Shown: positions 1-64,000 of the stretch, piece after piece | Layout: each line of letters begins with the position of its first letter | Position numbering within the stretch: position 1 is the first letter of the stretch | IMG/VR virus record: IMGVR_UViG_3300049043_000112 | Location: 62,001 to 126,000 of that record | Length of the DNA: 64,000 nucleotides | Reading direction: 5' to 3' (one strand) | Notes under the pieces: generated by a model | Database searches by the model: none | Seen by the model: only the letters and a program-made list of their open reading frames with translations | Told to the model about the DNA's origin: nothing | Translations under genes and position numbers: made by a program

Positions 1-168
1 TATCGGATTTGGAGGTGTAGAATTCCAATTAGCATCTCTTCCAAATCCAGATGTTGTTGGATTGGATAATCCAACAAAAACATAATATGAATTTGCAGAC
101 TTCTGAACTTCGTCTATAAAAGTAGACGCATTCAGTATTCTAAATTAATCTGTTACAAATGCAGACAT
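1..168 (-). CDS. gp8: Baseplate wedge subunit gp8-like, N-terminus only (runs off window; in-frame TAA at 145-147 is probably an error)
   Basis: Manual translation MSAFVTD*FRILNASTFIDEVQKSANSYYVFVGLSNP matches the cyanophage gp8 N-terminus (..TDQFRILNA..). It lies directly downstream of gp7 in the canonical gp25-6-7-8 order. Confidence 0.7.
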
Positions 169-200
169 CTGAATATTGTTTTTTCTATATTTATATCACG

Positions 201-3200
201 TTAAAGAATCTTTTTAATTGGTCCAATACTTCTCAATCCATATCCTCTTCTTTGAATTGTTGGAAAGGTTGATAATCCAACATCAACATTATATCCAGAA
301 ACTGCTATTGAAACTGGAGAAGATGAGCGAGTAAATCCATACATTTTACCCCAAGAGAACTTACCAACCGTTAATCCTGTTGTTGCAATACCCACAACCG
401 AAGAATTTGATCTAATATTGCAAGTTATAATTCCTAGAGAAGTATTAAATGCACTAATCTGATATACATTATCCAAGAATGTAGTTCCAACACCAACAAT
501 ACTAGAATCATGATTGACAATTGATGTTACTCCACTTCCTACGCAAGTATTGTAAATGTAAATTGGATATCCAACTGCCCAGTCAGTAAACGGTGCCAAT
601 GCAGGATTTAAGGTAAACTTAATTGCAAGGTTAGTACCAATTCCAGTTGCAGTTGCAATTCCAATAATATTTCCAAAAGATCCAGCAACTCCAGTGATAT
701 TTTTGATGTTTTCATAAATTGGATTTGAGAGAGGAACAATAACTTCAGGCACATTTGAAGTAGTATATCCAAATCCTGGATTGATTATTGTAACTGAAGA
801 AGTGAGAGATCCATTGACGACTGCAATTGTTGCAGTTGCTGTTGTACCCAATCCAACTCCAACAGAAGGTGGTGCAGAAATTTTAACTTCGACAGAAGAC
901 CCAGTATATCCACCACCAACTTGATTAATTGTTAAAGTTTGAATAGTTCCTGCTACAGAAACGGTTGCCGTAACTGCTGCGGAGACAGGATCTAATGAAC
1001 CAGATACTATTAAACCATCAAAATCAGTTGGTGCATCATAACTAAAGAATTTAATATTGTCTACAAAAATTTGATTAGTTGTTGAAGAAAAATCTGATAT
1101 TATCTTTGCGGTTGGATATATTTGAGATTCTACAGAATCTCTTGCTTTTGATACTGTGTTTCCATCAATAACTTTATCAACTTTTTGTTTTATCCAACTT
1201 AAATTAAGTTGTCTATCAGGTTGTGAATTAATTCCTTGGAAGAAATAATTATTAGTTTGAATTTTATCGGCAGATGGGATATCAAAAATATTTCTAATCT
1301 CCTGAGTGGTTGTAATTCCAAGATAATTATTGTTACTAAATGCTTGTACAGAATCTCCAATTTTAAGAGTTTCTGAAACATTTACTTGAGTACTATCATT
1401 ACCACTTCCTCTGTAGAAGAAGATTGCAATGTTGTCCTCTGTTTTAGGTGGTTGAGTAAAAGTAAACGATGTACCACCATTAAATTGATATGCAACGCCT
1501 GGTTGTTGAAGAACACCATTAATAAAAATAATTAATAGTGTATTAAAGTCAATCAGTTGAGAATCAGGATCAGAATTATTTTTTTCAAAACTTAACAACT
1601 GAGAATTATAATATAGAGGGAATCTAGTTCTAGATCCATTTTGATAAGTCTTTACACTATCAATATAATCCATTTGCCCAAATTGCCAGGCGGAGAAGGA
1701 ATCTGTAAATGTACTAAGAATAGTTAATTGGAATTCTGATACTGGTTGAGAAAGACCATAAGCAGTAACAAGACCAACTGCTCTAACCACGTCTCCAGGT
1801 TTAAATCCATATCCATTTCTTACAACTTTAAATCCAGTAACTTCAAATAATGTAGATCCAATACCAGTAGTTGAACTTGCTCCAACATCTACATTTAATA
1901 GTAAACCTACTCCAGCATCAGTAGTTGAACCAATACTTAGTCTTGAGACACCTGTGATTGGTAAATTACTATAATTTGGTGGTGATATGGTTATAGTTGG
2001 ATTTGTATATGCAGTTCCAGCGTTAACAACGTTAAATGAAAGGGTCCCGCCAGCCCCAACATTTGCTGTTATTGTTGCTGCTGTTCCAATGTGTCCAGTC
2101 TCTGATATAGAAATTATCACTGGTAATCTATATCCAGATCCCCAACTTCCAGTTGTTCCAATACCAATGGAAACAATTGTTCCACCAGCACCAACAATTG
2201 CTGTTACTGATGCGCCAACTAAAGGAGCATATCCAAGACCTGGAGTTGAACCAAGAGAAACAATTAGTCCCCCTCTTGGCAATTGATTGACATTTACATC
2301 GTCTATAGACACATATGTTGATCCATTTGAAGACGTAATTCCTGAGAATACAATACTACTAATTCCTAAAGTAGTATTTTCTATAATAGAAAAATTGTTA
2401 TTGGAATTGTTTTCTGTTGTAGGAGTTTGGAATATTCCATTTATGAATACAATGCCATTTCCACCGGTGCTTCCCAAACCAACAGTGTTAATACCATTTA
2501 CTGTTAATGTATAGGTCTGACCAATACCAGTAAATCTTTCCGAAACATTATCATAAACTTGATTAGTTGTATAATCTTTTCTTAAAAATACTCTACCATT
2601 GAATGAAGAGGTTGGTCTGGAAGACCAAAAGTGCTAGAATAGTATGAAGATGTTGTAATTCCCCTTGGTGGATCAGTGAAGTAAATTTTATTATTTACAA
2701 TATTAAAAGTACCTCTGTAAAGAGAAACTGAACTGTAGTTTGAGTGTGTTGTTGAAGACGATCCAACAAATCCTCTTTGAACATTGACTAAAGGAAATGT
2801 TCCAGCAAATGAAATCGGACCAGAGTATGATGTTCCAAATCCAACAGTAATTACCTTCATATATTCATTATCAATTTTTAAAATATCTCCGAGTACAATT
2901 GAAGATATTCCACTTAATCCAAAAATAGTAGACGCAGTTCCTATTTGACCACCAGTATTAACTGTGTAATTAAGTAACGAATATGCTATTGGCGATTGAA
3001 CAATATTATTAATTGAGATTATAGATTTATCATTCTTTTTGGACATTTCGAATTGATGAGAATTTCCTGCTCCCACTGTTGTAAACGTTACAGCAATTGC
3101 TGGATTTGCTAATGCATATTCTCTACGTGTTGCAATTTTAAAATTATCGTTATCAATTTTAATTGCATATACTGTAGATGGTAATTTGTCTGTTACAACT

Positions 3201-6200
3201 CCAACGTTATTCAACGTTGATCCTATACCAACAGAAGTTGAAGCAAATCCAGGTGTTGTTGAACCTGGAGTATAAATCAATTCTTCTCCAGTACTAAAGA
3301 AGTGACTTAAAATACTAAACTGACCAGTTGATGGATTAACTACAGCAGAATCTGCAGGATCAAATACTTTTCTAAAAATAGGAGTTCCTTGGTAATTTAA
3401 ATCAAAAACAGTTTGAGTTTCTGTAAATTGAGAACTAATGTCGTCAATATTAAGAACTCTATTTGTTCTACATTCAATATAATCTGCTAATCTTCTATTT
3501 TTTAGTTTTAAAAATCTTGAACTGTTTCCGTCAGTATCAACATCGATAACTAAATCAAAATTATTAATAGTATCAACTCTATTTTCATCTATAAAATTAT
3601 ATACAAAATCTGCATATTGATTGGATGTAATTCCAATTCCAGCATTTTTGACTATTTGAGTGTCCGAAAAATTCTTAAGACCACTTGTATGTAAAAGACT
3701 ATTAACTGGGCTTACAATATCCACCCATTCTTGATTACTCTTTACAGAATAAGCCAGATTTTGATAATAGTCATTATCAGCAATTACTTGAATATCTTCA
3801 TCAAGTTTTCCAATATCATCAGACCAACCAATATCTTGTGTTGCGGAATAGTTTACTTCAAATTGACCTAAAGATTCTTTTGTCTCACTGATTGTTGCAA
3901 TTGTTCCAGATTGTACTCCTCTAACAGTTTGATTTGCCAATAATTCATAAGAACCAGAGACTTTGATATAATTTTTATTACTTTCTGTTATTTTAAGATC
4001 ACTATTTACATATCCAAGAGAGGTACTAACTTGTAGAGACTCGCCAAGAATAAAGTTTGAAAATTCTTGATTTACTGTAAATCTTGGATAATTTTTGTAA
4101 TTTACAATAGTTCCATAAATTCCAGTTGTTATCGTTTGTGCAATTCCTGGATTTACTGTCGATTTTAGTTCTCTTAAATCAAATGTTAATACTCTAGGTA
4201 ATTCTGTGCCAGAATTTGCATAATTAGAAACTGTAAAGAATTTATATCCATAATCTGCTGAGTTAAATCCATCTCCACTAGATCCATATTTCAAAATTCC
4301 CTCTACAAAAATTTTATCTCCAACAGCAAAAGGTTCTGTAACAAATCCAGTAAATGGAGTCACTAAGAAGCATGTAACAATACCAATTGCAGACGTTTGT
4401 ACGGTTTGAATACCAACACCGTTATCATTATTAACTGCAATAATTCTGGAGTCTAATTGAGGCAATCCTTTTGGATTTTGATCTATTTCAACTGATACAA
4501 TAGCGGTACCATTAATTGTTGGAGTCAGAAATCCAGAGTTAACTATACTTTCAGTAACTGAATTTACAACAATTAAATTAGGGGGAAACGTATAATTTCT
4601 TCCGCCAAAGGAAACGTCAATATCAACAATTTCATTTGAATCTTTAATAACTAAGAATTTAGAAATAGACGCTTCTGGTCTTAAAGTTTTATCAGAAGAA
4701 TATTCAAATCCTTCGTTTAAAATTCTAACTTTATTAATTTTGCCAATACTATTAGATTGTGGTATAATATAAGCACCACTTCCAGAAGTTGATCCTATTC
4801 CATCGAAAATTGGTAACTTATTAAAATTAAATCCTGGAGAAATAGTTCTAACTTTAGATATTCCTCCAAAAGATGAAGTAGAAGATGTAGTGTATTCTAA
4901 CAAATCACATTGTGTTTGTGAATAATTATAATTTTCTGGTGAAACTGGTAAAGAAACTTTAAAAGTAGTATCTGCAACACCAGAAATTTTATAAGTGTTA
5001 TTATAGTAACTATTAATGAAATTAATTTGACAATAATTTTGAACTTCTAAATCTGGAAGTTTTACTACTCCCGACTGCTCTAATCCATAAAACAGTGAAG
5101 ATGGTAATTCATCATCATAATTAATTGTCAATGAGGCATTCGTTGACACACCTACAGTACCAACACCTGTTATTGAAAACGTACTAGTTGTTCCAACAGA
5201 AATAAATTCATCTTTTAATGTTTGATCGTAAAATATTTTGAACTTATACCCAGAAAGAGAAGAATCTGAAAGATCAAAAACTACGTTATTATTTTTAATT
5301 ACATCTAGATTTGGATTGATGGGCAGTAGTTTGTGTGTAACTGCTGGTGCCGAATTAATATCAACAAATAAAGGTGGATTGGAAAAAGAATCAATAAGTG
5401 TTTGGCATAATTTAATTTTACTGTCATCTACTTTATAAACATAATAAATTCCTGTTGACAATCCAGAGACGACAGTTGGAGAATTGTAAATAACCTTAGT
5501 TCCAGTTTTAAAACCATGATTTGAAATGGTAATTTCATTAGAAACTGTATTAATTCCGCTTGATGTAAATTCAACAGGATTGATAATTAATTTATCTTCA
5601 CTAGAGTTGTATAAGACTTTGATTGATGTAGAAGTGCCAATTCCAACCGAAAGATTTGGTTTAGCAATTAGTTCAATTTCATCACCATTACTCATCTGAT
5701 GAGAAGTTGATATCGACACAACAGTTGTAACTCTTTGAACGTCACCTTTTATTTGTGAAAAATTAGATCTTATTGAATATTGATGGTCATCAGAACCATT
5801 AGAAATAAAGTATAGACCATTAGTAGAAGTTGTAAGACCAACTTGAGTTGTAATTCCAATGTAATCTACAGATTTTTTAATAATATAAACAGTTTGTTCG
5901 TTTCCACTAAAAGGTAAATCAAAAGGAGTAGAAGTAGATGTATTTGCCACAGAAATTGCAGAAGCAGTTCCTGGTTTTGTTAAAATTACTTCTTGATTAT
6001 TTTTAAACGGATGATTAGGTAAATATAAAGATTGTGTTGGTATATAAACTGAACTAATACGTGTCCCTATGATGTAGTTTACAGACACTCCAAGTCCGCT
6101 AGTTGTTCCAACACCAACTGATTTTTTGGGATTAAAATAAACTATATCGTTATCTTTAGATTCGAAATAATCTGTTTTTTTATTGATTATAAAGGAATCA

Positions 6201-9200
6201 GGACTAAAGTAAACTGTAGAAGTTGCCGTATGAATTCCTCCAGATGTATTTCTAGAAACTCTAAGAACATTTTCATATTCAAAAATATTCAATAAAGAAA
6301 ATGTTTCAGATCCAATACCTATACTACTTCCTATAGAAATATTATCTGGAATACTAGAGACATAAATGTCTGTTACTATTCCTGTTGAAGCATATGCAGG
6401 AACATCTCTACCTAACGTAGAAGTATATGAAGTAATTCCAATTTGATAAAATCCATTTATATCACTAAGATTTGTTGAAAATCCAGAAATACTTACATAA
6501 TCTAAATTTTCTAATTCATGTTTAGGAGAAACTTTTATTTTTATATTTTCACCATCTTGTCGTGTAAATAATACGTCATCATAAGATAATAAACTGGTTT
6601 CTAATTTTTGAATTTCTTGCCCTTTAACTCTTGAAACTTGAGCAACTAACCCTCCGCCACCACTGTTAGTTTCGTCAAAAATTAACGAATCACCTACTTT
6701 ATAATTGGTGCCTGCATCAACAATTTCATAAGATTCAATTTTACCCTTTGTGACAGATTCAACTACAGATAATTGATTAATAAATTCATTAGATTCTAAA
6801 AGAAAATCATTGTTTGCAAAAGTATCATTAACTTTATATGGGAAGGTATTTCTAATTAAAGTTGATTTATTAAAATCAAAAGTTTGATTTAATGTTTCAT
6901 TTTCTCTTATAAACTTGGATCTATATCTGTTTCCAATAAAGTATGGGAAACTTCCGACATTATTTCCATTTCCATCAACTATAGAGGTTGCAAAATAAGC
7001 ATAAACGCCATTTGGAAACTCTGGTGTTACACAAAATCTTCCGTTATATTCATCCAAATCGCCAGAGTTTGTAAATTTATAGTCTTCTATAAAAAATCCA
7101 GGTGAAAATCCAGAAGGACGATTGGAAATATAATTGGTATCTAGAGAGTAACCTGAAACAAGCCTTCTAATGACCGAGTTTCTATTTTTTGGATTTGAAT
7201 ATCCATATGAACCATAAATCGGATTTCCATCATATGCCCATCCAATAATTGGTGAGTGTGTCGCACCGGTGTCGTTAAAGGCACTCTGTACAAGACCAGA
7301 ATAACCAGAAATTGTATATTGTAAATTATTGTATGAAGAATAGATAACTTCGTTCGAAATCGTTGCATTATCGTTAATATCATCATATAAGAAGTTATTA
7401 TTCAGGGTAATCGATTTAACTTGTGGATCAAATATTACACCCTTTCCTGATGGTACAATAGAAATTCTGGTATCTAATGTAGAATAACCAGCACCAGGAT
7501 TAACAATAACAACATCTGAAATTCTATTATTAATGATTACTGGTTTTAAAATTGCACCTGTTCCAATTCCAATAACTTTTAAATCAGGTGTTGAATAATA
7601 TTCAAGACCTCCATACTGAATTGAAACATCTTTTATTTGTCCGTTAACAACAACTGGAGTAAGTTGGGCATATTTTCCAGATTTAATACTAATTGTTGGT
7701 TTATTATGATAATCTAAAATATTAGATCCATAGTCTGATCCAGTTTCATAAACATAAGCATCTATAATTTTTCCTCTTACAATTGGAGTTGCAACTATAG
7801 ATCCTCTAGATTGGGTACTACCCAAACCAACAGCACTGTATTCTACATTTAAAGATATATTTGGATAATTGAAAATATGATATCCTGTTCCAGTTGATCC
7901 CAAACTTACATAATTTTTTCTTGTATAATTTGAAGTTATTGTTGCTCCAACTCCAGCATCAGCAAGTCTAAAAGTATCATTATCAACTTTAAGAACGTAA
8001 TACTGATTTGTTGTTGATAACCCAGAAATTGGAGTTGAAACTGTTGTTGAAATTCCAGTATTTGAATATACAATAATTTCACCATCTTTAAATCCATGAT
8101 TTACAAAAGAAATAGAATCATTTATTGTAGAAATTCCTGTTGACTTAACTCTTAACTTTCTGTTTGTATAACCACTTCCACCATTAATAATTTTAATTTG
8201 AGTTAAAGTATTTTTTGGTTCTGTTAAGAACTTTTGAATTCCCGCTGTTCCAATTGTAGTAAATCCTACAGTATTAATACCAGAATTATAATCTGACAGC
8301 GATTGATATAGTTGAATGGTTCTATCATTTACATATTTTGCATAATAAGTTGATCCATTTTTTAGAGTTTCTCCACTATCAAAATTTAGACCTTGGAAAG
8401 TCGCAATTCCAATTGATGGATTATTTCCTGGACTGTAAATAATTGGTTGACCGTTTATAAGATTATGATCTGATACAAATGTAATAGTTTCAAAGGTTGT
8501 GTCTATTCCACCACCATCTATAAGTTCTCTTGCATCAAATTCAATTTCTCTACTTCTCTTTTCTATAACTGGTTCAAATGTTGCACCAGATCCATTACCC
8601 CCAGTTAAAGTAACAGAAACAATTACATCAATATCAAAATTTTGAGGATCAATATAAATTGTTTCTAAAGACCCACTTATAACTGGTTGAATGGAAGCAT
8701 TTCCAGAAGAAAACTCCAATAACGGATTATTAATTACATCATATCCACTTCCTCCGTTTAAAACATTTACCGATTCTAACGGACCATAATAAACTTTATT
8801 ATTTGTTTTATAGTTTAAAATTTCAACGCCATTCACCAACATTCCGACAGAACCTGGTTCAGTTAAATCAGATTTACCATCTCCCTTATTAAATGGAAGT
8901 GGAAATTTTCTTAATATTTTTTGTGGAGATAAGATTTTTTCTTTTTGTGTTCTAAGAACAAAATTATGAGTTCCTGCTGTTAATGTTCCTAAACTTATAT
9001 AATTTGAAGATCCAATGACATATCTAGAATTATACAATCTAATTGAAGTTGCACCTGCACCAACTTCAACAAAATAAAAACCTTTAGACAATCCAGAAAT
9101 TGATGATTGTGATGGTTCATAATAAATTTCACTTCCTGTTAAAAATGAAACAGGAGTGCTAAATGCTACACTTGAATATAAACCAGTATCTTCATCAAGT

Positions 9201-10945
9201 CCTAATACTCCAGAGGCATTATATGAAAAAATAGATTTTGTTATCTGATATGAAGGCAACGAATTAGATGCCACATACATGTATTCATTATTTTGATTAT
9301 AAACATTTTGTACATCTGCTGTTGTTGGATTAAATTCCAACGGAACAATTGAAGAATTTGCATTTTTTAATTTTCTTCTTACATCATAATTAAAACTTTG
9401 GTTTAGGGTAAAAGAAGTGCTAGTTGTAACTTGTTTTCCTGTAATTTGAGTTACTAAAAGATTAGATGCAACAACAGTTTGCGAATCTCTATTTAAAATA
9501 TCAATATAATCCCCTATTTTAAGACTAGATTTATCAATATCACTTTTCAATACAATCTGAGAAATTGCACCTGAGGCAAAAGTATCAATTTCATATCTTG
9601 AACTCGTATTATAAATCCAACTATTTGCAAAGATTTCCTTATAAGATGGATTAGTAGATGGATTTTTAATTATTTCTCCTACACTTTTAACAGATATAAT
9701 TTCATCTGAATTAATTGGAGAATTTTGTTCTACAACATTATATTTTGATAAAACTCCAGTAAGTCTTAGTTCTACTTTTTTAGTTAAATCTCCATTTTCA
9801 TATCCATAATATATTTCATCTGACCTAACTACAGATCCTGGTGCGATTTGCGATTTAACTCCAGAACATCCAAAAAATTGATTTATACTTTTATTTGTAT
9901 AAGTAATTACATTACTTCCAGAGTAAATTGTTCCAGAAGAAGAAAATCCAATTGTGGAATCAACAGTAATAACAGAACTACCGATGCTAACTGTTTCTAC
10001 ATTTTTTGTATTTCCAGTAATATTAAAAGTTCCTGTAACTGTAGGAAATGCATCATCATATCCAATAAAAAGAAAGAGTTTATAGTATGTTTTTCCACTT
10101 CTTCTAATAATTTCAACTTCAGATATCGACGCAGTACTAGTTGAATCGTTATTTTTAAAAATTGTTTGTCCAGATAAATTAAGAGGATCACCAGAAATTG
10201 CTTCTGCAACAGCAACTTCTCTTCTAACATATGTTGCAGAAGAAGGTTTTAATAAAAATTGTTCCAGATCAATTACTTTTGGAGTTTCACCAAATAGAAC
10301 ATTGAAGAGAATTCTAAAAGATTCATCAGTTCCTTTTGATTCGTATAAAGTTCTTGCTTCTTTAATAAAATTCCCAACGTTTAAATCAGAAACAAAATTT
10401 AAATCTTCAAGTCCAGGCGCTAGAGTATATTTTAATTTTTTATATAATTCTTTTAAAAAGAGAGAACTTAAATTTTGAACAGTTGATAATCCAACATGAG
10501 ATGCTGCATTTGATGTTGAAAATACCAACTCCCCATAATTTAAATCTTTATGATAACTTGTAATACCAGAAAATCCACGAACACAACCAGTAAATGTAGT
10601 TGCAGAAGTTCCAGTATAAGTAATGATTTCATCATCAATTTTTAATAGACCGTATGATGAAGGAAATCCTTTTGTCGAAGTAACAGTAATAATTCCAGAA
10701 GACGCGGTAATATTAGTTGTTAATCCGGTAAATCCATTAACAACTTCTGGAGTTAAATTATCAAGCTTTAAATATTGATCAAGATTTTCTGAAATATCAG
10801 TAGGACCACCTTGATATTCTTGTGAAATATAATACTGCTTTAAAAAATCTAAAGTTTTAGGGCTTTCTTCCAAAATAAATTCTGGAAGTTGACTTTCAAG
10901 TACCTGCTGTACTTTTACTCTGGATTCAAAACCCGTCTTTATCAT
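201..10945 (-). CDS. gp7: Very large baseplate wedge/virion structural protein, gp7-like (~3580 aa), split by a 1-nt frameshift near 2617
   Basis: The 2787-aa and 758-aa ORFs join if one A is restored (LP-RPTSSFNGRVFLRKDY..). The N-terminus (QLPEF..FLKQYY..DQYLKLD) and repeated GxGY beta-rich modules are typical of cyanomyovirus gp7. It sits between gp6 and gp8. Confidence 0.8.
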
Positions 10946-10946
10946 T

Positions 10947-12895
10947 TTATGACCTCTTTAATTCCCCGTTAGAATAACTTGATCTATAGTAACTATTACT
11001 GGAAAATAGTGTTCCGGAAACATCGTCGCCAGAGGCAATAACGTCTTTAATCATATTTATTTTGCTTTTTGAAATACTAAAAGACAGATAAAAGATCTTT
11101 TAGTCCAATAATATCATTTGACTCTGGAAAAGCCTGTATTTCAATAATATCTTGACTTAAAGAAGTTTCTGTAATTGTAATTCCATTCAGTAAAATTTCA
11201 CCAGAGGAATAATCTACAGTTCCTGCAGATTTAACCATGACCAAAGTACTAAATGTCGATGTTGTTCCTACACCAGCAACCACCGATGTTTCTTTTACAA
11301 TTGATATTGTTCCTTTTCCACTACCATCTAGATTACCTTTTGAATCCTTGTTAGGAGTATCTGTTAAATAAACTGTTGCTGTTTCTCCAGGTATTTTAAA
11401 TCCTGTAGATTTAATATTTTTCCCCTCAGGATTTATATGAAACTTATTTCCGAAACAAATTTCATATTGAGTTGGAGCATTAATCAATGCTTTTAAATCT
11501 CTTCTAAGTCTTATTTTTGTAATATTAGAAGTAATTGCAGCATCAGTATTATCAATAACCTGTAAAACTTTACTATATTTAAATCTTCCACCAAAAACAT
11601 TTAGATCTGATGATTCCGAATATTTTGTTAAAGAATAAATTACCTTTGTTTTAAGATCTTCAACACTTCCAACCTGAGAGTAATTGTAGTAAATTGAAGA
11701 ATCAATTTCAACATATAGGATTTTAAGATCTATAATTTCTGGATTAATTCCTGCAACAGTATATTGCTTTAATTTATTTTTGATTTGCTGCTTATCAAAA
11801 TCAGAAACATATGTTCCATTTTTTGGTTTAATGCTAATCAAAACTTTACCATACTGTGGTGGACTTAATTCTTCACCACCGACTATAGATATTGATTCCG
11901 CATTTTCATAGATTTTAGATTTAATTAAAGATTCATAGTCTCTAGGAGTTACAGCACGATACTGTGAAGCATAAAGTCTAGGTGCATATGATTTAACTGA
12001 CTGAATACTTTCAATATCAAATCCATTTTGAGAAGATTGGACTGTTGTGATTGTAATTGTATTGCTTACGACTTCAACAGCATCATTTTCATTTTTAAAA
12101 GTTCCAGCAAAACTAAATGAATTTACACCATTTCCACTTTTACCATCAGTTGTAATGTATGTTATTGTAATAATTGAATTATTTTCAAGTTTTTTCCCAA
12201 ATCTACCATCACCAAAAAGAATTTCATATTTTTCATCTTTAACTTCTTGAATTAGATAAGTTTCGGAAGTTGATTTAACTTCAAAAATATTATCTACAAG
12301 AGTATATAAATTTCCAAGTCCTGTGCTGCTTGGCGATTTTACATAAACACGAATTGTAGTTGTATCAATAAAAGAATTGTCTAATATAAATCTCTGATCT
12401 AATGAACCATTTACAACAAATTGCTTTTTAAGAAACGTTCCTTCTCTAACAGTAACATTGTTAAACGTTGCTGTTCCATTGACTACACTTGCTGTAACGT
12501 TATCAGGGATTGAAAAGACATATGATGAACCACTTGCTGAACCAGTACACACCAAACCTGCTTGTAACGTCAATGTTGAAGTTGAACTTGTTGGTTGTGC
12601 TGTAAAAGAAACAACAGCACTTGAAGATGTCCTAGATTTGGGGACATACCCAATATTTCTCAGCTAAAGAAACAACATTTTCTCTTACGGTTGCAGAGTC
12701 CAAAAAGGACTCGTTGACAACCATATTTGAGTTAAATGCTGTAATATAAGTATTATACGCTAACGTATCAATTAAGACAGAAAAATTAAATCCTTCAAAG
12801 TCAAAATCCGTGAAATCTGAATTTGCACGGAGATAATCCTTGATGGATGTTTTAATCTGATCAAAATCTAAATTAGTAAACTTTGTAAAAGGCAT
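10947..12895 (-). CDS. gp6: Baseplate wedge subunit gp6 (two apparent 1-nt insertions, near 12661 and 11091)
   Basis: The 87-aa ORF (LDFDQIK..LAYNTY..FLDSAT.RENVVSLA) continues as RNIGYVPKS into the 498-aa ORF (QYRAVTPRDY, YGKVLISIKP). The C-terminus continues as YLSFSISKSKINMIKDVIASG to TAA at 10947. Confidence 0.85.
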
Positions 12896-12896
12896 T

Positions 12897-13298
12897 TTAT
12901 CTTGCTGCCTCTAGTATGAATGAAAATTGTTGTGTTGGAATTTCTTGCCCTATAATATCGAAAGTAATTGTAACTTCAAATTCATTTGTATCTGGACTTG
13001 GATTTACCTGTACCAATACATTTTGTACTCTTGGTTCAAAGTTCTGAATTGTTAGACGAATTTGATCTTGGATAACTGAAGCAGTTCCAAAATCAACAAA
13101 ATCAAATAAACTTGATCGAACATTAGAACCAAGAGATGGATTAAAAAATCTTTCTGTAGGAATAGTTTGAACTAAATTTCGAATCGAACGAATAATAGCG
13201 TTCTGATTCTTCAAAATAGGTAAATCATTAGTAACAGGATGAGGATCGAAAGACAAACTAATGTCTTTAAATGCTCTAGATACCCTACTGATTGCCAT
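12897..13298 (-). CDS. gp25: Baseplate wedge subunit gp25
   Basis: FKDISLSF..AIIRSIRNLVQT..ERFFNP.LGS..IQNFEPRV motifs; directly upstream of gp6. Confidence 0.92.
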   Translation of the reverse strand: MAISRVSRAFKDISLSFDPHPVTNDLPILKNQNAIIRSIRNLVQTIPTERFFNPSLGSNVRSSLFDFVDFGTASVIQDQIRLTIQNFEPRVQNVLVQVNPSPDTNEFEVTITFDIIGQEIPTQQFSFILEAAR

Positions 13299-13319
13299 TA
13301 GGACATAGAATTTCTTCTT

Positions 13320-13326
13320 TATTTAT
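13320..13326 (-). promoter_or_regulatory. T4-type late promoter (ATAAATA) upstream of gp25
   Basis: The minus strand reads GGGATAAATAAAG, about 20 nt before the gp25 start. Confidence 0.65.
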
Positions 13327-13328
13327 CC

Positions 13329-13570
13329 CTATTTCCAAGAAGATCCGTAGATTGGTTCAGTTCCATAGTCCCAATCATTATAGTCTTCATCATTTCTAAT
13401 TTTTTCATGCAACTCGACTTGTTTTTTGAAGTCATGTTTTGGTGCAGTATCATGCATCACTTCTTGAATGACTCTTTTTGAGGGACATCACCATAATCTG
13501 TGATTAATCGATCTGTTCCCCACATATCATACATATAATCTTTGTCTCTATCGACTGGTAAATTCGACAT
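13329..13570 (-). CDS. Small conserved hypothetical protein (frameshifted in an A-run near 13475)
   Basis: Manual translation gives MSNLPVDRDKDYMYDMWGTD..VPQ/KRVIQEVMHD..DWDYGTEPIYGSSWK once one A is restored. Confidence 0.55.
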
Positions 13571-13637
13571 GTTAGCTCCTGTTTTAACAAATAAAACAGA
13601 ACTTTTATAAAGGAGGTTGCTATCTCCTTATTTCTAT

Positions 13638-13979
13638 TTAACGGTCGAGTTCTCTCAGTGAATATTGATCAGAATCCAAGTATTTAAGTATTTCTAAAGC
13701 AATCAAACGTGGATTTCCTTCACCACACGTGTACACATCCACTGCCAGACAACCATTTTCTGGCCAAGTATGGCAAGAAACATGACTTTCTGCCAGTGCA
13801 ATTACCACTGTACACCCTTGTGGAAGGAAACAATGTGAAAATACGTTCAAAACGGTCATCTCTGCCCGTTCAATGCCCTTTAACATGACATTTTGAAGCG
13901 ATTCTACGTCATTAATCGCTTCAAAATTTACATCATACACCTCTAGCAGCAGGTGCTTACCCATTGAAATCTGTTTCAA
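13638..13979 (-). CDS. speD: S-adenosylmethionine decarboxylase proenzyme
   Basis: MGKHLLLEVY and LAESHVSCHTWPE (E|S autocleavage site), DVYTCG; ATAAATA late promoter at 14000-14006. Confidence 0.93.
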   Translation of the reverse strand: MKQISMGKHLLLEVYDVNFEAINDVESLQNVMLKGIERAEMTVLNVFSHCFLPQGCTVVIALAESHVSCHTWPENGCLAVDVYTCGEGNPRLIALEILKYLDSDQYSLRELDR

Positions 13980-14002
13980 TTCAATTTTTACTAAAAATCT
14001 AT

Positions 14003-14593
14003 TTATTTCACGTAAAAACCCTTGCGTAAGTAGTCAGAGTCTTGAATAAATCGCATATTTTCTACCGTTTCATCGTCCCAGATTGGTATTGCGACCGAAT
14101 TATTATACCTAAAGTCAGGATTACGCCGAAAGTGTACTTCAATCAAACTTTCACCAATAAATTCACAGTTAATCCAGTCATATTCACCCTTTAAGTTCTT
14201 TAAAATTTTAGGAAAATTAACTTTTCGATCAATTTTTTCCCATTTCTGCCACTTATAATAAGGTTCTTTTACATCACGAGTGCCTAATACAATCAATTCC
14301 GCCTTCTGTTGATAAAAATCTACACTTAAGTGTTCACCTTCAAAAATTTCACACCAAAATTCTCCAGGATGAAACATATCAGTATATTTTTCAATCCATT
14401 CTTGACGAGCAAATCGCCCCATACCCAATAAATTCATCATCGGGCGTACAATATAAAAGTCGGGTTTAGGAACTGTCGTCCCAACAGGACCACAAGTATA
14501 ACCTAAAACCCGACTTAGAGATAACTTATTATAAACCCAAAGGTCGTCAGAATGAATATGATTCCACTCATCATTACCTTCAAGTAAATACAT
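14003..14593 (-). CDS. Conserved cyanophage hypothetical protein (possibly ATP-grasp-like)
   Basis: 196-aa ORF with YIVRP.MNL.GMG, WCE.FEGEHLSVD and EFIG..LIEVHFR segments. Confidence 0.6.
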   Translation of the reverse strand: MYLLEGNDEWNHIHSDDLWVYNKLSLSRVLGYTCGPVGTTVPKPDFYIVRPMMNLLGMGRFARQEWIEKYTDMFHPGEFWCEIFEGEHLSVDFYQQKAELIVLGTRDVKEPYYKWQKWEKIDRKVNFPKILKNLKGEYDWINCEFIGESLIEVHFRRNPDFRYNNSVAIPIWDDETVENMRFIQDSDYLRKGFYVK

Positions 14594-14751
14594 TAACCTT
14601 TACCTTGACCTCTATACTTCTTCCGTGCTCCATTGCGAGAAGACGCGGCATACTTGGTTCCAGCACCATCGCCTTGGCGAGACTTTTTAGGTGGACCAGG
14701 AACATAAGACTTTACTTTATAAGATCCAGTTGTTTTTGATTTTGCAGCCAT
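14593..14751 (-). CDS. Small basic protein (52 aa)
   Basis: Manual translation MAAKSKTTGSYKVKSYVPGPPKKSRQGDGAGTKYAASSRNGARKKYRGQGKG; its stop overlaps the start of the next gene. Confidence 0.65.
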   Translation of the reverse strand: MAAKSKTTGSYKVKSYVPGPPKKSRQGDGAGTKYAASSRNGARKKYRGQGKG

Positions 14752-14921
14752 TGATTATTCTCCAATAAAATTTCAGTTTCAAGATCTTCAGGTAATGGAG
14801 AACCTGTCTGATAATATTCAATCGACAGATCCTCCATGGTATTGAAATATTCTTCTTCTGTAAGACTTGTATAAATTCGTTTTCCTTTACAAAGAATATT
14901 GTAACGTTCGTTAGACATCAA
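14712..14921 (-). CDS. Conserved hypothetical protein
   Basis: 69-aa ORF with an ATGA overlap to the upstream gene. Confidence 0.6.
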   Translation of the reverse strand: MMSNERYNILCKGKRIYTSLTEEEYFNTMEDLSIEYYQTGSPLPEDLETEILLENNQWLQNQKQLDLIK

Positions 14922-15676
14922 ATCACTCTTGATTTTTCGTGCCCAACGCGAATGCGAGGATCACACCAAATGTCAAATCCTGCTTCTTTTGCATCCAAAC
15001 AGAAACTTACATCTTCTCCACACATATCTTGAACCTGACCAGATTCAAAAACTTGCATCTTTGGTGCAAACCAAGGATATTTCATTTCAGAATGTTCAAA
15101 TACTCCATTCTTAATCAGAACCCAACCAAAACCAGTGTAATCAACGGTAAATGGTTTACGTCTCTTTGAAATTGTTTCAACAGTTTCATGATTCATCACT
15201 CCACCATTGCCACGGAAATCATCTTCATCTAACCAATGTGCAACTGATGTCGTCACACCATCTTCTGTTGCATACCAACCAGCAGCAATCTCTTTATCCA
15301 TTAGAACAAGTTGCCAAAACTTTTCTGTGTTGAATACAATATCACTGTCAATCCATAACTGCCAATCATACTTCAGTTTACCATCCCAGGGAACTTGATC
15401 TGGTCCACGAAGTACATTTGCACCAAGACACTTGCAACGTGCAAAGTTAACCATTGATGAATAGTCTTGTGAAATCTGAATACTTGCTCCTGCCTGAACC
15501 AAATCAAAACAGAGTTGAACAAAGTTCTTCAGATAAACGTAAGAAACTCCTCTACCAGGAAGACAGAATACAACTGACTTTCCACGCACCATTTCTTTTG
15601 CTAAATTATAGTCCCATTCTTCTACAGAACTATTTGCAACTGGCGCTTTTGCTTTTACTGTGAATCCTTTAGCCAT
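14918..15676 (-). CDS. GT-A fold glycosyltransferase-like protein
   Basis: VFCLPG, LWIDSDIVF (DxD), DYTGFGWVLIK, GEDVSFC and RVGHEK motifs. Confidence 0.75.
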   Translation of the reverse strand: MAKGFTVKAKAPVANSSVEEWDYNLAKEMVRGKSVVFCLPGRGVSYVYLKNFVQLCFDLVQAGASIQISQDYSSMVNFARCKCLGANVLRGPDQVPWDGKLKYDWQLWIDSDIVFNTEKFWQLVLMDKEIAAGWYATEDGVTTSVAHWLDEDDFRGNGGVMNHETVETISKRRKPFTVDYTGFGWVLIKNGVFEHSEMKYPWFAPKMQVFESGQVQDMCGEDVSFCLDAKEAGFDIWCDPRIRVGHEKSRVI

Positions 15677-15723
15677 AAGATAAAACGTTTACTTCAGTAT
15701 CATACTTTATTATGTAGTGAATG

Positions 15724-15897
15724 TCAATGGACTCTCTCTGAAAGAATAATCTCATCACCTTCAATCAAAAACTTAATCTCAGTATCTTCATACCAAGAAA
15801 GTTCGTTAACAATTTCTTCTGGAATAACCAGATAATACTCCCCTGTAATTGGATCGACTTGTAGGGACTCAAAAATATCTCCGGAATTTTTTTTCAT
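15724..15897 (-). CDS. AbrB/MazE-like small DNA-binding protein (57 aa)
   Basis: Manual translation MKKNSGDIFESLQVDPITGEYYLVIPEEIVNELSWYEDTEIKFLIEGDEIILSERVH shows the AbrB IP..I...L.W..G/D..I pattern. Confidence 0.6.
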   Translation of the reverse strand: MKKNSGDIFESLQVDPITGEYYLVIPEEIVNELSWYEDTEIKFLIEGDEIILSERVH

Positions 15898-16887
15898 TTC
15901 TGTAGTATAATTAACCTTTTTTTAATTTATATATTCTTCCGGGATTTTTTGAATCAATGAATATAGAGAGGTCGATTCGGGTCGTTTATAGCTTACAGGG
16001 ACCCATTAATTTTTATATCGGCATCCTTATACCTTATATCACGCGGGGCGCCCACCACGGGGACGGCGGCGGGGCACTGTCGATCACGAACGAACGCACT
16101 AGTGCCCCACGAACGGGGGAGGGGTCACCCCCACTGCAGCTGGCGCACGTCGTTGCGGTTGGCAGCGCCGAACTGCCCCGCGATGATGGCGGCAGGCACA
16201 CCCCAGCAGATGTAGGGGGCAGGGCGACCGTCGGCGTTCTTCGCGTTATCGGCGTCGCTGACCCATTTGGTTTCACGGGTCACCAGGTCAGAGCAGATGA
16301 AGAAGGAGGGCATGGGTCGGTTGCGAACGAATGAATTGTAGACCACGAACGGGGCAGGGGTCAATACCCCAACCACACCAGGAACTCCCCCGTATCGACC
16401 TGTCCGAATTTGGCGGTCACCCCATAGTCGGTGCGGAAGTCATCCCAGAGCCCGTGCTCCTTCGCTGCCTGGCAGGCGGTGCTCCAGGGGATGGTGCCAT
16501 TGTCGGGGTTGGTGCAGTTCCACAGGATCTCAGCGAAAGTGGCGTTCATCGGGTGCCTTGCGGTTGAGAGAATTGTAGCACGGATCAGAAGCGGACTGCG
16601 AGCGGCGAATGACTCACGCGGTCCATCAGGCGGTCACGGGCGGCGGCGATACGGTCGGCGCGGTGCTGTGCCTTAGCGTTGCGGATGGCGCCTTCCAGGT
16701 CATCAACCATCACGCGCCCCAGACCAGTTACGGGGGTGAGCGTCATGCCGCGACCCGACCCGTTAGCAGACCCGACTGCCATAGAAGCGCGAACGCCATC
16801 GGCGCCGCTGCCCAGGTGACCGATTGCTTTGTGTTGGTTGTGGAGTGCCATTGGTTGGGGGTGGTGAACTGAGAGAATTATAGCAGG

Positions 16888-17109
16888 TCAGGCGGCACGT
16901 GCTGCTAGGAGCAGGGCGTGGAATTTATGGAACTCATGGGTCATGCCAGGGGAGAGGGTCGGGCGTCCTTTGCTGCCATGGGTCGGAAGGTGGAAGGTCT
17001 GAGAGATGGTAGGATGGGTCACCTTGTCATGGCTGCCCCCTGGTTTGATCGTGGCACCTGCCTTGAGAATTAGGCGGCGGGCATCGCGGACCTTGATCGG
17101 GGATGCCAT
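16888..17109 (-). CDS. hicA: HicA-family (dsRBD-fold) mRNA interferase-like protein, no adjacent HicB
   Basis: RDARRLILKAG..KPGGSHDKVTHP..TFHLPTHG..LSPGM matches the HicA signature GSH..HP..VP.H..L..G. Confidence 0.7.
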   Translation of the reverse strand: MASPIKVRDARRLILKAGATIKPGGSHDKVTHPTISQTFHLPTHGSKGRPTLSPGMTHEFHKFHALLLAARAA

Positions 17110-19131
17110 GAGTCGGTTGCGGTTGAGAATATTGTAGCACGGGGTCAGCGCCACCCCAGGAAGGTGGCGGGGTTGCCATACTCACCGATCACAACCCCAT
17201 TGCAGCGGACCTCAGCGTAACCATACTCCTCAGACAGGTTGAAGCACAGATCCCAGGCACGGTCCTCATCACAGGTGTGGTTCTCCCAGGGGGCGGAGGG
17301 GCAGATCACGTCGTAGCGGGTCATGGTTGTTTGGTTGACTGTCCCCATAGTATAAGACCCCCCAGAGCGGATCGTGGGGGTCGGTGGCCAGTGTCAGAAC
17401 TGGATCGCTTCGAAGTGGGCGGCGGCGTCTGCGATGTTATCCTGCTCAACCCCATCCACAAGGGTCTCCAGAATCTGCAGGATCTCATCGCCATTGGTGC
17501 CACGGCGGAGCAGGGAGATGGCAAGGTTGCTGGTCATGGTTCGTTTGTATCAGTGTGGTTTGTGGGCGTCTTTCAGGGCGCACCCGTTCCCATTGTATCA
17601 GGCAGCGATCAGCAGGTCATCCTCCCAACGGGCAACGCTCAGGACCTCATCATAGAACAGCAGGTCAGCGATCTGATCCATCGTAGCACTGAACTGGCGC
17701 TGCTCATCCGCCTTCATAATGGCGGCACGGCACTGGGCAGCGATCTCATCGATGCTCAGAGCGCGGTCGGTGGCGGGGTTGTAGCGCATGGGGTGTTGCC
17801 TTTGGTTGACTTGTACAGTGTAGAGTGGCGGGGGTCAGTTGCGACCCCCTGGTGGACAGTTGCTGGATTGTCAGTCCAGGGCGCCCTCTTCATTCAGGAC
17901 GCCGCAGGCAAACTCCAGACCGTTGCCCAGATCATAGATGCCCAGGTACAGGCGACCGATGCTGATGCCCAGGTACTCACCGCTGCGGGCGGGGGCGTTC
18001 AGGTCAAAACCGAAGTAGAACAGGTCGGCGTTGATCAGGTCGTGAGTGTTGAAGCGCATGGGGTTCAGGTGTGAACTGAGAGAATTGTAGAGCAGTTTAG
18101 GGTCAGTGCTCAGGACCGTGTGCCAGTTGCTCAGGCGGTTGCCAGGGCGGATTCGAAGTTGATCTCCCGCTCTTCAATCTCTGCCCAATCATACTCTCCC
18201 TGTTCACCAGGAGCGCCCTCCAGTTGCTCAGCGTATGCCTGGGCGGTGGACTTGCAATCGAACAGGCGCAGGGAGCGGAAGTCGGCACCCTCATACTGGA
18301 TGCAACCGATCACAGCGTAGACACGTTGCTGAGGCATTGGGGTTCCTTTGAACTGAGATCAGTATAGAGGGTCAGGTGGGGGGTTGGTGCCCCCGTGTGC
18401 CAGTGCCTCAATCGGCATAGAGGGATTGGAAGTCCTCCACAAACTCCCGTGCCTCATCGCCACTCATGCGGGAGATCATCTCCCGCCCGACGGTCTCCCA
18501 GGAGAAGTCGTCTGCCAGGTCGTAGATTGCGACACGTGCCTGGTTGGCGGTCATCCAGGCGGCGTTGATCTGGTCGTAGGACATGGGTTGGTTGGTTGAA
18601 CTGATGTAAGTATAGAGGGTCAGGCGGTCAGAACCCTGCCTGCTGTTCCAGTTGGTCAAGTGGCACACGGTTCCAGGTGGAGAACAGAGTCACGTGATCC
18701 AGAATGCGGCACATCGTATCGGTGTCGGTCTGGGGGTCATCCAGCACCTGATCCATGCCGATGCTCATCAGGCGGTGGATCACGGCGTAGGTCTCCTGAC
18801 TGATGGTGATCTCCATGGGTCTGTTGCGGTTGAGAGTATTGTAGCAGGTCAGCGGCGGTCGGTGAGTGCCAGGAAGGCGAACCCTGCCAGGCAGATCAGG
18901 GCGATGATGCCTGCGGCGGTCACATCCTGCTGCGTCAGTTGGGGGCGGGGACTGGAGGTGCCGACGCTGCTACCGTGCCCTGTGAAGCAGCTGGTGCAGA
19001 CGGGAACGTAGGCGGCGAAGGGGGCAGGCATCGGGTCTGTTGCGGTTGAGATCATTGTAGGGGGTGGCGCCCCTCTCTGGTGAGGTTTGATGGACGGTTC
19101 TCCAATTGGCACACTAAATAGTTGTTGCCTG

Positions 19132-19201
19132 GTTTGTGTGGTAACTTGTCAGGTTGGGGAGATTTTATCATCTCCCCTTATAAATAATACACCACACAAA
19201 C
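19132..19201 (+). promoter_or_regulatory. Endonuclease-associated cis element: outer stem, inner hairpin and late promoter (copy A)
   Basis: GTTTGTGTGGT (19132) pairs with ACCACACAAAC (19191); inner GGGGAGAT/ATCTCCCC hairpin; TATAAATA at 19179. Confidence 0.75.
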
Positions 19202-19210
19202 ATAGAGCAG

Positions 19211-19651
19211 ATGAAAGAAATTGCAGGGCATCCTGGTTACTTTGTCACAGAAGATGGCAGAGTGTTTAGTAACAAATCAGGAGAGTTAAAAGAAAGAAAG
19301 CAGTATAAACATAAAAAAGGATATAAGATAATCTGCATCAATACGGAGGGAAAACAATATACTTTGAGGGTGCATAGATTAGTTGCAGAATTGTATATCC
19401 CAAATCCAAACAATTTACCTCAAGTTAATCATAAAGATGAGGTCAAAGATAATAACCACATTAACAACTTAGAGTGGTGTGATAATCAATACAACTGCGA
19501 ATATTCACACGCAAAGACGCATAAAATAAAAACCCCCACAGGTGAAACTGTAGAGGTCTTTAATATCAGAAAGTTTTGTAGAGAGAATAACCTTCACTCT
19601 GGTGCTCTATACACTAGAGGAAAGAATAAAGGTTATTCTCTCATTAATTAG
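19211..19651 (+). mobile_element. Free-standing NUMOD4-HNH homing endonuclease
   Basis: GYFVTEDGRVFS, VHRLVAELYIPNPNNLPQVNHKDEVKDNNHINNLEW. It is an AT-rich gene inserted antisense into the GC-rich island. Confidence 0.9.
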
Positions 19652-19887
19652 AAGGCGACTAACTGATCAATGGTCCACTGATCAACCTCCTGAACGTCGC
19701 CACCGCAGTTCTTCCGCAGCCAGGCGTTGATGTGCTTCGTGGTGGTGCTGCTCCACTTGTGGGCGGTGCGGATCCAACCCTTACCAGGCACCAGGGCGGC
19801 AACGGGGGTCACGTAGGAGAACAGGATGCAGGTCCCGTCTGCCAGTTGCACCTCAGTCTGGTTGCTGCCGATCTGTTGGACGATCAT
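19648..19887 (-). CDS. Conserved phage hypothetical protein (early cassette)
   Basis: LFSYVTPVAA..WSSTTTKHINAWL; own promoter and palindrome at 19910/19946. Confidence 0.7.
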   Translation of the reverse strand: MIVQQIGSNQTEVQLADGTCILFSYVTPVAALVPGKGWIRTAHKWSSTTTKHINAWLRKNCGGDVQEVDQWTIDQLVAF

Positions 19888-20395
19888 GGGGTTCCTTTGA
19901 ACTGATGTAAGTATAAGGGGTCAGACGGTCAGGGAGGCGGGGGGTTGTGCCACTGGTTTAAGTGTCACCACCACCATGGGGTTCTGGGGTTGACTTTCAT
20001 CCCCATGGCAGCACACAGTATGGGGAACCCGATGGCAACGACCATCAGCAGGGCGGCGGCAAGGTAGTGATTCATCGGGCGATCAGGTCGGCGGTAGTGT
20101 GCAGCACGTCAGCTGTCACACTGCGGACGGGACGGATCGGTTCCCATAGTAGCCAGAGCAGCGTGGCAGCGATCAGGATGCGGAGCATGGGTCAGGCGGC
20201 AAGGTGAGCAGGGGAACCACAGGAGCGGTAGAAGTCTACCATGCGCTCCGCCTCTTCAAGGGTGGGGAACCACTGGGAGCGCCACTCACACTGGTTGTAG
20301 GGGACCTGGTAACGGACTTCGTAGCGAATCAGTGCCATGGGGTTGGTTGCTGATGAAATCAGTATAAGGGGTCAGGGTGCCAGGTCTACGGGGTG

Positions 20396-20419
20396 TGTGC
20401 CACCTGTTCAACTGGCACA
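20396..20419 (-). promoter_or_regulatory. Early palindromic element (perfect copy)
   Basis: TGTGCCA-CCTGTTCAAC-TGGCACA, 30 nt from TATACT (20361-20366). Confidence 0.8.
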
Positions 20420-20448
20420 CGGGCAGCCGACCTGAGTATACCTAACTC

Positions 20449-21345
20449 CTACGCTGCCACGTTGAAGCGCCCAGCGTTGAAGTTATGATAAGCGAAGACC
20501 TCACGATTCACCAGTTTGAACATACCAAACTCATTAGAGAGAACATAACCTTCGGCATCAATTCGGTTGCCGTTGATGTATGCTGCAGGACCATTGTTGC
20601 GGCACAGGAACAGGCAGTCATCTTTGATCGACTTCACCAACGCCCACAGACGCAGCAGGTTAGCATCACAATCAAAGTCCTCTGCTACGATCTCATCACC
20701 AGCACGAATGTAGGCATTGATCTGTTGTTTGATTCGTGCTGCCTCTTTATCACTCACAAAGGTTGCAGTGGTTGCCATTTGACGGGCGAACATGCACACC
20801 TCTTCAACATCAGCGAACGACGTTTGACCGTGCTGGATGTATGCTTCAGGTTGCACGAACAGAACGTGCTCAGTGCTCTGCAGATTCACCATCAGAGGCT
20901 CTGCCCAACTGTCACGAAGATCGTCGTTTGCTTCATACACAGTGTGCGGAGCGATGATAATGTTCTGGGTCACAATGTCTCCGAACAGATAGGTAATCGT
21001 GTTGGGAGTGTACTCATTCAGACCACCAAACCCGATAAAGTCACCCTGAATGATAGACTCAGTACGGGGCAGATGGTCAAGGCACGAGTGCAGAATTTGG
21101 GCAACTTCACCCTGATAGAACGCATCAACCTCCTCATGATTGTGGGCAATACGAATCTTTTTCTTGTTAAAGACTGCTTTGGTTCCTACAAAGAACTCAC
21201 CGCAGGCAGGATCAATACCCCACACGATTGCAGGACTTCCATCAATTTTTACACTTAACTTACCAGGATTGACAAACCAATCCAAAACCGACAAATCTCC
21301 CGTAAGGATGGTATCTTCAGGATGTTCGAGGTGTGTGTTTTGCAT
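20449..21345 (-). CDS. Conserved T4-like phage protein (NTHLEHPED family), function unknown
   Basis: MQNTHLEHPED, SVKIDGSPAIVWG, FFVGTKAVFNK, IIQGDFIG, AEGYVL..KLVNREVF; early promoter and palindrome at 21367/21403. Confidence 0.75.
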   Translation of the reverse strand: MQNTHLEHPEDTILTGDLSVLDWFVNPGKLSVKIDGSPAIVWGIDPACGEFFVGTKAVFNKKKIRIAHNHEEVDAFYQGEVAQILHSCLDHLPRTESIIQGDFIGFGGLNEYTPNTITYLFGDIVTQNIIIAPHTVYEANDDLRDSWAEPLMVNLQSTEHVLFVQPEAYIQHGQTSFADVEEVCMFARQMATTATFVSDKEAARIKQQINAYIRAGDEIVAEDFDCDANLLRLWALVKSIKDDCLFLCRNNGPAAYINGNRIDAEGYVLSNEFGMFKLVNREVFAYHNFNAGRFNVAA

Positions 21346-21461
21346 TGCTTGTTTGTTGATGCCTTTAGTATTGCACGGATTCAGGAGGACCACAAGGGGT
21401 CTTGTGCCAGTTCTCAAAGTGGCATATAATATAAATAAAATAGACGGACCCCAGCAACTTT

Positions 21462-21932
21462 ATGAATCTAATACAACGAAACGCAATACAATTTGAAACA
21501 CCAAAGTTTCAAATTGAAATGAACGAATGGATTAGAATTGCCAGTGATCAAATAAGAAAAAGACACAGTAGGACTAGAGTAGGAAAGGTCAAACATTCTA
21601 GGTGTGATGCTAAACCAGTCCTGAAAGAAGAAGATTATTGTTATTACACTGGCATTAGATTTGCAGATGTGGAACAACAATTTGTCAATCCAAATGACCC
21701 ACGAAAAAGATCATTAGATCATAAAATTCCTCTAGCAATTTGTTACATCAACGGAATGACAATGGATGAAGCGAATCATCCAGACAATCTATGTTGGTGC
21801 CTAAAAGTTATAAACAATATCAGGGGCACTTCAGACCTTGAATCATTCAAACCTGTTGCAGAATACTATAGAAAAAAGTTCATAGAAGCAGGATACGATT
21901 ATACATCCTCTTCAAGTTGCTCTGCAGGGTAG
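21462..21932 (+). mobile_element. HNH-type endonuclease
   Basis: SLDHKIPL..NHPDNLCWCLKVINN motif; TATAAATA late promoter at 21430-21437; antisense to its neighbours. Confidence 0.65.
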
Positions 21933-23296
21933 TTAAAGAGTTTATTAATCCTCTCAACTTCCTGCTCAAAAAACTCCATTGCTTCTAGGGATTCAATACC
22001 ATTATCCTCAGCAAGTTCGCCAAGTTTCCACCGCAAATCATTCATCTCCCTAAGTTGAGTTAGAATGAACAAACGAACCTCATTCTTTTGTGATTGTTTC
22101 ATCAGGCGCAGTTGATAACTTTGTTTGCAGTCTGGCGACTAATCTCAAAATCGCAAATCAGTTCCTCCACGATGTCATCATTGCTGACATTAAAGTGGCG
22201 GGAGTGGAGAACGTAATTAAGGCATTCTTCAAGATGACTGATTTCGTAACCCGTTGAAAAAGCAAGTTGTTCGAGGTGTGTGTTTTTCATACTGTTAGTA
22301 TTGCACGAAAAAGGGGAGACCGCAACCCCCCTTGTGCCACTCTCTCAACCGTCCTCCAGCAGATCGGGATAGTAAGATTCAACCTCAGAAATCAGTTCCT
22401 CATCAGTATAGCTGGTGATGTTTTCTTCCATCTGATCACCAACAATACGAAGCAAATCCTTGGTGCTCATGTTATCAAGCAAACGGTCAATGTATGCTTC
22501 AACGAGTGCTTGACGATTGAAAGTGTTGCTCATTGGTTTCAGTTAGAGGGGAAGTTAGCGCAGACAGCATCACACAGGACACGAACTAAGTCATCGAATT
22601 GTTCCTGTGAGTTGGGGAAATGTTCGCAGAAGAACTTATCACAGATAGCATCAATGTCCTCCATCAGTTGTTCACGAGCAGTCAACATTTCCAGTTTAGG
22701 ATTCAATTCAGTCATCAGTCGTTGGTGGGATGATTTACAATTTGGTCTTCAATTTGGTTCGCAAGTTCTTCCATAAACTTACGATCTTCTTCCTCATCCT
22801 CAAACTGTGCATTGTTTCGCACAATTTGCATCAGAAACTCAATTTGTTCGTCAGTGAAGTGATACTCTTTGAGTGTTTGATTCCAAGTCATCAGTAATCG
22901 TAGTTTGCGTTCAGGTACTCATTCACATCAAACTTTTCATCACGAAGTTCGGGAATGTCAAGGTCAAAGATCTCACCAGGAGCATCTTGAATCTCAGACC
23001 AGAGTTCATCAAACATGGTGCATCTCTCAGGGACGAATGTAATGTATCAGGGTCTGGGGGGCATTGCAACCCCCTATGTGCCACTCTCTCAACTGGCACA
23101 AGAATTCTTATACAAACTCCGCAAGATAGTAATCTAAAGGCAACTCAAGTTCTGCCGCTTTAAATTCCCATTCGTCCCATTCTTCAGGGGAAGCATCATT
23201 GAAAAAATCTTCCCGAGTATAACCAGAAGCAGGACCACACATTGACAACAATTGCGACGACCTGAGTAACATAAACCACCACGTGGCAGATATCAA
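21899..23296 (-). other. Cluster of short acidic early ORFs
   Basis: ORFs 21899-22102, 22102-22290, 22345-22533, ~22890-23012 and 23108-23240 are D/E rich; palindromes at 22333, 23077 and 23304. Confidence 0.65.
23077..23100 (-). promoter_or_regulatory. Early palindromic element (perfect copy)
   Basis: TGTGCCA-CTCTCTCAAC-TGGCACA, 31 nt from TACATT (23041-23046). Confidence 0.75.
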
Positions 23297-23498
23297 GGGG
23301 TCTTGTGCCAGTTACGAAACTGTCCACCAAACCCCCCACAAGGTCCCTTGCCGTGATATCTTAATATTAATCGAATGAGGGGAAGGGTATCCCTGCAGAC
23401 GAAAATACATCGCCACTCCCCCTGCCATAAAATATTCATTCGCAATAAGAAACCCTTATTGCGAATAAGAGTCTTGTGCCAATATTTAAACTGTCACA

Positions 23499-23651
23499 CT
23501 AATCGAACGGGTCGAATTCTTTTACCCTACAATGAATATCTTCCCCTGGTTCGAGTTGCAATAACTCTCTCCAGTCCACGTGATCTAGATTTAGGTCATC
23601 ATAACACATAATGTCTAGTGTAACCTGTATGATGCGCTTCTGTGCTAACAT
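23499..23651 (-). CDS. Hypothetical 50-aa protein
   Basis: Manual translation MLAQKRIIQVTLDIMCYDDLNLDHVDWRELLQLEPGEDIHCRVKEFDPFD. Confidence 0.5.
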   Translation of the reverse strand: MLAQKRIIQVTLDIMCYDDLNLDHVDWRELLQLEPGEDIHCRVKEFDPFD

Positions 23652-23683
23652 GGTGTCTAGATGTGTATGTGTACTAGATTATA

Positions 23684-23836
23684 TCATGCATAATGACGAT
23701 ACGCAAGCTCGTTATAGTCTTGCGAATCACGTGCATAATCCTCGTCGAGCTCCTGTGCATCTAGTGCATAATACTCTTCGAGATCGTATGAATAGTCTGA
23801 TGCGTATGTATAGTCGAGATCGTAATCGTCGTACAT
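23684..23836 (-). CDS. Asp/Glu/Tyr-rich 50-aa protein
   Basis: MYDDYDLDYTYASDYSYDLEEYYALDAQELDEDYARDSQDYNELAYRHYA; upstream TTGCAT-17-TACAAT promoter (23867-23895). Confidence 0.55.
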   Translation of the reverse strand: MYDDYDLDYTYASDYSYDLEEYYALDAQELDEDYARDSQDYNELAYRHYA

Positions 23837-23977
23837 AACTCGTCGAGCTTATTGAATGCTTGTATATTGTAGCATAAAGCTAGTCGAGATGCAATATGAT
23901 CTAGATGTAGATCTCGACTAGCTTCTAGTACATATATATGCGATCTGAGTTGATTTCTCGACTAGCTTTATGTTAGA

Positions 23978-24343
23978 ATGGAAATAATGTTTAGACTAGA
24001 TTTTATGATGAGATCTCTACGAGAATTAAATCCACTTCTCGAAGGGTATTATGCAACATATGATGGAAAAATAATATCTCGAAAAAATAAATTACTTAAA
24101 CAGTTTAGAAGAAACAAACAATCCAGATGTCCGTACTTAACTATAAGTGTCTGGGATAAAAGTGTTGGGTTTGCAAGACCATTTTTTGTACACCGACTTG
24201 TAGCATATCAATATTGCAATTTAAATATTGAAGATGTAGAAGGTCTTGTAGTTAATCACATCGATGGTAATCCTTATAATAATCACGCGCAAAACTTAGA
24301 ATGGGTTACGCAACGGGAGAATATATTAAAATCAAAATTATAG
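23978..24343 (+). mobile_element. HNH homing endonuclease
   Basis: GYYATYDGKIIS, FVHRLVAYQY..VVNHIDGNPYNNHAQNLEWVTQREN. Confidence 0.88.
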
Positions 24344-24712
24344 CACAAACTTATAAGAATGTCAAGTATTATAAGACTTATGTGTGGGTCTCGGAGTATT
24401 TTCGCGTCCCGTGGGGGTTGACAACTGCGCGTTCTTATGCTAACGTGCTTACACCACAAGTCCCAGAAGGGTTTCTACAAGTCCCAGAGGCATTAACACA
24501 AGACCTACAAGATTAACACCTATTATCAATAATATACCTAATTGATTATCAATAACGATTGCTTATTGCGAATATAACAAATTACACACAATAATTTAAT
24601 CAAACATTAACTAAAAACAGTACCCTACAATACATAATACAAAATCTGTTATACCGTAAGATATATTAATGACACCGTACTATATAACACAGTATGACAC
24701 CATATTATAATA

Positions 24713-25462
24713 ATGGAAAGAGGCATCATTTACCTTATTCTCAACAAGCAAACAGGTGAAAAATACGTCGGAAACACCACACTTGCGATGAATAAAGAAT
24801 GGGTACACCACATAGACCGTTCTAAAAGAATGTCTGCTGAACCCTTACATAAAGCATTCAGACAGCACGGTGTACATAACTTTATGATTAAAGAGTTAGA
24901 TGAATATGATGATACTTGTTTAAACAATAAACTGAATGAATGGATTAAGAAATATAAACCTGAATACAATCCTATTATTACAAAAGAACCAATACAAGAA
25001 AAGCAGAAAGAACCAGTAATACCTAAACCAAAACCTAAAAGTAAAAGAAATGTATCAACATCTCATCTTACACCTTGGAATAATAGTATACGTGGAGATG
25101 GTAAACACTGTGGTATCAAGATAAGAGGTAAGAACTTAGAAACTGGTTTATGTACTGACTATGAAAGTGCAAGAGTCGCAGCAATAGAAGTGACAGGTGA
25201 TCCGAATACCAATCGTAATATTCTAAATGCTGCCAGAAGTGGTATTATTGCATACGGGCATCGCTGGCAGATATTAGAAGAGAAGCAAAAGAAAAAAGCG
25301 GTATTTGGTGTCAATAAAAAAACGGAGATGATTGGTCCCCGTTATGAAAGTATTAATGCTGCTGTTCGTGCCTTTGAATGTACCGATAAGAACGGAATTC
25401 TCAAGAGTTTGAAGAATCCTGGTAAGTATTCATGGAAAGGACACTGGTGGTTCTTTGGGTGA
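24713..25462 (+). mobile_element. GIY-YIG (Seg-like) endonuclease with NUMOD1-like C-terminal repeats
   Basis: GIIYLILNKQTGEKYVGNT, PLHKAFRQHGVHNF; two YES.RxA/YES.NAA helix-turn-helix-like modules. Confidence 0.8.
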
Positions 25463-28400
25463 TCAGGGTTTCATACCTTTCTTCTCTTGTTCTGCTGTCT
25501 GTCTTAAGTGCATTGTTGTATGAAGACGTTGTAGATTTGCATAACGATTATGCTGTCTTGTTTCAAGAGACTTTGCTCTAATCTTTGCAGAAGCAACCTT
25601 TGATTGCCGTGGTGTAAGGACTTGCTCCATAAACTGTTGAAACGTCTTCATTATCCCTTTGATGTCTTTTATGTATTTATTGAAGGCGGGGCTTAACGTT
25701 ACTTATACCCTTCGGTTCAACCATACCAAAGGTATGTATAAGAACTCACTTTTTGACTTCTTGTGTCTTGTATGGAACTTTACCAGTCTCGGTGTACATT
25801 AGAATATCATACTTGAACTTACATTCAAGAGGGCGTTGGTTACAGAGTTTTAGAGTTTCATTGATTGTTGACTGTCTTGTGATTGGACCAGACAATGAAT
25901 ATCCAATAACGGTTGACAGTAAACAATAAACTGGTATCAGAAGATTGGTACGATTTCTGAACTTAGATAACCTTGTTTCTGTATGTGTTGTTCCCATAAT
26001 GTAGCATCCTCAATGTTAAAGAAAATTGCGGTTTGTTTGGTTTGTTTGTCTTTCTTTTGTCGGTAATACACAACTTGGTATTTCATTGTCATTCCAATGT
26101 CTTACGACCCCTGCGATAATGAATAGATTAGTAAAAAGATAAGTAGCGAATATAAAAGTCCGTATATGAGCAATGTGGTCTGCTTCTCTGTCATTTTTCG
26201 ATGCCTTCTCCCCAAGAGACTTTGCCCATAGTCTCCATACAGTTTTTCTCTTCTTCATAAACAGATTCTCTTGACTTCACATAGGTTAATTCATTCCATT
26301 GCTTATTATAACAGAGAATCAACAATCGGTCATTACGATGTAAATCGCAAGCAGCATAGTTCTCATAAGTCTTTGGACGGACATTGGACTTAATCGTAAT
26401 GTAATCCTCTCCCTTGAAGTATACCCACCCTTCGACCTTATCATTCCAGAGAACATAATCATTGACCTGTGGTTCGTAACTCATACAAATGCAGATTCTA
26501 ATGGAGTTTGTTTTGGAATCATCGCTGAATATGGTGTGGTATTCCTTATGTCCACCGACTGTCCAATACTTTTGGAGTTGATGGGGGAATAGTATTTTCT
26601 GGTTTTGGTGTTGTAGAATCCCCAGATACAACGAACTGCATCACCAAGATTGTAGTCAAACCGACGGTCATAATGAATCCAGATAGCAACAACATTGCGT
26701 TTAAACTCTGTTTGCTCATAATACATTCCCTCTGGTGGTTGATGTGGAAATTCAAGAATCACTGACTGCACGGAGATACTTTGGATTGTATCCTGCAGAA
26801 ACATAATACTGCAGTCGTTCATCACATTGTTCTTTAGTCAGTTGTTTGGCATTCTCTTCAATTAATTCCCAACCATGAGAATACATCTCTTCAATACGAT
26901 AAAGTTGTGTCACGTCGTAAATGCCTCCAACAGTCCAGACTCATAATCATCTTGCAAAGCAAACTTCTGAGAATTCACAACTCTTTCCATAATGCGGTCT
27001 GTGTAACGCTCATCAAATTGCTGCTCATTTGCAAGCAGTTCAAATGCTTCCGTATCAGACTTAGCAATCAGATTAATCAGACCACCATACTCAGAAGAGG
27101 GAAATGGCACCCAGTAATCAACAATGTAAAGATACTTCATTTTCTGTGATAAATTACTCTCTAATTGTAGTGTATTTGTCGTATCCTGTCAAGCAATTCA
27201 ATTGTCGTTCAATCTCAAATTTGATGGGTAGCAAATGTGACGTGAAGAACCCAGCATACTGCCCATCTTGAAGAAGATTGCGAACATTCTCAATCTGTTG
27301 CAATGCTAGAATCAATTTCATTCGATCTGTCATTCAAACAAACTCCTGAATGTAATAGTCCACAGTCACTTCCAGTTCTGCTGCTTTTTGCTCATAAAAG
27401 TTGTCAGTATACTGTTTGGCACAAACCCATGCTTCGTGATTAAACTGCTCAACCTCAAAATGCTGCATAAAATCCTCAAATGCGTTCATAAATTGTGCAA
27501 TGTCTTCGTCGTTCATTTTACGTGTTCTTGGTGATGATAATAGGCATCAAACAACTTTTGGTCGCGTTGTATCAAAAAGGCATTGTATCCAAAGAAAGCA
27601 ATTAGAAAGACAACACCAACAAAAACATACTTCGGTGAAAGGTTCATTCGCATTCAAGATCGTAAAGAATAGCAGCAGACATTTCAGAAAGAATCTTTCG
27701 ATTCAAATCGTGAACATCATAGTTAATTTCTTTTGAAAGTTCGGTCCAGTCAGAATGCTTCATAAGAATGTTGAGCATCGCGCCCAGTTCATCGGTTGTA
27801 AATGCCATCAGCAAGCACCATAGAAAGGATTACCAAGTTGGGGAAGGTTAGAGTTGTCACGGGTCTCAGTATAACCATAAGCAACACGCTCACGGATGTC
27901 CAGCAGCAGTTCCACACGGTTCAGAAACTTCTTGGACACTTGACCCTCAGGAGCAAAGGTTACGGTACGGAGGAACCACTCCTTAGAGATGTCACCGTAG
28001 GGGGTCTTGACAGGATAGAAGTCAACCACCATGTTGCCGTCCTTGCTAGTCAGTTGGGGGGTCTGCATTGGGTCTGTCCCGATTACCTCTGTATTATAGG
28101 TCAGAAGGACGGCACCACGTCGTTGCGGAGGACAGTTCCAGAAGTGTCCATTCGCTCGAAGACGCTGTAAAGTTTGTTATACAGTGCTGGCACACTTCCA
28201 TATTCCCGTGCAATTCTATTCTCCTCACGTAGATTCAGTTCCTGCAGTGCAGATAGAATTACACCAATTTCATGAACATTTAGATTTACTTGTGTTTCAG
28301 TCATTGTTTCAGTCCCAACTAATGTTTTCTAAAAGAACTCCTGGCATAATATAACTCCAACCATTGCCACCAACCTTATACTCCCACTTGTATTCACGTT

Positions 28401-29610
28401 GATTGTAGTTATCCCAAGTCATAAACCCTTTCTTCTTATCAAACCAGGATTTGACCGTCAGTTTCCACTTGTTAGAGAACACATTGCGAGTGCGAAGTGC
28501 TCCACCAGTTTCGCGGGTTTCAATCACCACACACAGATCTTCATAGATGTTGCTATTAGTCTCCAATTGGCAGGGAGTTTCATAACGAAACGGTTTGTAG
28601 ATTTTAGGTGGTTGAATTGCTGGTGTTGCCTGGGCAAACATCAGCGTGGCAAGCAGAGTGTTAATCATTCAAATTCACCAGTACGATTGGTAGGTTGAGA
28701 GTGTTTAAGAGAATAAACTTCGGTGCTTAGAGTTTGAATTGCAGCATAAACATCTGTTTCCAGTTGATTAACTTTGTATTCAAGATTGCCGACTTGACGA
28801 TACAAATTCAAACACATCAGCAAACTACTAGAGACCCCAACAATAATGGACCATCCAATCACTTGCTCAAGTCGTTCTTCACTCAGTTTCATTGTTCTCT
28901 TCAACAACAAGTTCAAGATAATTGTATCCAATTTTAGAACGCCCTTGATGGGTGGAAGTATCAACCTTCACACCCTCATCCATAAGTTTATCCAACCTTC
29001 GATTGGTTGCATCATTCAATTTTGCAGTCCAATAGTGACTCATTTTGTTTTCTCCTGTTTCGATTGTATTATAGCACGGCGAGCGCCATATGCTTCAAAT
29101 TGTGTGGCAAAGGATGCAATGACTTGCCCACTGTCTGCCCAGTGTAGATACCATCGGTTGACAAATTGTTTGATGTAAATGGATTTAGTGGGAGTTGTCA
29201 TAATCATCATCTTCAAAAAAAGACGCTACAAGTGGAACTACGCCAAACACTCCAAAAAGGATTAAAAGTGTAATTAACAATGTCATACAGAAAGATCCAC
29301 ATCAATCTCTTTAACATTCAACCCACAAAGTTGTTCATAAACACGATTGCAGATGAGAGTTGGTGCTTTCTTTGCTTTAGACTTCTCATACCAGATGGTC
29401 ACACAACCATCGTAGGTCTCAACACGAACGCGATAGTTCTTCATGTCAGTTTTCCTCAGGGTAGAGTTTCCAACCATCAGGGCGGATGCCCATCTCTTCA
29501 CAGCGCACCTCATACACAATGCGCTCCAGCAACCGCAGAGGCATTTCCTGCTCAATCGTTTTCTGAATGGTGCGGCGCAGTTGGGCGTCGGTGGTGGTAT
29601 CGGTGACCAT
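25463..29610 (-). other. Run of small hypothetical minus-strand ORFs
   Basis: Tightly packed ORFs (e.g. 25746-25997, 26016-26258, 26191-26452, 26910-27140, 27334-27516, 27808-28068, 28101-28304, 28309-28668) with overlapping stop/start codons. Confidence 0.65.
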
Positions 29611-29635
29611 TGCGGTTCCCTTGATTACCTTGTAA

Positions 29636-30133
29636 TTATACTGCCCTTACCAGGCGGTTCGGGAAGAACTGTGCCACTTGATGATCCGTCCACCCGTTCT
29701 TCTCAAACAGGTACTCCAGATATAGCGTTTCTTCTTGCTCCCGTGCCTCTATTTCGTGTGGTTGATGCCAATAGTCGTAAAGTTCAACTGCTATTTTACC
29801 ATAATGCATTTTTCCGCGTTTCATCCGCAGTGAACCACGTACCCATTGCCGCAGGTGGACCAGTTCGTGTAAAAGGGTTTTTATATACAACTCCTCCTCC
29901 ATATGAGTATCCAATTCAATCAGAAACTCACGGGGACGATAAGATTCACCCACGTAGTCGCAGTAACCAAAGACTTCTTCACGTTTCAGACCACGATGGA
30001 GAATCTCCACATCAATCTTATGACGTGGTAGAAAACGATTTAGAAACCAAGTGGCAACGTCCTCACAGAGGCGTTTAGAATAACCGTATCCAGAAGTTTG
30101 AATGTAAGACATTGCCCCCAGTGTAGAAACCAA
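29636..30133 (-). CDS. SprT-like zinc metallopeptidase
   Basis: TLLHELVHLRQW (HExxH) plus a downstream QPHEIEA motif. Confidence 0.75.
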   Translation of the reverse strand: MVSTLGAMSYIQTSGYGYSKRLCEDVATWFLNRFLPRHKIDVEILHRGLKREEVFGYCDYVGESYRPREFLIELDTHMEEELYIKTLLHELVHLRQWVRGSLRMKRGKMHYGKIAVELYDYWHQPHEIEAREQEETLYLEYLFEKNGWTDHQVAQFFPNRLVRAV

Positions 30134-30689
30134 ATAAAACTTGAAACAAAGAGAAGTTTATGAGTCGTGGTCATCGGGTGTTTCAATTAACTTTCCAATG
30201 ATTACTGCGACAGGAATAGAAAGTAAAATCCACAGAAGTATCCAAGTCATCGTGCGATAATGTCCAGAGACTCCAGCAGCATCATAGCAAGTTCCACCTG
30301 GTTGTCTTCATCAACAACAGGAATGTTGGACTGCACAAACTCACTTGCAAGTTCGTGAAGCAAATCAGTCATTCGCTGGTCAGCATAAGCAAACATAGCA
30401 AACTCAGACTTGAACCCGTTGCTCAGCAGGCGGAGGGACTTGGTGACGGTCAGGTCGTGAACGGTGTTGTCCATTGGTGTCTTTGGTTGATGAATGTATT
30501 ATAGGGCATCCAGAGGGGTCTGGTGTGCCCTATGTGACAGTTGTTGAACTGGTTCAGCGAGTGTAAGAATAACCAGATTTTAAGGATTTATGAATTTCAG
30601 ACATAGTTTCTTCACTACTCTTTAGTCTGGGATTACAAATAGGTGGTGGAGGTGGATTATAGAGTTTAATCGTTAATGATAAACGAAGA

Positions 30690-31148
30690 TCATTTCGCAT
30701 ACAGATATCCTCCCGCCCAATCAGCATTCTCAAGCAACCATTCACGCTGCTCAATGATGCGGAGATCGTAGCGAACACCCTTAGCAGGTGCTTTCCAACT
30801 GGCGCTTTTGTAAACTTGACCAGTCTTCTTATCCACAAAAGCGTGGACAGAACGGGAACCATTTGCAACCATAATAATTTTGTGATACTTACGACCCGTT
30901 TCAGGGTAGAACTCATAATCACAAACACCATTCTTCAGGTCTTGAATACATGCGAGATGATAGGTCTCTTCGCAATCAGTGATAATATCTTCCAGACTTT
31001 TCAAAGAACGCTGGTGCGACTTGATGCTGTAATCAATGTAATTCTGACGCAGTGCCTCACACAGAGCATAGGTGTGACCCAGAACTGCCTCTGCGATGTT
31101 CTTCCGTGCCTCTGCAGTGGCGGCGTAGTCAGCGAAGGTGGTGGTCAT
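30690..31148 (-). CDS. Conserved T4-like phage hypothetical protein
   Basis: GRKYHKII..SVHAFVDKKTGQVYKSASWKAPAKGVRYDL; early promoter and palindrome at 31170/31205. Confidence 0.75.
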   Translation of the reverse strand: MTTTFADYAATAEARKNIAEAVLGHTYALCEALRQNYIDYSIKSHQRSLKSLEDIITDCEETYHLACIQDLKNGVCDYEFYPETGRKYHKIIMVANGSRSVHAFVDKKTGQVYKSASWKAPAKGVRYDLRIIEQREWLLENADWAGGYLYAK

Positions 31149-31223
31149 TGCTTGGTTGCGTATGAACGTATTATAGGAGCATACAGGGGCATTTCAGGAA
31201 GCCCTGTGCCACCCGTTAAACTG

Positions 31224-31625
31224 TCACATAAACGCTTCCACGCCAACAGGATTGCCGAAACTATAGTCATATTCAAGGGCGTTGGCACAGACAAAATGTG
31301 GATGTTTTACGTCAACACCAAGACGTTCACACAATTCCTTATGATTATCCTCCATAAGTTCCACAGCGTACAGCATATTATCCAAAATATGTTCGGAAGA
31401 GTGATATTCCTTGAGTTTTTCGTACAGTGCAACCATAAAGTTGCCAGAACCAGCAGAATTATCAAGAAATGTGCTTTTAGGATTTTTCAGCACATCTTCT
31501 GGAATTTCAGATACCATCTTGGCGCAAAGTTCTGCAGGAGTGAATACTTCACCAGTTGCATCAATCCTGTCATCAGAGCGTTCAATCTCCGACCCGACCA
31601 TTTCATTATGCTTATTCTTGGACAT
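31224..31625 (-). CDS. Short N6-adenine methyltransferase subunit (SAM-binding motifs only)
   Basis: TGEVFTPAELC (motif X), FLDNSAGSGNF (motif I), YAVELMEDN (motif II), VCANAL (motif III); no NPPY. Confidence 0.8.
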   Translation of the reverse strand: MSKNKHNEMVGSEIERSDDRIDATGEVFTPAELCAKMVSEIPEDVLKNPKSTFLDNSAGSGNFMVALYEKLKEYHSSEHILDNMLYAVELMEDNHKELCERLGVDVKHPHFVCANALEYDYSFGNPVGVEAFM

Positions 31626-31627
31626 AC

Positions 31628-32623
31628 TTAGGATACCTCATTAAAAGGCGATGGAATTTTTTTGAACAGATCTTTAGTAGGATGAAAAGAAGTCATATTC
31701 ATCTTAACAAGTTCCTTAACCTTATCAGACATAAGGTAATCTCTAAGAATGACTGCATCCTCGATTGTATCCGTTTTTAGGAACACAACACTGAAAGTAA
31801 CAGATGCTTCATAAGGTTTGATCATAATTTTACCCAGTCCACCCCACTCTGCTGCCATATTCATAATGACACCGTGCTGATTGCGACCAGTTTCTTCTAA
31901 ACCAGGTTCAATATACCTAATTTTTGGAGTCTCTTCTGTCCCAAGAATTTCAACAATCGGAACACCACCAGGATGATCTTTGATTGCATTCCGATACAGA
32001 TTTCCGTTAAAATACCTGTGTGCCATATTGTTAGAAACTTGATCAATAAAGTTAGGATTGTCCAACTTGATCAAGTCTTTCTCTGTCAGATTTTTTTCAA
32101 TAACTGTACCGTCCTTATAAGTAACCTTGCAAGGTCCTTTGTGATTTTTATCCCAGGTTACAACACAAGTTTGAGTATTCTGAACAGTCGGAAACGTTTC
32201 TGGCGGAAGGTATTGAATAGAAACCAAATTCCCAGAACTGAACAGTTTTTTTCTAAAATTAGAGGAAGATTTCATAAAGTGTTTTGCCCTAATAATTAGA
32301 GAAACTCTGTCAGCAATTTCTGTGCTTTTCGTAAAGAAATCAGAATCCAAATTATTAGAACAACCACCCGTATTAGCACCACTAACTTTAGAGCGATCGG
32401 AATATGGAGGGTTACCGATTACAACATTAAACCTCATACCTTTATCCGCAAGTTCTAAAAATTCCTGAAAATCTACAACTACATTTATTTTATCATTTAT
32501 CTGATTGATTGTATAGATGTGCCTAGGATCATTCTCCCAAACCCAAATATTCTCTGGTGAATATTTTTTAAGGGCAACCATCGAATGAGTACCCTTAGGG
32601 TCTCCAATAATCAGGAGGTTCAT
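31628..32623 (-). CDS. Eco57I-like N6-adenine methyltransferase catalytic/target-recognition subunit
   Basis: FNVVIGNPPY (motif IV), ETFPTVQ..TCVVTW; only a degenerate motif I (LLIIGDPKG). Confidence 0.8.
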   Translation of the reverse strand: MNLLIIGDPKGTHSMVALKKYSPENIWVWENDPRHIYTINQINDKINVVVDFQEFLELADKGMRFNVVIGNPPYSDRSKVSGANTGGCSNNLDSDFFTKSTEIADRVSLIIRAKHFMKSSSNFRKKLFSSGNLVSIQYLPPETFPTVQNTQTCVVTWDKNHKGPCKVTYKDGTVIEKNLTEKDLIKLDNPNFIDQVSNNMAHRYFNGNLYRNAIKDHPGGVPIVEILGTEETPKIRYIEPGLEETGRNQHGVIMNMAAEWGGLGKIMIKPYEASVTFSVVFLKTDTIEDAVILRDYLMSDKVKELVKMNMTSFHPTKDLFKKIPSPFNEVS

Positions 32624-34740
32624 ACGTTCAACATTTCTTCAAACAAGTCTACTGGAATACCCTGCTGAGTCTGCGCCGACTCGGACAGTTTATCAAGTGT
32701 CACAACCTTGTTGTTCTGCATAGAATGTTGTACGTCAACATATGCTTTACTGATTCGGGTACTCAACGATTTACGATTGATAACTCCATACTCCAATGCC
32801 ATCTGCAGGATGTTTTCATCGTCAAGAGTTACTGGTTGATAATGAGCAGACTCAAGAACAGAGTCGATGTTGTTCATAACTTCACCAGAATTGATGGCGT
32901 GAAAAAGAACAAGAGGAATTCTCTCCAAAATTGCTTGAATGGTTTCAATCTTTTGGTAGATTTCATCTTTGACAGACTTTTGCAGTTCGTTTACCCGTTT
33001 CTTGTTACTTTTACCGTTAGCATTATTATCATTCAGTTGAACAGATTTTGCAACGTTAGAGTTGACTGCTGCAAGACTTAAGTTGAAGTCAAGTTCACGA
33101 AGTTTGCTGTAGTCAAGAGAAGTAGCAAGACTAGACACAAGACGAATAGCATTACCAACATCTGCTGCCAGAATTTCATTCACTTTCTCAGCAGAAAGAG
33201 TTTCAAATCCCTGATTCCATTCACTGATGGCAACATAATCCGTGAAATCATATTCCGCAACTTCAGGAGAAGTGTCACAAGCAGCAACAAATGTCTGCCG
33301 AAGTGATTCCAAACAACGTTGCGGGCAGAAGTCAATTACAGTCCAGTCTTTATCAGAAGAACCACCACGGAAAGCAAATTGTGTCCAGAATTCGATACTA
33401 CTGCCCTCTGCACAGTTGATAATCGTATCAACTTCAGAAGCAGTTACACCAAGAACATTAGCGGTACGTGTCAGAATGCAAGAACCGTTAGGATTTTGTG
33501 CGATATGGAGGTTGATATCCTCAGCATCTTTACCAGTGTCTCCAGTAACAACAAGAGGAGCAAACCTTGTACCTTCCATATACTTGCTAATAGCATGGCA
33601 AGCAGCAACAGAGGGCAACGTCATATAAAGATGAGTTGAATCCTTCAGCAGACGATGTTGAGGGCGAAGAGTACGTTGAGTTTCGAAATGATTGGTAACA
33701 AAATCTTGAACCAAAGAAGGTTCTACAAAATTACCTTCATCATCAACTCGGAACAGATTCTTCATAGCATCAGGGTCATCTCCAAAGAGTTCTTGATACT
33801 GTGCAGAAGCATATTTTGCAAGAACAACCTTCATAGAGGGGCGGTTAATCAGACCACGCTTCTTGTCGAGTTGTTCCTCATAGTAAGAGTAAATGTAACG
33901 GTTGGAATTGTTAAAATCCCAAACCATTTTATATGCAGTTCCAGTTACATACAGAACCTTACAATCATAAGAATTTTGAAGTTCAGTCCACTGCTTTGAA
34001 CCATATCCAATATGTGCCTCATCATAAACAATCAGGTCAATATTGCAAGGAAGGTTTGTAAGTTTACGACTCTGAATACAACCCCAGAGAACCAGTTGTT
34101 TATCAGTCTTCAGATACTTCTCAATCTCCTGCTCATAACCTTTCTTATTCAGGTCAATGTAGACCAGATTCTCAAAGTTCTTAAAATTAGAATCTTCACG
34201 CCAAGATTGTTCTGGCGACTTGTATCGGGAGACCACAAGTGTTACCTTGACACCACTTTCTACAATGGCACTCAGCACCATCATAGATTTACCAGCACGA
34301 CACTTTGCAAACAGCAGAAACTCTTTCCACTCTTCCCAGTTTGAAAGAACTTTAGTTACAAATTCTTGCTGGTGCTTATAGAGTTCCCGAGTCTCTGCAA
34401 CTTTATTGACAGATTGGGCACCTTGATACTGCTCCAGTTCATAAGCAGCATCTTCCACAGTGATAAAGAACCACTCACGGTCCTTATCATCACGAGTTTT
34501 ATTATACCCTTGCTTCAGAAGATGCTTGTGAAACTCCTTATCACCAAATGTAGTTTCATACACACCCTTAGTAATAAGTTGCTGAGGGTTAGAAGTTGTA
34601 TCTTGCTGATTGATACGGTCTTCTGCTTCTTCTTGTTGCGTGTCTCCAATCTTCAGCATCGGCACACGACCAAGTTCAACCTGATCCTCGTAGTGTGCTT
34701 TAGTTGAATAAAAATAGATTTTCTTTTGAAGAGTAATCAT
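32620..34740 (-). CDS. T5orf172/GIY-YIG-like nuclease fused to an SF2 helicase (restriction-subunit-like)
   Basis: N-terminal MLKIGDT..EDRINQQ..DKEFHKHL..REWF; FAKCRAGKS (Walker A), VYDEAH (Walker B), VTGTA, QFAFRGGS. Confidence 0.75.
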   Translation of the reverse strand: MITLQKKIYFYSTKAHYEDQVELGRVPMLKIGDTQQEEAEDRINQQDTTSNPQQLITKGVYETTFGDKEFHKHLLKQGYNKTRDDKDREWFFITVEDAAYELEQYQGAQSVNKVAETRELYKHQQEFVTKVLSNWEEWKEFLLFAKCRAGKSMMVLSAIVESGVKVTLVVSRYKSPEQSWREDSNFKNFENLVYIDLNKKGYEQEIEKYLKTDKQLVLWGCIQSRKLTNLPCNIDLIVYDEAHIGYGSKQWTELQNSYDCKVLYVTGTAYKMVWDFNNSNRYIYSYYEEQLDKKRGLINRPSMKVVLAKYASAQYQELFGDDPDAMKNLFRVDDEGNFVEPSLVQDFVTNHFETQRTLRPQHRLLKDSTHLYMTLPSVAACHAISKYMEGTRFAPLVVTGDTGKDAEDINLHIAQNPNGSCILTRTANVLGVTASEVDTIINCAEGSSIEFWTQFAFRGGSSDKDWTVIDFCPQRCLESLRQTFVAACDTSPEVAEYDFTDYVAISEWNQGFETLSAEKVNEILAADVGNAIRLVSSLATSLDYSKLRELDFNLSLAAVNSNVAKSVQLNDNNANGKSNKKRVNELQKSVKDEIYQKIETIQAILERIPLVLFHAINSGEVMNNIDSVLESAHYQPVTLDDENILQMALEYGVINRKSLSTRISKAYVDVQHSMQNNKVVTLDKLSESAQTQQGIPVDLFEEMLNV

Positions 34741-35022
34741 GATTCAGTAAACAAATTCAGAAGCAAAATCAATAGTGTCGTCGGATTCAAGGTAACCCAT
34801 CCAATCTTGTGGATTGGTCTCATAGATTGCAATTTCCCGCAGTTCATCAATCAGTTCAGACAGATCCATAAGAAACCCTCAGTTACTTGTTTATTATAGC
34901 AGAAAACCCGCCTTAAGGGCGGGTCGTGTGCCAGTTCTCAGACTGCCAGTGCTCCAGAAGGAATCTCTACACCTTCAAGGTAAGATTCGTGCCAGTCACA
35001 AGTATCGTAGCACAACCAACCT

Positions 35023-35352
35023 TCAGATTCGGGTGTAGATGTATGCAAACTCTTCAGCATCTTGAGTCAGATACTCGTGCAGGTTAGCATTGTGGCGAGG
35101 AGGGCAATCTTCACCACGTTGAGAATAGTATTGGGGACCATATTCTTCTGCTTTGGTTTCACTATTCCAACGCTCATTAGTCCAGCAGGAAGACATATCA
35201 CCACCATCAATAAGTTCAGCAACTTGTTGACGAGTATTGTAGTGATTCTTCAGGATGCGACCCAACCATTCAGGATAAGAGTCCCAATGATGATACACAG
35301 AAAGAACACTGCCGTTTTTGAGTTCAATGCCAATGCGAGCGCGGGTTGCCAT
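35023..35352 (-). CDS. Conserved phage early hypothetical protein
   Basis: MATRARIGIEL..SVYHHWDSYPEWLG.IL..HY..LIDGGDMSSC; own promoter and palindrome at 35378/35413. Confidence 0.7.
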   Translation of the reverse strand: MATRARIGIELKNGSVLSVYHHWDSYPEWLGRILKNHYNTRQQVAELIDGGDMSSCWTNERWNSETKAEEYGPQYYSQRGEDCPPRHNANLHEYLTQDAEEFAYIYTRI

Positions 35353-35375
35353 GGGGGCGTCCGTTGATTACCTTG

Positions 35376-35942
35376 TTAGTATAATGCCTCTTCCAGCGGA
35401 TTCTGGGTGCCTTGTGCCACCTCTTCAACTGGCACATACAAGGTTCCATACTTGCCAAAAGCAGTCTTGAATTGCTGCAGATTTTTTCCAAGATAAACCA
35501 CGGCAGACTGGAAGGGTGCAGCACCTTTCCCATCACCAAACTTCAATCGACGATTAACTGCAATCCAAGGATATTTGGCAATAGACTTCCACCACTGTGT
35601 AGAAACATCTAGTTTAATCAACAGAACCATCTCTTTAGCGTTTCCACACTCATATTGTGAAGCAGCATATGGAATCCAACGCTTACTGTCACTGTAAGGG
35701 TGATTCATAAAAACGCTTTCTGCAGTCCAAGGATGCGACAACCCATTGGTCTTTTCAGTGTAAACCTTTTTTGCAGGAACATTTGGTGATTGTTCATCAT
35801 TAGAACAAGGGTCGAGTTCTAATTCTCCACCAAAGAAATCTAGTACATCTGCAACAAATTCTGGTGGCGTATTCCAACAATCTGTACGATTACCAGTTGT
35901 TGCAGTAAGTGCCTTAAGAGCAGTTGATACCACAAATTGCAT
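35376..35942 (-). CDS. dam: Phage Dam-family DNA N6-adenine methyltransferase
   Basis: DCWNTPPEF, ELDPCS, VFMNHPYS, RRLKFG..APFQSAVVY. Confidence 0.8.
   Translation of the reverse strand: MQFVVSTALKALTATTGNRTDCWNTPPEFVADVLDFFGGELELDPCSNDEQSPNVPAKKVYTEKTNGLSHPWTAESVFMNHPYSDSKRWIPYAASQYECGNAKEMVLLIKLDVSTQWWKSIAKYPWIAVNRRLKFGDGKGAAPFQSAVVYLGKNLQQFKTAFGKYGTLYVPVEEVAQGTQNPLEEALY
35413..35436 (-). promoter_or_regulatory. Early palindromic element (perfect copy, inside the dam 3' end)
   Basis: TGTGCCA-CCTCTTCAAC-TGGCACA, 30 nt from TATACT (35378-35383). Confidence 0.8.
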
Positions 35943-35955
35943 TCAGTTAGAGTCC

Positions 35956-35995
35956 AATATAACATAAAAAAAGAGGGTTGTCAACCCTCTAAAAA
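35956..35995 (-). terminator. Intrinsic terminator of cp12 overlapping a TTGACA-17-TATATT promoter for dam
   Basis: AGAGGGTTGACAACCCTCT hairpin followed by a T7 tract on the minus strand; the -35 lies within the hairpin. Confidence 0.7.
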
Positions 35996-35996
35996 T

Positions 35997-36209
35997 TCAA
36001 TCATCATAAACTCTACATTCAAGTGCATTGGGGTGCAATTCACAATACAACTCTAATGGTGTTGGATCGTGCGAATCTTCTGGATGATGTTCCTTATATA
36101 TTTTGAGTGCTTCTAATTCTTCTTCTGTATGTCTTCTCGCTTGTGGAGAAGTTTGTGGATTATCCAGAATCTCCTTATCTTTCTGGATATGTTGATCGAT
36201 TGTATCCAT
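35997..36209 (-). CDS. cp12: CP12 Calvin-cycle inhibitor
   Basis: MDTIDQHIQKDKEILD..PTPLELYCELHPNALECRVYDD carries the CP12 C-terminal Cys pair (C-x8-C-RVYDD). Confidence 0.9.
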   Translation of the reverse strand: MDTIDQHIQKDKEILDNPQTSPQARRHTEEELEALKIYKEHHPEDSHDPTPLELYCELHPNALECRVYDD

Positions 36210-36237
36210 AGTTTTGTATCGTGTTGATATATTTATT

Positions 36238-36876
36238 TTAAGTGGAAAATAAAAACTCGGTAATATATTTTTGTGAAAAATCTTTTCCAAAGTAAGATTT
36301 TAAAATACCGAATGCAGGATTGTTAGATGCCATATGGTAATTATACTTTTGATGCATCGTTTCAAATGATTTTGAAGATTTATTGCAAATAGATATGAGT
36401 TTTTTATATTGGTGCAAATAATTTTTAACCCAAATTAGATATTCATTATAGAAATCTTCTCTTTGTTTTTTTATCCACATTTTATTTGAAAAAAATTCTT
36501 TTAAGTCATAAAATTTTGAATATTCAATTTTAATATCTGGAAACTCCGAAAGTAACTTCAAATATTCTATATTATCTGAGATGGGATGAAAATCAATGGC
36601 AGCTAAATGTCTTTTATTTGATATATTTACATATTCTGTCCCAAATATTGGATAGTCATAGTCCGAATTTGGATATATTACCAATGCTTCCGCTTCAAAC
36701 TTGTTTTCTATTTGTAATTCACAGAGTCTAATTCTTGTAAAAACATCAGAATCCCACAAATAAGACCTTAAAGTTGCATTTTTAGATTTAATTTCAAAAC
36801 TTAACCAGTCTGGAAGATTTCTCTGATTTAAAACAAAAAAATCTTTAATTATTTCATTTAATGATATTTTATTCAC
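36238..36876 (-). CDS. Divergent ferredoxin-dependent bilin reductase (PebA/PebB/PcyA superfamily)
   Basis: LVIYPNSDYDYPIFGTEY, AAIDFHP, EFFS, NPAFGILKSYFGKDFSQKYITEFLF match FDBR family patterns. Confidence 0.75.
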   Translation of the reverse strand: MNKISLNEIIKDFFVLNQRNLPDWLSFEIKSKNATLRSYLWDSDVFTRIRLCELQIENKFEAEALVIYPNSDYDYPIFGTEYVNISNKRHLAAIDFHPISDNIEYLKLLSEFPDIKIEYSKFYDLKEFFSNKMWIKKQREDFYNEYLIWVKNYLHQYKKLISICNKSSKSFETMHQKYNYHMASNNPAFGILKSYFGKDFSQKYITEFLFST

Positions 36877-39398
36877 TTAATGATGAACCTCTCCAGTTTT
36901 TTGGTGTGGGTGGATCACACTTACCTTCCAGTGAACGAACCATTAACTCAGCAAACTTTTCCATTTTTTCAGCAGAAACTGACTGTGGATAATACGTGAT
37001 TGCATCTTTTAGTGCAACAAGTTCATCCCATTCTTCTTTTGTAAGAACTTCAGTGCCAGTTTTTGCTAGTGTCATAGGTGTTTTTGCAATGTGTCCCAAT
37101 GTTAGCATTCCAATATATGATTATCTATAAACTTAATATTTTCTTTGGGATTGGGTTACATTACTTAATAAAATTATCTAAAGTATCAAGATCATCTTTG
37201 AATTCTTTTTCTCTTTTTTATCATGATAATAAGACCAGAGAGCATTGTGAACATCCATAAGTTCACTTATCCAAAAACCAGTGGGATAGATACCAAGTTT
37301 ATTTTGAAGTCCACGATGACTGGTGCCTTCTTCTTCTGCCTCACACATAATAGTGCAGATTGCTTGAACCATATCAAGTTTATCTTCTTCGGAAAGCATA
37401 AAATACTTCCCAACAGCACGTTCTTTTGCTTCTTGATGTGATTTCTGAAGTTGTTTGCAAGCATCAGAATCCCACCACTCTTGCCAGGTGTTTTTCTTTT
37501 CAGTCATCTTTTCCAAAGATAGTTCCAAAGAAACCAGAGTCACCTGGTTTACGGTTTTCAAGTTTATCTAGGATAGAATCAGTTGTTTGCAGAGATTCAA
37601 TACGACTAATTAAATCAGCAATCACACTACAAACCATAGGACGTTCTTGACGTGCAGCGTATGCTAGTGCGTTACGCAGAGATGCTTCTGCTTCTTTCAG
37701 GGATTCTTCAACAGATTGTGATAGTGCCATACTTCAGGGTTTTCTAAATCTTTACAACGGGGATAGAAGATGCCATCTTTGTAGCAAGCATCTTTTGGGT
37801 CTTGTCTGTCATATTTTAGCACGACTTCAGGTGGTTGTCTAATGTTACAGAGTTCACCTTGCATTTTAACAAAGTTATCAACACATAATCCACCCACAAA
37901 AGGTGCAATTGCAGATAATTGCCATAACCAAAAATCTGCCATCAACACTCATCCATTCCAAGAAGTTTTGTTGGTACAATTTTGCGAATTATCCAAGTTC
38001 CATCTTCATTATCCACCCACTCAATAAGGTCACCTTCTTTCAGGTTTGCTGCCTCAAGCAAATCATCAGGGAATGATACACAATATACATCTTCATTAGT
38101 GTCTTCATCTTTGACTTCTTCAACAGGAAGAATCCACCTCTTTTTGCAGTAAGTGGTGTCCATTCATATCCACCTTGCTTACGAATTTCTTCTATTTCTT
38201 TATCAAGATTGACAGATTCTTTATGTTCTTCTGGATAATAGTGTTCTTCCCAGAAGTCATTCCACGCTTTTTGACATTCTGCAGACTTATCATTTTTATC
38301 ACACGCAAGCACAGATTCATCAGCAACAGGACGATGACCACTCATAAGTTCAAGTAGTCCAAATGCACGTGCAGAATGATCTTTATAATACTGATAATCC
38401 TCCTGCACTGCTTCACGAATCGCAGAATAGATTTCGTGTGGTGATGCTTCTCCAACACTTAGAGCATCATGCACCCACTCTTGCAACTTATCAAGAGAAT
38501 ACTTTTTATAATCAGAGGTCATCGAGGTAGTCTTTGATTGCTTGTTCCATAATAACTTGAATTTCTTTCTGTGTCAACCCATTTAACCATTTCCAGTTCG
38601 GGTCTTGTGGGTCCCAGTCCATTGTGAACGATCCGTCCTCATTTTGTGTTATTTTAAGAGAGTCACTGTTCTTTTCCATATTGCTTTTTTGCTTTTTTTA
38701 GTTCTTTCAGTTCTTCTTTAATTTCTTTATATGCTGACTAAGCATCTATTTTATCACCCATTTCAAGAGCAATAATAATATCTACTCTTGTTCCAAAATG
38801 TGCTAATGCTTTTTCAAATGAATCTAACTCATACATTGTAATCAGTCCCATAATGCTCGGTAAGAATATCTATGCGGGCATCCAAAGAATTCTCCATACG
38901 ATAAAGTTCATTGGTAAGTTCTACATTTTCTTCTTCAAGAACTTTAACTCTTTGTTCCAAATCAACTAATCTTTGGTACAATTCATCAACAAGAACAGGG
39001 TCATCAAGTCCCCATTTTCTCTGAAACCAATTTGTTTGAATCATAATACACCAACCTCTTTTAGATAATTTCTATATCTCATAAAACGATTCCAGTTTGG
39101 TTGTCCTTGAACGTCTAACTGGTGACAAATTTCACAGTAACATAACCACTCATACCAAGGAGTAGTAGAATCTAAAACGTGATAAGGATAATCAGAGTTT
39201 TCCATCTACTGTCCCTGAATGAACTTTGGATTCAGGGAAACCTTCCTGCCGTCCTTTAAGATAAAAGCGCGTCGCTGAGATACACTGCTCTTCAGTGAGA
39301 GATGTGACCAGTCCTGTACCATCTTTATCGGTTGAACCCCATAGTCCATACTTTTTTTGTTCGACATAAAAAGCATCATCAATTAGTTTCTTTTCCAT
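36869..39398 (-). other. Run of small hypothetical ORFs, including an AbrB-like protein at 37942-38163
   Basis: Packed minus-strand ORFs; 37942-38163 reads VSFPDDLLEAANLKEGDLIEW (AbrB/MazE pattern). Confidence 0.6.
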
Positions 39399-39533
39399 TT
39401 TTTAAATCTGGATGGGGAGCATACAATGGACCTTCATAATTACCAGCGTGAAGTTGTTTGAGTGCTTCAATAGTTTCAGGAGTTTCCTCCCAAGTCCATT
39501 GATTATTATTTTTATCAGTAAAAGTACGTGTTG

Positions 39534-40559
39534 TCATAGAGTAATCCAGCGTTCGTTTTTAAGAGTCCAATTTGTCACTTCAGAAATACGTTCACGAACT
39601 GACTTCTGAGGAACCCATCCCAGTTGTTTCATTTTATCACCATCTAAGGCATAACGCAAATCGTGCCCTGGGCGTGATGAATGAAAATCTACAAGTTGAT
39701 AATTCAATTCTCTCCCCTGGGATTCAGCAATAATCTGTGCTAACTCCAAGTTGTTGAGTTCTTCCGAACCAACAATGTTAAACTTAGGGCATTTAGCGTT
39801 GCCCCACGTGGGCTCAAACTTACCTTCATAATTCAACAGAAAAAGAACGGCAGATGCAACATCTTCAGCGTGAATATAATGTCTAGACCCAGGAATGGTT
39901 CTAGTGGAGTCACTATGAATTGTAACTGCTTCACCGTCACGAATTCGTTTAATACACATTGGAATGTACTTTTCAGGATGCTGACGCTCACCAAACACGT
40001 TCATTGTATGAGTGATATAAATGGGAAGACCATAAGTATTCTCATACGCCACAGCAAGTTCTTCACCACCTGCTTTCGTTGCACTATAAGGATTGGTGGA
40101 ATTATACCGATCATTTTCCTTATATTTGATACCATTTGGAGCAGGACCAAATACTTCATCTGTACTGAAATAAACAAATCTTTCCAAATTTTCTTGAATA
40201 CGTGCGAACTCAAGAATATTGCAAGTTCCTACAACATTATCAAGTACAAACTCCATAGGATACTCAATACTGCGATCAACGTGAGAACCAGCAGCAAGAT
40301 GGAGAATGTAATCAACCTTACCAATTTCGGAACGGACAAGTGGATTAAGTTCTGCTTTCAAATCGTGATGAACTACTTTTACACGTTTGCGTACTTCAGG
40401 ATCAAACGAAAGCATCAGATTGTGAAGACGATTTAAGTTACCACTGTAGTCAAGACGATCGAGTGTAATAATGTCCCAATCAGTAGTTTTTAGAACTTGT
40501 CCAATAAGATGGTGGGCGATGAATCCTGCGCCACCAGTAATAAGAACTCGTTTAGTCAT
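39534..40559 (-). CDS. rmlB: dTDP-glucose 4,6-dehydratase-like NAD-dependent epimerase/dehydratase
   Basis: VLITGGAGFI, HLAAGSHVDRSI, STDEVFG, YSATK, NVFGERQHPEKYIP, RPGHDLRYALD. Confidence 0.88.
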   Translation of the reverse strand: MTKRVLITGGAGFIAHHLIGQVLKTTDWDIITLDRLDYSGNLNRLHNLMLSFDPEVRKRVKVVHHDLKAELNPLVRSEIGKVDYILHLAAGSHVDRSIEYPMEFVLDNVVGTCNILEFARIQENLERFVYFSTDEVFGPAPNGIKYKENDRYNSTNPYSATKAGGEELAVAYENTYGLPIYITHTMNVFGERQHPEKYIPMCIKRIRDGEAVTIHSDSTRTIPGSRHYIHAEDVASAVLFLLNYEGKFEPTWGNAKCPKFNIVGSEELNNLELAQIIAESQGRELNYQLVDFHSSRPGHDLRYALDGDKMKQLGWVPQKSVRERISEVTNWTLKNERWITL

Positions 40560-40793
40560 AGTTATTATTCGTATTTGTAACTAATTTTAATGTCTTTTTT
40601 CTTCAGTTTGTATCGATCAATATGCTTTTGACGATGACTTTCGGATTCAAAATAACATTTACGAGTCTCATTGCCATCCTTATAAACAAGTTTCCAAGGA
40701 AATTGGTCAAAGGGAAATTCTTCTGTACGGTCCATCAAGTAGGTTGTTCAACTCTCTGAGTATAGACCACATTAAACAATCCGTCAAGGGGTA

Positions 40794-41267
40794 TTATTCT
40801 CCAAGAGTATGAATGACTGGTTTTTCGTGTGCAAGAATGTGATAAAGGTCTGGATTCTTTGCTGCTGATACTGGAACAAATTCTGTCTCAGGATTAAACT
40901 CTTCATCACGAATTGCCTGATTAATGACAATAGAACCATCAGCACCAGAATATGAACGATGGAAGGTCATCTTAGGGATCACCAGAGCACCAGAAGAACG
41001 GTTAAGATGTACGATATGATATGGATAACGCCACTCTGGATTCACCAGTTCAAATGTGCGAAGACCTTGTAAAACGCGATTATGATCGATCTGATGATAA
41101 TGAATATAAAATTGTTTTGCACCAACAATATCGTCAGGTGGACTGATTGCAGGTCCAGTATGACATACAAGGTCTTGTGCATTAGATCCATCTACCGAAA
41201 TATCATAAAAGACAACTGCTTCGGTCTCACGAAATACTCTATGTTTCTTAAACTGAACTTCTGACAT
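40794..41267 (-). CDS. Cupin-like conserved cyanophage/cyanobacterial protein
   Basis: FYIHYHQIDHNRVLQG.RTFELV..ALVIP..TFHRS cupin-type His pattern. Confidence 0.55.
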   Translation of the reverse strand: MSEVQFKKHRVFRETEAVVFYDISVDGSNAQDLVCHTGPAISPPDDIVGAKQFYIHYHQIDHNRVLQGLRTFELVNPEWRYPYHIVHLNRSSGALVIPKMTFHRSYSGADGSIVINQAIRDEEFNPETEFVPVSAAKNPDLYHILAHEKPVIHTLGE

Positions 41268-43209
41268 TTTAATCGTAAGTGTTTTGCTCCTGGTTCAGTC
41301 TATCTATATGATGATAAATGGTCGCCTGTGAGTATTTAAATTCTTCAAATCGTTGCGGTTTATTCTTCTGCATTTTTGTGAGCATATTGATCCACTGATA
41401 ACGACTGTCTACCACCCAACCATAACGACGCTCATCGTGCATCATATCATAAATTGAAATCATTTGAACCCCCTACTTTTCTTTTTGTCTAATACTTCAA
41501 TGTGACTTAGAAAATTTCCACCACGCTGAAACCATGTGACCTGAACATCTTCATAGTTGTCAAAAACCATTTGGTTACCATCTTCAAAGATTAACTTATA
41601 ATCGTGAAGAATATAAGGTTCATCTGATGTTTGTTTGAATACTTTAAGTTCGGTCATTTTTCATAATAATAAGTTTACCAGCAAGCATTCCATAAAACAT
41701 CTCACACACCTTATCCTCACAAGATTTCATTTTCTCTTTGGAGAGAACAATAAGTGCGTTCAGTTCTTCTTCGTTAAGATTCCAATCAGTTAGGTTGTGC
41801 TCGGTTACTTTCATTTCATCCATAACATAAAGATTTTGGTTTTTCAGTATCAAATGTTGACCACTTTGCTATTTTAAGGCACATCAGCAAAGTTTGGTGT
41901 TCGCGGTTATACAGTTCCCAATCTTGTTTAAGTTTCGCAGCATACCTACGACGATAAGCACAACACCAGACATTGTAGTAGATTTTGTCCTTTTCACTCA
42001 GGGACATATCTGCTCTCCATATACCCAACCAGTATCAGTCTTGATAAGTTCCCAATAAGAATCTTCACCAAGTCTTCTAAAAAGATAACGTGTCCCATCT
42101 TCACGCTCACAAAGATAATCACACTTGTGAGGAGAATACAAGCGAACTTCAAGTACTTTGTCGTTTTTGTTGAGCATAGGTAATCACATATTTTTTATGT
42201 TCAGTATAAAGGTCGGAACAAGTATAGTGTTCCAACTTACCACCAAGTTCTTCTGCAATTTTTTGCAATTGTTTTTCAAGTTCAGTCATTTGGAGCAATG
42301 TAAAAAGTAAAAGTAACGTGCTGCATTTGTAGGTCCATATTGTACCACATCACAACCCTTATAAGTATCAACAACCACAAACTTTCTTTCTATTGGAGTT
42401 GGTTGCATTTCTAACCAGTTAGCAGCAAAGTTGATACCAAATGCTAGTAATGCGAAACCAGCAAAAATTAGAATAGCATTTTTCATTCTTCATCATCCCA
42501 AGGTGCTTTGCGGTTCATAAGTCTTTTAACACTCTCCATCGTTTCTTCACTTGGTAATTCTAGCATCTCTACAAGAGCATCAAAGTCTTTTGCTGGTAAG
42601 GTAATCTTTTCTGGTGGATAAGAACCTTTACCCCAATACTTCTCAAACTCATATTTGTATTCCATATCCAAATACCCACCATTCAGAGAAGACCAGAAAA
42701 TCCCCAGACACCATAATCATCAAAACGGAAACCTTCGTGAGAAATCAAACGATACCACCACCAGAAACTTGAATAACGGAGAAACCTGCTGCCTATGATA
42801 AGTTTATGGAAGTTCATTTCTTCGTCCAACAATAAACTTCCATTTGCATCCAACCATCATTTAGTTCTGCCCACATTGCGTGAGGAAGTTTATAAGAATA
42901 CTTCTTATCTCTCATCCAATGAGACCACGCTTCCCAAGCATACCCTACACTCTGCCATCCCCAGATGAAGTTTCTCCACTTCTTAAGGTCATATACCCAG
43001 TCGTTATCAGTATCAAAAATATTAAATTTAAAATGAGGTTTGAAATCGTATTCAAAAAAATGTTTGTTATACTGTTTGCGAGTGTAGTTATCGTATCGTT
43101 GGCGGAGATTGATGAGAGTGTTGAGCATAACAATTTGACTTCATAAAGTTATTATACAGCAAAGGGCACCTGATTTCAAGTGCCCCCTGTTCCAGTTCTT
43201 CAAGTGTCC

Positions 43210-43988
43210 TTATGATATTCTTACTCTTTTGGAAGTATCTATTTCTCTTGCTCGTTGATATTGAGTAAGATTTCCAGCATTAGTTATAAATCCAGTTTCA
43301 AGACACATCCATTTTTGTGAGGCAACTTTTTTACCAGTTTCACTCATTTGCTTACTCGTCAACGAAAATATTCCTTTTTCTCTTCATAATTTTTCTTGAC
43401 TATTTGCCGTTTTTCTTCAGTAGTTAAAGAAAATATTCCCTTACCTTCATCACGAAGTTTTTTTCCTTTTTCACTATGGTTCTCAAAAGTTTGTGCGTGA
43501 ATTCCTTTTCGTTCTTTATAAAGTTTTTGCCCGTTTCTTTTTCCCAATTCACTTCTTTCTTCAAAAGTTTGTGAGTGAATTCCTTTTTTATCTCTATAAA
43601 GTTTTTGTCCTCTTTTTCTTCTTTCTTCTGTGGTTTCTGCGTGAATTCCCTTACATTCTTTATATTGATTTTGTCCAGTTTTTCTATTAATATTTAATGA
43701 AATAAAACCACCACAATTTTCATTCAAGCACCACTTATCTGTATTGTAAAATGGTTTGATTAATCTTTTTTCAACTTCTTGTGCTTCAATATATCCTTCA
43801 TCAGTAAAATCAAAAAACTGGAGTATTTGTTTCTTTGGAGTATAAAGTTCCCAACACCATTTATGAGTTATAGGAGAACCCATATAATACTCATTATATG
43901 TTTTTTCTTTATGAACACCATAATAGTAATACAAAACTTCCTCAAAGGTAATTTTGTATAAGTATATTCTTGGACTTTGTGAAGTCAT
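43210..43988 (-). mobile_element. GIY-YIG-type free-standing endonuclease with tandem helical repeats (frameshift in an A-run near 43378)
   Basis: IYLYKITFEE..YYYGVHK..YMGS, CLNENCGG. The restored C-terminus QKWMCLETGFITNAG..IDTSKRVRIS matches the 47777 paralog. Confidence 0.75.
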
Positions 43989-43995
43989 TTCTATT

Positions 43996-44080
43996 CTACA
44001 AGAACCGCATTACTATTTATAATAGAAAAGGTGCCCGAAAGCACCTAATCTTTTGTCTGTAGAGATTGCGGTTCCTATAG
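43996..44080 (-). promoter_or_regulatory. Endonuclease-associated cis element (copy B)
   Basis: Arms at 44067-44080 and 43996-44009 (GAACCGCA/TGCGGTTC core); inner AGGTGCT-TTCG-GGCACCT hairpin with T-tract; TATAAATA at 44014-44021. Confidence 0.75.
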
Positions 44081-47000
44081 ACATTAATATTTAGTAACGA
44101 TGCTCTGGAACAATCGTAGGTTCTTCTACATCTGGACCTTTCATATTTCCAGTATTACAAGAATAAAGAGTTGAAAGTTTTTTACCTTTACGGACGATGT
44201 TAAAGTGGTCTATTTGTCCATTAGAATGAGTGAAGGAAAACCAAACAGCATCATCTCCCATTACCTCATAATGAACACTCACATTATCCAGGAAGAGTTC
44301 ATCAACATTTTGTAGTTCGTTCATAAGTCCCTGATTTTCCCATAGTTCAAATAGTCCCAAAACCTATCGTTATAATCCTCAAAGTCCCATTCAGGATCAG
44401 TTCCATCATAAGTCATCAAGTCACTCCAATTTTGATATACCCATCTCCACATCAATCTTCGCAACCAGAACTGTTTGATCTTATATGTGAGGTTCATTTT
44501 GGTTCCTCATCTTTATTAAAGACTTTATAAGAAGAAGTAGTAGTCATCACAGCAATCAAAAGAAACCAACCCCAACCAGCAATCCCGTGAAGAGCAAGAA
44601 AAGTTGCTCCAACCACACAGGCAATAGAAGTTAGTTCAGAACAAAATAAAAGAAGTGCGTGTTTCATTTGATAGTCAAAGTTTGATTTTTGATTTGACAA
44701 AGACGGGAAAGATTATCACCAGCAGCAGCAACTTGAAAGAAGTTGTAGTTAGTCCCACACTCTTGATTAAGTGCTTGTTGAGTTGTGATGACTTTTGTAA
44801 CTGCTATGATAGGAGCAGAAATAAACATAAGAATAACACTACCAACAATCAAAACAGTAAAAGCATCCTCAGGATTAAAGTTTTTGAGTTTCATCAGGTT
44901 TCTGTGTGTATGAAGTCATTATAAAGCATCCAGAGACACCCAGAGCATCCCCTGTGCCAGTTCTTCAAGTGTCTTATGCTACACCATCAGCACTATCTTT
45001 CCATTCAGTATCTTCTTTATCTCTCAAACTATCCAATACTTGAAGAAGAAAGGCAATAGAGTCAGCATACTCTCGTCCATCTTGCCCACCCATTACCATA
45101 TAAGCAATCTCTTTCTCAGCAAGTTCAATTCTCTCATTTCTTGTAAGTTCTTCTAGTGTAGGACGATACCATTCACCATTTTCCTTCTTTTTGTAACCAG
45201 CAGCAAGTTTTCTGGTTTCTTCCTCTTGTTCCCATCGTTTTACATAAGCAAGTTGTCCGAATTCTTCTTCCTCAATTTCAGCAAGTTTCGTCATCGCATT
45301 ACCATTCTCTTCATAGAGTTTATCAAGAGCATCAAGAGCCTTCCGTTCTGCTTCTCTTTTTTCTGCTAATTCAAACATTTCATCGGGATATGGTTCAGTC
45401 ATTTTGATTTCAAGTTTAGTTTCAGGTGCTTTGGTTCCAATAGTAAGGTCTTCAAGAGTAAATTGACCAGTCATACGGGAAGTTTCTTTACCATTAGTCT
45501 TGAAGATTAAGTCCTTATCCATAAGTTCTCTCAATTTCTGTTTGCCGTATTCTGTGAGTTCTTTTTTAGATTTGCGGAGATCTTCTACTTCCTTATCAGA
45601 AAGATGGAACCCATCAGGAATGTTCCCGTATTCTTCGGTCATTTGAATGTATCCTGAAACTTCTTCCATCCTTCATCTAATTGTTTTTCTGCCCATCCCC
45701 AAACACCGTGCTCCATACCATCAATTTTAGCACATTCAATCTCATCTTGAATGAGTCTGCGGAGCATTTCAATTTGTTCTTCAGTCATCTCTCTCCATTT
45801 CGTTTTCATAATCACGATAATCCCACTTGAGGTGGTGTTGTATCAGTTTGAGAGCACTTGGAACATCCAGAGCATCTCCATCACAAGTCCATTCACCAAC
45901 TTTGATATCATAATACACCAGACAATCTGGGGTGTATTGATGTATGTTGATGTCTATGTGGTTAGTCATTTTTTGAATGTCTCCTTGAAGGTTTCCCAAG
46001 TATAAGATTTCAGTCGTTCCACATCATTTTCAAGTTCTTCAATTCTAAAATAAAGTGCCTTCAAATGTGATGCGAGTTTATAAATGTTTACCTTATCAAT
46101 CTCATAACATCCACTATCATCTGTGAGATTCGGTGAAGATATTTCTCCAATCGTCGGTGTGTTCAGTCATTTGAATGTTTCCTTGAAGGTTTCCCAAGCA
46201 AGGGTATTGAAGTTATTATGCTCATAAGCAAACTTCTCTCCTCGTTCTTCCCTCAACATATAATCAACCTCACACTGAATAAGTGCCCGAAGTTGGTCAA
46301 TCTGTTCGTCAGTCATCGCAGTTTCTCCCGCATAAGTTTCAGACACTCATTCCATTTGTAAGAGTTAGTATCGTGAGATGGAGGTATCCATTCGGCAACA
46401 ATATCTACAAGTCTATCAGTCATCTCATCACAGTCAATACCATATCCAACTTTCTTTCCAACTTCTTCCCAAATCAAGTCATAAAGTGTCTGTGGTTTTG
46501 ATTCTTCCACTCTCTTATACTTCACACCCATAATGGTTGCATATTCTCCTTCTATGAGAACCTTTGAGATGTCGGTTTCAGTCATACTTTCCTTTCTTTA
46601 CATCATTAAACCAAAGTCCTTCAAGAAGACGACGAGTTTCAGTATCAGTAATAGCAATCATCATCACCACACCCTCATCAGTAAATTTTCTCTTATACCA
46701 ATTATGACTTCCATCATTAAATTCATGACGACTATAATTCTCATCATTATAAAGGACAATCTCAAACTTACCACCAAGTTCAAAGTTCATTCTTGGTTGA
46801 GATTTATGTGTCTCAATCTCTTTGAGAAGTTCCAGTTTCTTTTGAAGCACTTTGATTTCTGCTTCTGTCTTTTCAATATCAGAATTAAAAGTCATTTGTT
46901 TCAGGTAAGGAGTAGCATCCATCACACCATCTTTCATTGCTTGTCTAAAAGCATTACGCAGACCTTCGTCTACTTGTTCTGGTGTTTGTGGAGTTGGTTG

Positions 47001-47776
47001 AAATTCAGTCATCGGTTCTGGTAAAAATCCTTCACGGATAATTCGTGGTTTTGGAAACTCTGGTTTATTCATCATATCTCCGCATCAATATTCATAAAAT
47101 TGATCAATTACTTTATAATCTTTATCTCGTACCGTACCAGCATAAGGATAGATAGAACTTACAGTTTCTTCCATATCAGGAACAACTTCATAACGGTAAA
47201 TGTCATCGGCATTTCCACCACAATCAACAGAGATTACATTTCCGTCAGGTAAAGTACCACTATAAGTAAAAATATACTTATAATAACTTGAAAATTTCAC
47301 CTTTACTTCACCGTATTTTTCAATAAACTCTTCTTTTGTCATTTGGAGTTGGCAGTGTTGTTTGTGTATGAGAGCATTATACGACAAAAGGCACTCGGTT
47401 TCAAGTGCCCGTGTTCCAGTTTGCGAAGTGTCCTTTTCTATTTCATCATAATACTCTGGTTCATCAGGTGGTTCAGGGTACCCATCTTTTAATTGTACTG
47501 CTTCATAACCCTTCTGGAAGGCATCCCAACTCACAGCATCCCAATCTCCCATAGCAATACTTGTTTCTGGATAATGTCCATAAACATCTTTATATGCTTC
47601 TTCTACTGGAGATTTCATCTTCTCCATTTCTTCCAAGAGTGCAAGTTGCTTTTCCAGCACTTTGATTTCTCCTTCTACTTGTTCAATTAGGTTCATCAGT
47701 CTTAGAGCATCTCCCAGTATTATAACCTGTAAGGCACCCGAAATCAAGTGCCCGTATTCCAGTTTATAAAGTGTCC

Positions 47777-48502
47777 TTATGATACTCTCACTCTTTTAGA
47801 AGTATCAATACCTTTTGCTTTTTGATATTTTGATAAACCACCAGAATTAGTGATATAACCAGTTTCAAGGCACATCCATTTTTGTGCGTTATTTTTTCTG
47901 GATAATTCACTTCTTTGTTCTGGTGTTAGTGAAAAAATACCAGTTCCATTTTTCATTTGGGTTCTTGCCCCCATTCTACCATATTCACTTCTTACTTCTT
48001 TTGGTAATTTTCCAAGTCCGCTTGCATATGCTTTTTTGGCAGAGGCAGATAATTCTTCACTCGTTAGTGTGAATATGCCGAGTTTATTATCTCTTGTATA
48101 AGCACCATTTCTTTTTCCAAGTTCAACTCTTTCTTCTGTTGTAAGTTGAAACATTCCTAATTTATTTTTATGTTGATTTTTTCCTTTTCTACTTGCCTCT
48201 TCAAAAGATGGTATATAACAAAACTTTGTAGAAGTTTGTTTGGATTTATTAGCAAAGTGTGGATTTTCAACTACTTTATAATACTCTTGTAAAATAATCT
48301 TATCAGCATATGCTTCCTCTCTTGTAGCATAATCACTTTTCAAAATTATCTTCTGTGTTGGATTGAATGTCCTATCGTGAAAAGAACCAAAATACTTTAC
48401 ATCTTCTTCTGGTAAGCATTTACAAGTTCTACTACCAATATATCCTCTACCATATTCCTCATAGGAATAATAGGTGTAATGATACTCTTTTTGAGTTTCC
48501 AT
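47777..48502 (-). mobile_element. GIY-YIG-type free-standing endonuclease with tandem helical repeats
   Basis: YHYTYYSYEEYGRGYIGSR..YFGS, NPHFANK; GIFxLTxEExxE repeats; C-terminus shared with the 43210 gene. Confidence 0.8.
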
Positions 48503-48514
48503 AGTTCTATTCTA

Positions 48515-48600
48515 TTAAGACGGCACTACTATTTATAATAGTTTATAATAGAAAAGGTGCCCGAAAGCACCTAATCTGTCCGTAGAGATTGCCGTCTTAA
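48515..48600 (-). promoter_or_regulatory. Endonuclease-associated cis element (copy C)
   Basis: Perfect 11-bp arms TTAAGACGGCA/TGCCGTCTTAA; same UUCG hairpin as copy B; TATAAATA at 48530-48537. Confidence 0.8.
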
Positions 48601-51600
48601 CAGACATTCTTATTTATTATCGTTCTCTACATCTTCTTCCAGTTGTTTATAAAGAGCATATTCATATCCGCACAAAAATGCACTTTCAACCCAAGAAATA
48701 AGAATTTGTTTCCTTTGGTTCTCATCTTCAATTCTTATGTCGTCTTCAAAGTATTCATACCGAAATGTAAATCTACCATAAAAATCTCCATAAAACCACT
48801 TATTAAATGAAAGTTGAGCATCTTCTTGAGGGTCAAGATATTCATTTGTTGGATGTTTAGTCATTCTTCCAAACTCTTAATACATTTTTGAATAAGGGCA
48901 TTCCACCTCTTTGGAGTAAGTTTCTCACTCGCATAAGAACTCCTAAAAGGATACTTATACCAAGTCAAACGGAAGTTCTCACTTGGGATTTCAAAGTTAG
49001 GTTTATCCATCTCATCTTCTTCATCACCCCAATAATAAGGACGGATGATAAAGAAGTCGTTGGAGAAATGTGGAGTATATCCATAATCTTTTTCTCCTGT
49101 TTTTTCTGTAATCGCATCAATCAGGATTTGAAATGGGCCACCCATCCATTTCTCACGAGGAACACTATATTCTTCTGTGGGATTGCCGAATAAGATTTGT
49201 CCTAGTTCAAGTTCGTTAGTCATTTCAGGTTCAGTAGTTCTTTTTCTTCATCAGTTAAGGAAGCAAGGTCTTTTTTGAGTTGTTTAAGTTTCCGTTCTTT
49301 TGCTTTTGCTTTGACTGCTTTTTCTTTTTCCAGTTGTTTTAGTCGTTTCGCATACTCTTTATCGTTTTCTTCCCGATGCTTATAAAGGTAATATTCAGTG
49401 TATTTTTCACCACCATAATCCCACTCATATTCACTTTCAATCCCTTCCCAACCAGCATCTAACTCTGCTTGTAGTGAGGTAATAATACTTTCAAGAGTTC
49501 CTTCAAGAATCCCATAATATTTTTGAGTTTCTTTGACTTGAATTCGTTTGATAGTCATTTCATTCACCTTTCAATTGACGAATTTCACTTTCAAGTTCAT
49601 AAATGCGTTCATTCATTTGGTGAAGAAGCATAATCAACGAACGACCACAGATGGTTTCACCACTATCTTCTGAAATAGCAGAAATAATATCTTCTGCTTC
49701 AGAGTTGTTGTAGGGGAAGTATTCCTTTGCGTGTGCTTCGGGATATTGAGTATCCCAAGACCTTTCAGGAATAGTTTTTTCAAAGAGAGTAGTCATTTCA
49801 GTTCTCCATAAGAAAGATGTTGGATTTCTTCTTTGGTCAAGGTTTTCATATAACCACGAGGATACTCATTATCATAAGCATTGAAGACAAAAACTGGAAT
49901 GTTTCTTTCCTTACAGATTTGTTTGAACTTTTCTTCATTCAGTTCAAACTTATGAACATAAACAACGATTGGATAATCATCCCAAAATCCAACAAGACTT
50001 TCTGGATAATAATCCCACTCAAACTCATCAAGTTCTTGAATGATTTTTTCTACATCTTGAATATGTTCTGGATTAGTGTAAATGCGTCCGTATCCTTTGT
50101 AATTGAAGGCAGTCATTTCAAATCTGGTGTTGTTTAAGGTGAAGTTTGATACAATCCATAACATCATTAAGAGTTAGACATTCTCCTTCATAAGTAAAGT
50201 CTCCATTTTCCAGATGTAGAATTTCAAGAGTGTAATAAAACATTCCTTGAGGATGATATTGTTTGATGTCAATGTGGGTTTCGTAGTCCATCAGTTCTTA
50301 TAGAGTTTGTAGATTGCGTCTGCGAGTGCGAGTGCTTCTTCTTTATCCATACAAATGTAATTAACCCTTTTATCACCTTTCTCTTTATTATAATCAAACT
50401 CCCAATAAGAAACAGTGAAACCATCGCATCCTACATCAAGATGAGTGTCTTCGGCAGTGTACCAGAAATCTTGATGTTGTTGAATACGAACTTGATTGGT
50501 GATTTTAAGAGTCATTGGTTTGGTTGCGTATAAAAGTATTATATCAAATGGAATAAGAAGAACTCACTTCCGTCCAAGGAAGAGTTTCCAGTTCCTCATC
50601 GGTAAATTGAATACCATCATCATAACTTGCTTCATTTTTGTAGAGATAAAACTGCTTAAAATTAACAACAGTCCCTCTCAAATCTCCTTCTTCATCTACT
50701 TCATAGACAAGCACATCACAATACTTATTCCTATCATAAGTCAAGATTGTTGCCTTACGAATAGGTGCTGGTTTTCCAGCAACATCACCATAACATTCAA
50801 TAGGATAATCAGTAAAAGCATCAAGCATTTGGAGTTCCTTTGTGTATGAGTGTATTATAAGGCATCCAGAGGCACCTGTGAAGTGTCCTTGTGCCAGTTC
50901 TTCAAGTGTCAGTCAAGGTTTTCAATCTCTTCACATAGTTCCAATAAATCATAACACATAATCACACCAGGAGACACTTGAAGAACATTAATCACCTCAC
51001 GGAGAGTAGCAGCAAGATGTAGGTTAGGGTCGTGCTGTGGGTCATAATAATAATGAGAAAATACTTTTCTTGCTTTTTCTTTCATAGTAGTCATAGTGCT
51101 CCCTCCTCAATCATTTTACGCATCGTTGCTTCACTAATAATGTCTTGTTCCAGTTCGTGTGGTGGTGCTACTTTGAGGTAGATTTCATAATGAAACTCAT
51201 TCATATCTTTGGAAGGGATATATCCTTTGTAAGAAATCATTTTTTGAATTGCTTTGCGGGCAGGGTCTTCCCAGTCCTCTTTGAAGTTGAACATTACAGA
51301 ACCTCACATAATGGAAAAACTCTTACACTTGAAATAAATCCTGGTTTTGTGTATTTTTCTTTGTAATCTGCTGCGAACTCTTTTGCTTGAAGTTTAGTTT
51401 CAAAAGTCCCAAAGTATCGGTGAAATGCTTCTACACCTTCATATTTGTTATAAAGTCCCACTATCCACTTATGAGAATGTTCTGGGTAGGTGTCGTTTTC
51501 TTCTATCCAAGAGTAGTATGCGTCCTTATTCATCACCAACTCCCATACTTGTCTTCAATTTCTTTCACCCGTTCCATAAAACTATCCTCTCCGTGATCGC

Positions 51601-52952
51601 CAGCATACAACCTATCAATATGATACATCACATCAGACAACTTGTGAAGATAGTGGACTTGTTCTTCCAGATACTCTATGGTTTCTGGACTATAGTTCTT
51701 CACATAACCATACTCATCCTCTTTGTTATTGTTGAGGATTTCTTCTTCCAAGTCCCTAGCAAATTGGGAAACTTGGAAGTAGCAGTAATCACCAAAGTGT
51801 CCGCCGCTCATTCTTCCTCCTCCTCATAAGGGAACATAGCATCATACTCTTCATCAGTCAGAGTAAGATACTCCACATCAGCATCTTGATGATCTTCGGC
51901 ATATATTACCTGATAACGCTGGAATTCGTTCCAGTCATTAGCAGCATATTCTATGATGCCGTTCAGAAGACAAAGGTAGTTCATCACAATACCTCCCAAT
52001 CACATTCCCAATGACAATCGTTGCTTACATTTACCCAGAAGAAGTATTTCTGGTTCTCTGATGCGAGAAACATCATACCATCACCCTTGTCCTGTTCCAC
52101 AATACAAATAGGATTGTTGTCCATCGTATTACACAGACGGTTCTTGGCTTTGCTGCTTTTGGGTCTTACGGTTACTCTTCTCATTTTGAATCTCCAATTT
52201 CAGTTTGCGGATACCAGTAATAAAATAAGCGAAGTCACGGGTTTCTGTGATAGGTTTGATTTCACCACAGACACCACACTTTGACTCATAAACAGAGGAG
52301 CATCCTACGGAATACACTCCATACTTTTTCCCGCAGTCAAAGCAGGTATTGGCAGCATTCTCAAGTTTCTTGAGTAGTGCTTTCTTCTCTTTGAGGTTCA
52401 TAGTAGAGTTCAACTCCATACTTGTTTTTGAGGTTGTCTGTGAGGTAATCATACAGCAGGTCGGCAAACCCGTAATGGGGTCTTGTGCCACTTTCTATAC
52501 TGGAACTGGTCGCCACTGTCCACATTATATCCAGTGCTTTCTTATCAGGTAGGTTCTTCATCTTCTAATGCCTCATCTAAATCCACACCTTCCAATACTT
52601 CATTTGCCCACTTCAACTTATCCATTACTTCATCCATAGGATATGTCTCTACTTTACCAAGCTCAACATCTTCTACCATTTGCATCAGGTGCTCTAAAAA
52701 GTGTTTGGGATAAATGTCATCTTCCAAACTATCCCAGAAATAAAGAGCACACTGTTCTAATGGGTCATCACTTATAAGAAGAGCATATTCTTGATAGTTG
52801 TCTCCCATCAAGTCACCCCAGTTCTTGAAAGCATACCAACAATTATACCACCCTTGAATGATACAAGAGTGCCAAATATATTCAAACCAAGTTAATTTGG
52901 TTTTTTTCTTATCAGTTCCTAAAAGAGGTCGTGAAAACATATGAAACATTCT

Positions 52953-53591
52953 TTACTTTAACATCATAGCATTTTTGTTGAAAAATATCCATCCTTTGTG
53001 TTGTTTTTGTTTTTTATTTAATACTTTAATAAATGCTGATTGGTCTAGATTATATTTTCTACATATTTCACGCATAGTATCATATTCTTCTATTACTTTT
53101 CCAGATGGAGAAACTAGAATATAACTTTTTTTAAAGTTATTTTTAAATTTTTCAATAGTTTCCTTTGATACAATTTTTCCTTTATTTAATCTACTTAATT
53201 TTTCTCTCGTCTCCAGAGTAATTATTCTATTCTTACTTTTTTCTGCTATTTTTTGTTTTGTTTCTAATGTATGCCTCTTACCATAAAAATTATTTTTTTC
53301 TCCAGAGGCAATACGACCACTTACTCCATCACCACCATCAGTTTTGTTATAGAGAATACCTGTTTCTAAATCTTTTCTACCAAACACGGCAATCATATAG
53401 ATTTCGTGCTTAAATGCTTCTTCTTCTGTTAAATTCTTTTTGAGAAATATTATTCTATCTAGATTTTTTGGTTTCCCAACTTCACCTTTACCCTTATTAT
53501 ATAATCTTCGTCCTTCTCCTTTACCTATGTAATAGGGTGTTCCATCCTCACGCAAATACGCATAAGTATAAAATCTAGGTGAATTTGCCAT
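52953..53591 (-). mobile_element. GIY-YIG homing endonuclease with NUMOD3
   Basis: FYTYAYLREDGTPYYIGKG, LYNKTDGGDG, NNFYGKRHTLETKQKIAEK. Confidence 0.88.
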
Positions 53592-53600
53592 AGTTCTACT

Positions 53601-53680
53601 CTTAAACTAACCGCATTAGTATTTATAATACAAAGGAGGAGATTTTTCTCCTCCAACCTTACAGATTGCGGTCAGTTAAG
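53601..53680 (-). promoter_or_regulatory. Endonuclease-associated cis element (copy D)
   Basis: CTTAACTGACCGCA pairs with TGCGGTTAGTTTAAG; inner GGAGGAGA/TCTCCTCC hairpin; TATAAATA at 53620-53627. Confidence 0.75.
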
Positions 53681-54846
53681 GCATTATTATTTATTCAGCG
53701 GTTTCTTCACTCCATTTGTCTAAATCTTTTATAAGGTCTTCATCTACTTCCTTCATATAATCCCAGTTCCAAGTTCTGGAAAGAATATCAATATCAAACC
53801 CAAACTTATATCCCCAGAACAGAATACCCAGTACAGTTCCACTGCCAGAAGTAATCTGAATATAGGGCCAAGATGGTTCATCATTCCAACTTACAGAAAC
53901 TTGAAGCAAACTTCTACGCTTGATGTTTAGGATCTGGACATATACTTCGTGTCCAAAATCGTAACGATGCTTGAATTTAATAAGGTCTATTTGTAGTCGT
54001 CTCCATATTCAAGGTTAGAATCTGCATTCATTAGTTCCACAGTTGTCCGATATCCTTGTGCAACTGTGACTTCGTGCTGAATTGCAATATCACGAAGTGC
54101 TTCTACATCATATTCAGGGGCAGTAATCCAACTGAAACCTTTACCGAACGTATTATCAGGATTTACAATATACCAGTGACAGGCAGTATCGGGAACAAAC
54201 ACAGAACATTTAGTCCAATCATTGTCCCATTGAGGCACTTGTACAAAAGATAGTGCCGCAAAGATAAATCCTAGAAAACTGAAAATCATTGCTCTTTGAT
54301 TACACAAGACGTGGTACAGTTCAGGTCTCCAGAAGACCCAGAGACTGTAGAAGTATGTAGTGGTGTTTTTTCTGGTGTAAGGTTATAAGAAATTGCTAGA
54401 CCTACAACAAAACCAAATAGAACAATAGCGATATTACGAGTCCGCATTAGTATCCTCAAAATCAAACCATTCATACAGAGAGTTCATCGCAGCATCAACC
54501 ACACAATCAACCACAGCATCTTGGTGTGGATTCTCTACGTGTTTATGAGCACGATTATAACCGAAACGGACACCTTCTTCCAGTGCCATCTCTAATACTT
54601 TACGAAAGTTGGGTTTCATATCAATAAGGAAGAGACTTTAGACCAGTCAGTACTTCTTGAAAGCGTTCAGCACGACTTTTGTGATGTTCTGCATTATCCT
54701 CAAGAACACTTACAATATCGTCCAGGACAACATCCACAGACGCATCAGTATCAAAGTATTGTTGGATTGCTTCGGCAAGATACCTCCGCCGACTCCATTC
54801 CATACTATAGGGTTTGTAGTCCATAATAATGGGTGTATATGGGTGT

Positions 54847-54900
54847 ATTATAGGGTATGTGTCAGGTCTTGTCAAGCACTAAAAACCCCCTTGCGGGGGT
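54847..54900 (-). terminator. GCAA-loop intrinsic terminator followed by a TTGACA-17-TATAAT promoter
   Basis: The minus strand reads ACCCCC-GCAA-GGGGGT-TTTT; -35 at 54870-54875, -10 at 54847-54852. Confidence 0.75.
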
Positions 54901-56925
54901 GTATAAGGTTTATTTAATATTCGGTTAGCATTGATCTACACAATCGTTTACAAGATTGGGTTTCTTCATCGCACTCAGTTAAACACTTAAAGTATGCGTT
55001 CATCAATTCGTGTTCGTCAATGAACTCATCTATGGTCTTTTCTAAACTATTCCAAGCAGCCAGTTGATTGAAAGAAATTAGGTTGTGCATAATAACCTCC
55101 ATGCACAAAGAATAACATAATAAAGGGAGTTTCGTTCATCCGTATCACCTCGTACAGTATACTATTATCTAGGTGTTTTGTCAGGATATCTTAACAATAA
55201 TTTATGCCTACGAGTTTATACTTATTCGTTTTCAAGTTCCGCTAGGTAATCTGTCCACCACTGGGGGTCTTTCTCATACTTCCAGTTGGGAACTTCTTTA
55301 CCGTGCTCAAAATACCAACGCCATATTGCCTTATCAATCACTTCAGCAATCTCAATCCTCCTCATTCTTAGCATCAGTGTCTCCATATGGGTTCTCCACA
55401 TAGGTTCTGTGTTCTCGTTTGGCATCTTCTCGGACATAATTGACTTCTGATACGCTAGAGGACAACCATAAAGATACTTTCATTATAACGTATATAACTG
55501 CCAGTGGAAGAAAACATAAGGAAAGTATGACTGCTTGTTTCATTCCTGCTCCAAACATTTTTCAAATTTATCTCTTAACTCATTCAGTTTCGTTTGATGT
55601 TGAAACTCCATAATATGTTCATTTAGTTCTTTTTCCTTATCAGTAAATTGCATACGATACTTTGTCTTAATATCAATCAATCGCACCATATCCATATAGT
55701 GCTCTGGACTTTTATTGACAAACTCTTCGTAGGTCAATCTCTTGTTCTCCAATCGTTTTCGTCTTCATCACGCTTAAACCAATCAAGAAGTTCATCTGGA
55801 TTGTCAAAACCACGACGACCAAAACGTTCGTGTCCCATACCACCAATATCAAGTTGGTTTAGGAAGTCATCCATTTCATCCATATCAGGGTTCTCTGCTC
55901 TCCTTCTTGCCTGACGGAGTATTGTAGCGGCAGAGCGGTTTGCTTTTGCAAGTTTTTCTGCCCAAATCATATCTTCAAGACTTACCTCTTCATGAAGTAC
56001 AATCTTCTCACAGATTGCTTCAAGTCTTAACCGATATTGTGTAGAGAGCATAACCTACTCCAAGTATGAGATTATTTATTTTCGTATTCGTCCATTAACT
56101 CCTTTGCGAGTTTCATAGAACGACGCCACATTAGATATTTTACCATAGGATTGCGTGGATTATTCAATAACCACCACTTCTGCTTTTCATAGTTAGACTT
56201 TGCTAACTTAAGCATATAATAAAAAGCAGCGGCAACACTTTCATCAGTCACGATGAAATATGCCACCACTGCAAATACGATAAACCAAGCGTAATAAGTC
56301 ATCGTCTAATAGTTTTTAGATAGTCTAGCACGTGCTCACGAACTGACATGAGTTCGTTGTAACATTTTTGATTGTGAGCACATTGGCGTAGTTCGTGATC
56401 TGGTTTATGAACACTTTCTATAAACAAATCCAAACCACGATTCCATTTGACTTCGGGAGTTTCTTCCATAATCAATGATGTAGTTGTACTATTTAACTAG
56501 TTAGAAAAACTTGTCTAAACTAGAAACCGATGCGCCTTTTGCAGACTTTTGAATGTAGGTTTTGGCGGATTTGTAGTTGTTGGCAACGTGAACTTGTTGA
56601 CCATTGTAAATGATTATAAACTTCTTACCAAATGGAACTGCTGCCCACATTCCATCTTTGGTTACATAACCTTCAGGGTCTCCTGGTGTTTCTTTTAAAA
56701 TACCAGGACGAGGAATAAAAGGTTTCTGAAACTTTTCGCTTATCCGAATACTGCAGTGACACTGATAATTTTAGCCTTAGGATTACGAGCAAGTGCAGTT
56801 TCTCTTGCATCTTGATAATCACGTGCCTCTACGATCTCATCAAAGACCTTACCAGCAACAAAAAGTTGAACTTTGCAGCGCATTGGGTGGATTCCTCCTG
56901 ATGTGTAGGTAGTATAGCAGAAAAA

Positions 56926-58155
56926 TCAGCGTTTGACCACGCTGATGGCAGGGAGACCCTCATTGAAGACGGTATCCACCACCGCTTGGACCTTCCGTGC
57001 CGTGCTGATGCCCACAGAGGAGTAGACAGGGATGCAGACCAGACCGAAGGACTTGGTGTAGTCTTGCAGTGCTCCAGGGGCAATACGACCGCTCTGGAGA
57101 CCCGCTGCGTCGTCCTTATGAAGGCGGATGACCCGTCCAATGGTCTGGGAGATGCCGATATAGTCCATAGAGCGCATAAACAGCACTGCCTCCAGACCAG
57201 ACACGTTGATGCCCTCGGACAGGATGCTATGGTGCAGAACCACAAACTTCTTAGAGTCATCCTTGCCCCAGGCACTCAGAGTGTCGAAGAACACCTCACG
57301 GTTGACCTTTTGACCATCAATTACGGCACCAGTCTTAGACGTGATATACATCCAAGAAAAACCACGATCCTCCAGTTGTTGACAGAAATCAGTCTCAGAA
57401 ACCAGAGAAACAATCTGTTTGGTTGCCTTAGAGCAAATCAGAACCTTGCCAACTTCTTGGGCATCAATAGTCTGAATCAGATTCTCACAATCGACATCAG
57501 CAACAATTTGACCCTTAGAGAGCATCTCAAACTGCTGCACAACAACCTTTGGGGGCACAATGAAACCACCCTCCACCAGTTCAGGAGCAGGGACGTTACA
57601 GATGACGTTGCCATAAACGGCAGCGTCGTTCATCCCAGGTTTGGAAACAGTAGCAGAATGCTTAGGAGTAGCAGTGAAGAAATAGCAGCGGTCAGCATTA
57701 GTAGCGAAGTGCTCCGTAGCAGGGAAAAAGTGACGCTGGACACTGTTATGCGCTTCATCGAAGTAAATGGTATCAACGTGAATATCTGCCTGTTGCAGGC
57801 GTTGCAGGGAGTTATAGGTGGTGAAAATCAGTTGGTGCTTGTATGCACGACGGGACCAGTTGTAAATCTCAGAAGGTTTAGTGGTGCTCTGGTGATGCGT
57901 CTCACCACTATGCACGTGCAGAACAGCAGCAGTCGTGATAAACTCCAGAAACTCAGCAGAGAGTTGCTCAGCAAGCAAAATGCGAGGAGCAACAACAACA
58001 ATGGTCTTAGGAGTATCGGACTGAAACTCACGCAGAGCATCAAAGATAGCAATGTTAGTCTTACCACCGCCAGTCGGAATGATCACCTGACCTTTCAGAT
58101 ACTTAGCAAGGGCATCCAGAGCACGTTGCTGGTGGGGGCGAAGTTGGATCATCAT
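56926..58155 (-). CDS. SF2 DEAH helicase (type III restriction res-subunit-like)
   Basis: LRPHQQRAL, IPTGGGKT, YFDEAH, FTATP, ILSEGINV, QTIGRVIR; early promoter and palindrome at 58175/58210. Confidence 0.85.
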   Translation of the reverse strand: MMIQLRPHQQRALDALAKYLKGQVIIPTGGGKTNIAIFDALREFQSDTPKTIVVVAPRILLAEQLSAEFLEFITTAAVLHVHSGETHHQSTTKPSEIYNWSRRAYKHQLIFTTYNSLQRLQQADIHVDTIYFDEAHNSVQRHFFPATEHFATNADRCYFFTATPKHSATVSKPGMNDAAVYGNVICNVPAPELVEGGFIVPPKVVVQQFEMLSKGQIVADVDCENLIQTIDAQEVGKVLICSKATKQIVSLVSETDFCQQLEDRGFSWMYITSKTGAVIDGQKVNREVFFDTLSAWGKDDSKKFVVLHHSILSEGINVSGLEAVLFMRSMDYIGISQTIGRVIRLHKDDAAGLQSGRIAPGALQDYTKSFGLVCIPVYSSVGISTARKVQAVVDTVFNEGLPAISVVKR

Positions 58156-58261
58156 CAACCAATTCAATACAGATATTATAACACCAGAATCGGCAGCACA
58201 AAACTCCAGTGTGCCAGTTCTGAAATTGTCCTCTCAACAATAAATAATAAAAAAAACCAAA

Positions 58262-60418
58262 ATGGCGATCAAAGTATACAAAAGAATTGGAATAAGAAGA
58301 GATAGAAATCTTGCAGACGTTTCTGATTCGACTGCTGCATTAAACAATCTTTTGGACACTCTGGTTGACGATGCTAATTCTACATTCATATCTGAAGACT
58401 TAAATGCTATTCGTAATGTATTTTCCGTAGGATTAACTAATGAAGGATATCGCCAGATTGTAGGAAGTGCAGAAATATATACAGACTCAAATGGAGTTAC
58501 ACAAACATTTTTTCCAAGAATTACATATCAAAATCGCTTAAATCGCTTTGAAACGTTTTCTGGAAAACCTAGAATTAATGGAGGCGGTGGATTAACTGCA
58601 AAATATTATAATAAAGAACAAGTTTATGAAAATACAACAGATATCTTTTCTGGAGCACCATTTAAAACTGATAATTTTTGGGAAGCAGGGCAGTTTACAT
58701 ACAGTGGAAAAATTACACCAGAAGCAGTTGACGTAAATGGTGGAGTTGAATGGGAAGGTTATTTTATTCCAACGAGCACTGGACAGCATACTTTTTATGT
58801 AGATGGTAGTACATTATTAACATTTGATTTTCAAACTCAGGGTTATGTTTCTGGCATTGGAACCTACACGGAAGTAGCAAGAGTTGGATTATCAAGTATA
58901 TTTTCTAGTTCTGGTAGTATTAATACAAATACACTTACTCTAGCAAGTGCTACAAATACTAAACATATTGGAATTGGACAGAGTGTTTCTGCTTCTGGTA
59001 TTGTTGCTGGCACTACAATTGAGTCCTATAATAGGGATAGTGGAGTTATAACACTTTTACCCCCTTCTGGCACTACATATGCTCTGTCTTCAAACGTAAG
59101 CGGAAACGTTACTTTTTTCAAAACCATAGGGCAAAGCACTCAAGTATACTATACCACATACGTATTAGAAGCATATCAAAAATATAGAATTAGATTTAGA
59201 TATTATATTCCACAATCAGTTGATGCTATTGCCGCTCAGAGGAATATTAGTTTTGTTATTTTAAGACCTGGAGGAAGCACTGATGAATTTTTAAGATATC
59301 AATATCTTTATGATTTAAATTATGATTTTAGCAATAATGCAAAAGGAACTCTTAACTCATTTCTAGATAACTCAATTATTTCTAGTGGAGGAACTTTAGG
59401 AGGAACAGCAAGTTACAACGATTATGTAAAAGTACAAACTTCCAAAAAAGTTGATATTAGATATCAACCAAAATCTTCAGTTAGTGATGTTATCAAAGCA
59501 ACTACAACTGGAACGACAGTTAACTCTTCAAATGTTGTAACCATTTCAAATACATCTGGAATTGAAGTTGGTAATTATGTATTTGGAACTGGAATTCCTG
59601 ATAATACAACTGTTAACCAAATTATCATTAATAATTCAATTATTTTAAATAATAGCGCAACTGCTTCTGGATCAGTTACCTTAACTTTCATTGACCACCG
59701 TGGACTGGTTAAAAGAGCAGTTGGAAGTGGAAGTGCTGGAACTTTTACATTAAGTAGCGGAAACACTACAGACTTGAAATCTGGAATGGTAATGATTGGT
59801 TCTGGAGTTCAGGCATATACTGGAGTTACAACAACTGGTTCAGCATCTGCATTTACAATATCTCCATCGCAAACAATTGGTGCAGGAACAACAGTTTACT
59901 TTTATCAATCTAAAGGTCTAATTAATAATGCTCTAGAACCATTTTGCACTCCATCAACTACAACTTGCTTAATTGTTTCATCACTTACAGCATCTGGTTC
60001 ATCTACAATTTCAGTTAATAGCACCACAGGAATTTCAAATGGTTGGAGTGTTCAAGGGTATCAATTTGATTCTGGTACAACAATTTCTTCCTTCACATCT
60101 AGTAGCATCACACTTAACAAACCAACAATTCGCAGTTTAATCGCTGGTGCAAACTTTACCGTTACAAATGCTAGTGGTGACAGGACACTATGCTGTCCAC
60201 CAACAGATACATCGCCACCGTTTAACCCAACATTAGATGGATTAGAAACAGTTTCTGCTTCTCCAAGTCTTAAAATTCACTCTGGAAATATCGTTTTTGA
60301 TGCTTTGACTGTTGGAACTGCAAATACAATTACAGCATACAATAGTAGCACTGATGTATCCGCGTGTCGTTTATCTATTCAGACAGCATCAGGGACTTAT
60401 AAAATCTTATGTACGTAA
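58262..60418 (+). CDS. Virion structural/adhesin-like protein with a PA14-like domain
   Basis: GGGLTAKYYN..VEWEGYFIPTSTGQHTFYV..YRIRFRY (PA14 pattern); Ser/Thr/Gly-rich beta repeats; ATAAATA late promoter at 58240. Confidence 0.7.
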   Translation: MAIKVYKRIGIRRDRNLADVSDSTAALNNLLDTLVDDANSTFISEDLNAIRNVFSVGLTNEGYRQIVGSAEIYTDSNGVTQTFFPRITYQNRLNRFETFSGKPRINGGGGLTAKYYNKEQVYENTTDIFSGAPFKTDNFWEAGQFTYSGKITPEAVDVNGGVEWEGYFIPTSTGQHTFYVDGSTLLTFDFQTQGYVSGIGTYTEVARVGLSSIFSSSGSINTNTLTLASATNTKHIGIGQSVSASGIVAGTTIESYNRDSGVITLLPPSGTTYALSSNVSGNVTFFKTIGQSTQVYYTTYVLEAYQKYRIRFRYYIPQSVDAIAAQRNISFVILRPGGSTDEFLRYQYLYDLNYDFSNNAKGTLNSFLDNSIISSGGTLGGTASYNDYVKVQTSKKVDIRYQPKSSVSDVIKATTTGTTVNSSNVVTISNTSGIEVGNYVFGTGIPDNTTVNQIIINNSIILNNSATASGSVTLTFIDHRGLVKRAVGSGSAGTFTLSSGNTTDLKSGMVMIGSGVQAYTGVTTTGSASAFTISPSQTIGAGTTVYFYQSKGLINNALEPFCTPSTTTCLIVSSLTASGSSTISVNSTTGISNGWSVQGYQFDSGTTISSFTSSSITLNKPTIRSLIAGANFTVTNASGDRTLCCPPTDTSPPFNPTLDGLETVSASPSLKIHSGNIVFDALTVGTANTITAYNSSTDVSACRLSIQTASGTYKILCT

Positions 60419-61326
60419 GAGTAAGTAGTAAGTCTCACCATTAATAACAACTGGTATTTTATGTGTAAATGAAGTAACTGCAACTTGTGTTGCACTTTCA
60501 GTTCCAAATCCACTAATTCTTATATCATTTCCAAAATAAAGTTCCCCAACAGAAACAGAGTTACTCATCGTACTCAATGCTGTTCCTACTTGCGTCCAGG
60601 GATTATTGTCACTCGAAAAGCTCTTGTATTACCAATGAAAATACCAGGAGACTTTGCATTTGCCAGTCCCGTCGAATCAATGTTCAACTTTGCTGGATCG
60701 TTAATTACTACTGAACCTTCATATCTTAAATCATCAGTTGTAGTTGTAGTGTCTTGATTAGATTTATATTTGCAATCAATCAAATAATTTGCAGTATCAT
60801 TATTTGATTGGACAGTATCAAATACACCAATTCCTGCACCAATAAATGAAAAGTTTTCAGTGTCTTGAATAATTGGTTGAATAAAATTAATTAGATTTTC
60901 TTGATAAACAGCATCTTTACGGATAAAATAAAAATTAGTTGTAGAAACAGAAGACACATTAATTGTATTTACACCAACAGATGCTGTTGAAGGATTTGTA
61001 GATAACTTAAATTGATTTGTTCCATTAGAATTACAAACATAATAATCAACACCAAAAAATAAAGTTGTTCCCGAACCAACTGTTACAGTTTTACTGACAC
61101 CTACAACGTCGTCATTAGTAAATACGAATTGATTTGCTGCTCCAAAATAAAAGAATCCACTAGAAAGACTGTTATAAGAAACTGTAGATATATTTCTTAG
61201 ATTATTTTGAATAATTCTAAGATCATTTGCAATACCAGCACCACCAAGATTATTCAGTGTTGTGGTATCATTTGTATTTTCTTGAAGATTTAAATCTTTT
61301 CTAAAACCTTGATTTTGTATTGCCAT
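60407..61326 (-). CDS. Virion structural protein (frameshift in a T-run near 60617)
   Basis: The 246-aa ORF continues as SSDNNPWTQVG..THKIPVVINGETYYLLLRT if one T is restored; its N-terminus resembles that of the 58262 gene. Confidence 0.65.
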
Positions 61327-61327
61327 T

Positions 61328-63743
61328 TTATTCGTATGTAATAGACCAACCTTTAAATCTTAAAAATTCAATTGTATCCAGAGCTGTGCCACTTGGAAGA
61401 GCATTACTACGCAAGTTAACTGTAACTCCACCACGTTTTACTGCATTATAATTCGTAAACAAATCTGCAATAATTGCATTTACTGCCTGTTGAGTTAAAA
61501 GATTTCCAGAAAGATCAAGATATCTAAGATTATAAATTTTTGAAAATGCACCAGGAGTATAACTAGATAATTTATTATTAAATAAAATTAAGTAATAAAG
61601 TCTTGGGCAGTCACCAAAATCTGGAATTGCACCAGATATTTGATTATTGTGAGCATAAAAATAAACCAGATTTGGTAAGTTTTGAAACTGTTGTAGAGAA
61701 GTAAACTGATTATTATAAAGATAAAGATAAGTTAAATTGGAAAGATTTTTATATGCTGGTACAGCACCACTAAAAGCATTATAACTTACATCGACATAAT
61801 AAATGTTTCTGTTTGCAGCAAAGTTAGGTACTGTTCCAGTAAAATTATTGTAATGAAGTACAAGATAAGTTAAACTTGGACAGGCAGCAAGACTTGGAAA
61901 ACTTCCTGTTGTTCTTCCATAGGAAATATACCAAAGATAATATAGACTTGGCGTATATGAAAATGCGTTTGGATGAATTGGTGTTGTTAGTAAGTTTCCA
62001 GATTGTATGAGGCAATATTGAAGATTCGGAGATAATTCAAAGGTTTTTTCTGGAATAACATAACTTGTATCACCACTAATATCTCCACCAGTCAGTGCAG
62101 TATATCTTAATTCAAGATATGATAAACTTGTATTTGTAAACTTTGGCATTGCACCAGTTAATGGTGATGCATAGAAATACAAAGTACTTAGTGAACTGCA
62201 ACCATTAAACTTATAAACATTACTGCCAGTAAAAATACTTCCAATATTTCTACAATAATAACCATAAAATGTAGTTAGAGATGTTCTAGTACTTAAATCG
62301 GGGCATGGTAATCCAGTGCTGTGAATGCTAACATATTGAATTTTAGTGTTAGATGAAGAGATACTAAAAGTTGGATCAGTCAGATAATAATTTCCACCTA
62401 AATCTAAAGAAACTAGATTTGTAAGGTCTTTTAAATTATAATTACTGCCACTTGTTGTTCCGAATGCTCTAAAATCATTTCCATAAACATTATAAGTTTC
62501 GCAGGTATTTGGAACATTTGGCAATGTACAATTAGCATCTGCATTATCTGGATGGAAATATGGTCCACTACTTCTAGATAAATTTAATGTGGTTAATGTT
62601 GTAAATCGGTTGCTAATTAGATTTTCTGGAATTGAACCATAAAAAGTTCCACCAAGAGTTAAATTCTTAAGTCCTGTAGGTATTTTTGTAACAATGTTTG
62701 AATTTAAACTTCTTTCAGTTGCAGTTTCACTTAAGTATAATGGATTTTGATTTAAAAATAAGTTTTGTATACTAGGAGCAACGAAAGTAAAATCTGGAAA
62801 ATTAACAAGACTATTACTTGCAAGATTAAAACTAGTTAAATTCTGAAACTTAACTGCAGGTATACTTGAAATATTTGCAGAATTAATTGTTACAGATGAA
62901 ATATTATCAGGATTATAATAATACTGAATATATCTTTCTTTTGAAACTGCAGAACGATAACGAATTGTTGTACCTTGATTTGGAAATCTTGTAAATGAAT
63001 TTGCGTTATCAGTATCTACAATTTTCCAACTTGCTGGAGTATTATTAATTAAAGAAGTAAGTTGAATATTTGCATCTAGGTTTCTAAAGAATCCTGTAAA
63101 TACGACAGGAATTCCTTTCATTGCATAAAGAGATATTGTTCTTCCATCAATATTACACATTATTTTATGTGTAGGAAATTCTGAAGCAAACTCTTTTGCT
63201 TGTGGTGTAAGTGTTGTTTGTAGTCTTGGACCACTTACACTTGGAGATTGTGTTCCAAACTGCAATAGTCCACCAGTAATAATTCCAACTCTTGCACCAT
63301 AAGAAATTGGTGAAGTGTCTAATACTGGAGAGGCACTTGAACTCCAAGCACTGACTCTTGATGTTGAAATGTCTGCGATTTTAACTGTAGCAGAAGGTCC
63401 AGTTCCATCAAGATAACGATAACGAATTGCATTACCACTTAATGCACCGTTTAAAGTTATGTTTCCAAATAAAGTTCTATTGGTTCCTGATTTTGAGTCT
63501 AAAATTGAAGAATATAACTGCGAGTCATAATAATAACAATCTAAAGTCTTATAAAGAGGATTTGATAATCTAGACAGACTAATCCAGTCACCTCTTGTTG
63601 CACCAGCATTTTGCGATCCTCTGATGATATCAAGAATCAAGTGGTGGAAGATTTAATGAATAAAGAGATGTTGTTCTATCTTGAACATCAGAAAGAAAAC
63701 TAGTAACGTTTAAACCAAATAACTTCGGATTGGAAAGTGCCAT
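61328..63743 (-). CDS. Large leucine-rich-repeat protein (likely true start 63743; 1-nt insertion near 63636)
   Basis: Many LxxLxLxxNxLxGxIP repeats (LTYLVLHYNNFTGTVP, LVYFYAHNNQISGAIP, LRYLDLSGNLL). The upstream frame gives MALSNPKLFGLNVTSFLSDVQD. Confidence 0.8.
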
Positions 63744-63744
63744 A

Positions 63745-64000
63745 CTAGATGGTCCTCATAATAAATGCAAGCGCATAGTATGGTGGACGGTTCTCGTGGT
63801 AATCATCTGCACCTGCTGAATTTGTAGAGTCTGGACCAATATCATTAGTTGTTGCAAGTGCATAACGACCACTTTGACTATTAACGTTATTGTTACCAGA
63901 ATATCTTGAAAGTTGGTGCGTGTGTGATGGCATCTCAGCAGTTGTTAGTTGGTGTGCAGTCTCGCCACCAGTGTTTCCAGGTGCATATGCTCCACTTACA
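63745..64000 (-). CDS. Tail-collar/baseplate-type protein, C-terminus only
   Basis: GGETAHQLTTAEMPSHTH..HENRPPYYALAFIMR is the classic tail-collar C-terminal signature. Confidence 0.75.
   Translation of the reverse strand, partial: VSGAYAPGNTGGETAHQLTTAEMPSHTHQLSRYSGNNNVNSQSGRYALATTNDIGPDSTNSAGADDYHENRPPYYALAFIMRTI

What the first reader, a model, noticed from the sequence alone, without database searches (positions are those of the whole stretch)
17384..58233. About 26 copies of a 24-bp palindrome at a fixed 30+/-1 nt from sigma70 -10 boxes
Seen: TGTGCCA-(G/C)TT-N4-AA(C/G)-TGGCACA or degenerate forms start at 17384, 17852, 18119, 18396, 18644, 19090, 19946, 20396, 21403, 22333, 23077, 23304, 23475, 28128, 29670, 30533, 31205, 34927, 35413, 43188, 44953, 47412, 47755, 50890, 52484 and 58210. 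Nearly all lie 29-32 nt from a TAxxxT-type box, often with a poor -35. The promoter-proximal half is the better conserved. None was noticed in the structural blocks. Known: a novel element controlling early genes was reported for cyanophage Syn9, and this probably corresponds to it (recalled, not aligned). Inference: it is the site for a dimeric activator at about -43 to -66. It defines the early regulon here, including the methylase/helicase module, the SprT-like gene and the SF2 helicase. The binding factor is not evident in this window.
Basis: partly seen in the sequence, partly recalled or inferred. Interest (0 to 1): 0.65.

Follow-up and report, generated by a model that had tools for sequence, protein, structure and literature searches.

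The report
Cyanophage early-promoter palindrome cassettes
A freshwater T4-like cyanophage carries 27 copies of a 24-bp palindrome, each set 28-31 bases upstream of a -10 promoter box in front of small genes; the same element occurs in Syn9 and other cyanomyoviruses, so it is a real but probably already-described early-gene control element whose binding protein is still unknown.

Summary
All 26 listed copies exist, and I found a 27th at 32681. At 14 bits or more the whole 236-kb genome has 37 matches against 0.7 in shuffles, and 27 of them lie in window 17.4-58.2 kb. In 26 copies a -10 box (TATAAT, TATACT, TACAAT) lies 28-31 nt away on the minus strand, mostly 29. In 24 of them an ATG follows 19-28 nt later (outliers 6 and 33 nt).

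The genome is a T4-like cyanomyovirus (psbA, psbD, gp6, gp25) from lake samples. The region is syntenic with the small-ORF block of Syn9.

The same palindrome and geometry occur in Syn9, S-SCSM1, P-SSM3 and S-RIM2. They also occur in 33 uncultured viral loci: 237 copies, 219 with a -10 box at 27-32 nt.

The two arms do not covary, so this is a protein-binding site rather than a hairpin. A GC-rich hairpin, often terminator-like, usually fills the -35 position, which makes each unit a PeSL-like terminator-promoter cassette. Contigs of relatives break and rejoin at these cassettes.

No host regulon was found in 301 picocyanobacterial genomes. T7-like cyanophages lack the motif. Four DNA-binding families tested gave no match in the phage.

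I could not read the Syn9 paper, so identity with its published element is unverified. No transcription start was mapped. Activator versus repressor is unresolved.

The parts
17384..17407 (-). palindrome copy 1 (14.7 bits)
   Evidence: -10 TATACT at 17349-17354, spacer 29; ATG 17324
17852..17875 (-). palindrome copy 2 (15.7 bits)
   Evidence: -10 TACACT at 17817-17822, spacer 29, strong spacer hairpin; ATG 17789
18119..18142 (-). palindrome copy 3 (16.9 bits)
   Evidence: -10 TACAAT at 18084-18089, spacer 29; ATG 18059
18396..18419 (-). palindrome copy 4 (23.0 bits)
   Evidence: -10 TATACT at 18361-18366, spacer 29; ATG 18337; the upstream gene's TGA lies inside the motif
18644..18667 (-). palindrome copy 5 (28.6 bits)
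   Evidence: -10 TATACT at 18609-18614, spacer 29; ATG 18584
19090..19113 (-). palindrome copy 6 (19.7 bits), better half distal
   Evidence: -10 TACAAT at 19054-19059, spacer 30; ATG 19031; a + strand HNH gene starts at 19211 on the other side
19946..19969 (-). palindrome copy 7 (23.1 bits)
   Evidence: -10 TATACT at 19910-19915, spacer 30; ATG 19887; the homologue in P-SSM3 is also motif-driven
20396..20419 (-). palindrome copy 8 (30.0 bits)
   Evidence: -10 TATACT at 20361-20366, spacer 29; ATG 20338
21403..21426 (-). palindrome copy 9 (28.0 bits)
   Evidence: TGn-extended AATACT at 21367-21372, spacer 30; ATG 21345 of the DUF6267 gene; the S-SCSM1 homologue is also motif-driven
22333..22356 (-). 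palindrome copy 10 (21.8 bits)
   Evidence: TGn-extended AATACT at 22297-22302, spacer 30; ATG 22290 only 6 nt after the hexamer, so leaderless-like
23077..23100 (-). palindrome copy 11 (29.7 bits)
   Evidence: -10 TACATT at 23041-23046, spacer 30; ATG 23016
23304..23327 (-). palindrome copy 12 (22.5 bits)
   Evidence: -10 TATGTT at 23268-23273, spacer 30; ATG 23242
23475..23498 (+). palindrome copy 13 (22.5 bits), probably facing the + strand
   Evidence: no -10 on the minus side; TACAAT at 23528-23533, 29 nt away on the + side, before + ORFs 23611-25462
28128..28151 (-). palindrome copy 14 (19.2 bits)
   Evidence: -10 TATAAT at 28093-28098, spacer 29; ATG 28068
29670..29693 (-). palindrome copy 15 (19.5 bits)
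   Evidence: -10 TATAAT at 29635-29640, spacer 29; ATG 29610
30533..30556 (-). palindrome copy 16 (23.8 bits)
   Evidence: -10 TATAAT at 30498-30503, spacer 29; ATG 30474; the weak SprT-like ORF 29636-30133 lies downstream
31205..31228 (-). palindrome copy 17 (25.2 bits)
   Evidence: -10 TATAAT at 31170-31175, spacer 29; ATG 31148 of the DUF7717 gene
   Evidence: -10 TAGACT at 32646-32651, spacer 29; ATG 32623 of the Eco57I-like methylase; lies inside the 3' end of ORF 32620-34740
34927..34950 (-). palindrome copy 19 (20.4 bits)
   Evidence: -10 TATAAT at 34893-34898, spacer 28, terminator-like spacer hairpin; ATG 34869, then the ResIII/T5orf172 gene 32620-34740
35413..35436 (-). palindrome copy 20 (29.8 bits)
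   Evidence: -10 TATACT at 35378-35383, spacer 29; ATG 35352
43188..43211 (-). palindrome copy 21 (22.4 bits)
   Evidence: -10 TATAAT at 43151-43156, spacer 31; -35 TTGAAA sits in the loop of a -17 kcal hairpin; ATG 43128
44953..44976 (-). palindrome copy 22 (25.4 bits)
   Evidence: -10 TATAAT at 44918-44923, spacer 29; ATG 44894; a contig in run X1 joins this copy's flank to copy 25
47412..47435 (-). palindrome copy 23 (20.0 bits), inside ORF 47085-47696
   Evidence: -10 TATAAT at 47376-47381, spacer 30; terminator-like hairpin with a T run; in-frame ATG 47342
47755..47778 (-). palindrome copy 24 (18.5 bits)
   Evidence: -10 TATAAT at 47719-47724, spacer 30; ATG 47696
50890..50913 (-). palindrome copy 25 (26.2 bits)
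   Evidence: -10 TATAAT at 50854-50859, spacer 30; ATG 50828; joints in relatives' contigs fall at 50832-50834
52484..52507 (-). palindrome copy 26 (21.6 bits)
   Evidence: -10 TATGAT at 52448-52453, spacer 30; ATG 52419
58210..58233 (-). palindrome copy 27 (23.0 bits), first of the block
   Evidence: -10 TATAAT at 58175-58180, spacer 29; SF2 helicase 56926-58155/58167; the helicase is also motif-driven in Syn9, S-SCSM1 and P-SSM3

Best explanation
Each copy is the upstream operator of a compact terminator-promoter cassette that heads a small gene in the hyperplastic, presumably early, block of a T4-like cyanomyovirus. Read on the minus strand, the cassette has this order. First comes the stop codon of the preceding gene, often inside the palindrome. 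Then comes the 24-bp palindrome TGTGMCASTT-N4-AASTGKCACA. Next is a 28-31-nt G+C-rich spacer that usually folds into a hairpin and replaces a -35 box. Then comes a -10 box (TATAAT, TATACT or TACAAT), sometimes TGn-extended. A leader of about 15-18 nt with an AAGGA-type ribosome site follows, and then the ATG. I propose that a dimeric sequence-specific DNA-binding protein sits on the palindrome, at about -42 to -65 if transcription starts about 7 nt after the -10 box. Its promoter-proximal subunit would touch RNA polymerase bound at the -10 box, switching this whole class of promoters as one regulon. I favour positive control at the start of infection. Shown: the anatomy, the enrichment, the fixed spacing, the lack of arm covariation, and conservation across cyanomyoviruses. 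Inferred: protein binding, the contact with polymerase, the sign of control, the early timing and the start sites. The repeated cassettes also serve as crossover points that shuffle genes, as PeSLs do in other T4-like phages.
For: Enrichment and confinement to one block. Spacing of 28-31 nt while the spacer sequences are unrelated. The same spacing holds in 181 unique sites from 33 uncultured viral loci: 29 nt in 84, 30 in 60, 28 in 20, 31 in 11. It also holds in Syn9, S-SCSM1, P-SSM3 and S-RIM2. The arms do not covary: 63% of cells are paired against 65.5% in shuffles, and 7.44 pairs against 7.33 +/- 0.07 with shuffled partners in 181 sites. Only 3 of 26 copies fold at -8 kcal/mol or better. 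Both half-sites carry about equal information (12.2 and 13.6 bits), as expected for a dimer site. The -35 is mostly weak, and the spacer is 63% G+C with hairpins in 16 of 26 copies. Regulon membership is conserved. The helicase is motif-driven in four of five phages. Two of three other motif-driven genes with homologues keep the motif, and seven genes without it have homologues without it. The block is syntenic with the small-ORF block upstream of gp25/gp6 in Syn9, P-SSM3 and S-RIM2. Sigma70-type promoters with good -35 boxes and no palindrome sit in the neighbouring metabolic-gene stretch, so this looks like a separate promoter class.
Against: No transcription start, timing or binding data exist. 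The two RNA libraries gave only contigs of relatives. No host regulon with this site was found in 301 picocyanobacterial genomes: 27 sites against about 18 in the reversed-pattern control, many of them homologous repeats. This argues against an ordinary host transcription factor. No HTH_17, HTH_3, sigma70 region 4 or HU-type protein is detectable in the phage. The conserved small proteins of the block have no known fold. A centre near -53 is not a classic activator position. Many cyanobacterial promoters work with a -10 box alone (my own knowledge), so activation may not be needed.
Confidence: 0.5

Rival explanations
1. The palindrome is the operator of a phage-encoded regulator made early or in the middle of infection. 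This regulator shuts the early class off, or holds polymerase at it, in the way phi29 p4 acts from upstream sites. On this view the -10 (or extended -10) promoters fire unaided on entry.
For: No host regulon shares the site. T7-like cyanophages of the same hosts lack it: P-SSP7 whole, and the early ends of Syn5 and P60. The motif is shared across the cyanomyovirus lineage. In the wider set many sites have a TGn-extended -10 box and about a third have a good -35 box, so they could be self-sufficient. Highly conserved small proteins of unknown function sit in the helicase operon (phrog_495, phrog_685).
Against: An operator at -42 to -65 does not overlap the polymerase footprint, so simple occlusion is unlikely. 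No recognisable DNA-binding protein was found in the phage. In this genome most copies lack a -35 box and a TGn.
Confidence: 0.22
2. The palindrome has no role in transcription factor binding. It would be the conserved edge of a mobile PeSL-type cassette, kept alike by recombination or gene conversion between copies, and it would matter mainly as a crossover point (or as part of a terminator) for gene shuffling.
For: The cassettes lie between ORFan genes in a hyperplastic block; only 12 of 110 ORFs have homologues in four relatives. Joints in contigs of relatives fall at cassette positions: 47082 to 50832, 47004 to 50528, 45561 to 47358. One contig in the likely source sample joins the flank of copy 25 to the flank of copy 22. 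Spacer hairpins with T runs look like terminators. PeSLs are described as such elements in other T4-like phages (PMC4122927).
Against: Homology between copies ends at the palindrome: spacers and flanks are unrelated, yet the spacing is held to within about 1 nt in hundreds of copies from distant phages. Recombination alone does not explain that. The palindrome itself rarely folds and its arms do not covary. The joints were seen at 85% likeness in metagenomic contigs and may mix organisms.
Confidence: 0.15
3. The palindrome acts as an RNA or cruciform hairpin that terminates, processes or stabilises the upstream gene's transcript.
For: It is a 10+4+10 inverted repeat at the 3' end of the preceding gene, and the stop codon is often inside it. 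Three copies fold at about -11 to -12 kcal/mol.
Against: There is no compensatory change between the arms in 26 or in 181 copies. Position 8/17 is more often unpaired than paired. Twenty-three of 26 copies fold weakly. No T run follows the palindrome. A fixed distance to the -10 box is not needed for a terminator.
Confidence: 0.05

Closest known systems
Early-gene regulatory element of T4-like cyanophage Syn9 (Doron et al. 2016, ISME J 10:1437; recalled from its abstract, paper not held)
   Same: It is a T4-like cyanomyovirus with the same genomic block. Syn9 itself carries this palindrome with the same about 29-nt distance to a -10-like box before small genes and the helicase. As I recall, the paper reports that its element is abundant and conserved among T4-like cyanophages, which fits. 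Host-like sigma70 promoters form a separate class here too.
   Different: I could not check that the published logo is this palindrome. This phage is from fresh water and has far more strong copies: 27, against 2 in Syn9 at 1-2 mismatches and about 7 by PWM. It also has TATAAT/TATACT boxes instead of Syn9's TATTCT.
PeSL (promoter-early stem-loop) cassettes of T4-like phages RB49/phi1, T4/PST, KVP40/nt-1 (PMC2839356, PMC4122927)
   Same: Both are composite terminator-promoter units with a stem-loop, a -10 box, a ribosome site and a start codon. Both are repeated between small ORFan genes in hyperplastic regions and are associated with indels and gene swaps between relatives.
   Different: PeSLs have a sigma70-type -35 box and a stem-loop upstream of it, and no sequence-specific palindrome is described. 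Here the hairpin occupies the -35 position, and an extra 24-bp palindrome lies upstream at a fixed distance. Mini-circle formation was not tested here.
Activator-dependent bacterial promoters with a palindromic upstream site (CRP class I/II; cyanobacterial NtcA at -41.5)
   Same: A dimer-type palindrome at a fixed helical distance from a -10 box, with a weak or absent -35 box.
   Different: The sequence matches neither GTA-N8-TAC nor TGTGA-N6-TCACA. The centre lies near -53. No cognate protein is known, and no host regulon was found.
phi29 protein p4 sites (my own knowledge, not tested here)
   Same: A phage regulator binds inverted repeats upstream of early and late promoters at a fixed distance and contacts RNA polymerase.
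   Different: No p4-like protein is known in cyanomyoviruses. This comparison is an analogy of mechanism only.

Membership tests
Syn9-type early regulatory element of T4-like cyanophages | Present in the Syn9 genome upstream of genes of the small-ORF block | tested here: met
   Syn9 sites at 44774, 47204, 48558, 51000 and 52996 have a 29-31 nt spacer to a -10-like box. Sites 49078 and 51211 are further PWM matches whose spacing I read by eye only. Seven pattern hits against 0 in the control.
Syn9-type early regulatory element of T4-like cyanophages | Sequence identical to the published motif | not testable with these tools
   Paper not held under its DOI, PMC id or PubMed id. No other held paper quotes the motif.
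Syn9-type early regulatory element of T4-like cyanophages | Lies upstream of mapped early transcription starts | not testable with these tools
   Only contigs of two metatranscriptomes were available; they show no starts.
Syn9-type early regulatory element of T4-like cyanophages | Conserved among T4-like cyanophages | tested here: met
   S-SCSM1, P-SSM3 and S-RIM2. Thirty-three IMG/VR loci with 237 copies.
PeSL cassette | Repeated between small ORFs in a hyperplastic region | tested here: met
   Twenty-seven copies among about 110 ORFs, of which only 12 have homologues in four relatives.
PeSL cassette | Sigma70-type promoter with both -35 and -10 boxes | tested here: not met
   The -10 box is strong, but of the ten copies in 28-48 kb only four are among the listed -35-plus--10 matches. 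In 181 other sites, 67 have 4 of 6 or better.
PeSL cassette | Stem-loop adjoining the promoter | tested here: inconclusive
   Sixteen of 26 spacers fold at -6 kcal/mol or better, and several carry a T run. However, the hairpin lies over the -35 position, not upstream of it.
PeSL cassette | Ribosome site and start codon at a fixed distance | tested here: met
   The ATG lies 19-28 nt after the -10 box in 24 of 26 minus-strand copies (outliers 6 and 33 nt), with an AAGGA-type box before it in many copies, seen by eye.
PeSL cassette | Breakpoints of indels and swaps between relatives at the cassettes | tested here: inconclusive
   Joints at 47082/50832, 47004/50528, 45561/47358 and 50910/44974, but from metagenomic contigs at 85% likeness.
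NtcA or CRP site | Consensus GTA-N8-TAC or TGTGA-N6-TCACA | tested here: not met
   The logo of 181 sites is TGTGMCASTT-N4-AASTGKCACA.
Intrinsic terminator or structured RNA | Base pairing kept by compensatory change | tested here: not met
   pairing is no better than with shuffled partners.

The most novel reading that the evidence does not exclude
The palindrome is read by a factor that belongs to the cyanomyovirus lineage rather than to the host, for example one delivered with the DNA. Some picocyanobacteria would then have copied the same cassette (palindrome, hairpin, -10 box) in front of a toxin-antitoxin-like HTH_17 + PIN pair in a defence-gene neighbourhood. The phage's own early switch would fire a host suicide or defence module on infection.
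Probability: 0.06. Interest if true: 0.8.

Novelty: new member of a known kind. Interest (0 to 1): 0.4.

Why it matters
T4-like cyanophages are major killers of the picocyanobacteria that carry out much of aquatic photosynthesis. They lack the T4 proteins (Alt, Mod, MotA, AsiA) that set the T4 early and middle programme (PMC2984593), so how they launch infection is open. This genome offers 27 natural variants of one operator, and related viral contigs offer hundreds more. All share strict geometry, which is ideal material for pull-downs and reporter tests to find the missing factor. The finding that host genomes lack a matching regulon narrows the search. The cassettes also explain how this block swaps ORFan genes.

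Tried and rejected
- **Megablast of 7 kb against the phage collection:** no match.
- **tRNA scan of the window:** none found.
- **Literature:** eight searches and several full-text look-ups did not yield the Syn9 motif sequence.
- **RNA evidence:** the only RNA runs hold contigs of 85-95% relatives and gave no starts or ends.
- **Host transcription factor idea:** the palindrome with up to 3 mismatches gave 27 sites in 21 of 301 genomes of the host family, against about 18 for the reversed control. Four hits fall in or next to one LysR-type open reading frame, by my reading of the flanking translation. I therefore rejected a sizeable host regulon.
- **Host HTH_17 + PIN locus flanked by two palindromes:** the PIN protein's only viral relative lies in a 68% G+C contig without the motif, so a cyanomyovirus origin was not supported.
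- **T7-like cyanophages:** no copies.
- **Phage-encoded binder:** Pfam, PHROG and PDB searches of ten conserved small proteins gave only unknown-function families. Genome-wide scans for HTH_17, HTH_3, sigma70 region 4 and HU gave nothing.
- **Sigma54 reading of TGGCAC:** rejected. No TTGC follows at 5 nt, and, to my knowledge, marine picocyanobacteria lack sigma54.
- **Not used:** structure prediction, the big protein searches and the complex prediction. No protein candidate justified them.

Full report
**What the window is.** The window is bases 62,001-126,000 of a single 236,016-bp viral record that CheckV rates as complete. The record encodes psbA and psbD, a gp6-type baseplate protein at 11077-12573 and gp25 at 12897-13298. 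It is therefore a T4-like cyanomyovirus. Near-identical DNA is held only by lake and freshwater metagenomes. Its D1 protein is closest (93-94%) to those of Cyanobium and Synechococcus. Nearly all genes are on the minus strand. The stretch 16-58 kb is a run of about 110 mostly tiny ORFs that ends at gp25/gp6, the same layout as in Syn9, P-SSM3 and S-RIM2. Only 12 of these ORFs have homologues in four sequenced relatives, so this is a hyperplastic region.

**The observation.**
- The strict pattern is eight-fold enriched.
- A symmetric weight matrix finds 37 sites at 14 bits or more in the genome, against 0.7 in block shuffles. Of these, 27 lie in window 17.4-58.2 kb.
- One copy was missed, at 32681-32704 in front of the Eco57I-like methylase.
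- The boxes seen to the left of each copy on the plus strand are TATAAT, TATACT or TACAAT on the minus strand. The promoters therefore drive minus-strand genes.
- The gap between palindrome and hexamer is 29 nt in 15 copies, 30 in 9, and 28 and 31 in one each.
- An ATG opening an ORF follows 19-28 nt after the hexamer in 24 of the 26 minus-strand copies; the outliers are 6 nt (copy 10) and 33 nt (copy 23).
- Twenty-two of 40 hits at 13 bits or more have a strong -10 box at 28-31 nt, against 3% of random positions.
- Copy 23475 is the exception. It has no minus-strand box but has TACAAT 29 nt away on the plus side, before a plus-strand block.

**Anatomy of a unit.** On the minus strand the order is as follows.
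1. The end of the preceding gene, whose TGA or TAA often lies at motif positions 1-3 or 10-12.
2. The palindrome.
3. A spacer that is 63% G+C in a 37% G+C genome. It folds at -6 kcal/mol or better in 16 of 26 copies, and several spacers have a T run like an intrinsic terminator.
4. The -10 box.
5. A short leader, with an AAGGA-type box in many copies (seen by eye).
6. The ATG.

Of the ten copies in 28-48 kb, only four are among the listed -35-plus--10 matches. Those at 43188 and 47412 have TTGAAA in the loop of the hairpin. In the neighbouring stretch of metabolic genes (Dam, CP12, bilin reductase, an epimerase/dehydratase) there are classical TTGACA-17-TATAAT-type promoters without the palindrome. 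So two promoter classes exist side by side.

**Hairpin or protein site.**
- In the 26 copies the two arms pair in 63% of cells, no more than when partners are shuffled (65.5%). There are few double changes.
- Only three copies fold stably.
- In 181 unique sites from other viruses the arms make 7.44 Watson-Crick pairs, against 7.33 +/- 0.07 with shuffled partners.
- The two variable positions do not covary convincingly. Positions 5/20 give an odds ratio of 2.2 (p = 0.04). Positions 8/17 show no association (odds ratio 0.6, p = 0.15).
- Both halves carry similar information (12.2 and 13.6 bits).
- The better half is proximal in this phage but distal in S-SCSM1.

This is the signature of two sequence-specific half-sites read by a dimer. 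It is not the signature of a selected RNA or cruciform structure.

**Relatives.**
- Syn9 has the motif on its gene strand at 44774, 47204, 48558, 51000 and 52996, each 29-31 nt from a -10-like box (mostly TATTCT) and followed by a conserved leader and ATG. Copies at 49078 and 51211 are further PWM matches; I read the spacing of 49078 by eye.
- S-SCSM1 (the closest isolate, helicase 66% identical), P-SSM3 (a Prochlorococcus phage) and S-RIM2 show the same arrangement.
- Whole-record pattern counts exceed the reversed control: 7 against 0, 5 against 1, 8 against 1 and 6 against 2.
- A scan of IMG/VR for the perfect palindrome found 33 loci. Less than one is expected by chance, by my estimate from the pattern's 20 fixed bases.
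- These 33 loci hold 237 copies at 13 bits or more, up to 14 per 10 kb. Of these, 219 have a -10-like box at 27-32 nt, mostly at 29 and 30 (93 and 83 boxes). Most loci share proteins with this phage.
- The spacer sequences are unrelated, so the spacing itself is under selection.
- The helicase is motif-driven in four of five phages. Two of three other motif-driven genes with homologues keep the motif, and seven genes without it have homologues without it.

**Shuffling.** Only assembled contigs could be laid on 45001-51000.
- Contigs of 85-95% relatives, including two from RNA libraries, skip from 47082 to 50832, from 47004 to 50528 and from 45561 to 47358. Two of the six breakpoints (47082 and 50832) lie in leaders just upstream of an ATG and one (47358) just downstream of a -10 box; the other three lie inside coding sequence.
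- One contig of the best DNA holder joins 50910 to the sequence that follows copy 22. This is the junction expected from a crossover between copies 22 and 25 (a circle, a duplication or another gene order).
- This fits the PeSL model of cassette-mediated shuffling (PMC4122927). It rests on metagenomic contigs and is not proof.

**Who binds.**
- In 301 genomes of the host family, the palindrome with up to 3 mismatches occurs 27 times, against about 18 for the reversed control. Many hits are the same locus in related genomes. The phage is about a thousand times denser in such sites, by my estimate that about ten of its copies would pass this test. A host factor with its own regulon of such sites is therefore unlikely.
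- T7-like cyanophages of the same hosts lack the motif.
- The phage has no detectable HTH_17, HTH_3, sigma70 region 4 or HU-type protein.
- Its conserved small proteins of the block are of unknown function.
- The factor remains unknown, and its origin (host, virion or early phage product) is open.

**Verdict.** The best reading is an operator for a dimeric protein coupled to -10-only promoters of the early block, embedded in PeSL-like terminator-promoter cassettes (confidence about 0.5 for positive control). The rivals are a phage-made shut-off regulator (0.22), a purely recombinational cassette edge (0.15) and an RNA hairpin (0.05). The element is very probably the one reported for Syn9 early genes. 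That identity rests on my recollection of the abstract plus the direct finding of the motif in Syn9, because the paper could not be read. I therefore rate it a new member of a known kind, with moderate interest. The new points are the lack of arm covariation, the strict spacing across hundreds of copies, the hairpin in place of the -35 box, the lack of a host regulon, and the unusually large array in a freshwater phage.

Noticed in passing
window 16000-20400: A G+C island (0.52-0.61, against about 0.37 for the genome) made of a dozen tiny minus-strand ORFs. Each has its own TACAAT/TATACT promoter and a similar leader. Some of the promoters (near 16570, 16870, 17120 and 18830) lack the palindrome. 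The G+C level is host-like, which suggests import from a high-G+C source.
   Followed up: partly
window 19211-19651 (+), 23978-24343 (+), 52953-53591 (-): Two low-G+C HNH endonuclease ORFs on the opposite strand and one NUMOD3-type endonuclease lie inside the block. They are likely homing endonucleases.
   Followed up: partly
window about 21430-21437: A T4-late-type TATAAATA box lies directly beside palindrome copy 9, about 25 nt before the plus-strand ORF 21462-21932. An early-type and a late-type promoter therefore sit back to back.
   Followed up: no
window 47085-47696: Palindrome copy 23, with its hairpin and -10 box, lies inside a 203-aa ORF, and an in-frame ATG at 47342 follows it. This is either a nested start or two genes fused by loss of a stop codon.
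   Followed up: no
window 20449-21345 and 22102-22290: The DUF6267 gene and a 62-aa gene share the same TGn-AATACT promoter and nearly the same first codons (M-Q/K-N-T-H-L-E). The duplicated cassette therefore extends into the coding sequence.
   Followed up: no
window 35376-41267: A stretch of metabolic and accessory genes holds Dam methylase, CP12, a ferredoxin-dependent bilin reductase, an NAD-dependent epimerase/dehydratase and a hemagglutinin-like protein. It is served by sigma70-type promoters with good -35 boxes (35984, 38577, 40787) and has no palindrome.
   Followed up: partly
L098/L099 (host-family genomes G150, G011), positions 1501-1524 and 2773-2796 of L099: An HTH_17 protein plus PIN protein pair lies next to an AbiEii-like ATPase. 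It is preceded by the palindrome, a hairpin and TAGTAT, and followed by a second, inverted palindrome. Each palindrome abuts a GGTGGCTTGA-type box, and similar box-plus-palindrome units occur in L100-L102. So a phage-like cassette layout exists in host genomes.
   Followed up: partly
L105-L108 (four host-family genomes), position 1501-1524: A conserved intergenic palindrome (TGTGCCAGTAGATAAATTGGCACA type) lies between a small ORF next to an Nramp transporter gene and a CN-hydrolase-type gene. It has no -10 box at the phage distance.
   Followed up: no
window 44953-50913 (run X1): A contig at the same depth as the genome joins 50910 to the bases that follow 44976. This is the junction expected from recombination between palindrome copies 22 and 25 (a circle, a tandem duplication or an alternative gene order).
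   Followed up: partly
window 56299-56469 and 56740-56883: Two very small proteins in the helicase operon are unusually conserved. One is 56 aa and 72% identical to Syn9 gp58 (phrog_495), with a His/Cys cluster. The other is 47 aa (phrog_685); its S-SCSM1 homologue is annotated as an RNA polymerase inhibitor. Neither has a PDB or Pfam match.
   Followed up: partly
window 23866-23979: Inverted repeats of 24 nt that are 92% complementary (and a perfect 14-nt pair) lie around 23866-23979, just before the HNH gene.
   Followed up: no
window 61328-63640: A 770-aa minus-strand protein has C-terminal leucine-rich repeats (LRR_8, LRR_4). This is unusual for a phage and lies next to fibre-like genes.
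   Followed up: no

What the first reader, a model, noticed from the sequence alone, without database searches (positions are those of the whole stretch)
19132..53680. Shared nested RNA/DNA cis element upstream of four endonucleases from two unrelated families
Seen: four free-standing nuclease genes (HNH 19211+, GIY-YIG-type 43988-, 48502-, 53591-) are each preceded by a 70-90 nt element with the same layout. The layout is 5' arm, linker, GC hairpin (with a T-tract in copies B-D), TATAAATA, 3' arm complementary to the 5' arm, then TAGA and ATG. The arm sequences differ between copies (GTTTGTGTGGT, GAACCGCA, TTAAGACGGCA, CTTAACTGACCGCA) yet pairing is kept, which is covariation-like. Linkers are conserved across families: GCAATCT in B, C and D; GT(C/A)AGGTTGG(G/A)G(G)AGA in A (HNH) and D (GIY-YIG). 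Known: T4 endonucleases such as I-TevI use late promoters plus RBS-occluding hairpins. Inference: this is a portable double lock. Early read-through is terminated, or folds over the translation-start region, while the late transcript starts between the arms and is translatable. The element appears to travel with different nuclease cargos. A structured or guide ncRNA role is a weaker alternative.
Basis: partly seen in the sequence, partly recalled or inferred. Interest (0 to 1): 0.8.

Follow-up and report, generated by a model that had tools for sequence, protein, structure and literature searches.

The report
Structured late-promoter leader of cyanophage nucleases
Four mobile nuclease genes in this T4-like cyanophage each start with the same ~100-base control cassette, which most likely keeps the nuclease untranslated until late infection; this kind of control is already known from phage T4, but this version is more elaborate and very widespread.

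Summary
Four copies lie at 19115-19213 (+), 43986-44093 (-), 48500-48616 (-) and 53589-53693 (-), each ending at the ATG of a nuclease gene.

The family is large. About 190 copies were found in viral contigs, and isolates S-SRM01, S-B68 and B23 also carry it. None was found in 596 Gb of cellular genomes, and no Rfam family covers it.

- **Structure:** covariation is very strong. The inner long-range stem is 99% paired, with 9 of 9 pairs covarying across 72 distinct sequences.
  - The stem is 15-19 bp and covers the Shine-Dalgarno (SD)-like TAGAG box.
  - A small covarying hairpin, P1, encloses the 5' arm.
  - An invariant second late-promoter-like box, (A/C)TAAATA, sits at the 5' edge.
- **Mobility:** filled versus empty sites show the cassette is the left end of the inserted nuclease gene.
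- **Cargo:** 12 clusters of downstream ORFs; most of those tested by profile are HNH, GIY-YIG, EndoVII-like or NUMOD3 proteins.

The most likely function is a terminator plus translational lock on long transcripts, opened by late transcripts that start at the internal promoter. This matches T4 I-TevI and segB, Aeh1 mobE, and hairpins reported in 2009 in metagenomic cyanophage loci. I rate it a new variant of a known kind.

No transcript data could be obtained. A roughly 55-62 nt antisense-like small RNA made from the upstream box is not excluded.

The parts
19115..19213 (+). Copy A, whole element (upstream box to ATG)
   Evidence: Covariance-model R1 hit at 58.9 bits, E=1e-6.
19115..19120 (+). 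A: upstream box, TAAATA preceded by C (CTAAATA)
   Evidence: The box is invariant in the family.
19127..19154 (+). A: P1 hairpin. GCCTGG pairs with TCAGGT, and the 5' arm TTTGTGTGGT (19133-19142) lies in the loop.
19156..19177 (+). A: P2 GC hairpin (GGGGAGAT/ATCTCCCC), followed by only TT, so no T-tract
19179..19186 (+). A: internal late-promoter box TATAAATA
19191..19210 (+). A: 3' strand of the long-range stem (ACCACACAAA plus CATAGAGCAG, which includes the SD-like TAGAG); it reaches -1 of the ATG
19211..19651 (+). A cargo: HNH endonuclease, 146 aa
   Evidence: Pfam HNH_3 and NUMOD4, both just below Pfam's own cut-offs; phrog_59 'HNH endonuclease' at 2e-36.
43986..44093 (-). Copy B, whole element
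   Evidence: R1 hit at 107.1 bits.
44088..44093 (-). B: upstream box (CTAAATA). Its TAA is the stop codon of upstream ORF 44091-44360.
44055..44082 (-). B: P1 hairpin (GTCTAT/ACAGAC) with the 5' arm AGGAACCGCA and the linker ATCTCT in the loop
44029..44046 (-). B: P2 hairpin with a UUCG loop, followed by TTTTCTATT; terminator-like
44014..44021 (-). B: internal late-promoter box TATAAATA
43995..44009 (-). B: 3' strand of the long-range stem (TGCGGTTCTT plus GTAGA)
43359..43988 (-). B cargo: SegE-like GIY-YIG candidate, 209 aa. It is frameshifted; the conserved C-terminus continues in another frame at 43213-43380.
48500..48616 (-). Copy C, whole element
   Evidence: R1 hit at 92.6 bits.
48611..48616 (-). 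C: upstream box (AATAAATA)
48578..48605 (-). C: P1 hairpin (GTCTGT/ACGGAC) with the 5' arm TAAGACGGCA in the loop
48555..48572 (-). C: P2 terminator-like hairpin plus T-tract
48530..48537 (-). C: internal box TATAAATA, preceded by a degenerate tandem duplicate (TATTATAAAC)
48511..48525 (-). C: 3' strand of the long-range stem (TGCCGTCTTA plus ATAGA)
47777..48502 (-). C cargo: nuclease-like ORF, 241 aa; GIY-YIG-like by motif and by ESM Atlas
   Evidence: The relative L322 has 8 NUMOD3 repeats.
53589..53693 (-). Copy D, whole element
   Evidence: R1 hit at 90.6 bits.
53688..53693 (-). D: upstream box (AATAAATA). Its TAA is the stop codon of ORF 53691-53909.
53656..53682 (-). D: P1 hairpin (GCCTTA/TAAGGT) with the 5' arm ACTGACCGCA in the loop
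53635..53654 (-). D: P2 hairpin (GGAGGAGA/TCTCCTCC) plus TTTGTATT; terminator-like
53620..53627 (-). D: internal box TATAAATA
53599..53615 (-). D: 3' strand of the long-range stem (TGCGGTTAGTT plus TAAGAG; one G-U pair and one bulge)
52953..53591 (-). D cargo: GIY-YIG-type homing endonuclease with NUMOD3 and an I-HmuI-like NUMOD domain, 212 aa

Best explanation
The element is the 5' regulatory cassette of mobile, free-standing homing-endonuclease genes in a lineage of T4-like cyanophages (Kyanoviridae). It insulates the nuclease gene from incoming transcription and gates its translation.

**Proposed mechanism (inferred)**
1. Transcription entering from upstream meets the P2 hairpin and its T-tract, and mostly terminates there.
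2. Any RNA that carries the 5' half and reads through folds a 15-19 bp long-range stem. In this stem an anti-SD-like strand (X) plus a copy-specific arm pair with the complementary arm and the SD-like TAGAG/TAGAA box, which lies 7-10 nt before the AUG. Initiation is blocked.
3. RNA started at the internal late promoter lacks the 5' half. The predicted +1 is the first base of the 3' arm. Its 18-25 nt leader is therefore open, and the nuclease is translated late.

P1 is a local hairpin of X with an SD-like decoy and holds the 5' arm in its loop. It is the form the 5' half takes before, or without, the 3' arm.

**Shown here:** the anatomy, the conservation, the covariation of all three helices, membership in the inserted DNA, and linkage to nuclease cargo.

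**Inferred only:** promoter activity, termination and translational repression.
For: **Structure**
- Inner long-range helix: 99.2% of cells paired, 9 of 9 pairs with changes on both sides. Outer helix: 87%. P2: 94.8%. These come from 72 distinct sequences, and 0 of 500 shuffles reached the observed values.
- A plain MAFFT alignment gives the same picture.
- Cognate 5'-half/leader duplexes are -18 to -24 kcal/mol. Non-cognate pairs within one genome are -4 to -14.

**Promoter and leader geometry**
- The internal box lies 24-28 nt before the ATG, like the ATAAATA boxes before other genes of this window and before S-SRM01 late genes.
- The lineage's SD-like motif is TAGAGG. The outer 3' strand of the stem is that motif.
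- P2 in B, C and D passes the terminator scan.
- Predicted unpaired probability of -13..+3 rises from 0.37 in the read-through RNA to 0.59 in RNA started at the internal box, over 71 elements.

**Mobility and cargo**
- Filled/empty comparisons place the element at the left end of the insertion.
- Cargo comprises 158 unique ORFs in 12 clusters. Representatives of most clusters match HNH, GIY-YIG, EndoVII-like or NUMOD3 profiles.
- S-SRM01 has 6 copies, each before a nuclease-like ORF.

**Precedent**
- The same logic is shown experimentally for T4 I-TevI and Aeh1 mobE, and is predicted for I-TevII, I-TevIII and segB (PMC2988022, PMC3014915).
Against: - There are no transcript ends or expression data. 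The only RNA runs found did not cover the elements.
- In B-D the stem stops 7-9 nt before the AUG, and the predicted accessibility change is modest. In D even the short leader is predicted mostly paired, at 0.16.
- The invariant upstream box matches the lineage's late-promoter consensus. It would produce 'locked' or terminated RNAs at the very time the lock should be open, and the simple model gives it no role.
- P1 covaries but is not needed for a plain cis lock.
- Copy A has no T-tract, and the neighbours that match phage families are on the opposite strand.
Confidence: 0.6

Rival explanations
1. Small-RNA model. The upstream (A/C)TAAATA box is a working late promoter. It makes a discrete RNA of about 53-62 nt, consisting of P1 with the copy-specific arm displayed in its loop, then the P2 terminator. 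This RNA pairs with the leader of its own nuclease mRNA made from the internal promoter, first loop to 5' end and then by strand exchange of X. The result is a ceiling on nuclease translation even late in infection. This could act alongside the cis lock.
For: - In a set whose search pattern did not specify the box, 44 of 44 elements have TAAATA 17-18 nt before GCAATCT.
- The base before the box is A in 62%, C in 34% and G in 5% of copies, and never T. This mirrors which variants are linked to gene starts in S-SRM01: ATAAATA 60 of 91, CTAAATA 7 of 21, GTAAATA 2 of 33, TTAAATA 5 of 49.
- The portal and gp53 genes of S-SRM01 use CTAAATA. S-B68 uses CTAAATA as its internal box.
- Both boxes are followed by the same spacer, NTAAT(G/A). 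The predicted +1 is therefore the first base of P1 and of the 3' arm respectively.
- All 72 putative short RNAs fold as P1 with the arm in the loop, plus P2.
- P1 covaries although it was not in the covariance model.
- Arms are orthogonal within a genome.
- The box is brought in by the cassette and is absent from empty sites. In several cases it is not the stop codon. It is conserved in A-type copies whose annotated neighbours are antisense.
Against: - No RNA evidence of any kind exists.
- The box's TAA often does serve as the upstream gene's stop codon, which may be another reason for its conservation.
- Copy A's P2 lacks a T-tract, so no discrete short RNA is expected there.
- S-SRM01 copies at 51249 and 55961 share 9 nt of arm, with cross-duplexes of about -13 kcal/mol, so specificity is not strict.
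- The pairing is equally explained in cis.
Confidence: 0.25
2. Recombination-module model. The conserved cassette is mainly a DNA-level portable junction, like the PeSL cassettes of RB49/phi1. Homology between copies lets nuclease genes be swapped or moved, and regulation is secondary.
For: - Elements with the same arms (TTTGGACGGCA) precede at least four cargo clusters: MNYLK HNH, B-type, C-type and D-type. This implies exchange at the element/ORF junction.
- The core is nearly identical between B and C.
- The cassette marks the insertion boundary.
- PeSL precedent: PMC2839356, PMC4122927.
Against: - Compensatory changes in three helices show selection on pairing of a single strand, not on DNA identity.
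- The arms differ among copies within a genome, which works against homologous exchange there.
- Shuffling is better read as a consequence of a shared regulatory module than as its function.
Confidence: 0.08
3. 3'-end or processing model. P1 plus P2 mainly form a protective 3' end for the upstream gene's mRNA, or the long stem is an RNase III-type processing site that separates the nuclease mRNA from upstream RNA.
For: - The upstream ORF ends at, or within 10 nt of, the box.
- Tandem hairpins at RNA 3' ends are stabilising (general knowledge).
- The stem is 15-19 bp.
Against: - It does not explain why X must also match the SD-like box.
- It does not explain why a late-promoter box always lies between the arms.
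- It does not explain why the element occurs only with nuclease genes.
- The stem is short for RNase III (general knowledge).
Confidence: 0.05
4. Chance inverted repeats, or a MITE-like transposon with terminal inverted repeats.
For: Inverted repeats flank a conserved core.
Against: - The arms differ between copies while pairing is kept; real terminal inverted repeats would be conserved in sequence.
- No transposase is present.
- There are about 190 copies, always directly 5' of a nuclease ORF.
- All controls by shuffling, by sliding and by cellular genomes are negative.
Confidence: 0.01

Closest known systems
Hairpin-regulated homing endonuclease genes of T-even phages: I-TevI, I-TevII, I-TevIII, segB of T4; mobE of Aeromonas phage Aeh1 (Edgell, Gibb & Belfort 2010, PMC2988022; Uzan & Miller 2010, PMC3014915)
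   Same: - A late promoter (TATAAATA) lies inside an RNA structure whose 3' strand sequesters the ribosome-binding site.
- Long early or middle transcripts are untranslatable. Late transcripts start inside the structure and are open.
- The arrangement is used by both GIY-YIG and HNH nuclease genes.
   Different: - Here the structure is a long-range stem that encloses a separate terminator-like hairpin.
- It also has a covarying alternative hairpin (P1) and a second promoter-like box at the 5' edge.
- One sequence family is reused in front of at least 12 cargo clusters, as part of the mobile DNA.
- The AUG itself is not paired in B-D.
- Nothing here has been tested experimentally.
5'-UTR hairpins of free-standing endonuclease genes in 'fractured gene' loci of cyanophage-like metagenomic DNA (Dassa, London, Stoddard & Pietrokovski 2009, PMC2677866)
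   Same: - Hairpins lie upstream of free-standing GIY-YIG and Vsr-like endonuclease genes in 15 of 16 loci.
- Ten include TATAAATA.
[quoted passage not shown]
- The authors interpret them as Aeh1-mobE-like translational control. This is probably the same element family, or a sister of it.
   Different: - Sequence identity could not be checked, because the figure and supplement are not held.
- That paper does not describe the upstream box, P1, the nested terminator, covariation statistics, insertion-boundary mapping, or the breadth (HNH and EndoVII-like cargo, intergenic insertions, cultured isolates).
T4 late genes e, soc and 49 with inhibitory leader structures (PMC3014915)
   Same: Early read-through RNA is locked by a helix, and late promoters inside the helix give open RNA. 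Gene 49 (endonuclease VII) is a parallel to the window's EndoVII-like gene at 21462, which also has a TATAAATA between short complementary arms.
   Different: Those are single-copy host-phage genes, not a portable cassette. The window's EndoVII leader is not a member of this family by the covariance model.
PeSL cassettes (promoter-early stem-loop) of RB49/phi1, PST and nt-1 (Arbiol 2010, PMC2839356; Comeau 2014, PMC4122927)
   Same: Short, repeated, composite promoter/terminator cassettes sit at gene boundaries in plastic genome regions and are associated with modular gene exchange.
   Different: - PeSLs carry sigma-70-type early promoters.
- They are not linked to nuclease genes.
- They have no long-range stem over a ribosome-binding site.
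- A separate PeSL-like module does follow nucleases B and C in this window.
seg43(25) of Aeromonas phage 25 (PMC2988022)
   Same: A very stable hairpin lies immediately upstream of the RBS without pairing the start codon.
   Different: No embedded late promoter is described for it in the review, and it is a single case.

Membership tests
T4-type hairpin-regulated homing-endonuclease leader | Late-promoter box located inside the inhibitory structure, so that late RNA lacks the 5' strand | tested here: met
   (T/C/A)ATAAATA or CTAAATA lies between the arms in all copies. The predicted +1 falls at the first base of the 3' arm. This rests on motif and geometry only; no transcription start was mapped.
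T4-type hairpin-regulated homing-endonuclease leader | 3' strand of the structure sequesters the Shine-Dalgarno sequence and/or the AUG | tested here: inconclusive
   The SD-like TAGAG/TAGAA box is in the outer helix (87% paired). The AUG is unpaired in B-D. The accessibility change is 0.37 to 0.59.
T4-type hairpin-regulated homing-endonuclease leader | The gene lies on longer early or middle transcripts that enter from upstream | tested here: inconclusive
   Same-strand ORFs end at or next to the box in B, C and D. For A, the neighbours that match phage families are on the other strand. No RNA data were obtained.
T4-type hairpin-regulated homing-endonuclease leader | Translation repressed on long RNA and relieved on late RNA | not testable with these tools
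   This needs reporter fusions or toeprinting.
Conserved HEG 5'-UTR hairpin of Dassa et al. 2009 | Hairpin directly upstream of a free-standing endonuclease ORF in cyanophage-like DNA, containing TATAAATA, with two conserved mutually complementary motifs | tested here: met
   description in PMC2677866. Sequence-level identity with their loci was not testable.
Any Rfam family | Match at or above a family's gathering score | tested here: not met
   There are no hits in the whole window. Permissive searches on A and B gave only hairpin noise at 17-21 bits, against cut-offs of 54-100.
Intrinsic (Rho-independent) terminator (P2) | GC-rich stem, short loop, T-tract directly after the stem | tested here: met
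   Met for B, C and D and for most family members. Not met for copy A, where only TT follows the stem.
PeSL cassette | Sigma-70-type early promoter combined with a stem-loop terminator | tested here: not met
   The 5' element carries late-type boxes. The only sigma-70-like site listed inside any of B-D (43995-44023, 10 of 12) lies on the opposite strand. A different module 3' of nucleases B and C does fit PeSL.
MITE / IS-type mobile element | Terminal inverted repeats conserved in sequence between copies, and target-site duplication | tested here: not met
   The arms differ between copies and covary. The element is only the 5' end of a larger insertion.
Cis-encoded antisense-like small RNA (novel reading) | Own promoter, defined 3' end, and seed complementary to the target leader | tested here: inconclusive
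   A promoter-like box, a terminator and a loop-displayed complementary arm are all present. No transcript has been observed.

The most novel reading that the evidence does not exclude
The 5' half of the cassette is a gene of its own. On this reading a late-promoter-driven RNA of about 55-62 nt (P1 with a copy-specific seed in its loop, plus an intrinsic terminator) base-pairs with the leader of the adjacent nuclease mRNA made from the second late promoter. Each mobile nuclease gene would then carry its own cognate antisense-like repressor, with covarying and mutually orthogonal specificities within one phage genome.
Probability: 0.25. Interest if true: 0.75.

Novelty: new variant of a known kind. 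Interest (0 to 1): 0.5.

Why it matters
- **How selfish nuclease genes are packaged:** the cassette brings its own stop codon, terminator, late promoter and translational lock. A nuclease gene can therefore land between phage genes with little harm and be expressed only late.
- **An uncatalogued RNA structure:** the family is abundant, with about 190 copies seen in capped scans. Its covariation is among the clearest one can expect, which makes it a ready candidate for a new Rfam family.
- **Annotation aid:** the element pinpoints true start codons and flags mis-named nuclease genes. In S-SRM01 two nuclease starts appear to be annotated 54-57 nt too far upstream, and one nuclease is labelled 'translation initiation factor 2'.
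- **Modular exchange:** the reuse of one leader in front of many unrelated nucleases documents modular exchange in cyanophage genomes.
- **If the small-RNA reading holds:** it would be a new type of phage-encoded riboregulation, and a set of naturally orthogonal regulator/target pairs.

Tried and rejected
- **RNA evidence.** Two metatranscriptome runs held only relatives' conserved genes, with no coverage of B or C. A second search listed none.
- **Copy E.** The EndoVII-like gene at 21462 has TATAAATA at 21430 with 6-bp arms. It is similar in logic but is not a family member (R1 E>1).
- **Leader peptide from the ATG after the upstream box.** Rejected: the ATG is often ATA or GTG, and the frame and stop are not conserved.
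- **The box as a remnant of the target site.** Rejected: empty sites lack it.
- **Cassette D splitting a gene.** Rejected: the empty site in L047 has two overlapping ORFs, so the insertion is intergenic.
- **A general 3' module.** The promoter/stem-loop after B and C occurs in only 5 of 61 cassettes.
- **Element following the HNH family.** HNH-A homologues in other phages have no element. The ACG-2014f homologue of nuclease D has none.
- **Fold of B and C catalytic domains.**
  - Profile search against PDB gave nothing, and hhalign to the classic GIY-YIG cluster was not significant.
  - AF2 models were too poor (pLDDT about 30 in the N-terminal domain), so no fold search was run.
- **BLAST of elements against isolate phages.** Only S-SRM01 and S-B68 itself were found. 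No model phage with a published transcription-start map turned up.
- **Papers.** The Gibb & Edgell papers on mobE are not held, so they are cited through reviews.

Full report
**What the window is.** It is part of a 236-kb viral contig, IMGVR_UViG_3300049043_000112. The phage is a T4-like cyanomyovirus. It encodes a gp6-type baseplate wedge protein that is 66% identical to that of the freshwater Synechococcus phage S-SRM01. There is no close DNA match among isolate phages.

**The observation.** All four elements exist and end at the ATG of an ORF. The coordinates are:
- A: 19115-19213 (+)
- B: 43986-44093 (-)
- C: 48500-48616 (-)
- D: 53589-53693 (-)

The conserved 'TAGA' is the end of the 3' strand, and in A the stem reaches -1 of the ATG. 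Only six TATAAATA motifs occur in the window, against about 4.9 expected by chance. Four of them sit in these elements. A fifth precedes an EndoVII-like gene.

**Anatomy as I now read it, 5' to 3'**:
1. An invariant box, (A/C)TAAATA.
2. A spacer, NTAAT(G/A).
3. Strand X, 5-6 nt.
4. A copy-specific 5' arm of about 10 nt, usually ending in GCA.
5. A short linker, often ATCT.
6. X'1, which pairs with X to form hairpin P1 with the arm in its loop.
7. GC hairpin P2, followed by a T-tract in most copies.
8. An internal late-promoter box. It is TATAAATA in the window; AATAAATA and CTAAATA occur in relatives.
9. The same spacer, NTAAT(G/A).
10. The 3' arm, then X'2. X'2 is TAGAG or TAGAA, the SD-like motif of this lineage (compare TAGAGG before S-SRM01 late genes).
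11. A further 7-10 nt, then the ATG.

X can pair with either X'1 (forming P1) or X'2 (forming the outer part of the long stem).

**Size of the family and controls.**
- A pattern without arms or upstream box (GCAATCT ... TATTATAAATA ... TAGAA) found 67 viral stretches, of which about 57 are true elements.
- The same pattern in 596 Gb of cellular genomes found 53 matches, none of them a true element. This measures the chance rate and shows the element is restricted to phages.
Of 118 usable matches, 112 have flanking complementary arms of at least 8 bp, and 102 of those also have the upstream box in place.
- A covariance model (R1) finds exactly the four copies in the window. It finds six in the complete S-SRM01 genome, and one each in the marine phage S-B68 and in Synechococcus phage B23.
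- Rfam has nothing.

**Covariation.** On a plain MAFFT alignment of 49 distinct elements, the long stem plus P2 are 88.7% paired. Nineteen of 22 pairs change on both sides, and 0 of 500 shuffles reach this. Sliding the partners drops pairing to 38-55%.

On the model-based alignment of 72 distinct sequences:
- The inner helix is 99.2% paired, 9 of 9 pairs covary, and up to six pair types occur per position.
- The outer helix is 87% paired.
- P2 is 94.8% paired.

P1 was not part of the model, so the alignment is not fitted to it. It is 83% paired, 6 of 6 pairs change on both sides, and 0 of 500 shuffles reach its pairing or score. Slid controls give 25-44%. X therefore covaries with two alternative partners.

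**Mobility.** Comparisons of filled and empty sites among the fetched contigs show flank homology ending exactly at the first T of the upstream box. It resumes after the nuclease ORF. Examples are:
- L018 versus L044
- L054 versus window 37147-37157
- L047 versus window 41267-41273
- L059 versus L061
- L015 versus L022

. Empty sites have no box. The element is therefore the left end of the inserted nuclease cassette. Its TAA often becomes the stop codon of the upstream gene, but in several cases the upstream gene keeps its own stop a few bases earlier.

**Cargo.** The 158 unique downstream ORFs fall into 12 N-terminal clusters:

| Cluster | Unique ORFs | Evidence |
|---|---|---|
| D-type GIY-YIG | 63 | NUMOD3; hhalign 99.6% to the classic cluster |
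| HNH-like 'MNYLK' | 27 | phrog_655 |
| B-type | 19 | No Pfam catalytic hit; SegE-like GIY-YIG by ESM Atlas |
| C-type | 19 | No Pfam catalytic hit in short forms; SegE-like GIY-YIG by ESM Atlas; a long form has 8 NUMOD3 repeats |
| Classic GIY-YIG | 17 | Pfam GIY-YIG just below its cut-off (E 7e-4); phrog_314 at 4e-58 |
| HNH_3 (A-type) | 4 | |
| 'MKHKHH' with an HNH-like motif | 4 | By eye only; no Pfam hit |
| Singles | 5 | EndoVII-like, HNH, GIY-YIG and NUMOD3, one each; the fifth, L285, has no Pfam hit |

Not every nuclease gene has the element. S-SRM01 has at least seven others without it. HNH homologues in unrelated phages also lack it. Elements with identical arms precede four different cargo clusters, so the leader and the ORF have been recombined.

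**Mechanism.** The best-supported reading is the one established for T4 I-TevI and Aeh1 mobE, and predicted for I-TevII, I-TevIII and segB. An RNA structure hides the ribosome-binding site on long transcripts. A late promoter inside the structure gives an open late mRNA (PMC2988022, PMC3014915).

Here there are three layers:
- P2 looks like an intrinsic terminator in B-D.
- The long stem pairs the SD-like box.
- The internal box is 24-28 nt from the ATG, comparable to the ATAAATA boxes found 20-37 nt before S-SRM01 late genes and other genes of this window.

With T4 geometry the box spans about -13 to -6 (general knowledge). The late RNA would then start at the first base of the 3' arm and have an 18-25 nt leader. 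Predicted accessibility of -13..+3 rises from 0.37 to 0.59. All functional steps are inferred.

**What this model leaves unexplained.**
- The upstream box is as invariant as the internal one: 44 of 44 in a set whose search pattern did not include it.
- Its flanking-base preference (A, then C, rarely G, never T) matches which variants sit before genes in S-SRM01.
- It has the same spacer as the internal box, which places a predicted start at the first base of P1.
- All 72 predicted short RNAs fold into P1, with the arm displayed in the loop, plus P2.
- Cognate 5'-half/leader duplexes (-18 to -24 kcal/mol) are well separated from non-cognate ones in the same genome.

This is what a cis-encoded antisense-like small RNA would look like. 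I rate that reading at about 0.25. It may coexist with the cis lock. Copy A argues both ways. It has no T-tract, so no discrete short RNA is expected. Yet it keeps the box, P1 and a perfect stem, although its annotated neighbours are on the other strand.

**Relation to prior work.** Dassa et al. 2009 (PMC2677866) reported RNA hairpins in 15 of 16 5' UTRs of free-standing GIY-YIG and Vsr-like endonuclease genes in cyanophage-like metagenomic loci. Ten carried TATAAATA, and two conserved motifs complemented each other on the stem. The authors interpreted them by analogy to Aeh1 mobE.

The phenomenon is therefore published.

The following are new relative to that description:
- the upstream box
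- the P1 alternative hairpin
- the nested terminator
- quantified covariation
- the insertion-boundary mapping
- the breadth of cargo
- presence in cultured isolates

PeSL cassettes (PMC2839356, PMC4122927) are an analogous portable promoter/terminator module, but with early promoters and no link to nucleases.

**Verdict.** This is a real, abundant, strongly covarying structured leader cassette. It is a new and more elaborate variant of a known kind of control for homing-endonuclease genes. It is not yet catalogued and not yet tested. There is one open question, the role of the upstream box and P1, which simple transcript mapping would settle.

Noticed in passing
window 43151-43196 (-), 47719-47763 (-), 47376-47420 (-): A second conserved module starts right at the stop codon of nucleases B and C, and occurs once more 340 nt downstream of C. 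It reads GGACACTT..AACTGGAACA..GGGCAC-TTGAAA-..GGTGCC..TATAAT. That is a sigma-70-like promoter (TTGAAA, 17 nt, TATAAT) with a stem-loop embedded between the hexamers, which makes it PeSL-like. It could restart transcription of downstream genes. Only 5 of 61 cassettes elsewhere have it.
   Followed up: partly
window 43210-43988 (-): Nuclease B is frameshifted. The ORF from the ATG stops at 43359 (209 aa). The conserved C-terminus (..SQKWMCLETG..DTSKRVRIS) is encoded in another frame at 43213-43380 and matches residues 225-260 of a 261-aa relative (75% identity, E=3e-18). It is a decaying homing-endonuclease gene or an assembly error.
   Followed up: yes
window 16000-21400: This is a GC island of 54-62% G+C over most of its length (46% in the 19-20 kb bin that holds HNH A), against 29-45% in most of the window, with reversed GC skew.
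- It holds small minus-strand genes: phrog_5643 at 19648-19887, phrog_17176 at 17145-17348, and phrog_18430 (annotated 'toxin', a moron) at 16888-17154.
- It also holds a DUF6267/phrog_455 ORF (20449-21417, -) that matches only positions 14-339 of a 764-position profile.
- Cassette A sits in the island on the opposite strand. In contigs L174 and L182 an A-type cassette sits at the site equivalent to window 20419-20495.
   Followed up: partly
window 21380-21932 (+): An EndoVII-like gene (phrog_1035) has TATAAATA at 21430, flanked by GGGGTC/GACCCC and a TGCCA/TGGCA hairpin. The logic recalls T4 gene 49, but the covariance model does not detect it as a family member.
   Followed up: partly
window 48529-48547 (-): Copy C carries a 10-nt tandem duplication of the promoter region (TATTATAAAC TATTATAAATA). 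This gives a degenerate second box. L061:774-891 has a similar duplication.
   Followed up: no
L187-L191 (S-SRM01, MW015081): The element suggests annotation corrections in S-SRM01.
- The nuclease ORFs probably start at 51348 (annotated 51291) and 192520 (annotated 192466).
- QPX48079 ('translation initiation factor 2', 62515-63273) is a D-type GIY-YIG nuclease. The same label appears on homologues in phages B3, B23 and Sf-CH5.
   Followed up: partly
L021:9620-10700 versus L044:6217-6264: One cassette carries, at the end of its nuclease ORF, a copy of the last about 18 nt of the host gene it was inserted into (..NVSWD stop). The host gene upstream ends with a re-coded version (..NISWD stop). 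This looks like a duplicated and re-coded target site of the kind expected for homing with immunity.
   Followed up: no
L015, L022, L027, L028, L059 and others: Elements with identical arms (TTTGGACGGCA / TGCCGTCCAAA) precede four different nuclease clusters in different contigs. This is evidence that leader and cargo are exchanged as modules at the ATG.
   Followed up: partly
window 31628-34740 (-) and 2582-10945 (-): The phage carries an Eco57I-type methylase-like ORF (331 aa). Next to it is a 706-aa ORF that combines a T5orf172 (GIY-YIG-related) domain with a ResIII helicase domain. There is also a 2787-aa ORF with a YHYH domain.
   Followed up: no

What the first reader, a model, noticed from the sequence alone, without database searches (positions are those of the whole stretch)
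31224..34933. Early-expressed phage restriction-modification-like trio with a split, reverse-ordered methyltransferase
Seen: an operon behind an early palindrome (34927) encodes a T5orf172-like nuclease-SF2 helicase (706 aa), a 331-aa subunit with NPPY but a degenerate motif I, and a 133-aa subunit with intact motifs X/I/II/III but no NPPY. Known: gamma-class N6 MTases carry X-I-II-III before IV in one chain. Inference: the two small genes may complement in trans as a split MTase whose SAM-binding half is encoded after the catalytic half. The helicase tail (GIPVDLFEEML) resembles motif X, which suggests a fragmented Type ISP/IIG-like ancestor. The module could protect phage DNA, attack host DNA or exclude competing phages.
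Basis: partly seen in the sequence, partly recalled or inferred. Interest (0 to 1): 0.65.

Follow-up and report, generated by a model that had tools for sequence, protein, structure and literature searches.

The report
Phage methylase with separate SAM-binding subunit
A lake cyanophage carries a restriction-modification-like operon in which the cofactor-binding half of the DNA adenine methylase appears to be a separate 133-residue protein, and that small protein turns out to be a widespread companion of many different methylase cassettes in T4-like phages.

Summary
Three tightly packed minus-strand genes encode a T5orf172/DEAH-helicase protein (706 aa), a TaqI-like NPPY methylase with a target-recognition domain (331 aa), and a 133-aa protein that holds only motifs X-I-II-III.

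- In 68 of 68 informative viral contigs, the 133-aa gene follows an Eco57I-type methylase gene. None of the 70 such methylase ORFs has a canonical motif I, while 77 of 78 copies of the 133-aa gene do.
- Some partner genes begin exactly at strand beta-4 (M-x-F-x-x-I-G-NPPY) and have no SAM-binding half at all.
- Aeromonas phage Aeh1 ORF084c is a natural single-chain fusion, [NPPY half]-[133-like half], in the same order as the window.
- A complex prediction scored 0.78 against a best control of 0.00. It lays beta-1 of the 133-aa protein against beta-4 of the 331-aa protein.

The helicase tail is motif X of the 331-aa methylase, because natural fusions are collinear across the junction.

One caveat remains. 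The 331-aa protein also carries its own N-terminal pseudo-half, which folds in cis with high confidence, so its need for the 133-aa protein is inferred and not shown. No methylation or restriction has been measured. I rate this a new variant of a known kind.

The parts
34899..34931 (-). GC-rich hairpin (core CCCGCC-cttaa-GGCGGG) followed by a T-run. It looks like the terminator of the upstream gene.
34892..34899 (-). CTATAATA, a -10-like promoter box that recurs in intergenic positions on this strand (28092, 29067, 30497, 31169, 34892).
   Evidence: (10 matches against 2.7 expected)
34744..34869 (-). 41-aa acidic ORF, the first ORF of the unit. It has no family hit.
32620..34740 (-). 706-aa protein with a T5orf172 (GIY-YIG-like) domain, an SF2 DEAH ATPase and a C-terminal coupler.
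   Evidence: (phrog_22930, E 3e-225)
34447..34716 (-). T5orf172 domain (residues 9-98), the putative nuclease.
   Evidence: 25.2 bits, cut-off 20
33934..34386 (-). ResIII / SF2 helicase core, first lobe (residues 119-269), with RAGKS and DEAH.
32623..32667 (-). Helicase tail QQGIPVDLFEEMLNV, which is the motif X-like helix of the downstream methylase. It is conserved as [IL]P.xL..[ML] in relatives and runs on into the methylase in fused forms.
32620..32623 (-). ATGA stop/start overlap between the 706-aa and 331-aa genes.
31628..32623 (-). 331-aa TaqI-like N6-adenine methylase: pseudo-half, NPPY core and target-recognition domain.
32438..32623 (-). N-terminal extension (residues 1-62). It is predicted as beta1-alphaA-beta2-alphaB-beta3-alphaC, with non-canonical motif I GDPKGTHS, motif II VWEND and motif III VDF.
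32402..32413 (-). NPPY (motif IV, residues 71-74). It is preceded by the conserved Met63, which aligns with the start Met of the short partner genes.
31631..32176 (-). C-terminal region (about residues 150-331), the putative target-recognition domain. It is swapped among relatives that share the N-terminal part.
31224..31625 (-). 133-aa canonical SAM-binding half (motifs X, I, II, III) of the split methylase.
   Evidence: (phrog_4376)
31536..31544 (-). Motif X FTP (residues 28-30) of the 133-aa protein.
31437..31469 (-). Motif I FLDNSAGSGNF (residues 53-63) of the 133-aa protein. Its beta-1 strand (51-55) is the strand predicted to pair with beta-4 of the 331-aa protein.
31169..31176 (-). Next CTATAATA box after a short hairpin. 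It marks the downstream end of the unit and the start of the DUF7717 gene's unit.

Best explanation
The locus is a phage-borne module that resembles a Type ISP restriction-modification enzyme, built from three polypeptides.

- The 331-aa protein supplies sequence recognition through its C-terminal domain and the adenine pocket (NPPY).
- The 133-aa protein is the real S-adenosylmethionine-binding half (motifs X-I-II-III). It docks with its beta-1 strand against beta-4 of the 331-aa protein, which completes the Rossmann sheet and the active site, so the pair would methylate adenines in phage DNA.
- The 706-aa protein (T5orf172 nuclease-like domain plus DEAH translocase) is coupled to the 331-aa protein through its C-terminal motif X-like tail and the 331-aa protein's N-terminal pseudo-half. 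This is the same chain that is continuous in related phages. It would use the same recognition domain to attack unmethylated DNA of the host or of competing phages.

What is shown here by computation: the domain content, the gene linkage, the natural fusions and the predicted interface. What is inferred: SAM binding, methylation, ATP-driven translocation, cleavage and the biological target.
For: Domain content:
- Pfam, PHROG and NCBIfam assignments.
- The AlphaFold2 model of the 331-aa protein has pLDDT 91.3. Its best structural matches are M.TaqI (E 2e-10), then CamA, BseCI, PglX, BpuSI and MmeI.

Linkage:
- In all 68 IMG/VR loci with at least 1.5 kb of upstream sequence, the 133-aa gene has an Eco57I-like methylase ORF on the same strand within 2.7 kb. 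In 38 of them the two genes abut or overlap. This holds across at least six different architectures.
- Every 331-like gene whose contig reaches far enough downstream has a 133 homologue there: five loci from three proteins, two of them near-duplicates.

Complementary motifs:
- None of 70 neighbouring methylase ORFs has a canonical [DENS]x3GxG motif I, while 77 of 78 of the 133 homologues do.
- Short partners of 186-271 aa start exactly at M-x-F-x-x-I-G-NPPY. Examples are P-SSM2 gp036 followed by gp037, and metagenome loci L004 and L006.

Natural fusion:
- Aeh1 ORF084c residues 1-268 match the 331 family from Met63 to its end (probability 97.9%, E 3.6e-13).
- Its residues 283-369 match the 133 family (probability 97.6%, E 3.7e-12).

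Complex prediction:
- ipSAE was 0.78 (runs 0.80, 0.78, 0.78) and the best of 3 controls was 0.00. That mark was reached by 58 of 80 solved complexes and by 2 of 110 mismatched pairs. These counts hold only roughly here, because my own alignments were used and SAM rode along.
- The runs agree in at least 92% of contacts, and the partner's pLDDT is at least 86.
- The interface is 331 residues 62-74 and 95-156 with 133 residues 24-30 and 51-58, plus the C-terminal YDYSF. The tightest pairs are 331:66-70 with 133:51-55.
- Within the same method, the 133-aa protein's pLDDT is 87-88 with the 331-aa protein and 71 with an unrelated protein.

Helicase coupling:
- MA01-type proteins of 1015-1177 aa are collinear across the junction, with about 10 linker residues between the tail and the pseudo-half.
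- The tail motif is conserved in 17 split loci.

Operon structure.

Own genome: the 331-aa gene is the only Eco57I-family gene in the 236-kb genome. It is therefore the only candidate partner of that family for the 133-aa protein there.
Against: - The 331-aa protein has its own beta1-beta3 segment, which AlphaFold2 places in the canonical position with pLDDT 85-95. This segment keeps a motif II glutamate and a motif III Asp-Phe as in M.TaqI, and TaqI's own motif I is also glycine-poor (from my own knowledge of TaqI). The 331-aa protein might therefore bind SAM on its own.
- The complex model has to displace this segment. A structure predictor may simply be rebuilding the familiar methylase fold from the piece with the better motifs.
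- The 133-aa gene is also kept next to methylases that look full-length (Bellamy type), so its role may be more than filling a gap.
- The T5orf172 hit is weak (E 2.5e-5) and no nuclease activity is known for this protein.
- PADLOC finds no known defence system.
- There is no expression, methylome or biochemical evidence.
Confidence: 0.6

Rival explanations
1. The 331-aa protein, with the helicase tail as motif X, is a self-sufficient TaqI-like methylase. The 133-aa protein is a conserved neighbour with another job, such as a SAM sensor, a regulator, or a partner only for the bare NPPY halves found in other phages.
For: AlphaFold2 folds a complete Rossmann domain in cis and TaqI is the best structural match. 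In the window-type proteins the motif II glutamate is kept and the motif III aspartate mostly kept. The 133-aa gene also sits beside apparently full-length methylases.
Against: None of 70 neighbouring methylase ORFs has a canonical motif I, while the 133 family almost always does. The cis segment has been lost outright in several lineages, but the 133-aa gene was found downstream of every 331-like gene that could be checked. The complex prediction gives the canonical interface with the window's own full-length protein. No other Eco57I-type partner exists in this genome.
Confidence: 0.2
2. The helicase-methylase pair is a mobile or recombination-related cassette and not a restriction enzyme. 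T5orf172 would act as a homing or recombination nuclease, and the helicase would act in replication or repair. Methylation would serve only to evade host restriction.
For: The cassette is present in some ACG-2014f isolates and absent in others, and lies on either side of the 133-aa gene. T5orf172 proteins have been proposed to act in recombination (PMC7824862). PADLOC finds no restriction or defence system.
Against: The domain order nuclease-SF2 ATPase-methylase-recognition domain, in single chains of 1015-1177 aa in relatives, is that of Type ISP enzymes. Recognition domains are swapped among close relatives, as in restriction-modification systems. The helicase is physically fused to the methylase, which a replication helicase would not need.
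Confidence: 0.12
3. The 133-aa ORF is a decayed fragment of a methylase gene with no function.
For: It holds only half of a methylase domain, and AlphaFold2 folds it poorly on its own (pLDDT 60).
Against: There are 2673 clusters, and the 120 listed hits are 132-150 aa long with dozens of invariant residues, including the N- and C-terminal tails. It is tightly coupled to the upstream gene in six architectures. It occurs as an in-frame fused domain in Aeh1.
Confidence: 0.02

Closest known systems
Type ISP restriction-modification enzymes (LlaGI, LlaBIII)
   Same: The domain order is the same: nuclease, SF2 ATPase, gamma-type N6-adenine methylase, then C-terminal recognition domain. Relatives of the window's proteins carry helicase, methylase and recognition domain in one chain of about 1015-1177 aa.
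   Different: The nuclease-like domain is T5orf172/GIY-YIG-like and not Mrr/PD-(D/E)xK. The chain is cut between motif X and motif I. The methylase's motif I is non-canonical, and a separate 133-aa SAM-binding protein is always encoded alongside. The system is phage-encoded. No sequence match to solved Type ISP chains was found.
M.TaqI and other gamma-class Eco57I-family methylases (CamA, BseCI, PglX, MmeI, BpuSI)
   Same: These are the best structural matches of the 331-aa model. They share NPPY, a two-domain layout, and a glycine-poor motif I as in TaqI.
   Different: These enzymes hold X-I-II-III-IV in one chain and need no extra subunit. Here motif X sits on the helicase, and a second, canonical X-I-II-III set is a separate protein.
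Naturally heterodimeric DNA methylases M.EcoHK31I and M.AquI
   Same: One methylase domain is made of two polypeptides that must associate (PMC2836561, PMC3404938).
   Different: Those are cytosine-5 methylases, cut elsewhere in the fold, and each is a single dedicated pair. Here the enzyme is an N6-adenine methylase cut between motifs III and IV, the small half is shared by many different partners, and the partner often keeps a degenerate copy of the missing half.
Circularly permuted EcoKI-like adenine methylases of large phages, such as Aeromonas phage Aeh1 ORF084c (phrog_11371)
   Same: The motif order is the same, IV...recognition domain...X-I-II-III. Both parts are homologous to the window's 331-aa (from Met63) and 133-aa proteins. 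A permuted EcoKI-like form in jumbo phages is mentioned in PMC7824862.
   Different: Aeh1 has a single chain with no pseudo-half and no helicase. The window has two chains plus a pseudo-half and a helicase-nuclease.
METTL3-METTL14 type pairs of an active and a degenerate methylase domain
   Same: A domain with intact SAM motifs is paired with a homologous domain that has lost them.
   Different: In METTL3-METTL14 each protein is a complete fold, and both SAM binding and catalysis sit in METTL3. Here the SAM-binding and catalytic halves of one fold appear to come from different chains. This is an analogy only.

Membership tests
Type ISP restriction-modification enzyme | Single polypeptide carrying all activities | tested here: not met
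   The window has three ORFs. Fused helicase-methylase forms exist in relatives, but the 133-aa gene is separate there too.
Type ISP restriction-modification enzyme | N-terminal Mrr-like PD-(D/E)xK nuclease | tested here: not met
   The N-terminal domain matches T5orf172/MUG113 of the GIY-YIG clan, not Mrr.
Type ISP restriction-modification enzyme | SF2 helicase-like ATPase between the nuclease and the methylase | tested here: met
   ResIII, 29.2 bits; RAGKS, DEAH and TGT motifs; phrog_16 DNA helicase.
Type ISP restriction-modification enzyme | Gamma-class N6-adenine methylase followed by a C-terminal recognition domain | tested here: met
   Eco57I Pfam hit, NPPY, and a TaqI-like two-domain model. 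Motif I is non-canonical.
Type ISP restriction-modification enzyme | ATP-driven translocation and collision-dependent cleavage of unmodified DNA | not testable with these tools
   This needs biochemistry.
Gamma-class N6-adenine DNA methylase (Eco57I/TaqI type) | Motifs X-I-II-III-IV-V-VIII in one chain with a canonical SAM loop | tested here: not met
   Motif X is on the helicase tail. Motif I is GDPKGTHS. None of 70 relatives has [DENS]x3GxG.
Gamma-class N6-adenine DNA methylase (Eco57I/TaqI type) | NPPY catalytic motif and the Rossmann fold | tested here: met
   N71, P72 and P73 are invariant in 80 sequences. The fold is confirmed.
Split (two-polypeptide) DNA methylase | Two genes that each hold a complementary, non-overlapping part of one methylase domain | tested here: inconclusive
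   This is met cleanly by relatives, for example P-SSM2 gp036+gp037 and L006. In the window the 331-aa protein also keeps a degenerate copy of the 133-aa part.
Split (two-polypeptide) DNA methylase | The two parts occur fused in one chain in some organism | tested here: met
   Aeh1 ORF084c.
Split (two-polypeptide) DNA methylase | Physical association of the two polypeptides | tested here: inconclusive
   This rests on prediction only: score 0.78, best control 0.00, canonical beta-1/beta-4 interface. The model supports binding but does not show it.
Split (two-polypeptide) DNA methylase | Methylation requires both polypeptides | not testable with these tools
   This needs co-expression and methylome sequencing.
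BREX (PglX) or other catalogued defence system | Signature gene set recognised by PADLOC models | tested here: not met
   Only weak domain-level hits were found: PglX E 0.0028, MTase_II and PDC-S57.

The most novel reading that the evidence does not exclude
The 133-aa protein is a universal, exchangeable SAM-binding subunit that switches on whichever NPPY/recognition-domain module a T4-like phage currently carries. In modules that keep a cis pseudo-half tied to a helicase-nuclease, as in the window, the pseudo-half and the 133-aa protein compete for the same beta-4 edge. One recognition domain would then alternate between a restriction state (pseudo-half engaged, no methyl transfer) and a modification state (133-aa protein engaged). 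This would be a new way to balance restriction against modification, and a natural two-piece methylase scaffold.
Probability: 0.2. Interest if true: 0.85.

Novelty: new variant of a known kind. Interest (0 to 1): 0.68.

Why it matters
- The 133-aa family is very common in aquatic phage metagenomes (2673 clusters at 90% identity). It is annotated as hypothetical (phrog_4376, unknown function), and this work gives it a concrete, testable role.
- A natural N6-adenine methylase whose cofactor-binding half is a separate, shared subunit has, as far as my searches reach, only cytosine-5 precedents.
- Such an arrangement would explain how T4-like phages can swap nuclease, helicase and recognition cassettes at one locus while keeping a single constant partner.
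- Software that annotates methylases and predicts methylation motifs would miss or miscall both halves.
- A naturally evolved split adenine methylase would also be a useful scaffold for proximity-dependent methylation tools, which so far rely on cytosine-5 enzymes (PMC2836561).
- If the helicase-nuclease is active, this is a phage-encoded Type ISP-like weapon against host or rival DNA in cyanobacterial populations.

Tried and rejected
- PADLOC and NCBIfam gave only weak domain-level hits and no known system.
- A PDB sequence search of the 706-aa protein found nothing at E <= 0.01.
- AlphaFold2 of the 133-aa protein alone gave pLDDT 60. That is too poor for a fold search, so none was run.
- I guessed from its sequence that the roughly 187-aa protein between the methylase and the 133-aa gene in Bellamy-type loci is an Mrr-like nuclease. 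Neither Pfam nor PDB supports this, so I treat it as unknown.
- The 721-aa protein of locus L004 is not a homologue of the helicase.
- I considered an internal translation start at Met63 of the 331-aa gene. That Met aligns with the start of the short partner genes, and a Met sits at -8 from NPPY in 61 of 70 relatives. However, the only Shine-Dalgarno-like stretch (AAAGG) lies 2 nt from the ATG, so I make no claim.
- I considered a zinc site formed by the conserved His and Cys residues of the 133-aa protein. They are not kept in the more distant homologues, so I dropped the idea.
- No partner lacking a pseudo-half was found in the window's own genome. The tool warns that an empty answer shows nothing.
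- On reads, only assembled contigs of lake and aquatic DNA metagenomes hold the locus and there is no RNA run. Expression and timing could not be addressed, and depth figures were not used.
- Literature searches found no description of this family or of a split adenine methylase.
- The large representative protein search was not needed and was not run. No non-standard genetic code was used.

Full report
**What is in the sequence**

The window is part of a 236,016-bp viral record that CheckV rates as complete, and it corresponds to bases 62001-126000 of that record. Its genes include a ferredoxin-dependent bilin reductase, a Dam methylase, DUF7717 and DUF6267. Its closest relatives are Kyanoviridae cyanophages. 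The public runs that hold the locus are lake-water and aquatic DNA metagenomes.

Four co-directional ORFs lie on the minus strand:
- 41 aa at 34744-34869
- 706 aa at 32620-34740
- 331 aa at 31628-32623
- 133 aa at 31224-31625

Upstream there is a GC-rich hairpin with a T-run, followed by CTATAATA. A second CTATAATA follows the 133-aa gene. This octamer occurs 10 times in the window against 2.7 expected, and none of 100 shuffles reached 10. Five of the copies lie between genes on this strand between 28 and 35 kb, so it is a plausible promoter box. The timing of expression was not testable.

The 706-aa and 331-aa genes overlap by ATGA. The 331-aa and 133-aa genes are 2 nt apart, with GAGG upstream of the 133 start.

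**Domain content**

The 706-aa protein has a T5orf172 domain and a ResIII/SF2 core, both above Pfam's cut-offs, with RAGKS, DEAH and TGT motifs. It belongs to phrog_22930 (E 3e-225).

The 331-aa protein matches the Eco57I family and has NPPY at residues 71-74. Its AlphaFold2 model is confident (pLDDT 91.3) and is most like M.TaqI, followed by CamA, BseCI, PglX, BpuSI and MmeI. Residues 1-62 are predicted as beta1-alphaA-beta2-alphaB-beta3-alphaC ahead of beta-4/NPPY. The protein therefore has a complete Rossmann fold, but where motif I should be it reads GDPKGTHS.

The 133-aa protein matches only the first part of N6-adenine methylase profiles: Pfam N6_Mtase positions 24-89 and NCBIfam TIGR02987 positions 2-64. 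It carries FTP, FLDNSAGSGNF and a motif II glutamate.

**The 133-aa protein is a large, conserved, stand-alone family**

A word-based search found 2673 clusters, and the 120 listed hits are 132-150 aa long. There are many invariant residues, including the N-terminal KNKHN...R..R segment and the C-terminal YDYSFG tail. PHROGs lists the family as phrog_4376, function unknown. It is not a decayed fragment.

**Its neighbours**

I fetched 80 IMG/VR loci with a homologue of the 133-aa gene and classified the same-strand ORFs. All 68 loci with at least 1.5 kb of upstream sequence have an Eco57I-like methylase ORF within 2.7 kb upstream. In 38 of them that ORF abuts or overlaps the 133-aa gene.

The architectures differ widely:
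- Window type: T5orf172-helicase (about 700 aa), then methylase (310-364 aa), then the 133-aa gene.
- MA01 type: helicase and methylase fused into one protein (1015-1177 aa), then the 133-aa gene.
- Bellamy type: a roughly 470-aa helicase, then methylase (365-445 aa), then a roughly 187-aa protein with no family hit, then the 133-aa gene.
- P-SSM2 type: a bare NPPY half (186-194 aa), then the 133-aa gene.
- Two further types, with partners of about 240 aa and of 413-534 aa.

In annotated genomes the same patterns appear in S-CAM7, MA01, ACG-2014f, P-SSM2, Bellamy and S-SKS1. In one ACG-2014f isolate the helicase-methylase cassette lies downstream of the 133-aa gene, and in most other isolates this cassette is absent.

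The reverse test also holds. Every 331-like gene whose contig reaches far enough downstream has a 133 homologue there: five loci from three proteins, two of them near-duplicates, one with an uncalled copy and one with an extra NPPY gene in between.

These 80 loci are the ones closest to the query and include near-duplicates: 62 unique methylases and 67 unique 133-aa sequences.

**Complementary motifs**

None of the 70 neighbouring methylase ORFs has a canonical [DENS]x3GxG motif I in the 110 residues before NPPY. By contrast, 77 of 78 homologues of the 133-aa protein have it.

The segments before NPPY appear related to one another by eye. They share a hydrophobic strand, D/E-P/A-x-G, a helix, G-Y/F-x-N-I-x-V-x-E-N/D and so on, so they look like a degenerate copy of the SAM-binding half.

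In several lineages this copy is gone. These proteins start exactly at M-[KRH]-F-x-x-I-I-G-NPPY. They include the 186-194-aa P-SSM2-type proteins and 262-273-aa forms of the window's own 331 family. Such proteins cannot bind SAM by themselves, and the 133-aa gene sits beside them.
- In locus L006 the order is 135 aa, then 271 aa, then 193 aa.
- In locus L004 one 138-aa gene sits among three NPPY-start genes.

Met63 of the window's protein aligns with their start codon. A Met at that position is kept in 61 of 70 relatives.

**A natural fusion**

Aeromonas phage Aeh1 ORF084c (415 aa) begins MHFDYMIANPPY and ends with FFTP...FFEPSCGDGN. In profile comparison:
- Its residues 1-268 align with the 331 family from Met63 to the C-terminus (probability 97.9%, E 3.6e-13).
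- Its residues 283-369 align with residues 13-102 of the 133 family (probability 97.6%, E 3.7e-12).

The window's gene order, catalytic part first and SAM part second, is therefore the order of a circularly permuted single-chain relative. The two window proteins are the two halves of such an enzyme.

Klebsiella phage PKO111 shows a further variant: gp114 (a GIY-YIG domain plus NPPF, 495 aa) is followed by a 153-aa homologue of the 133-aa protein.

**Predicted complex**

The full-length 331-aa protein, the 133-aa protein and SAM were folded together. The tool's verdict is that the model supports binding but does not show it.
- The score was 0.78 and the best of 3 controls was 0.00.
- That mark was reached by 58 of 80 solved complexes and by 2 of 110 mismatched pairs. 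These counts hold only roughly here, because my own alignments were used and a ligand rode along.
- The runs agree in at least 92% of contacts, and the partner's pLDDT is at least 86.

The interface is the canonical one. Residues 51-55 of the 133-aa protein (beta-1, just before the motif I loop) lie against residues 66-70 of the 331-aa protein (beta-4). Motif X (residues 24-30) lies near N71 of NPPY, and the conserved YDYSF tail also makes contact. No residue of the 331-aa protein's own N-terminal 61 residues is in the confident interface, so the model displaces the cis pseudo-half.

Within the same method, the 133-aa protein's pLDDT is 87-88 with the 331-aa protein and 71 with an unrelated protein.

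The caveat is important. This is fold completion of a very familiar domain, and a predictor may prefer the piece with the better motifs whatever happens in the cell.

**The helicase-methylase junction**

In MA01-type proteins the chain runs helicase, then ...Q-I-P-S-K-L-F-I-D-M, then about 10 linker residues, then L-A-I-V-Y-D-P-V-G-L-H-S, then NPPY.

The window's helicase ends ...G-I-P-V-D-L-F-E-E-M-L-N-V, and the 331-aa protein starts M-N-L-L-I-I-G-D-P-K-G-T-H-S. The tail has the same pattern as motif X of the 133 family (F-T-P-x-E-L-x-x-x-M-V).

The break recurs in 17 loci with different overlaps, and the tail motif is conserved. A contig of run X1 spans the ATGA junction without an indel, though that run may be the window's own source sample. 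The evidence does not say whether fusion or fission came first.

**Most likely mechanism (inferred)**

The 331-aa protein reads the DNA sequence and flips the target adenine into the NPPY pocket. The 133-aa protein brings SAM and completes the active site. The 706-aa protein, tethered through its tail and the pseudo-half, translocates along unmethylated DNA and cuts it, as Type ISP enzymes do. Phage DNA would be protected by its own methylation.

The idea that DNA modification lets phages attack host DNA is discussed for large phages in PMC7824862.

My probabilities are:
- About 0.8 that the 133 family is the SAM-binding subunit of NPPY/recognition-domain partners in general.
- About 0.65 that it serves the 331-aa protein in this phage.
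- About 0.5 that the helicase protein makes the set a true restriction enzyme.

**Rivals**

The main rival is that the 331-aa protein works alone. Its pseudo-half keeps the motif II glutamate and the motif III Asp-Phe, and TaqI itself has a glycine-poor motif I. This rival does not explain two things: why the canonical half is always kept next door, and why the cis half can be lost.

A second rival is that the cassette is a mobile or recombination element and not a restriction enzyme.

A more novel reading is that the cis pseudo-half and the 133-aa protein compete for beta-4 and so switch the enzyme between restriction and modification.

**Comparison with known systems and novelty**

The set works like a Type ISP enzyme but fails two of its defining features: it is not a single chain, and it lacks an Mrr-type nuclease.

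Natural two-polypeptide methylases are known for cytosine-5 enzymes (M.EcoHK31I, PMC2836561; M.AquI, mentioned in PMC3404938). Permuted EcoKI-like adenine methylases in large phages are mentioned in PMC7824862.

I found no description of a split N6-adenine methylase with a shared small SAM-binding subunit. The library does not cover subscription journals or REBASE, so a prior description cannot be excluded. I rate this a new variant of a known kind.

**Limits**

All evidence is computational. No RNA data, methylome or biochemistry was available.

Noticed in passing
window:16001-20000: This stretch has G+C of 0.52-0.61 inside a genome of 0.30-0.43 G+C. It has few long ORFs, no tRNA, no Rfam hit and no tandem repeat. 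An HNH/NUMOD4 homing-endonuclease-like ORF lies at 19211-19651, just below Pfam's cut-offs. It could be a foreign insertion or an intron-like element.
   Followed up: partly
window:32853: One contig of run X1 (depth about 10) lacks one base here, inside the helicase gene near codon 629. That would shift the frame before the motif X tail. The window's frame is the one conserved in homologues. This is either an assembly error or a frameshifted variant in the population.
   Followed up: partly
window:35376-35942: A second, unrelated adenine methylase (Pfam Dam, PF05869, E 3e-19) lies just upstream of the unit on the same strand. The phage would therefore have at least two methylation activities.
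   Followed up: no
window:36238-36876: A ferredoxin-dependent bilin reductase gene (PF05996, E 4e-26) is present. It is a typical cyanophage auxiliary metabolic gene.
   Followed up: no
window:20449-21417 and 30690-31148: DUF6267 and DUF7717 genes are present. In other cyanophages these families lie directly downstream of the 133-aa gene. Here DUF7717 is adjacent, but DUF6267 is 10 kb away, beyond the GC-rich stretch.
   Followed up: no
L004:6812-7156: A 114-aa ORF matches only the first 77 of the 253 positions of the D12-class adenine methylase profile, and it sits next to an NPPY-start gene. It may be another methylase encoded in pieces.
   Followed up: no
L008:2436-2999, L010:3485-4087 and 24 IMG/VR loci: In Bellamy-type loci a conserved protein of about 187-200 aa sits between the methylase and the 133-aa gene. 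It has no Pfam or PDB sequence match. From its position I guess it is the nuclease of that variant, but this is unverified.
   Followed up: partly
L098:991-2926 (Klebsiella phage PKO111): gp114 joins a LEM-3-like GIY-YIG domain to an NPPF methylase part, and it is followed, with an overlap, by a 153-aa homologue of the 133-aa protein. The small subunit therefore also occurs in enterobacterial T4-like phages.
   Followed up: partly
window:34728-34950: Contigs from several aquatic metagenomes pile up on the 41-aa ORF and the promoter region but break off at about 34793 and 34882 into unlike sequence (loose ends). This suggests a recombination boundary at the upstream edge of the cassette.
   Followed up: no
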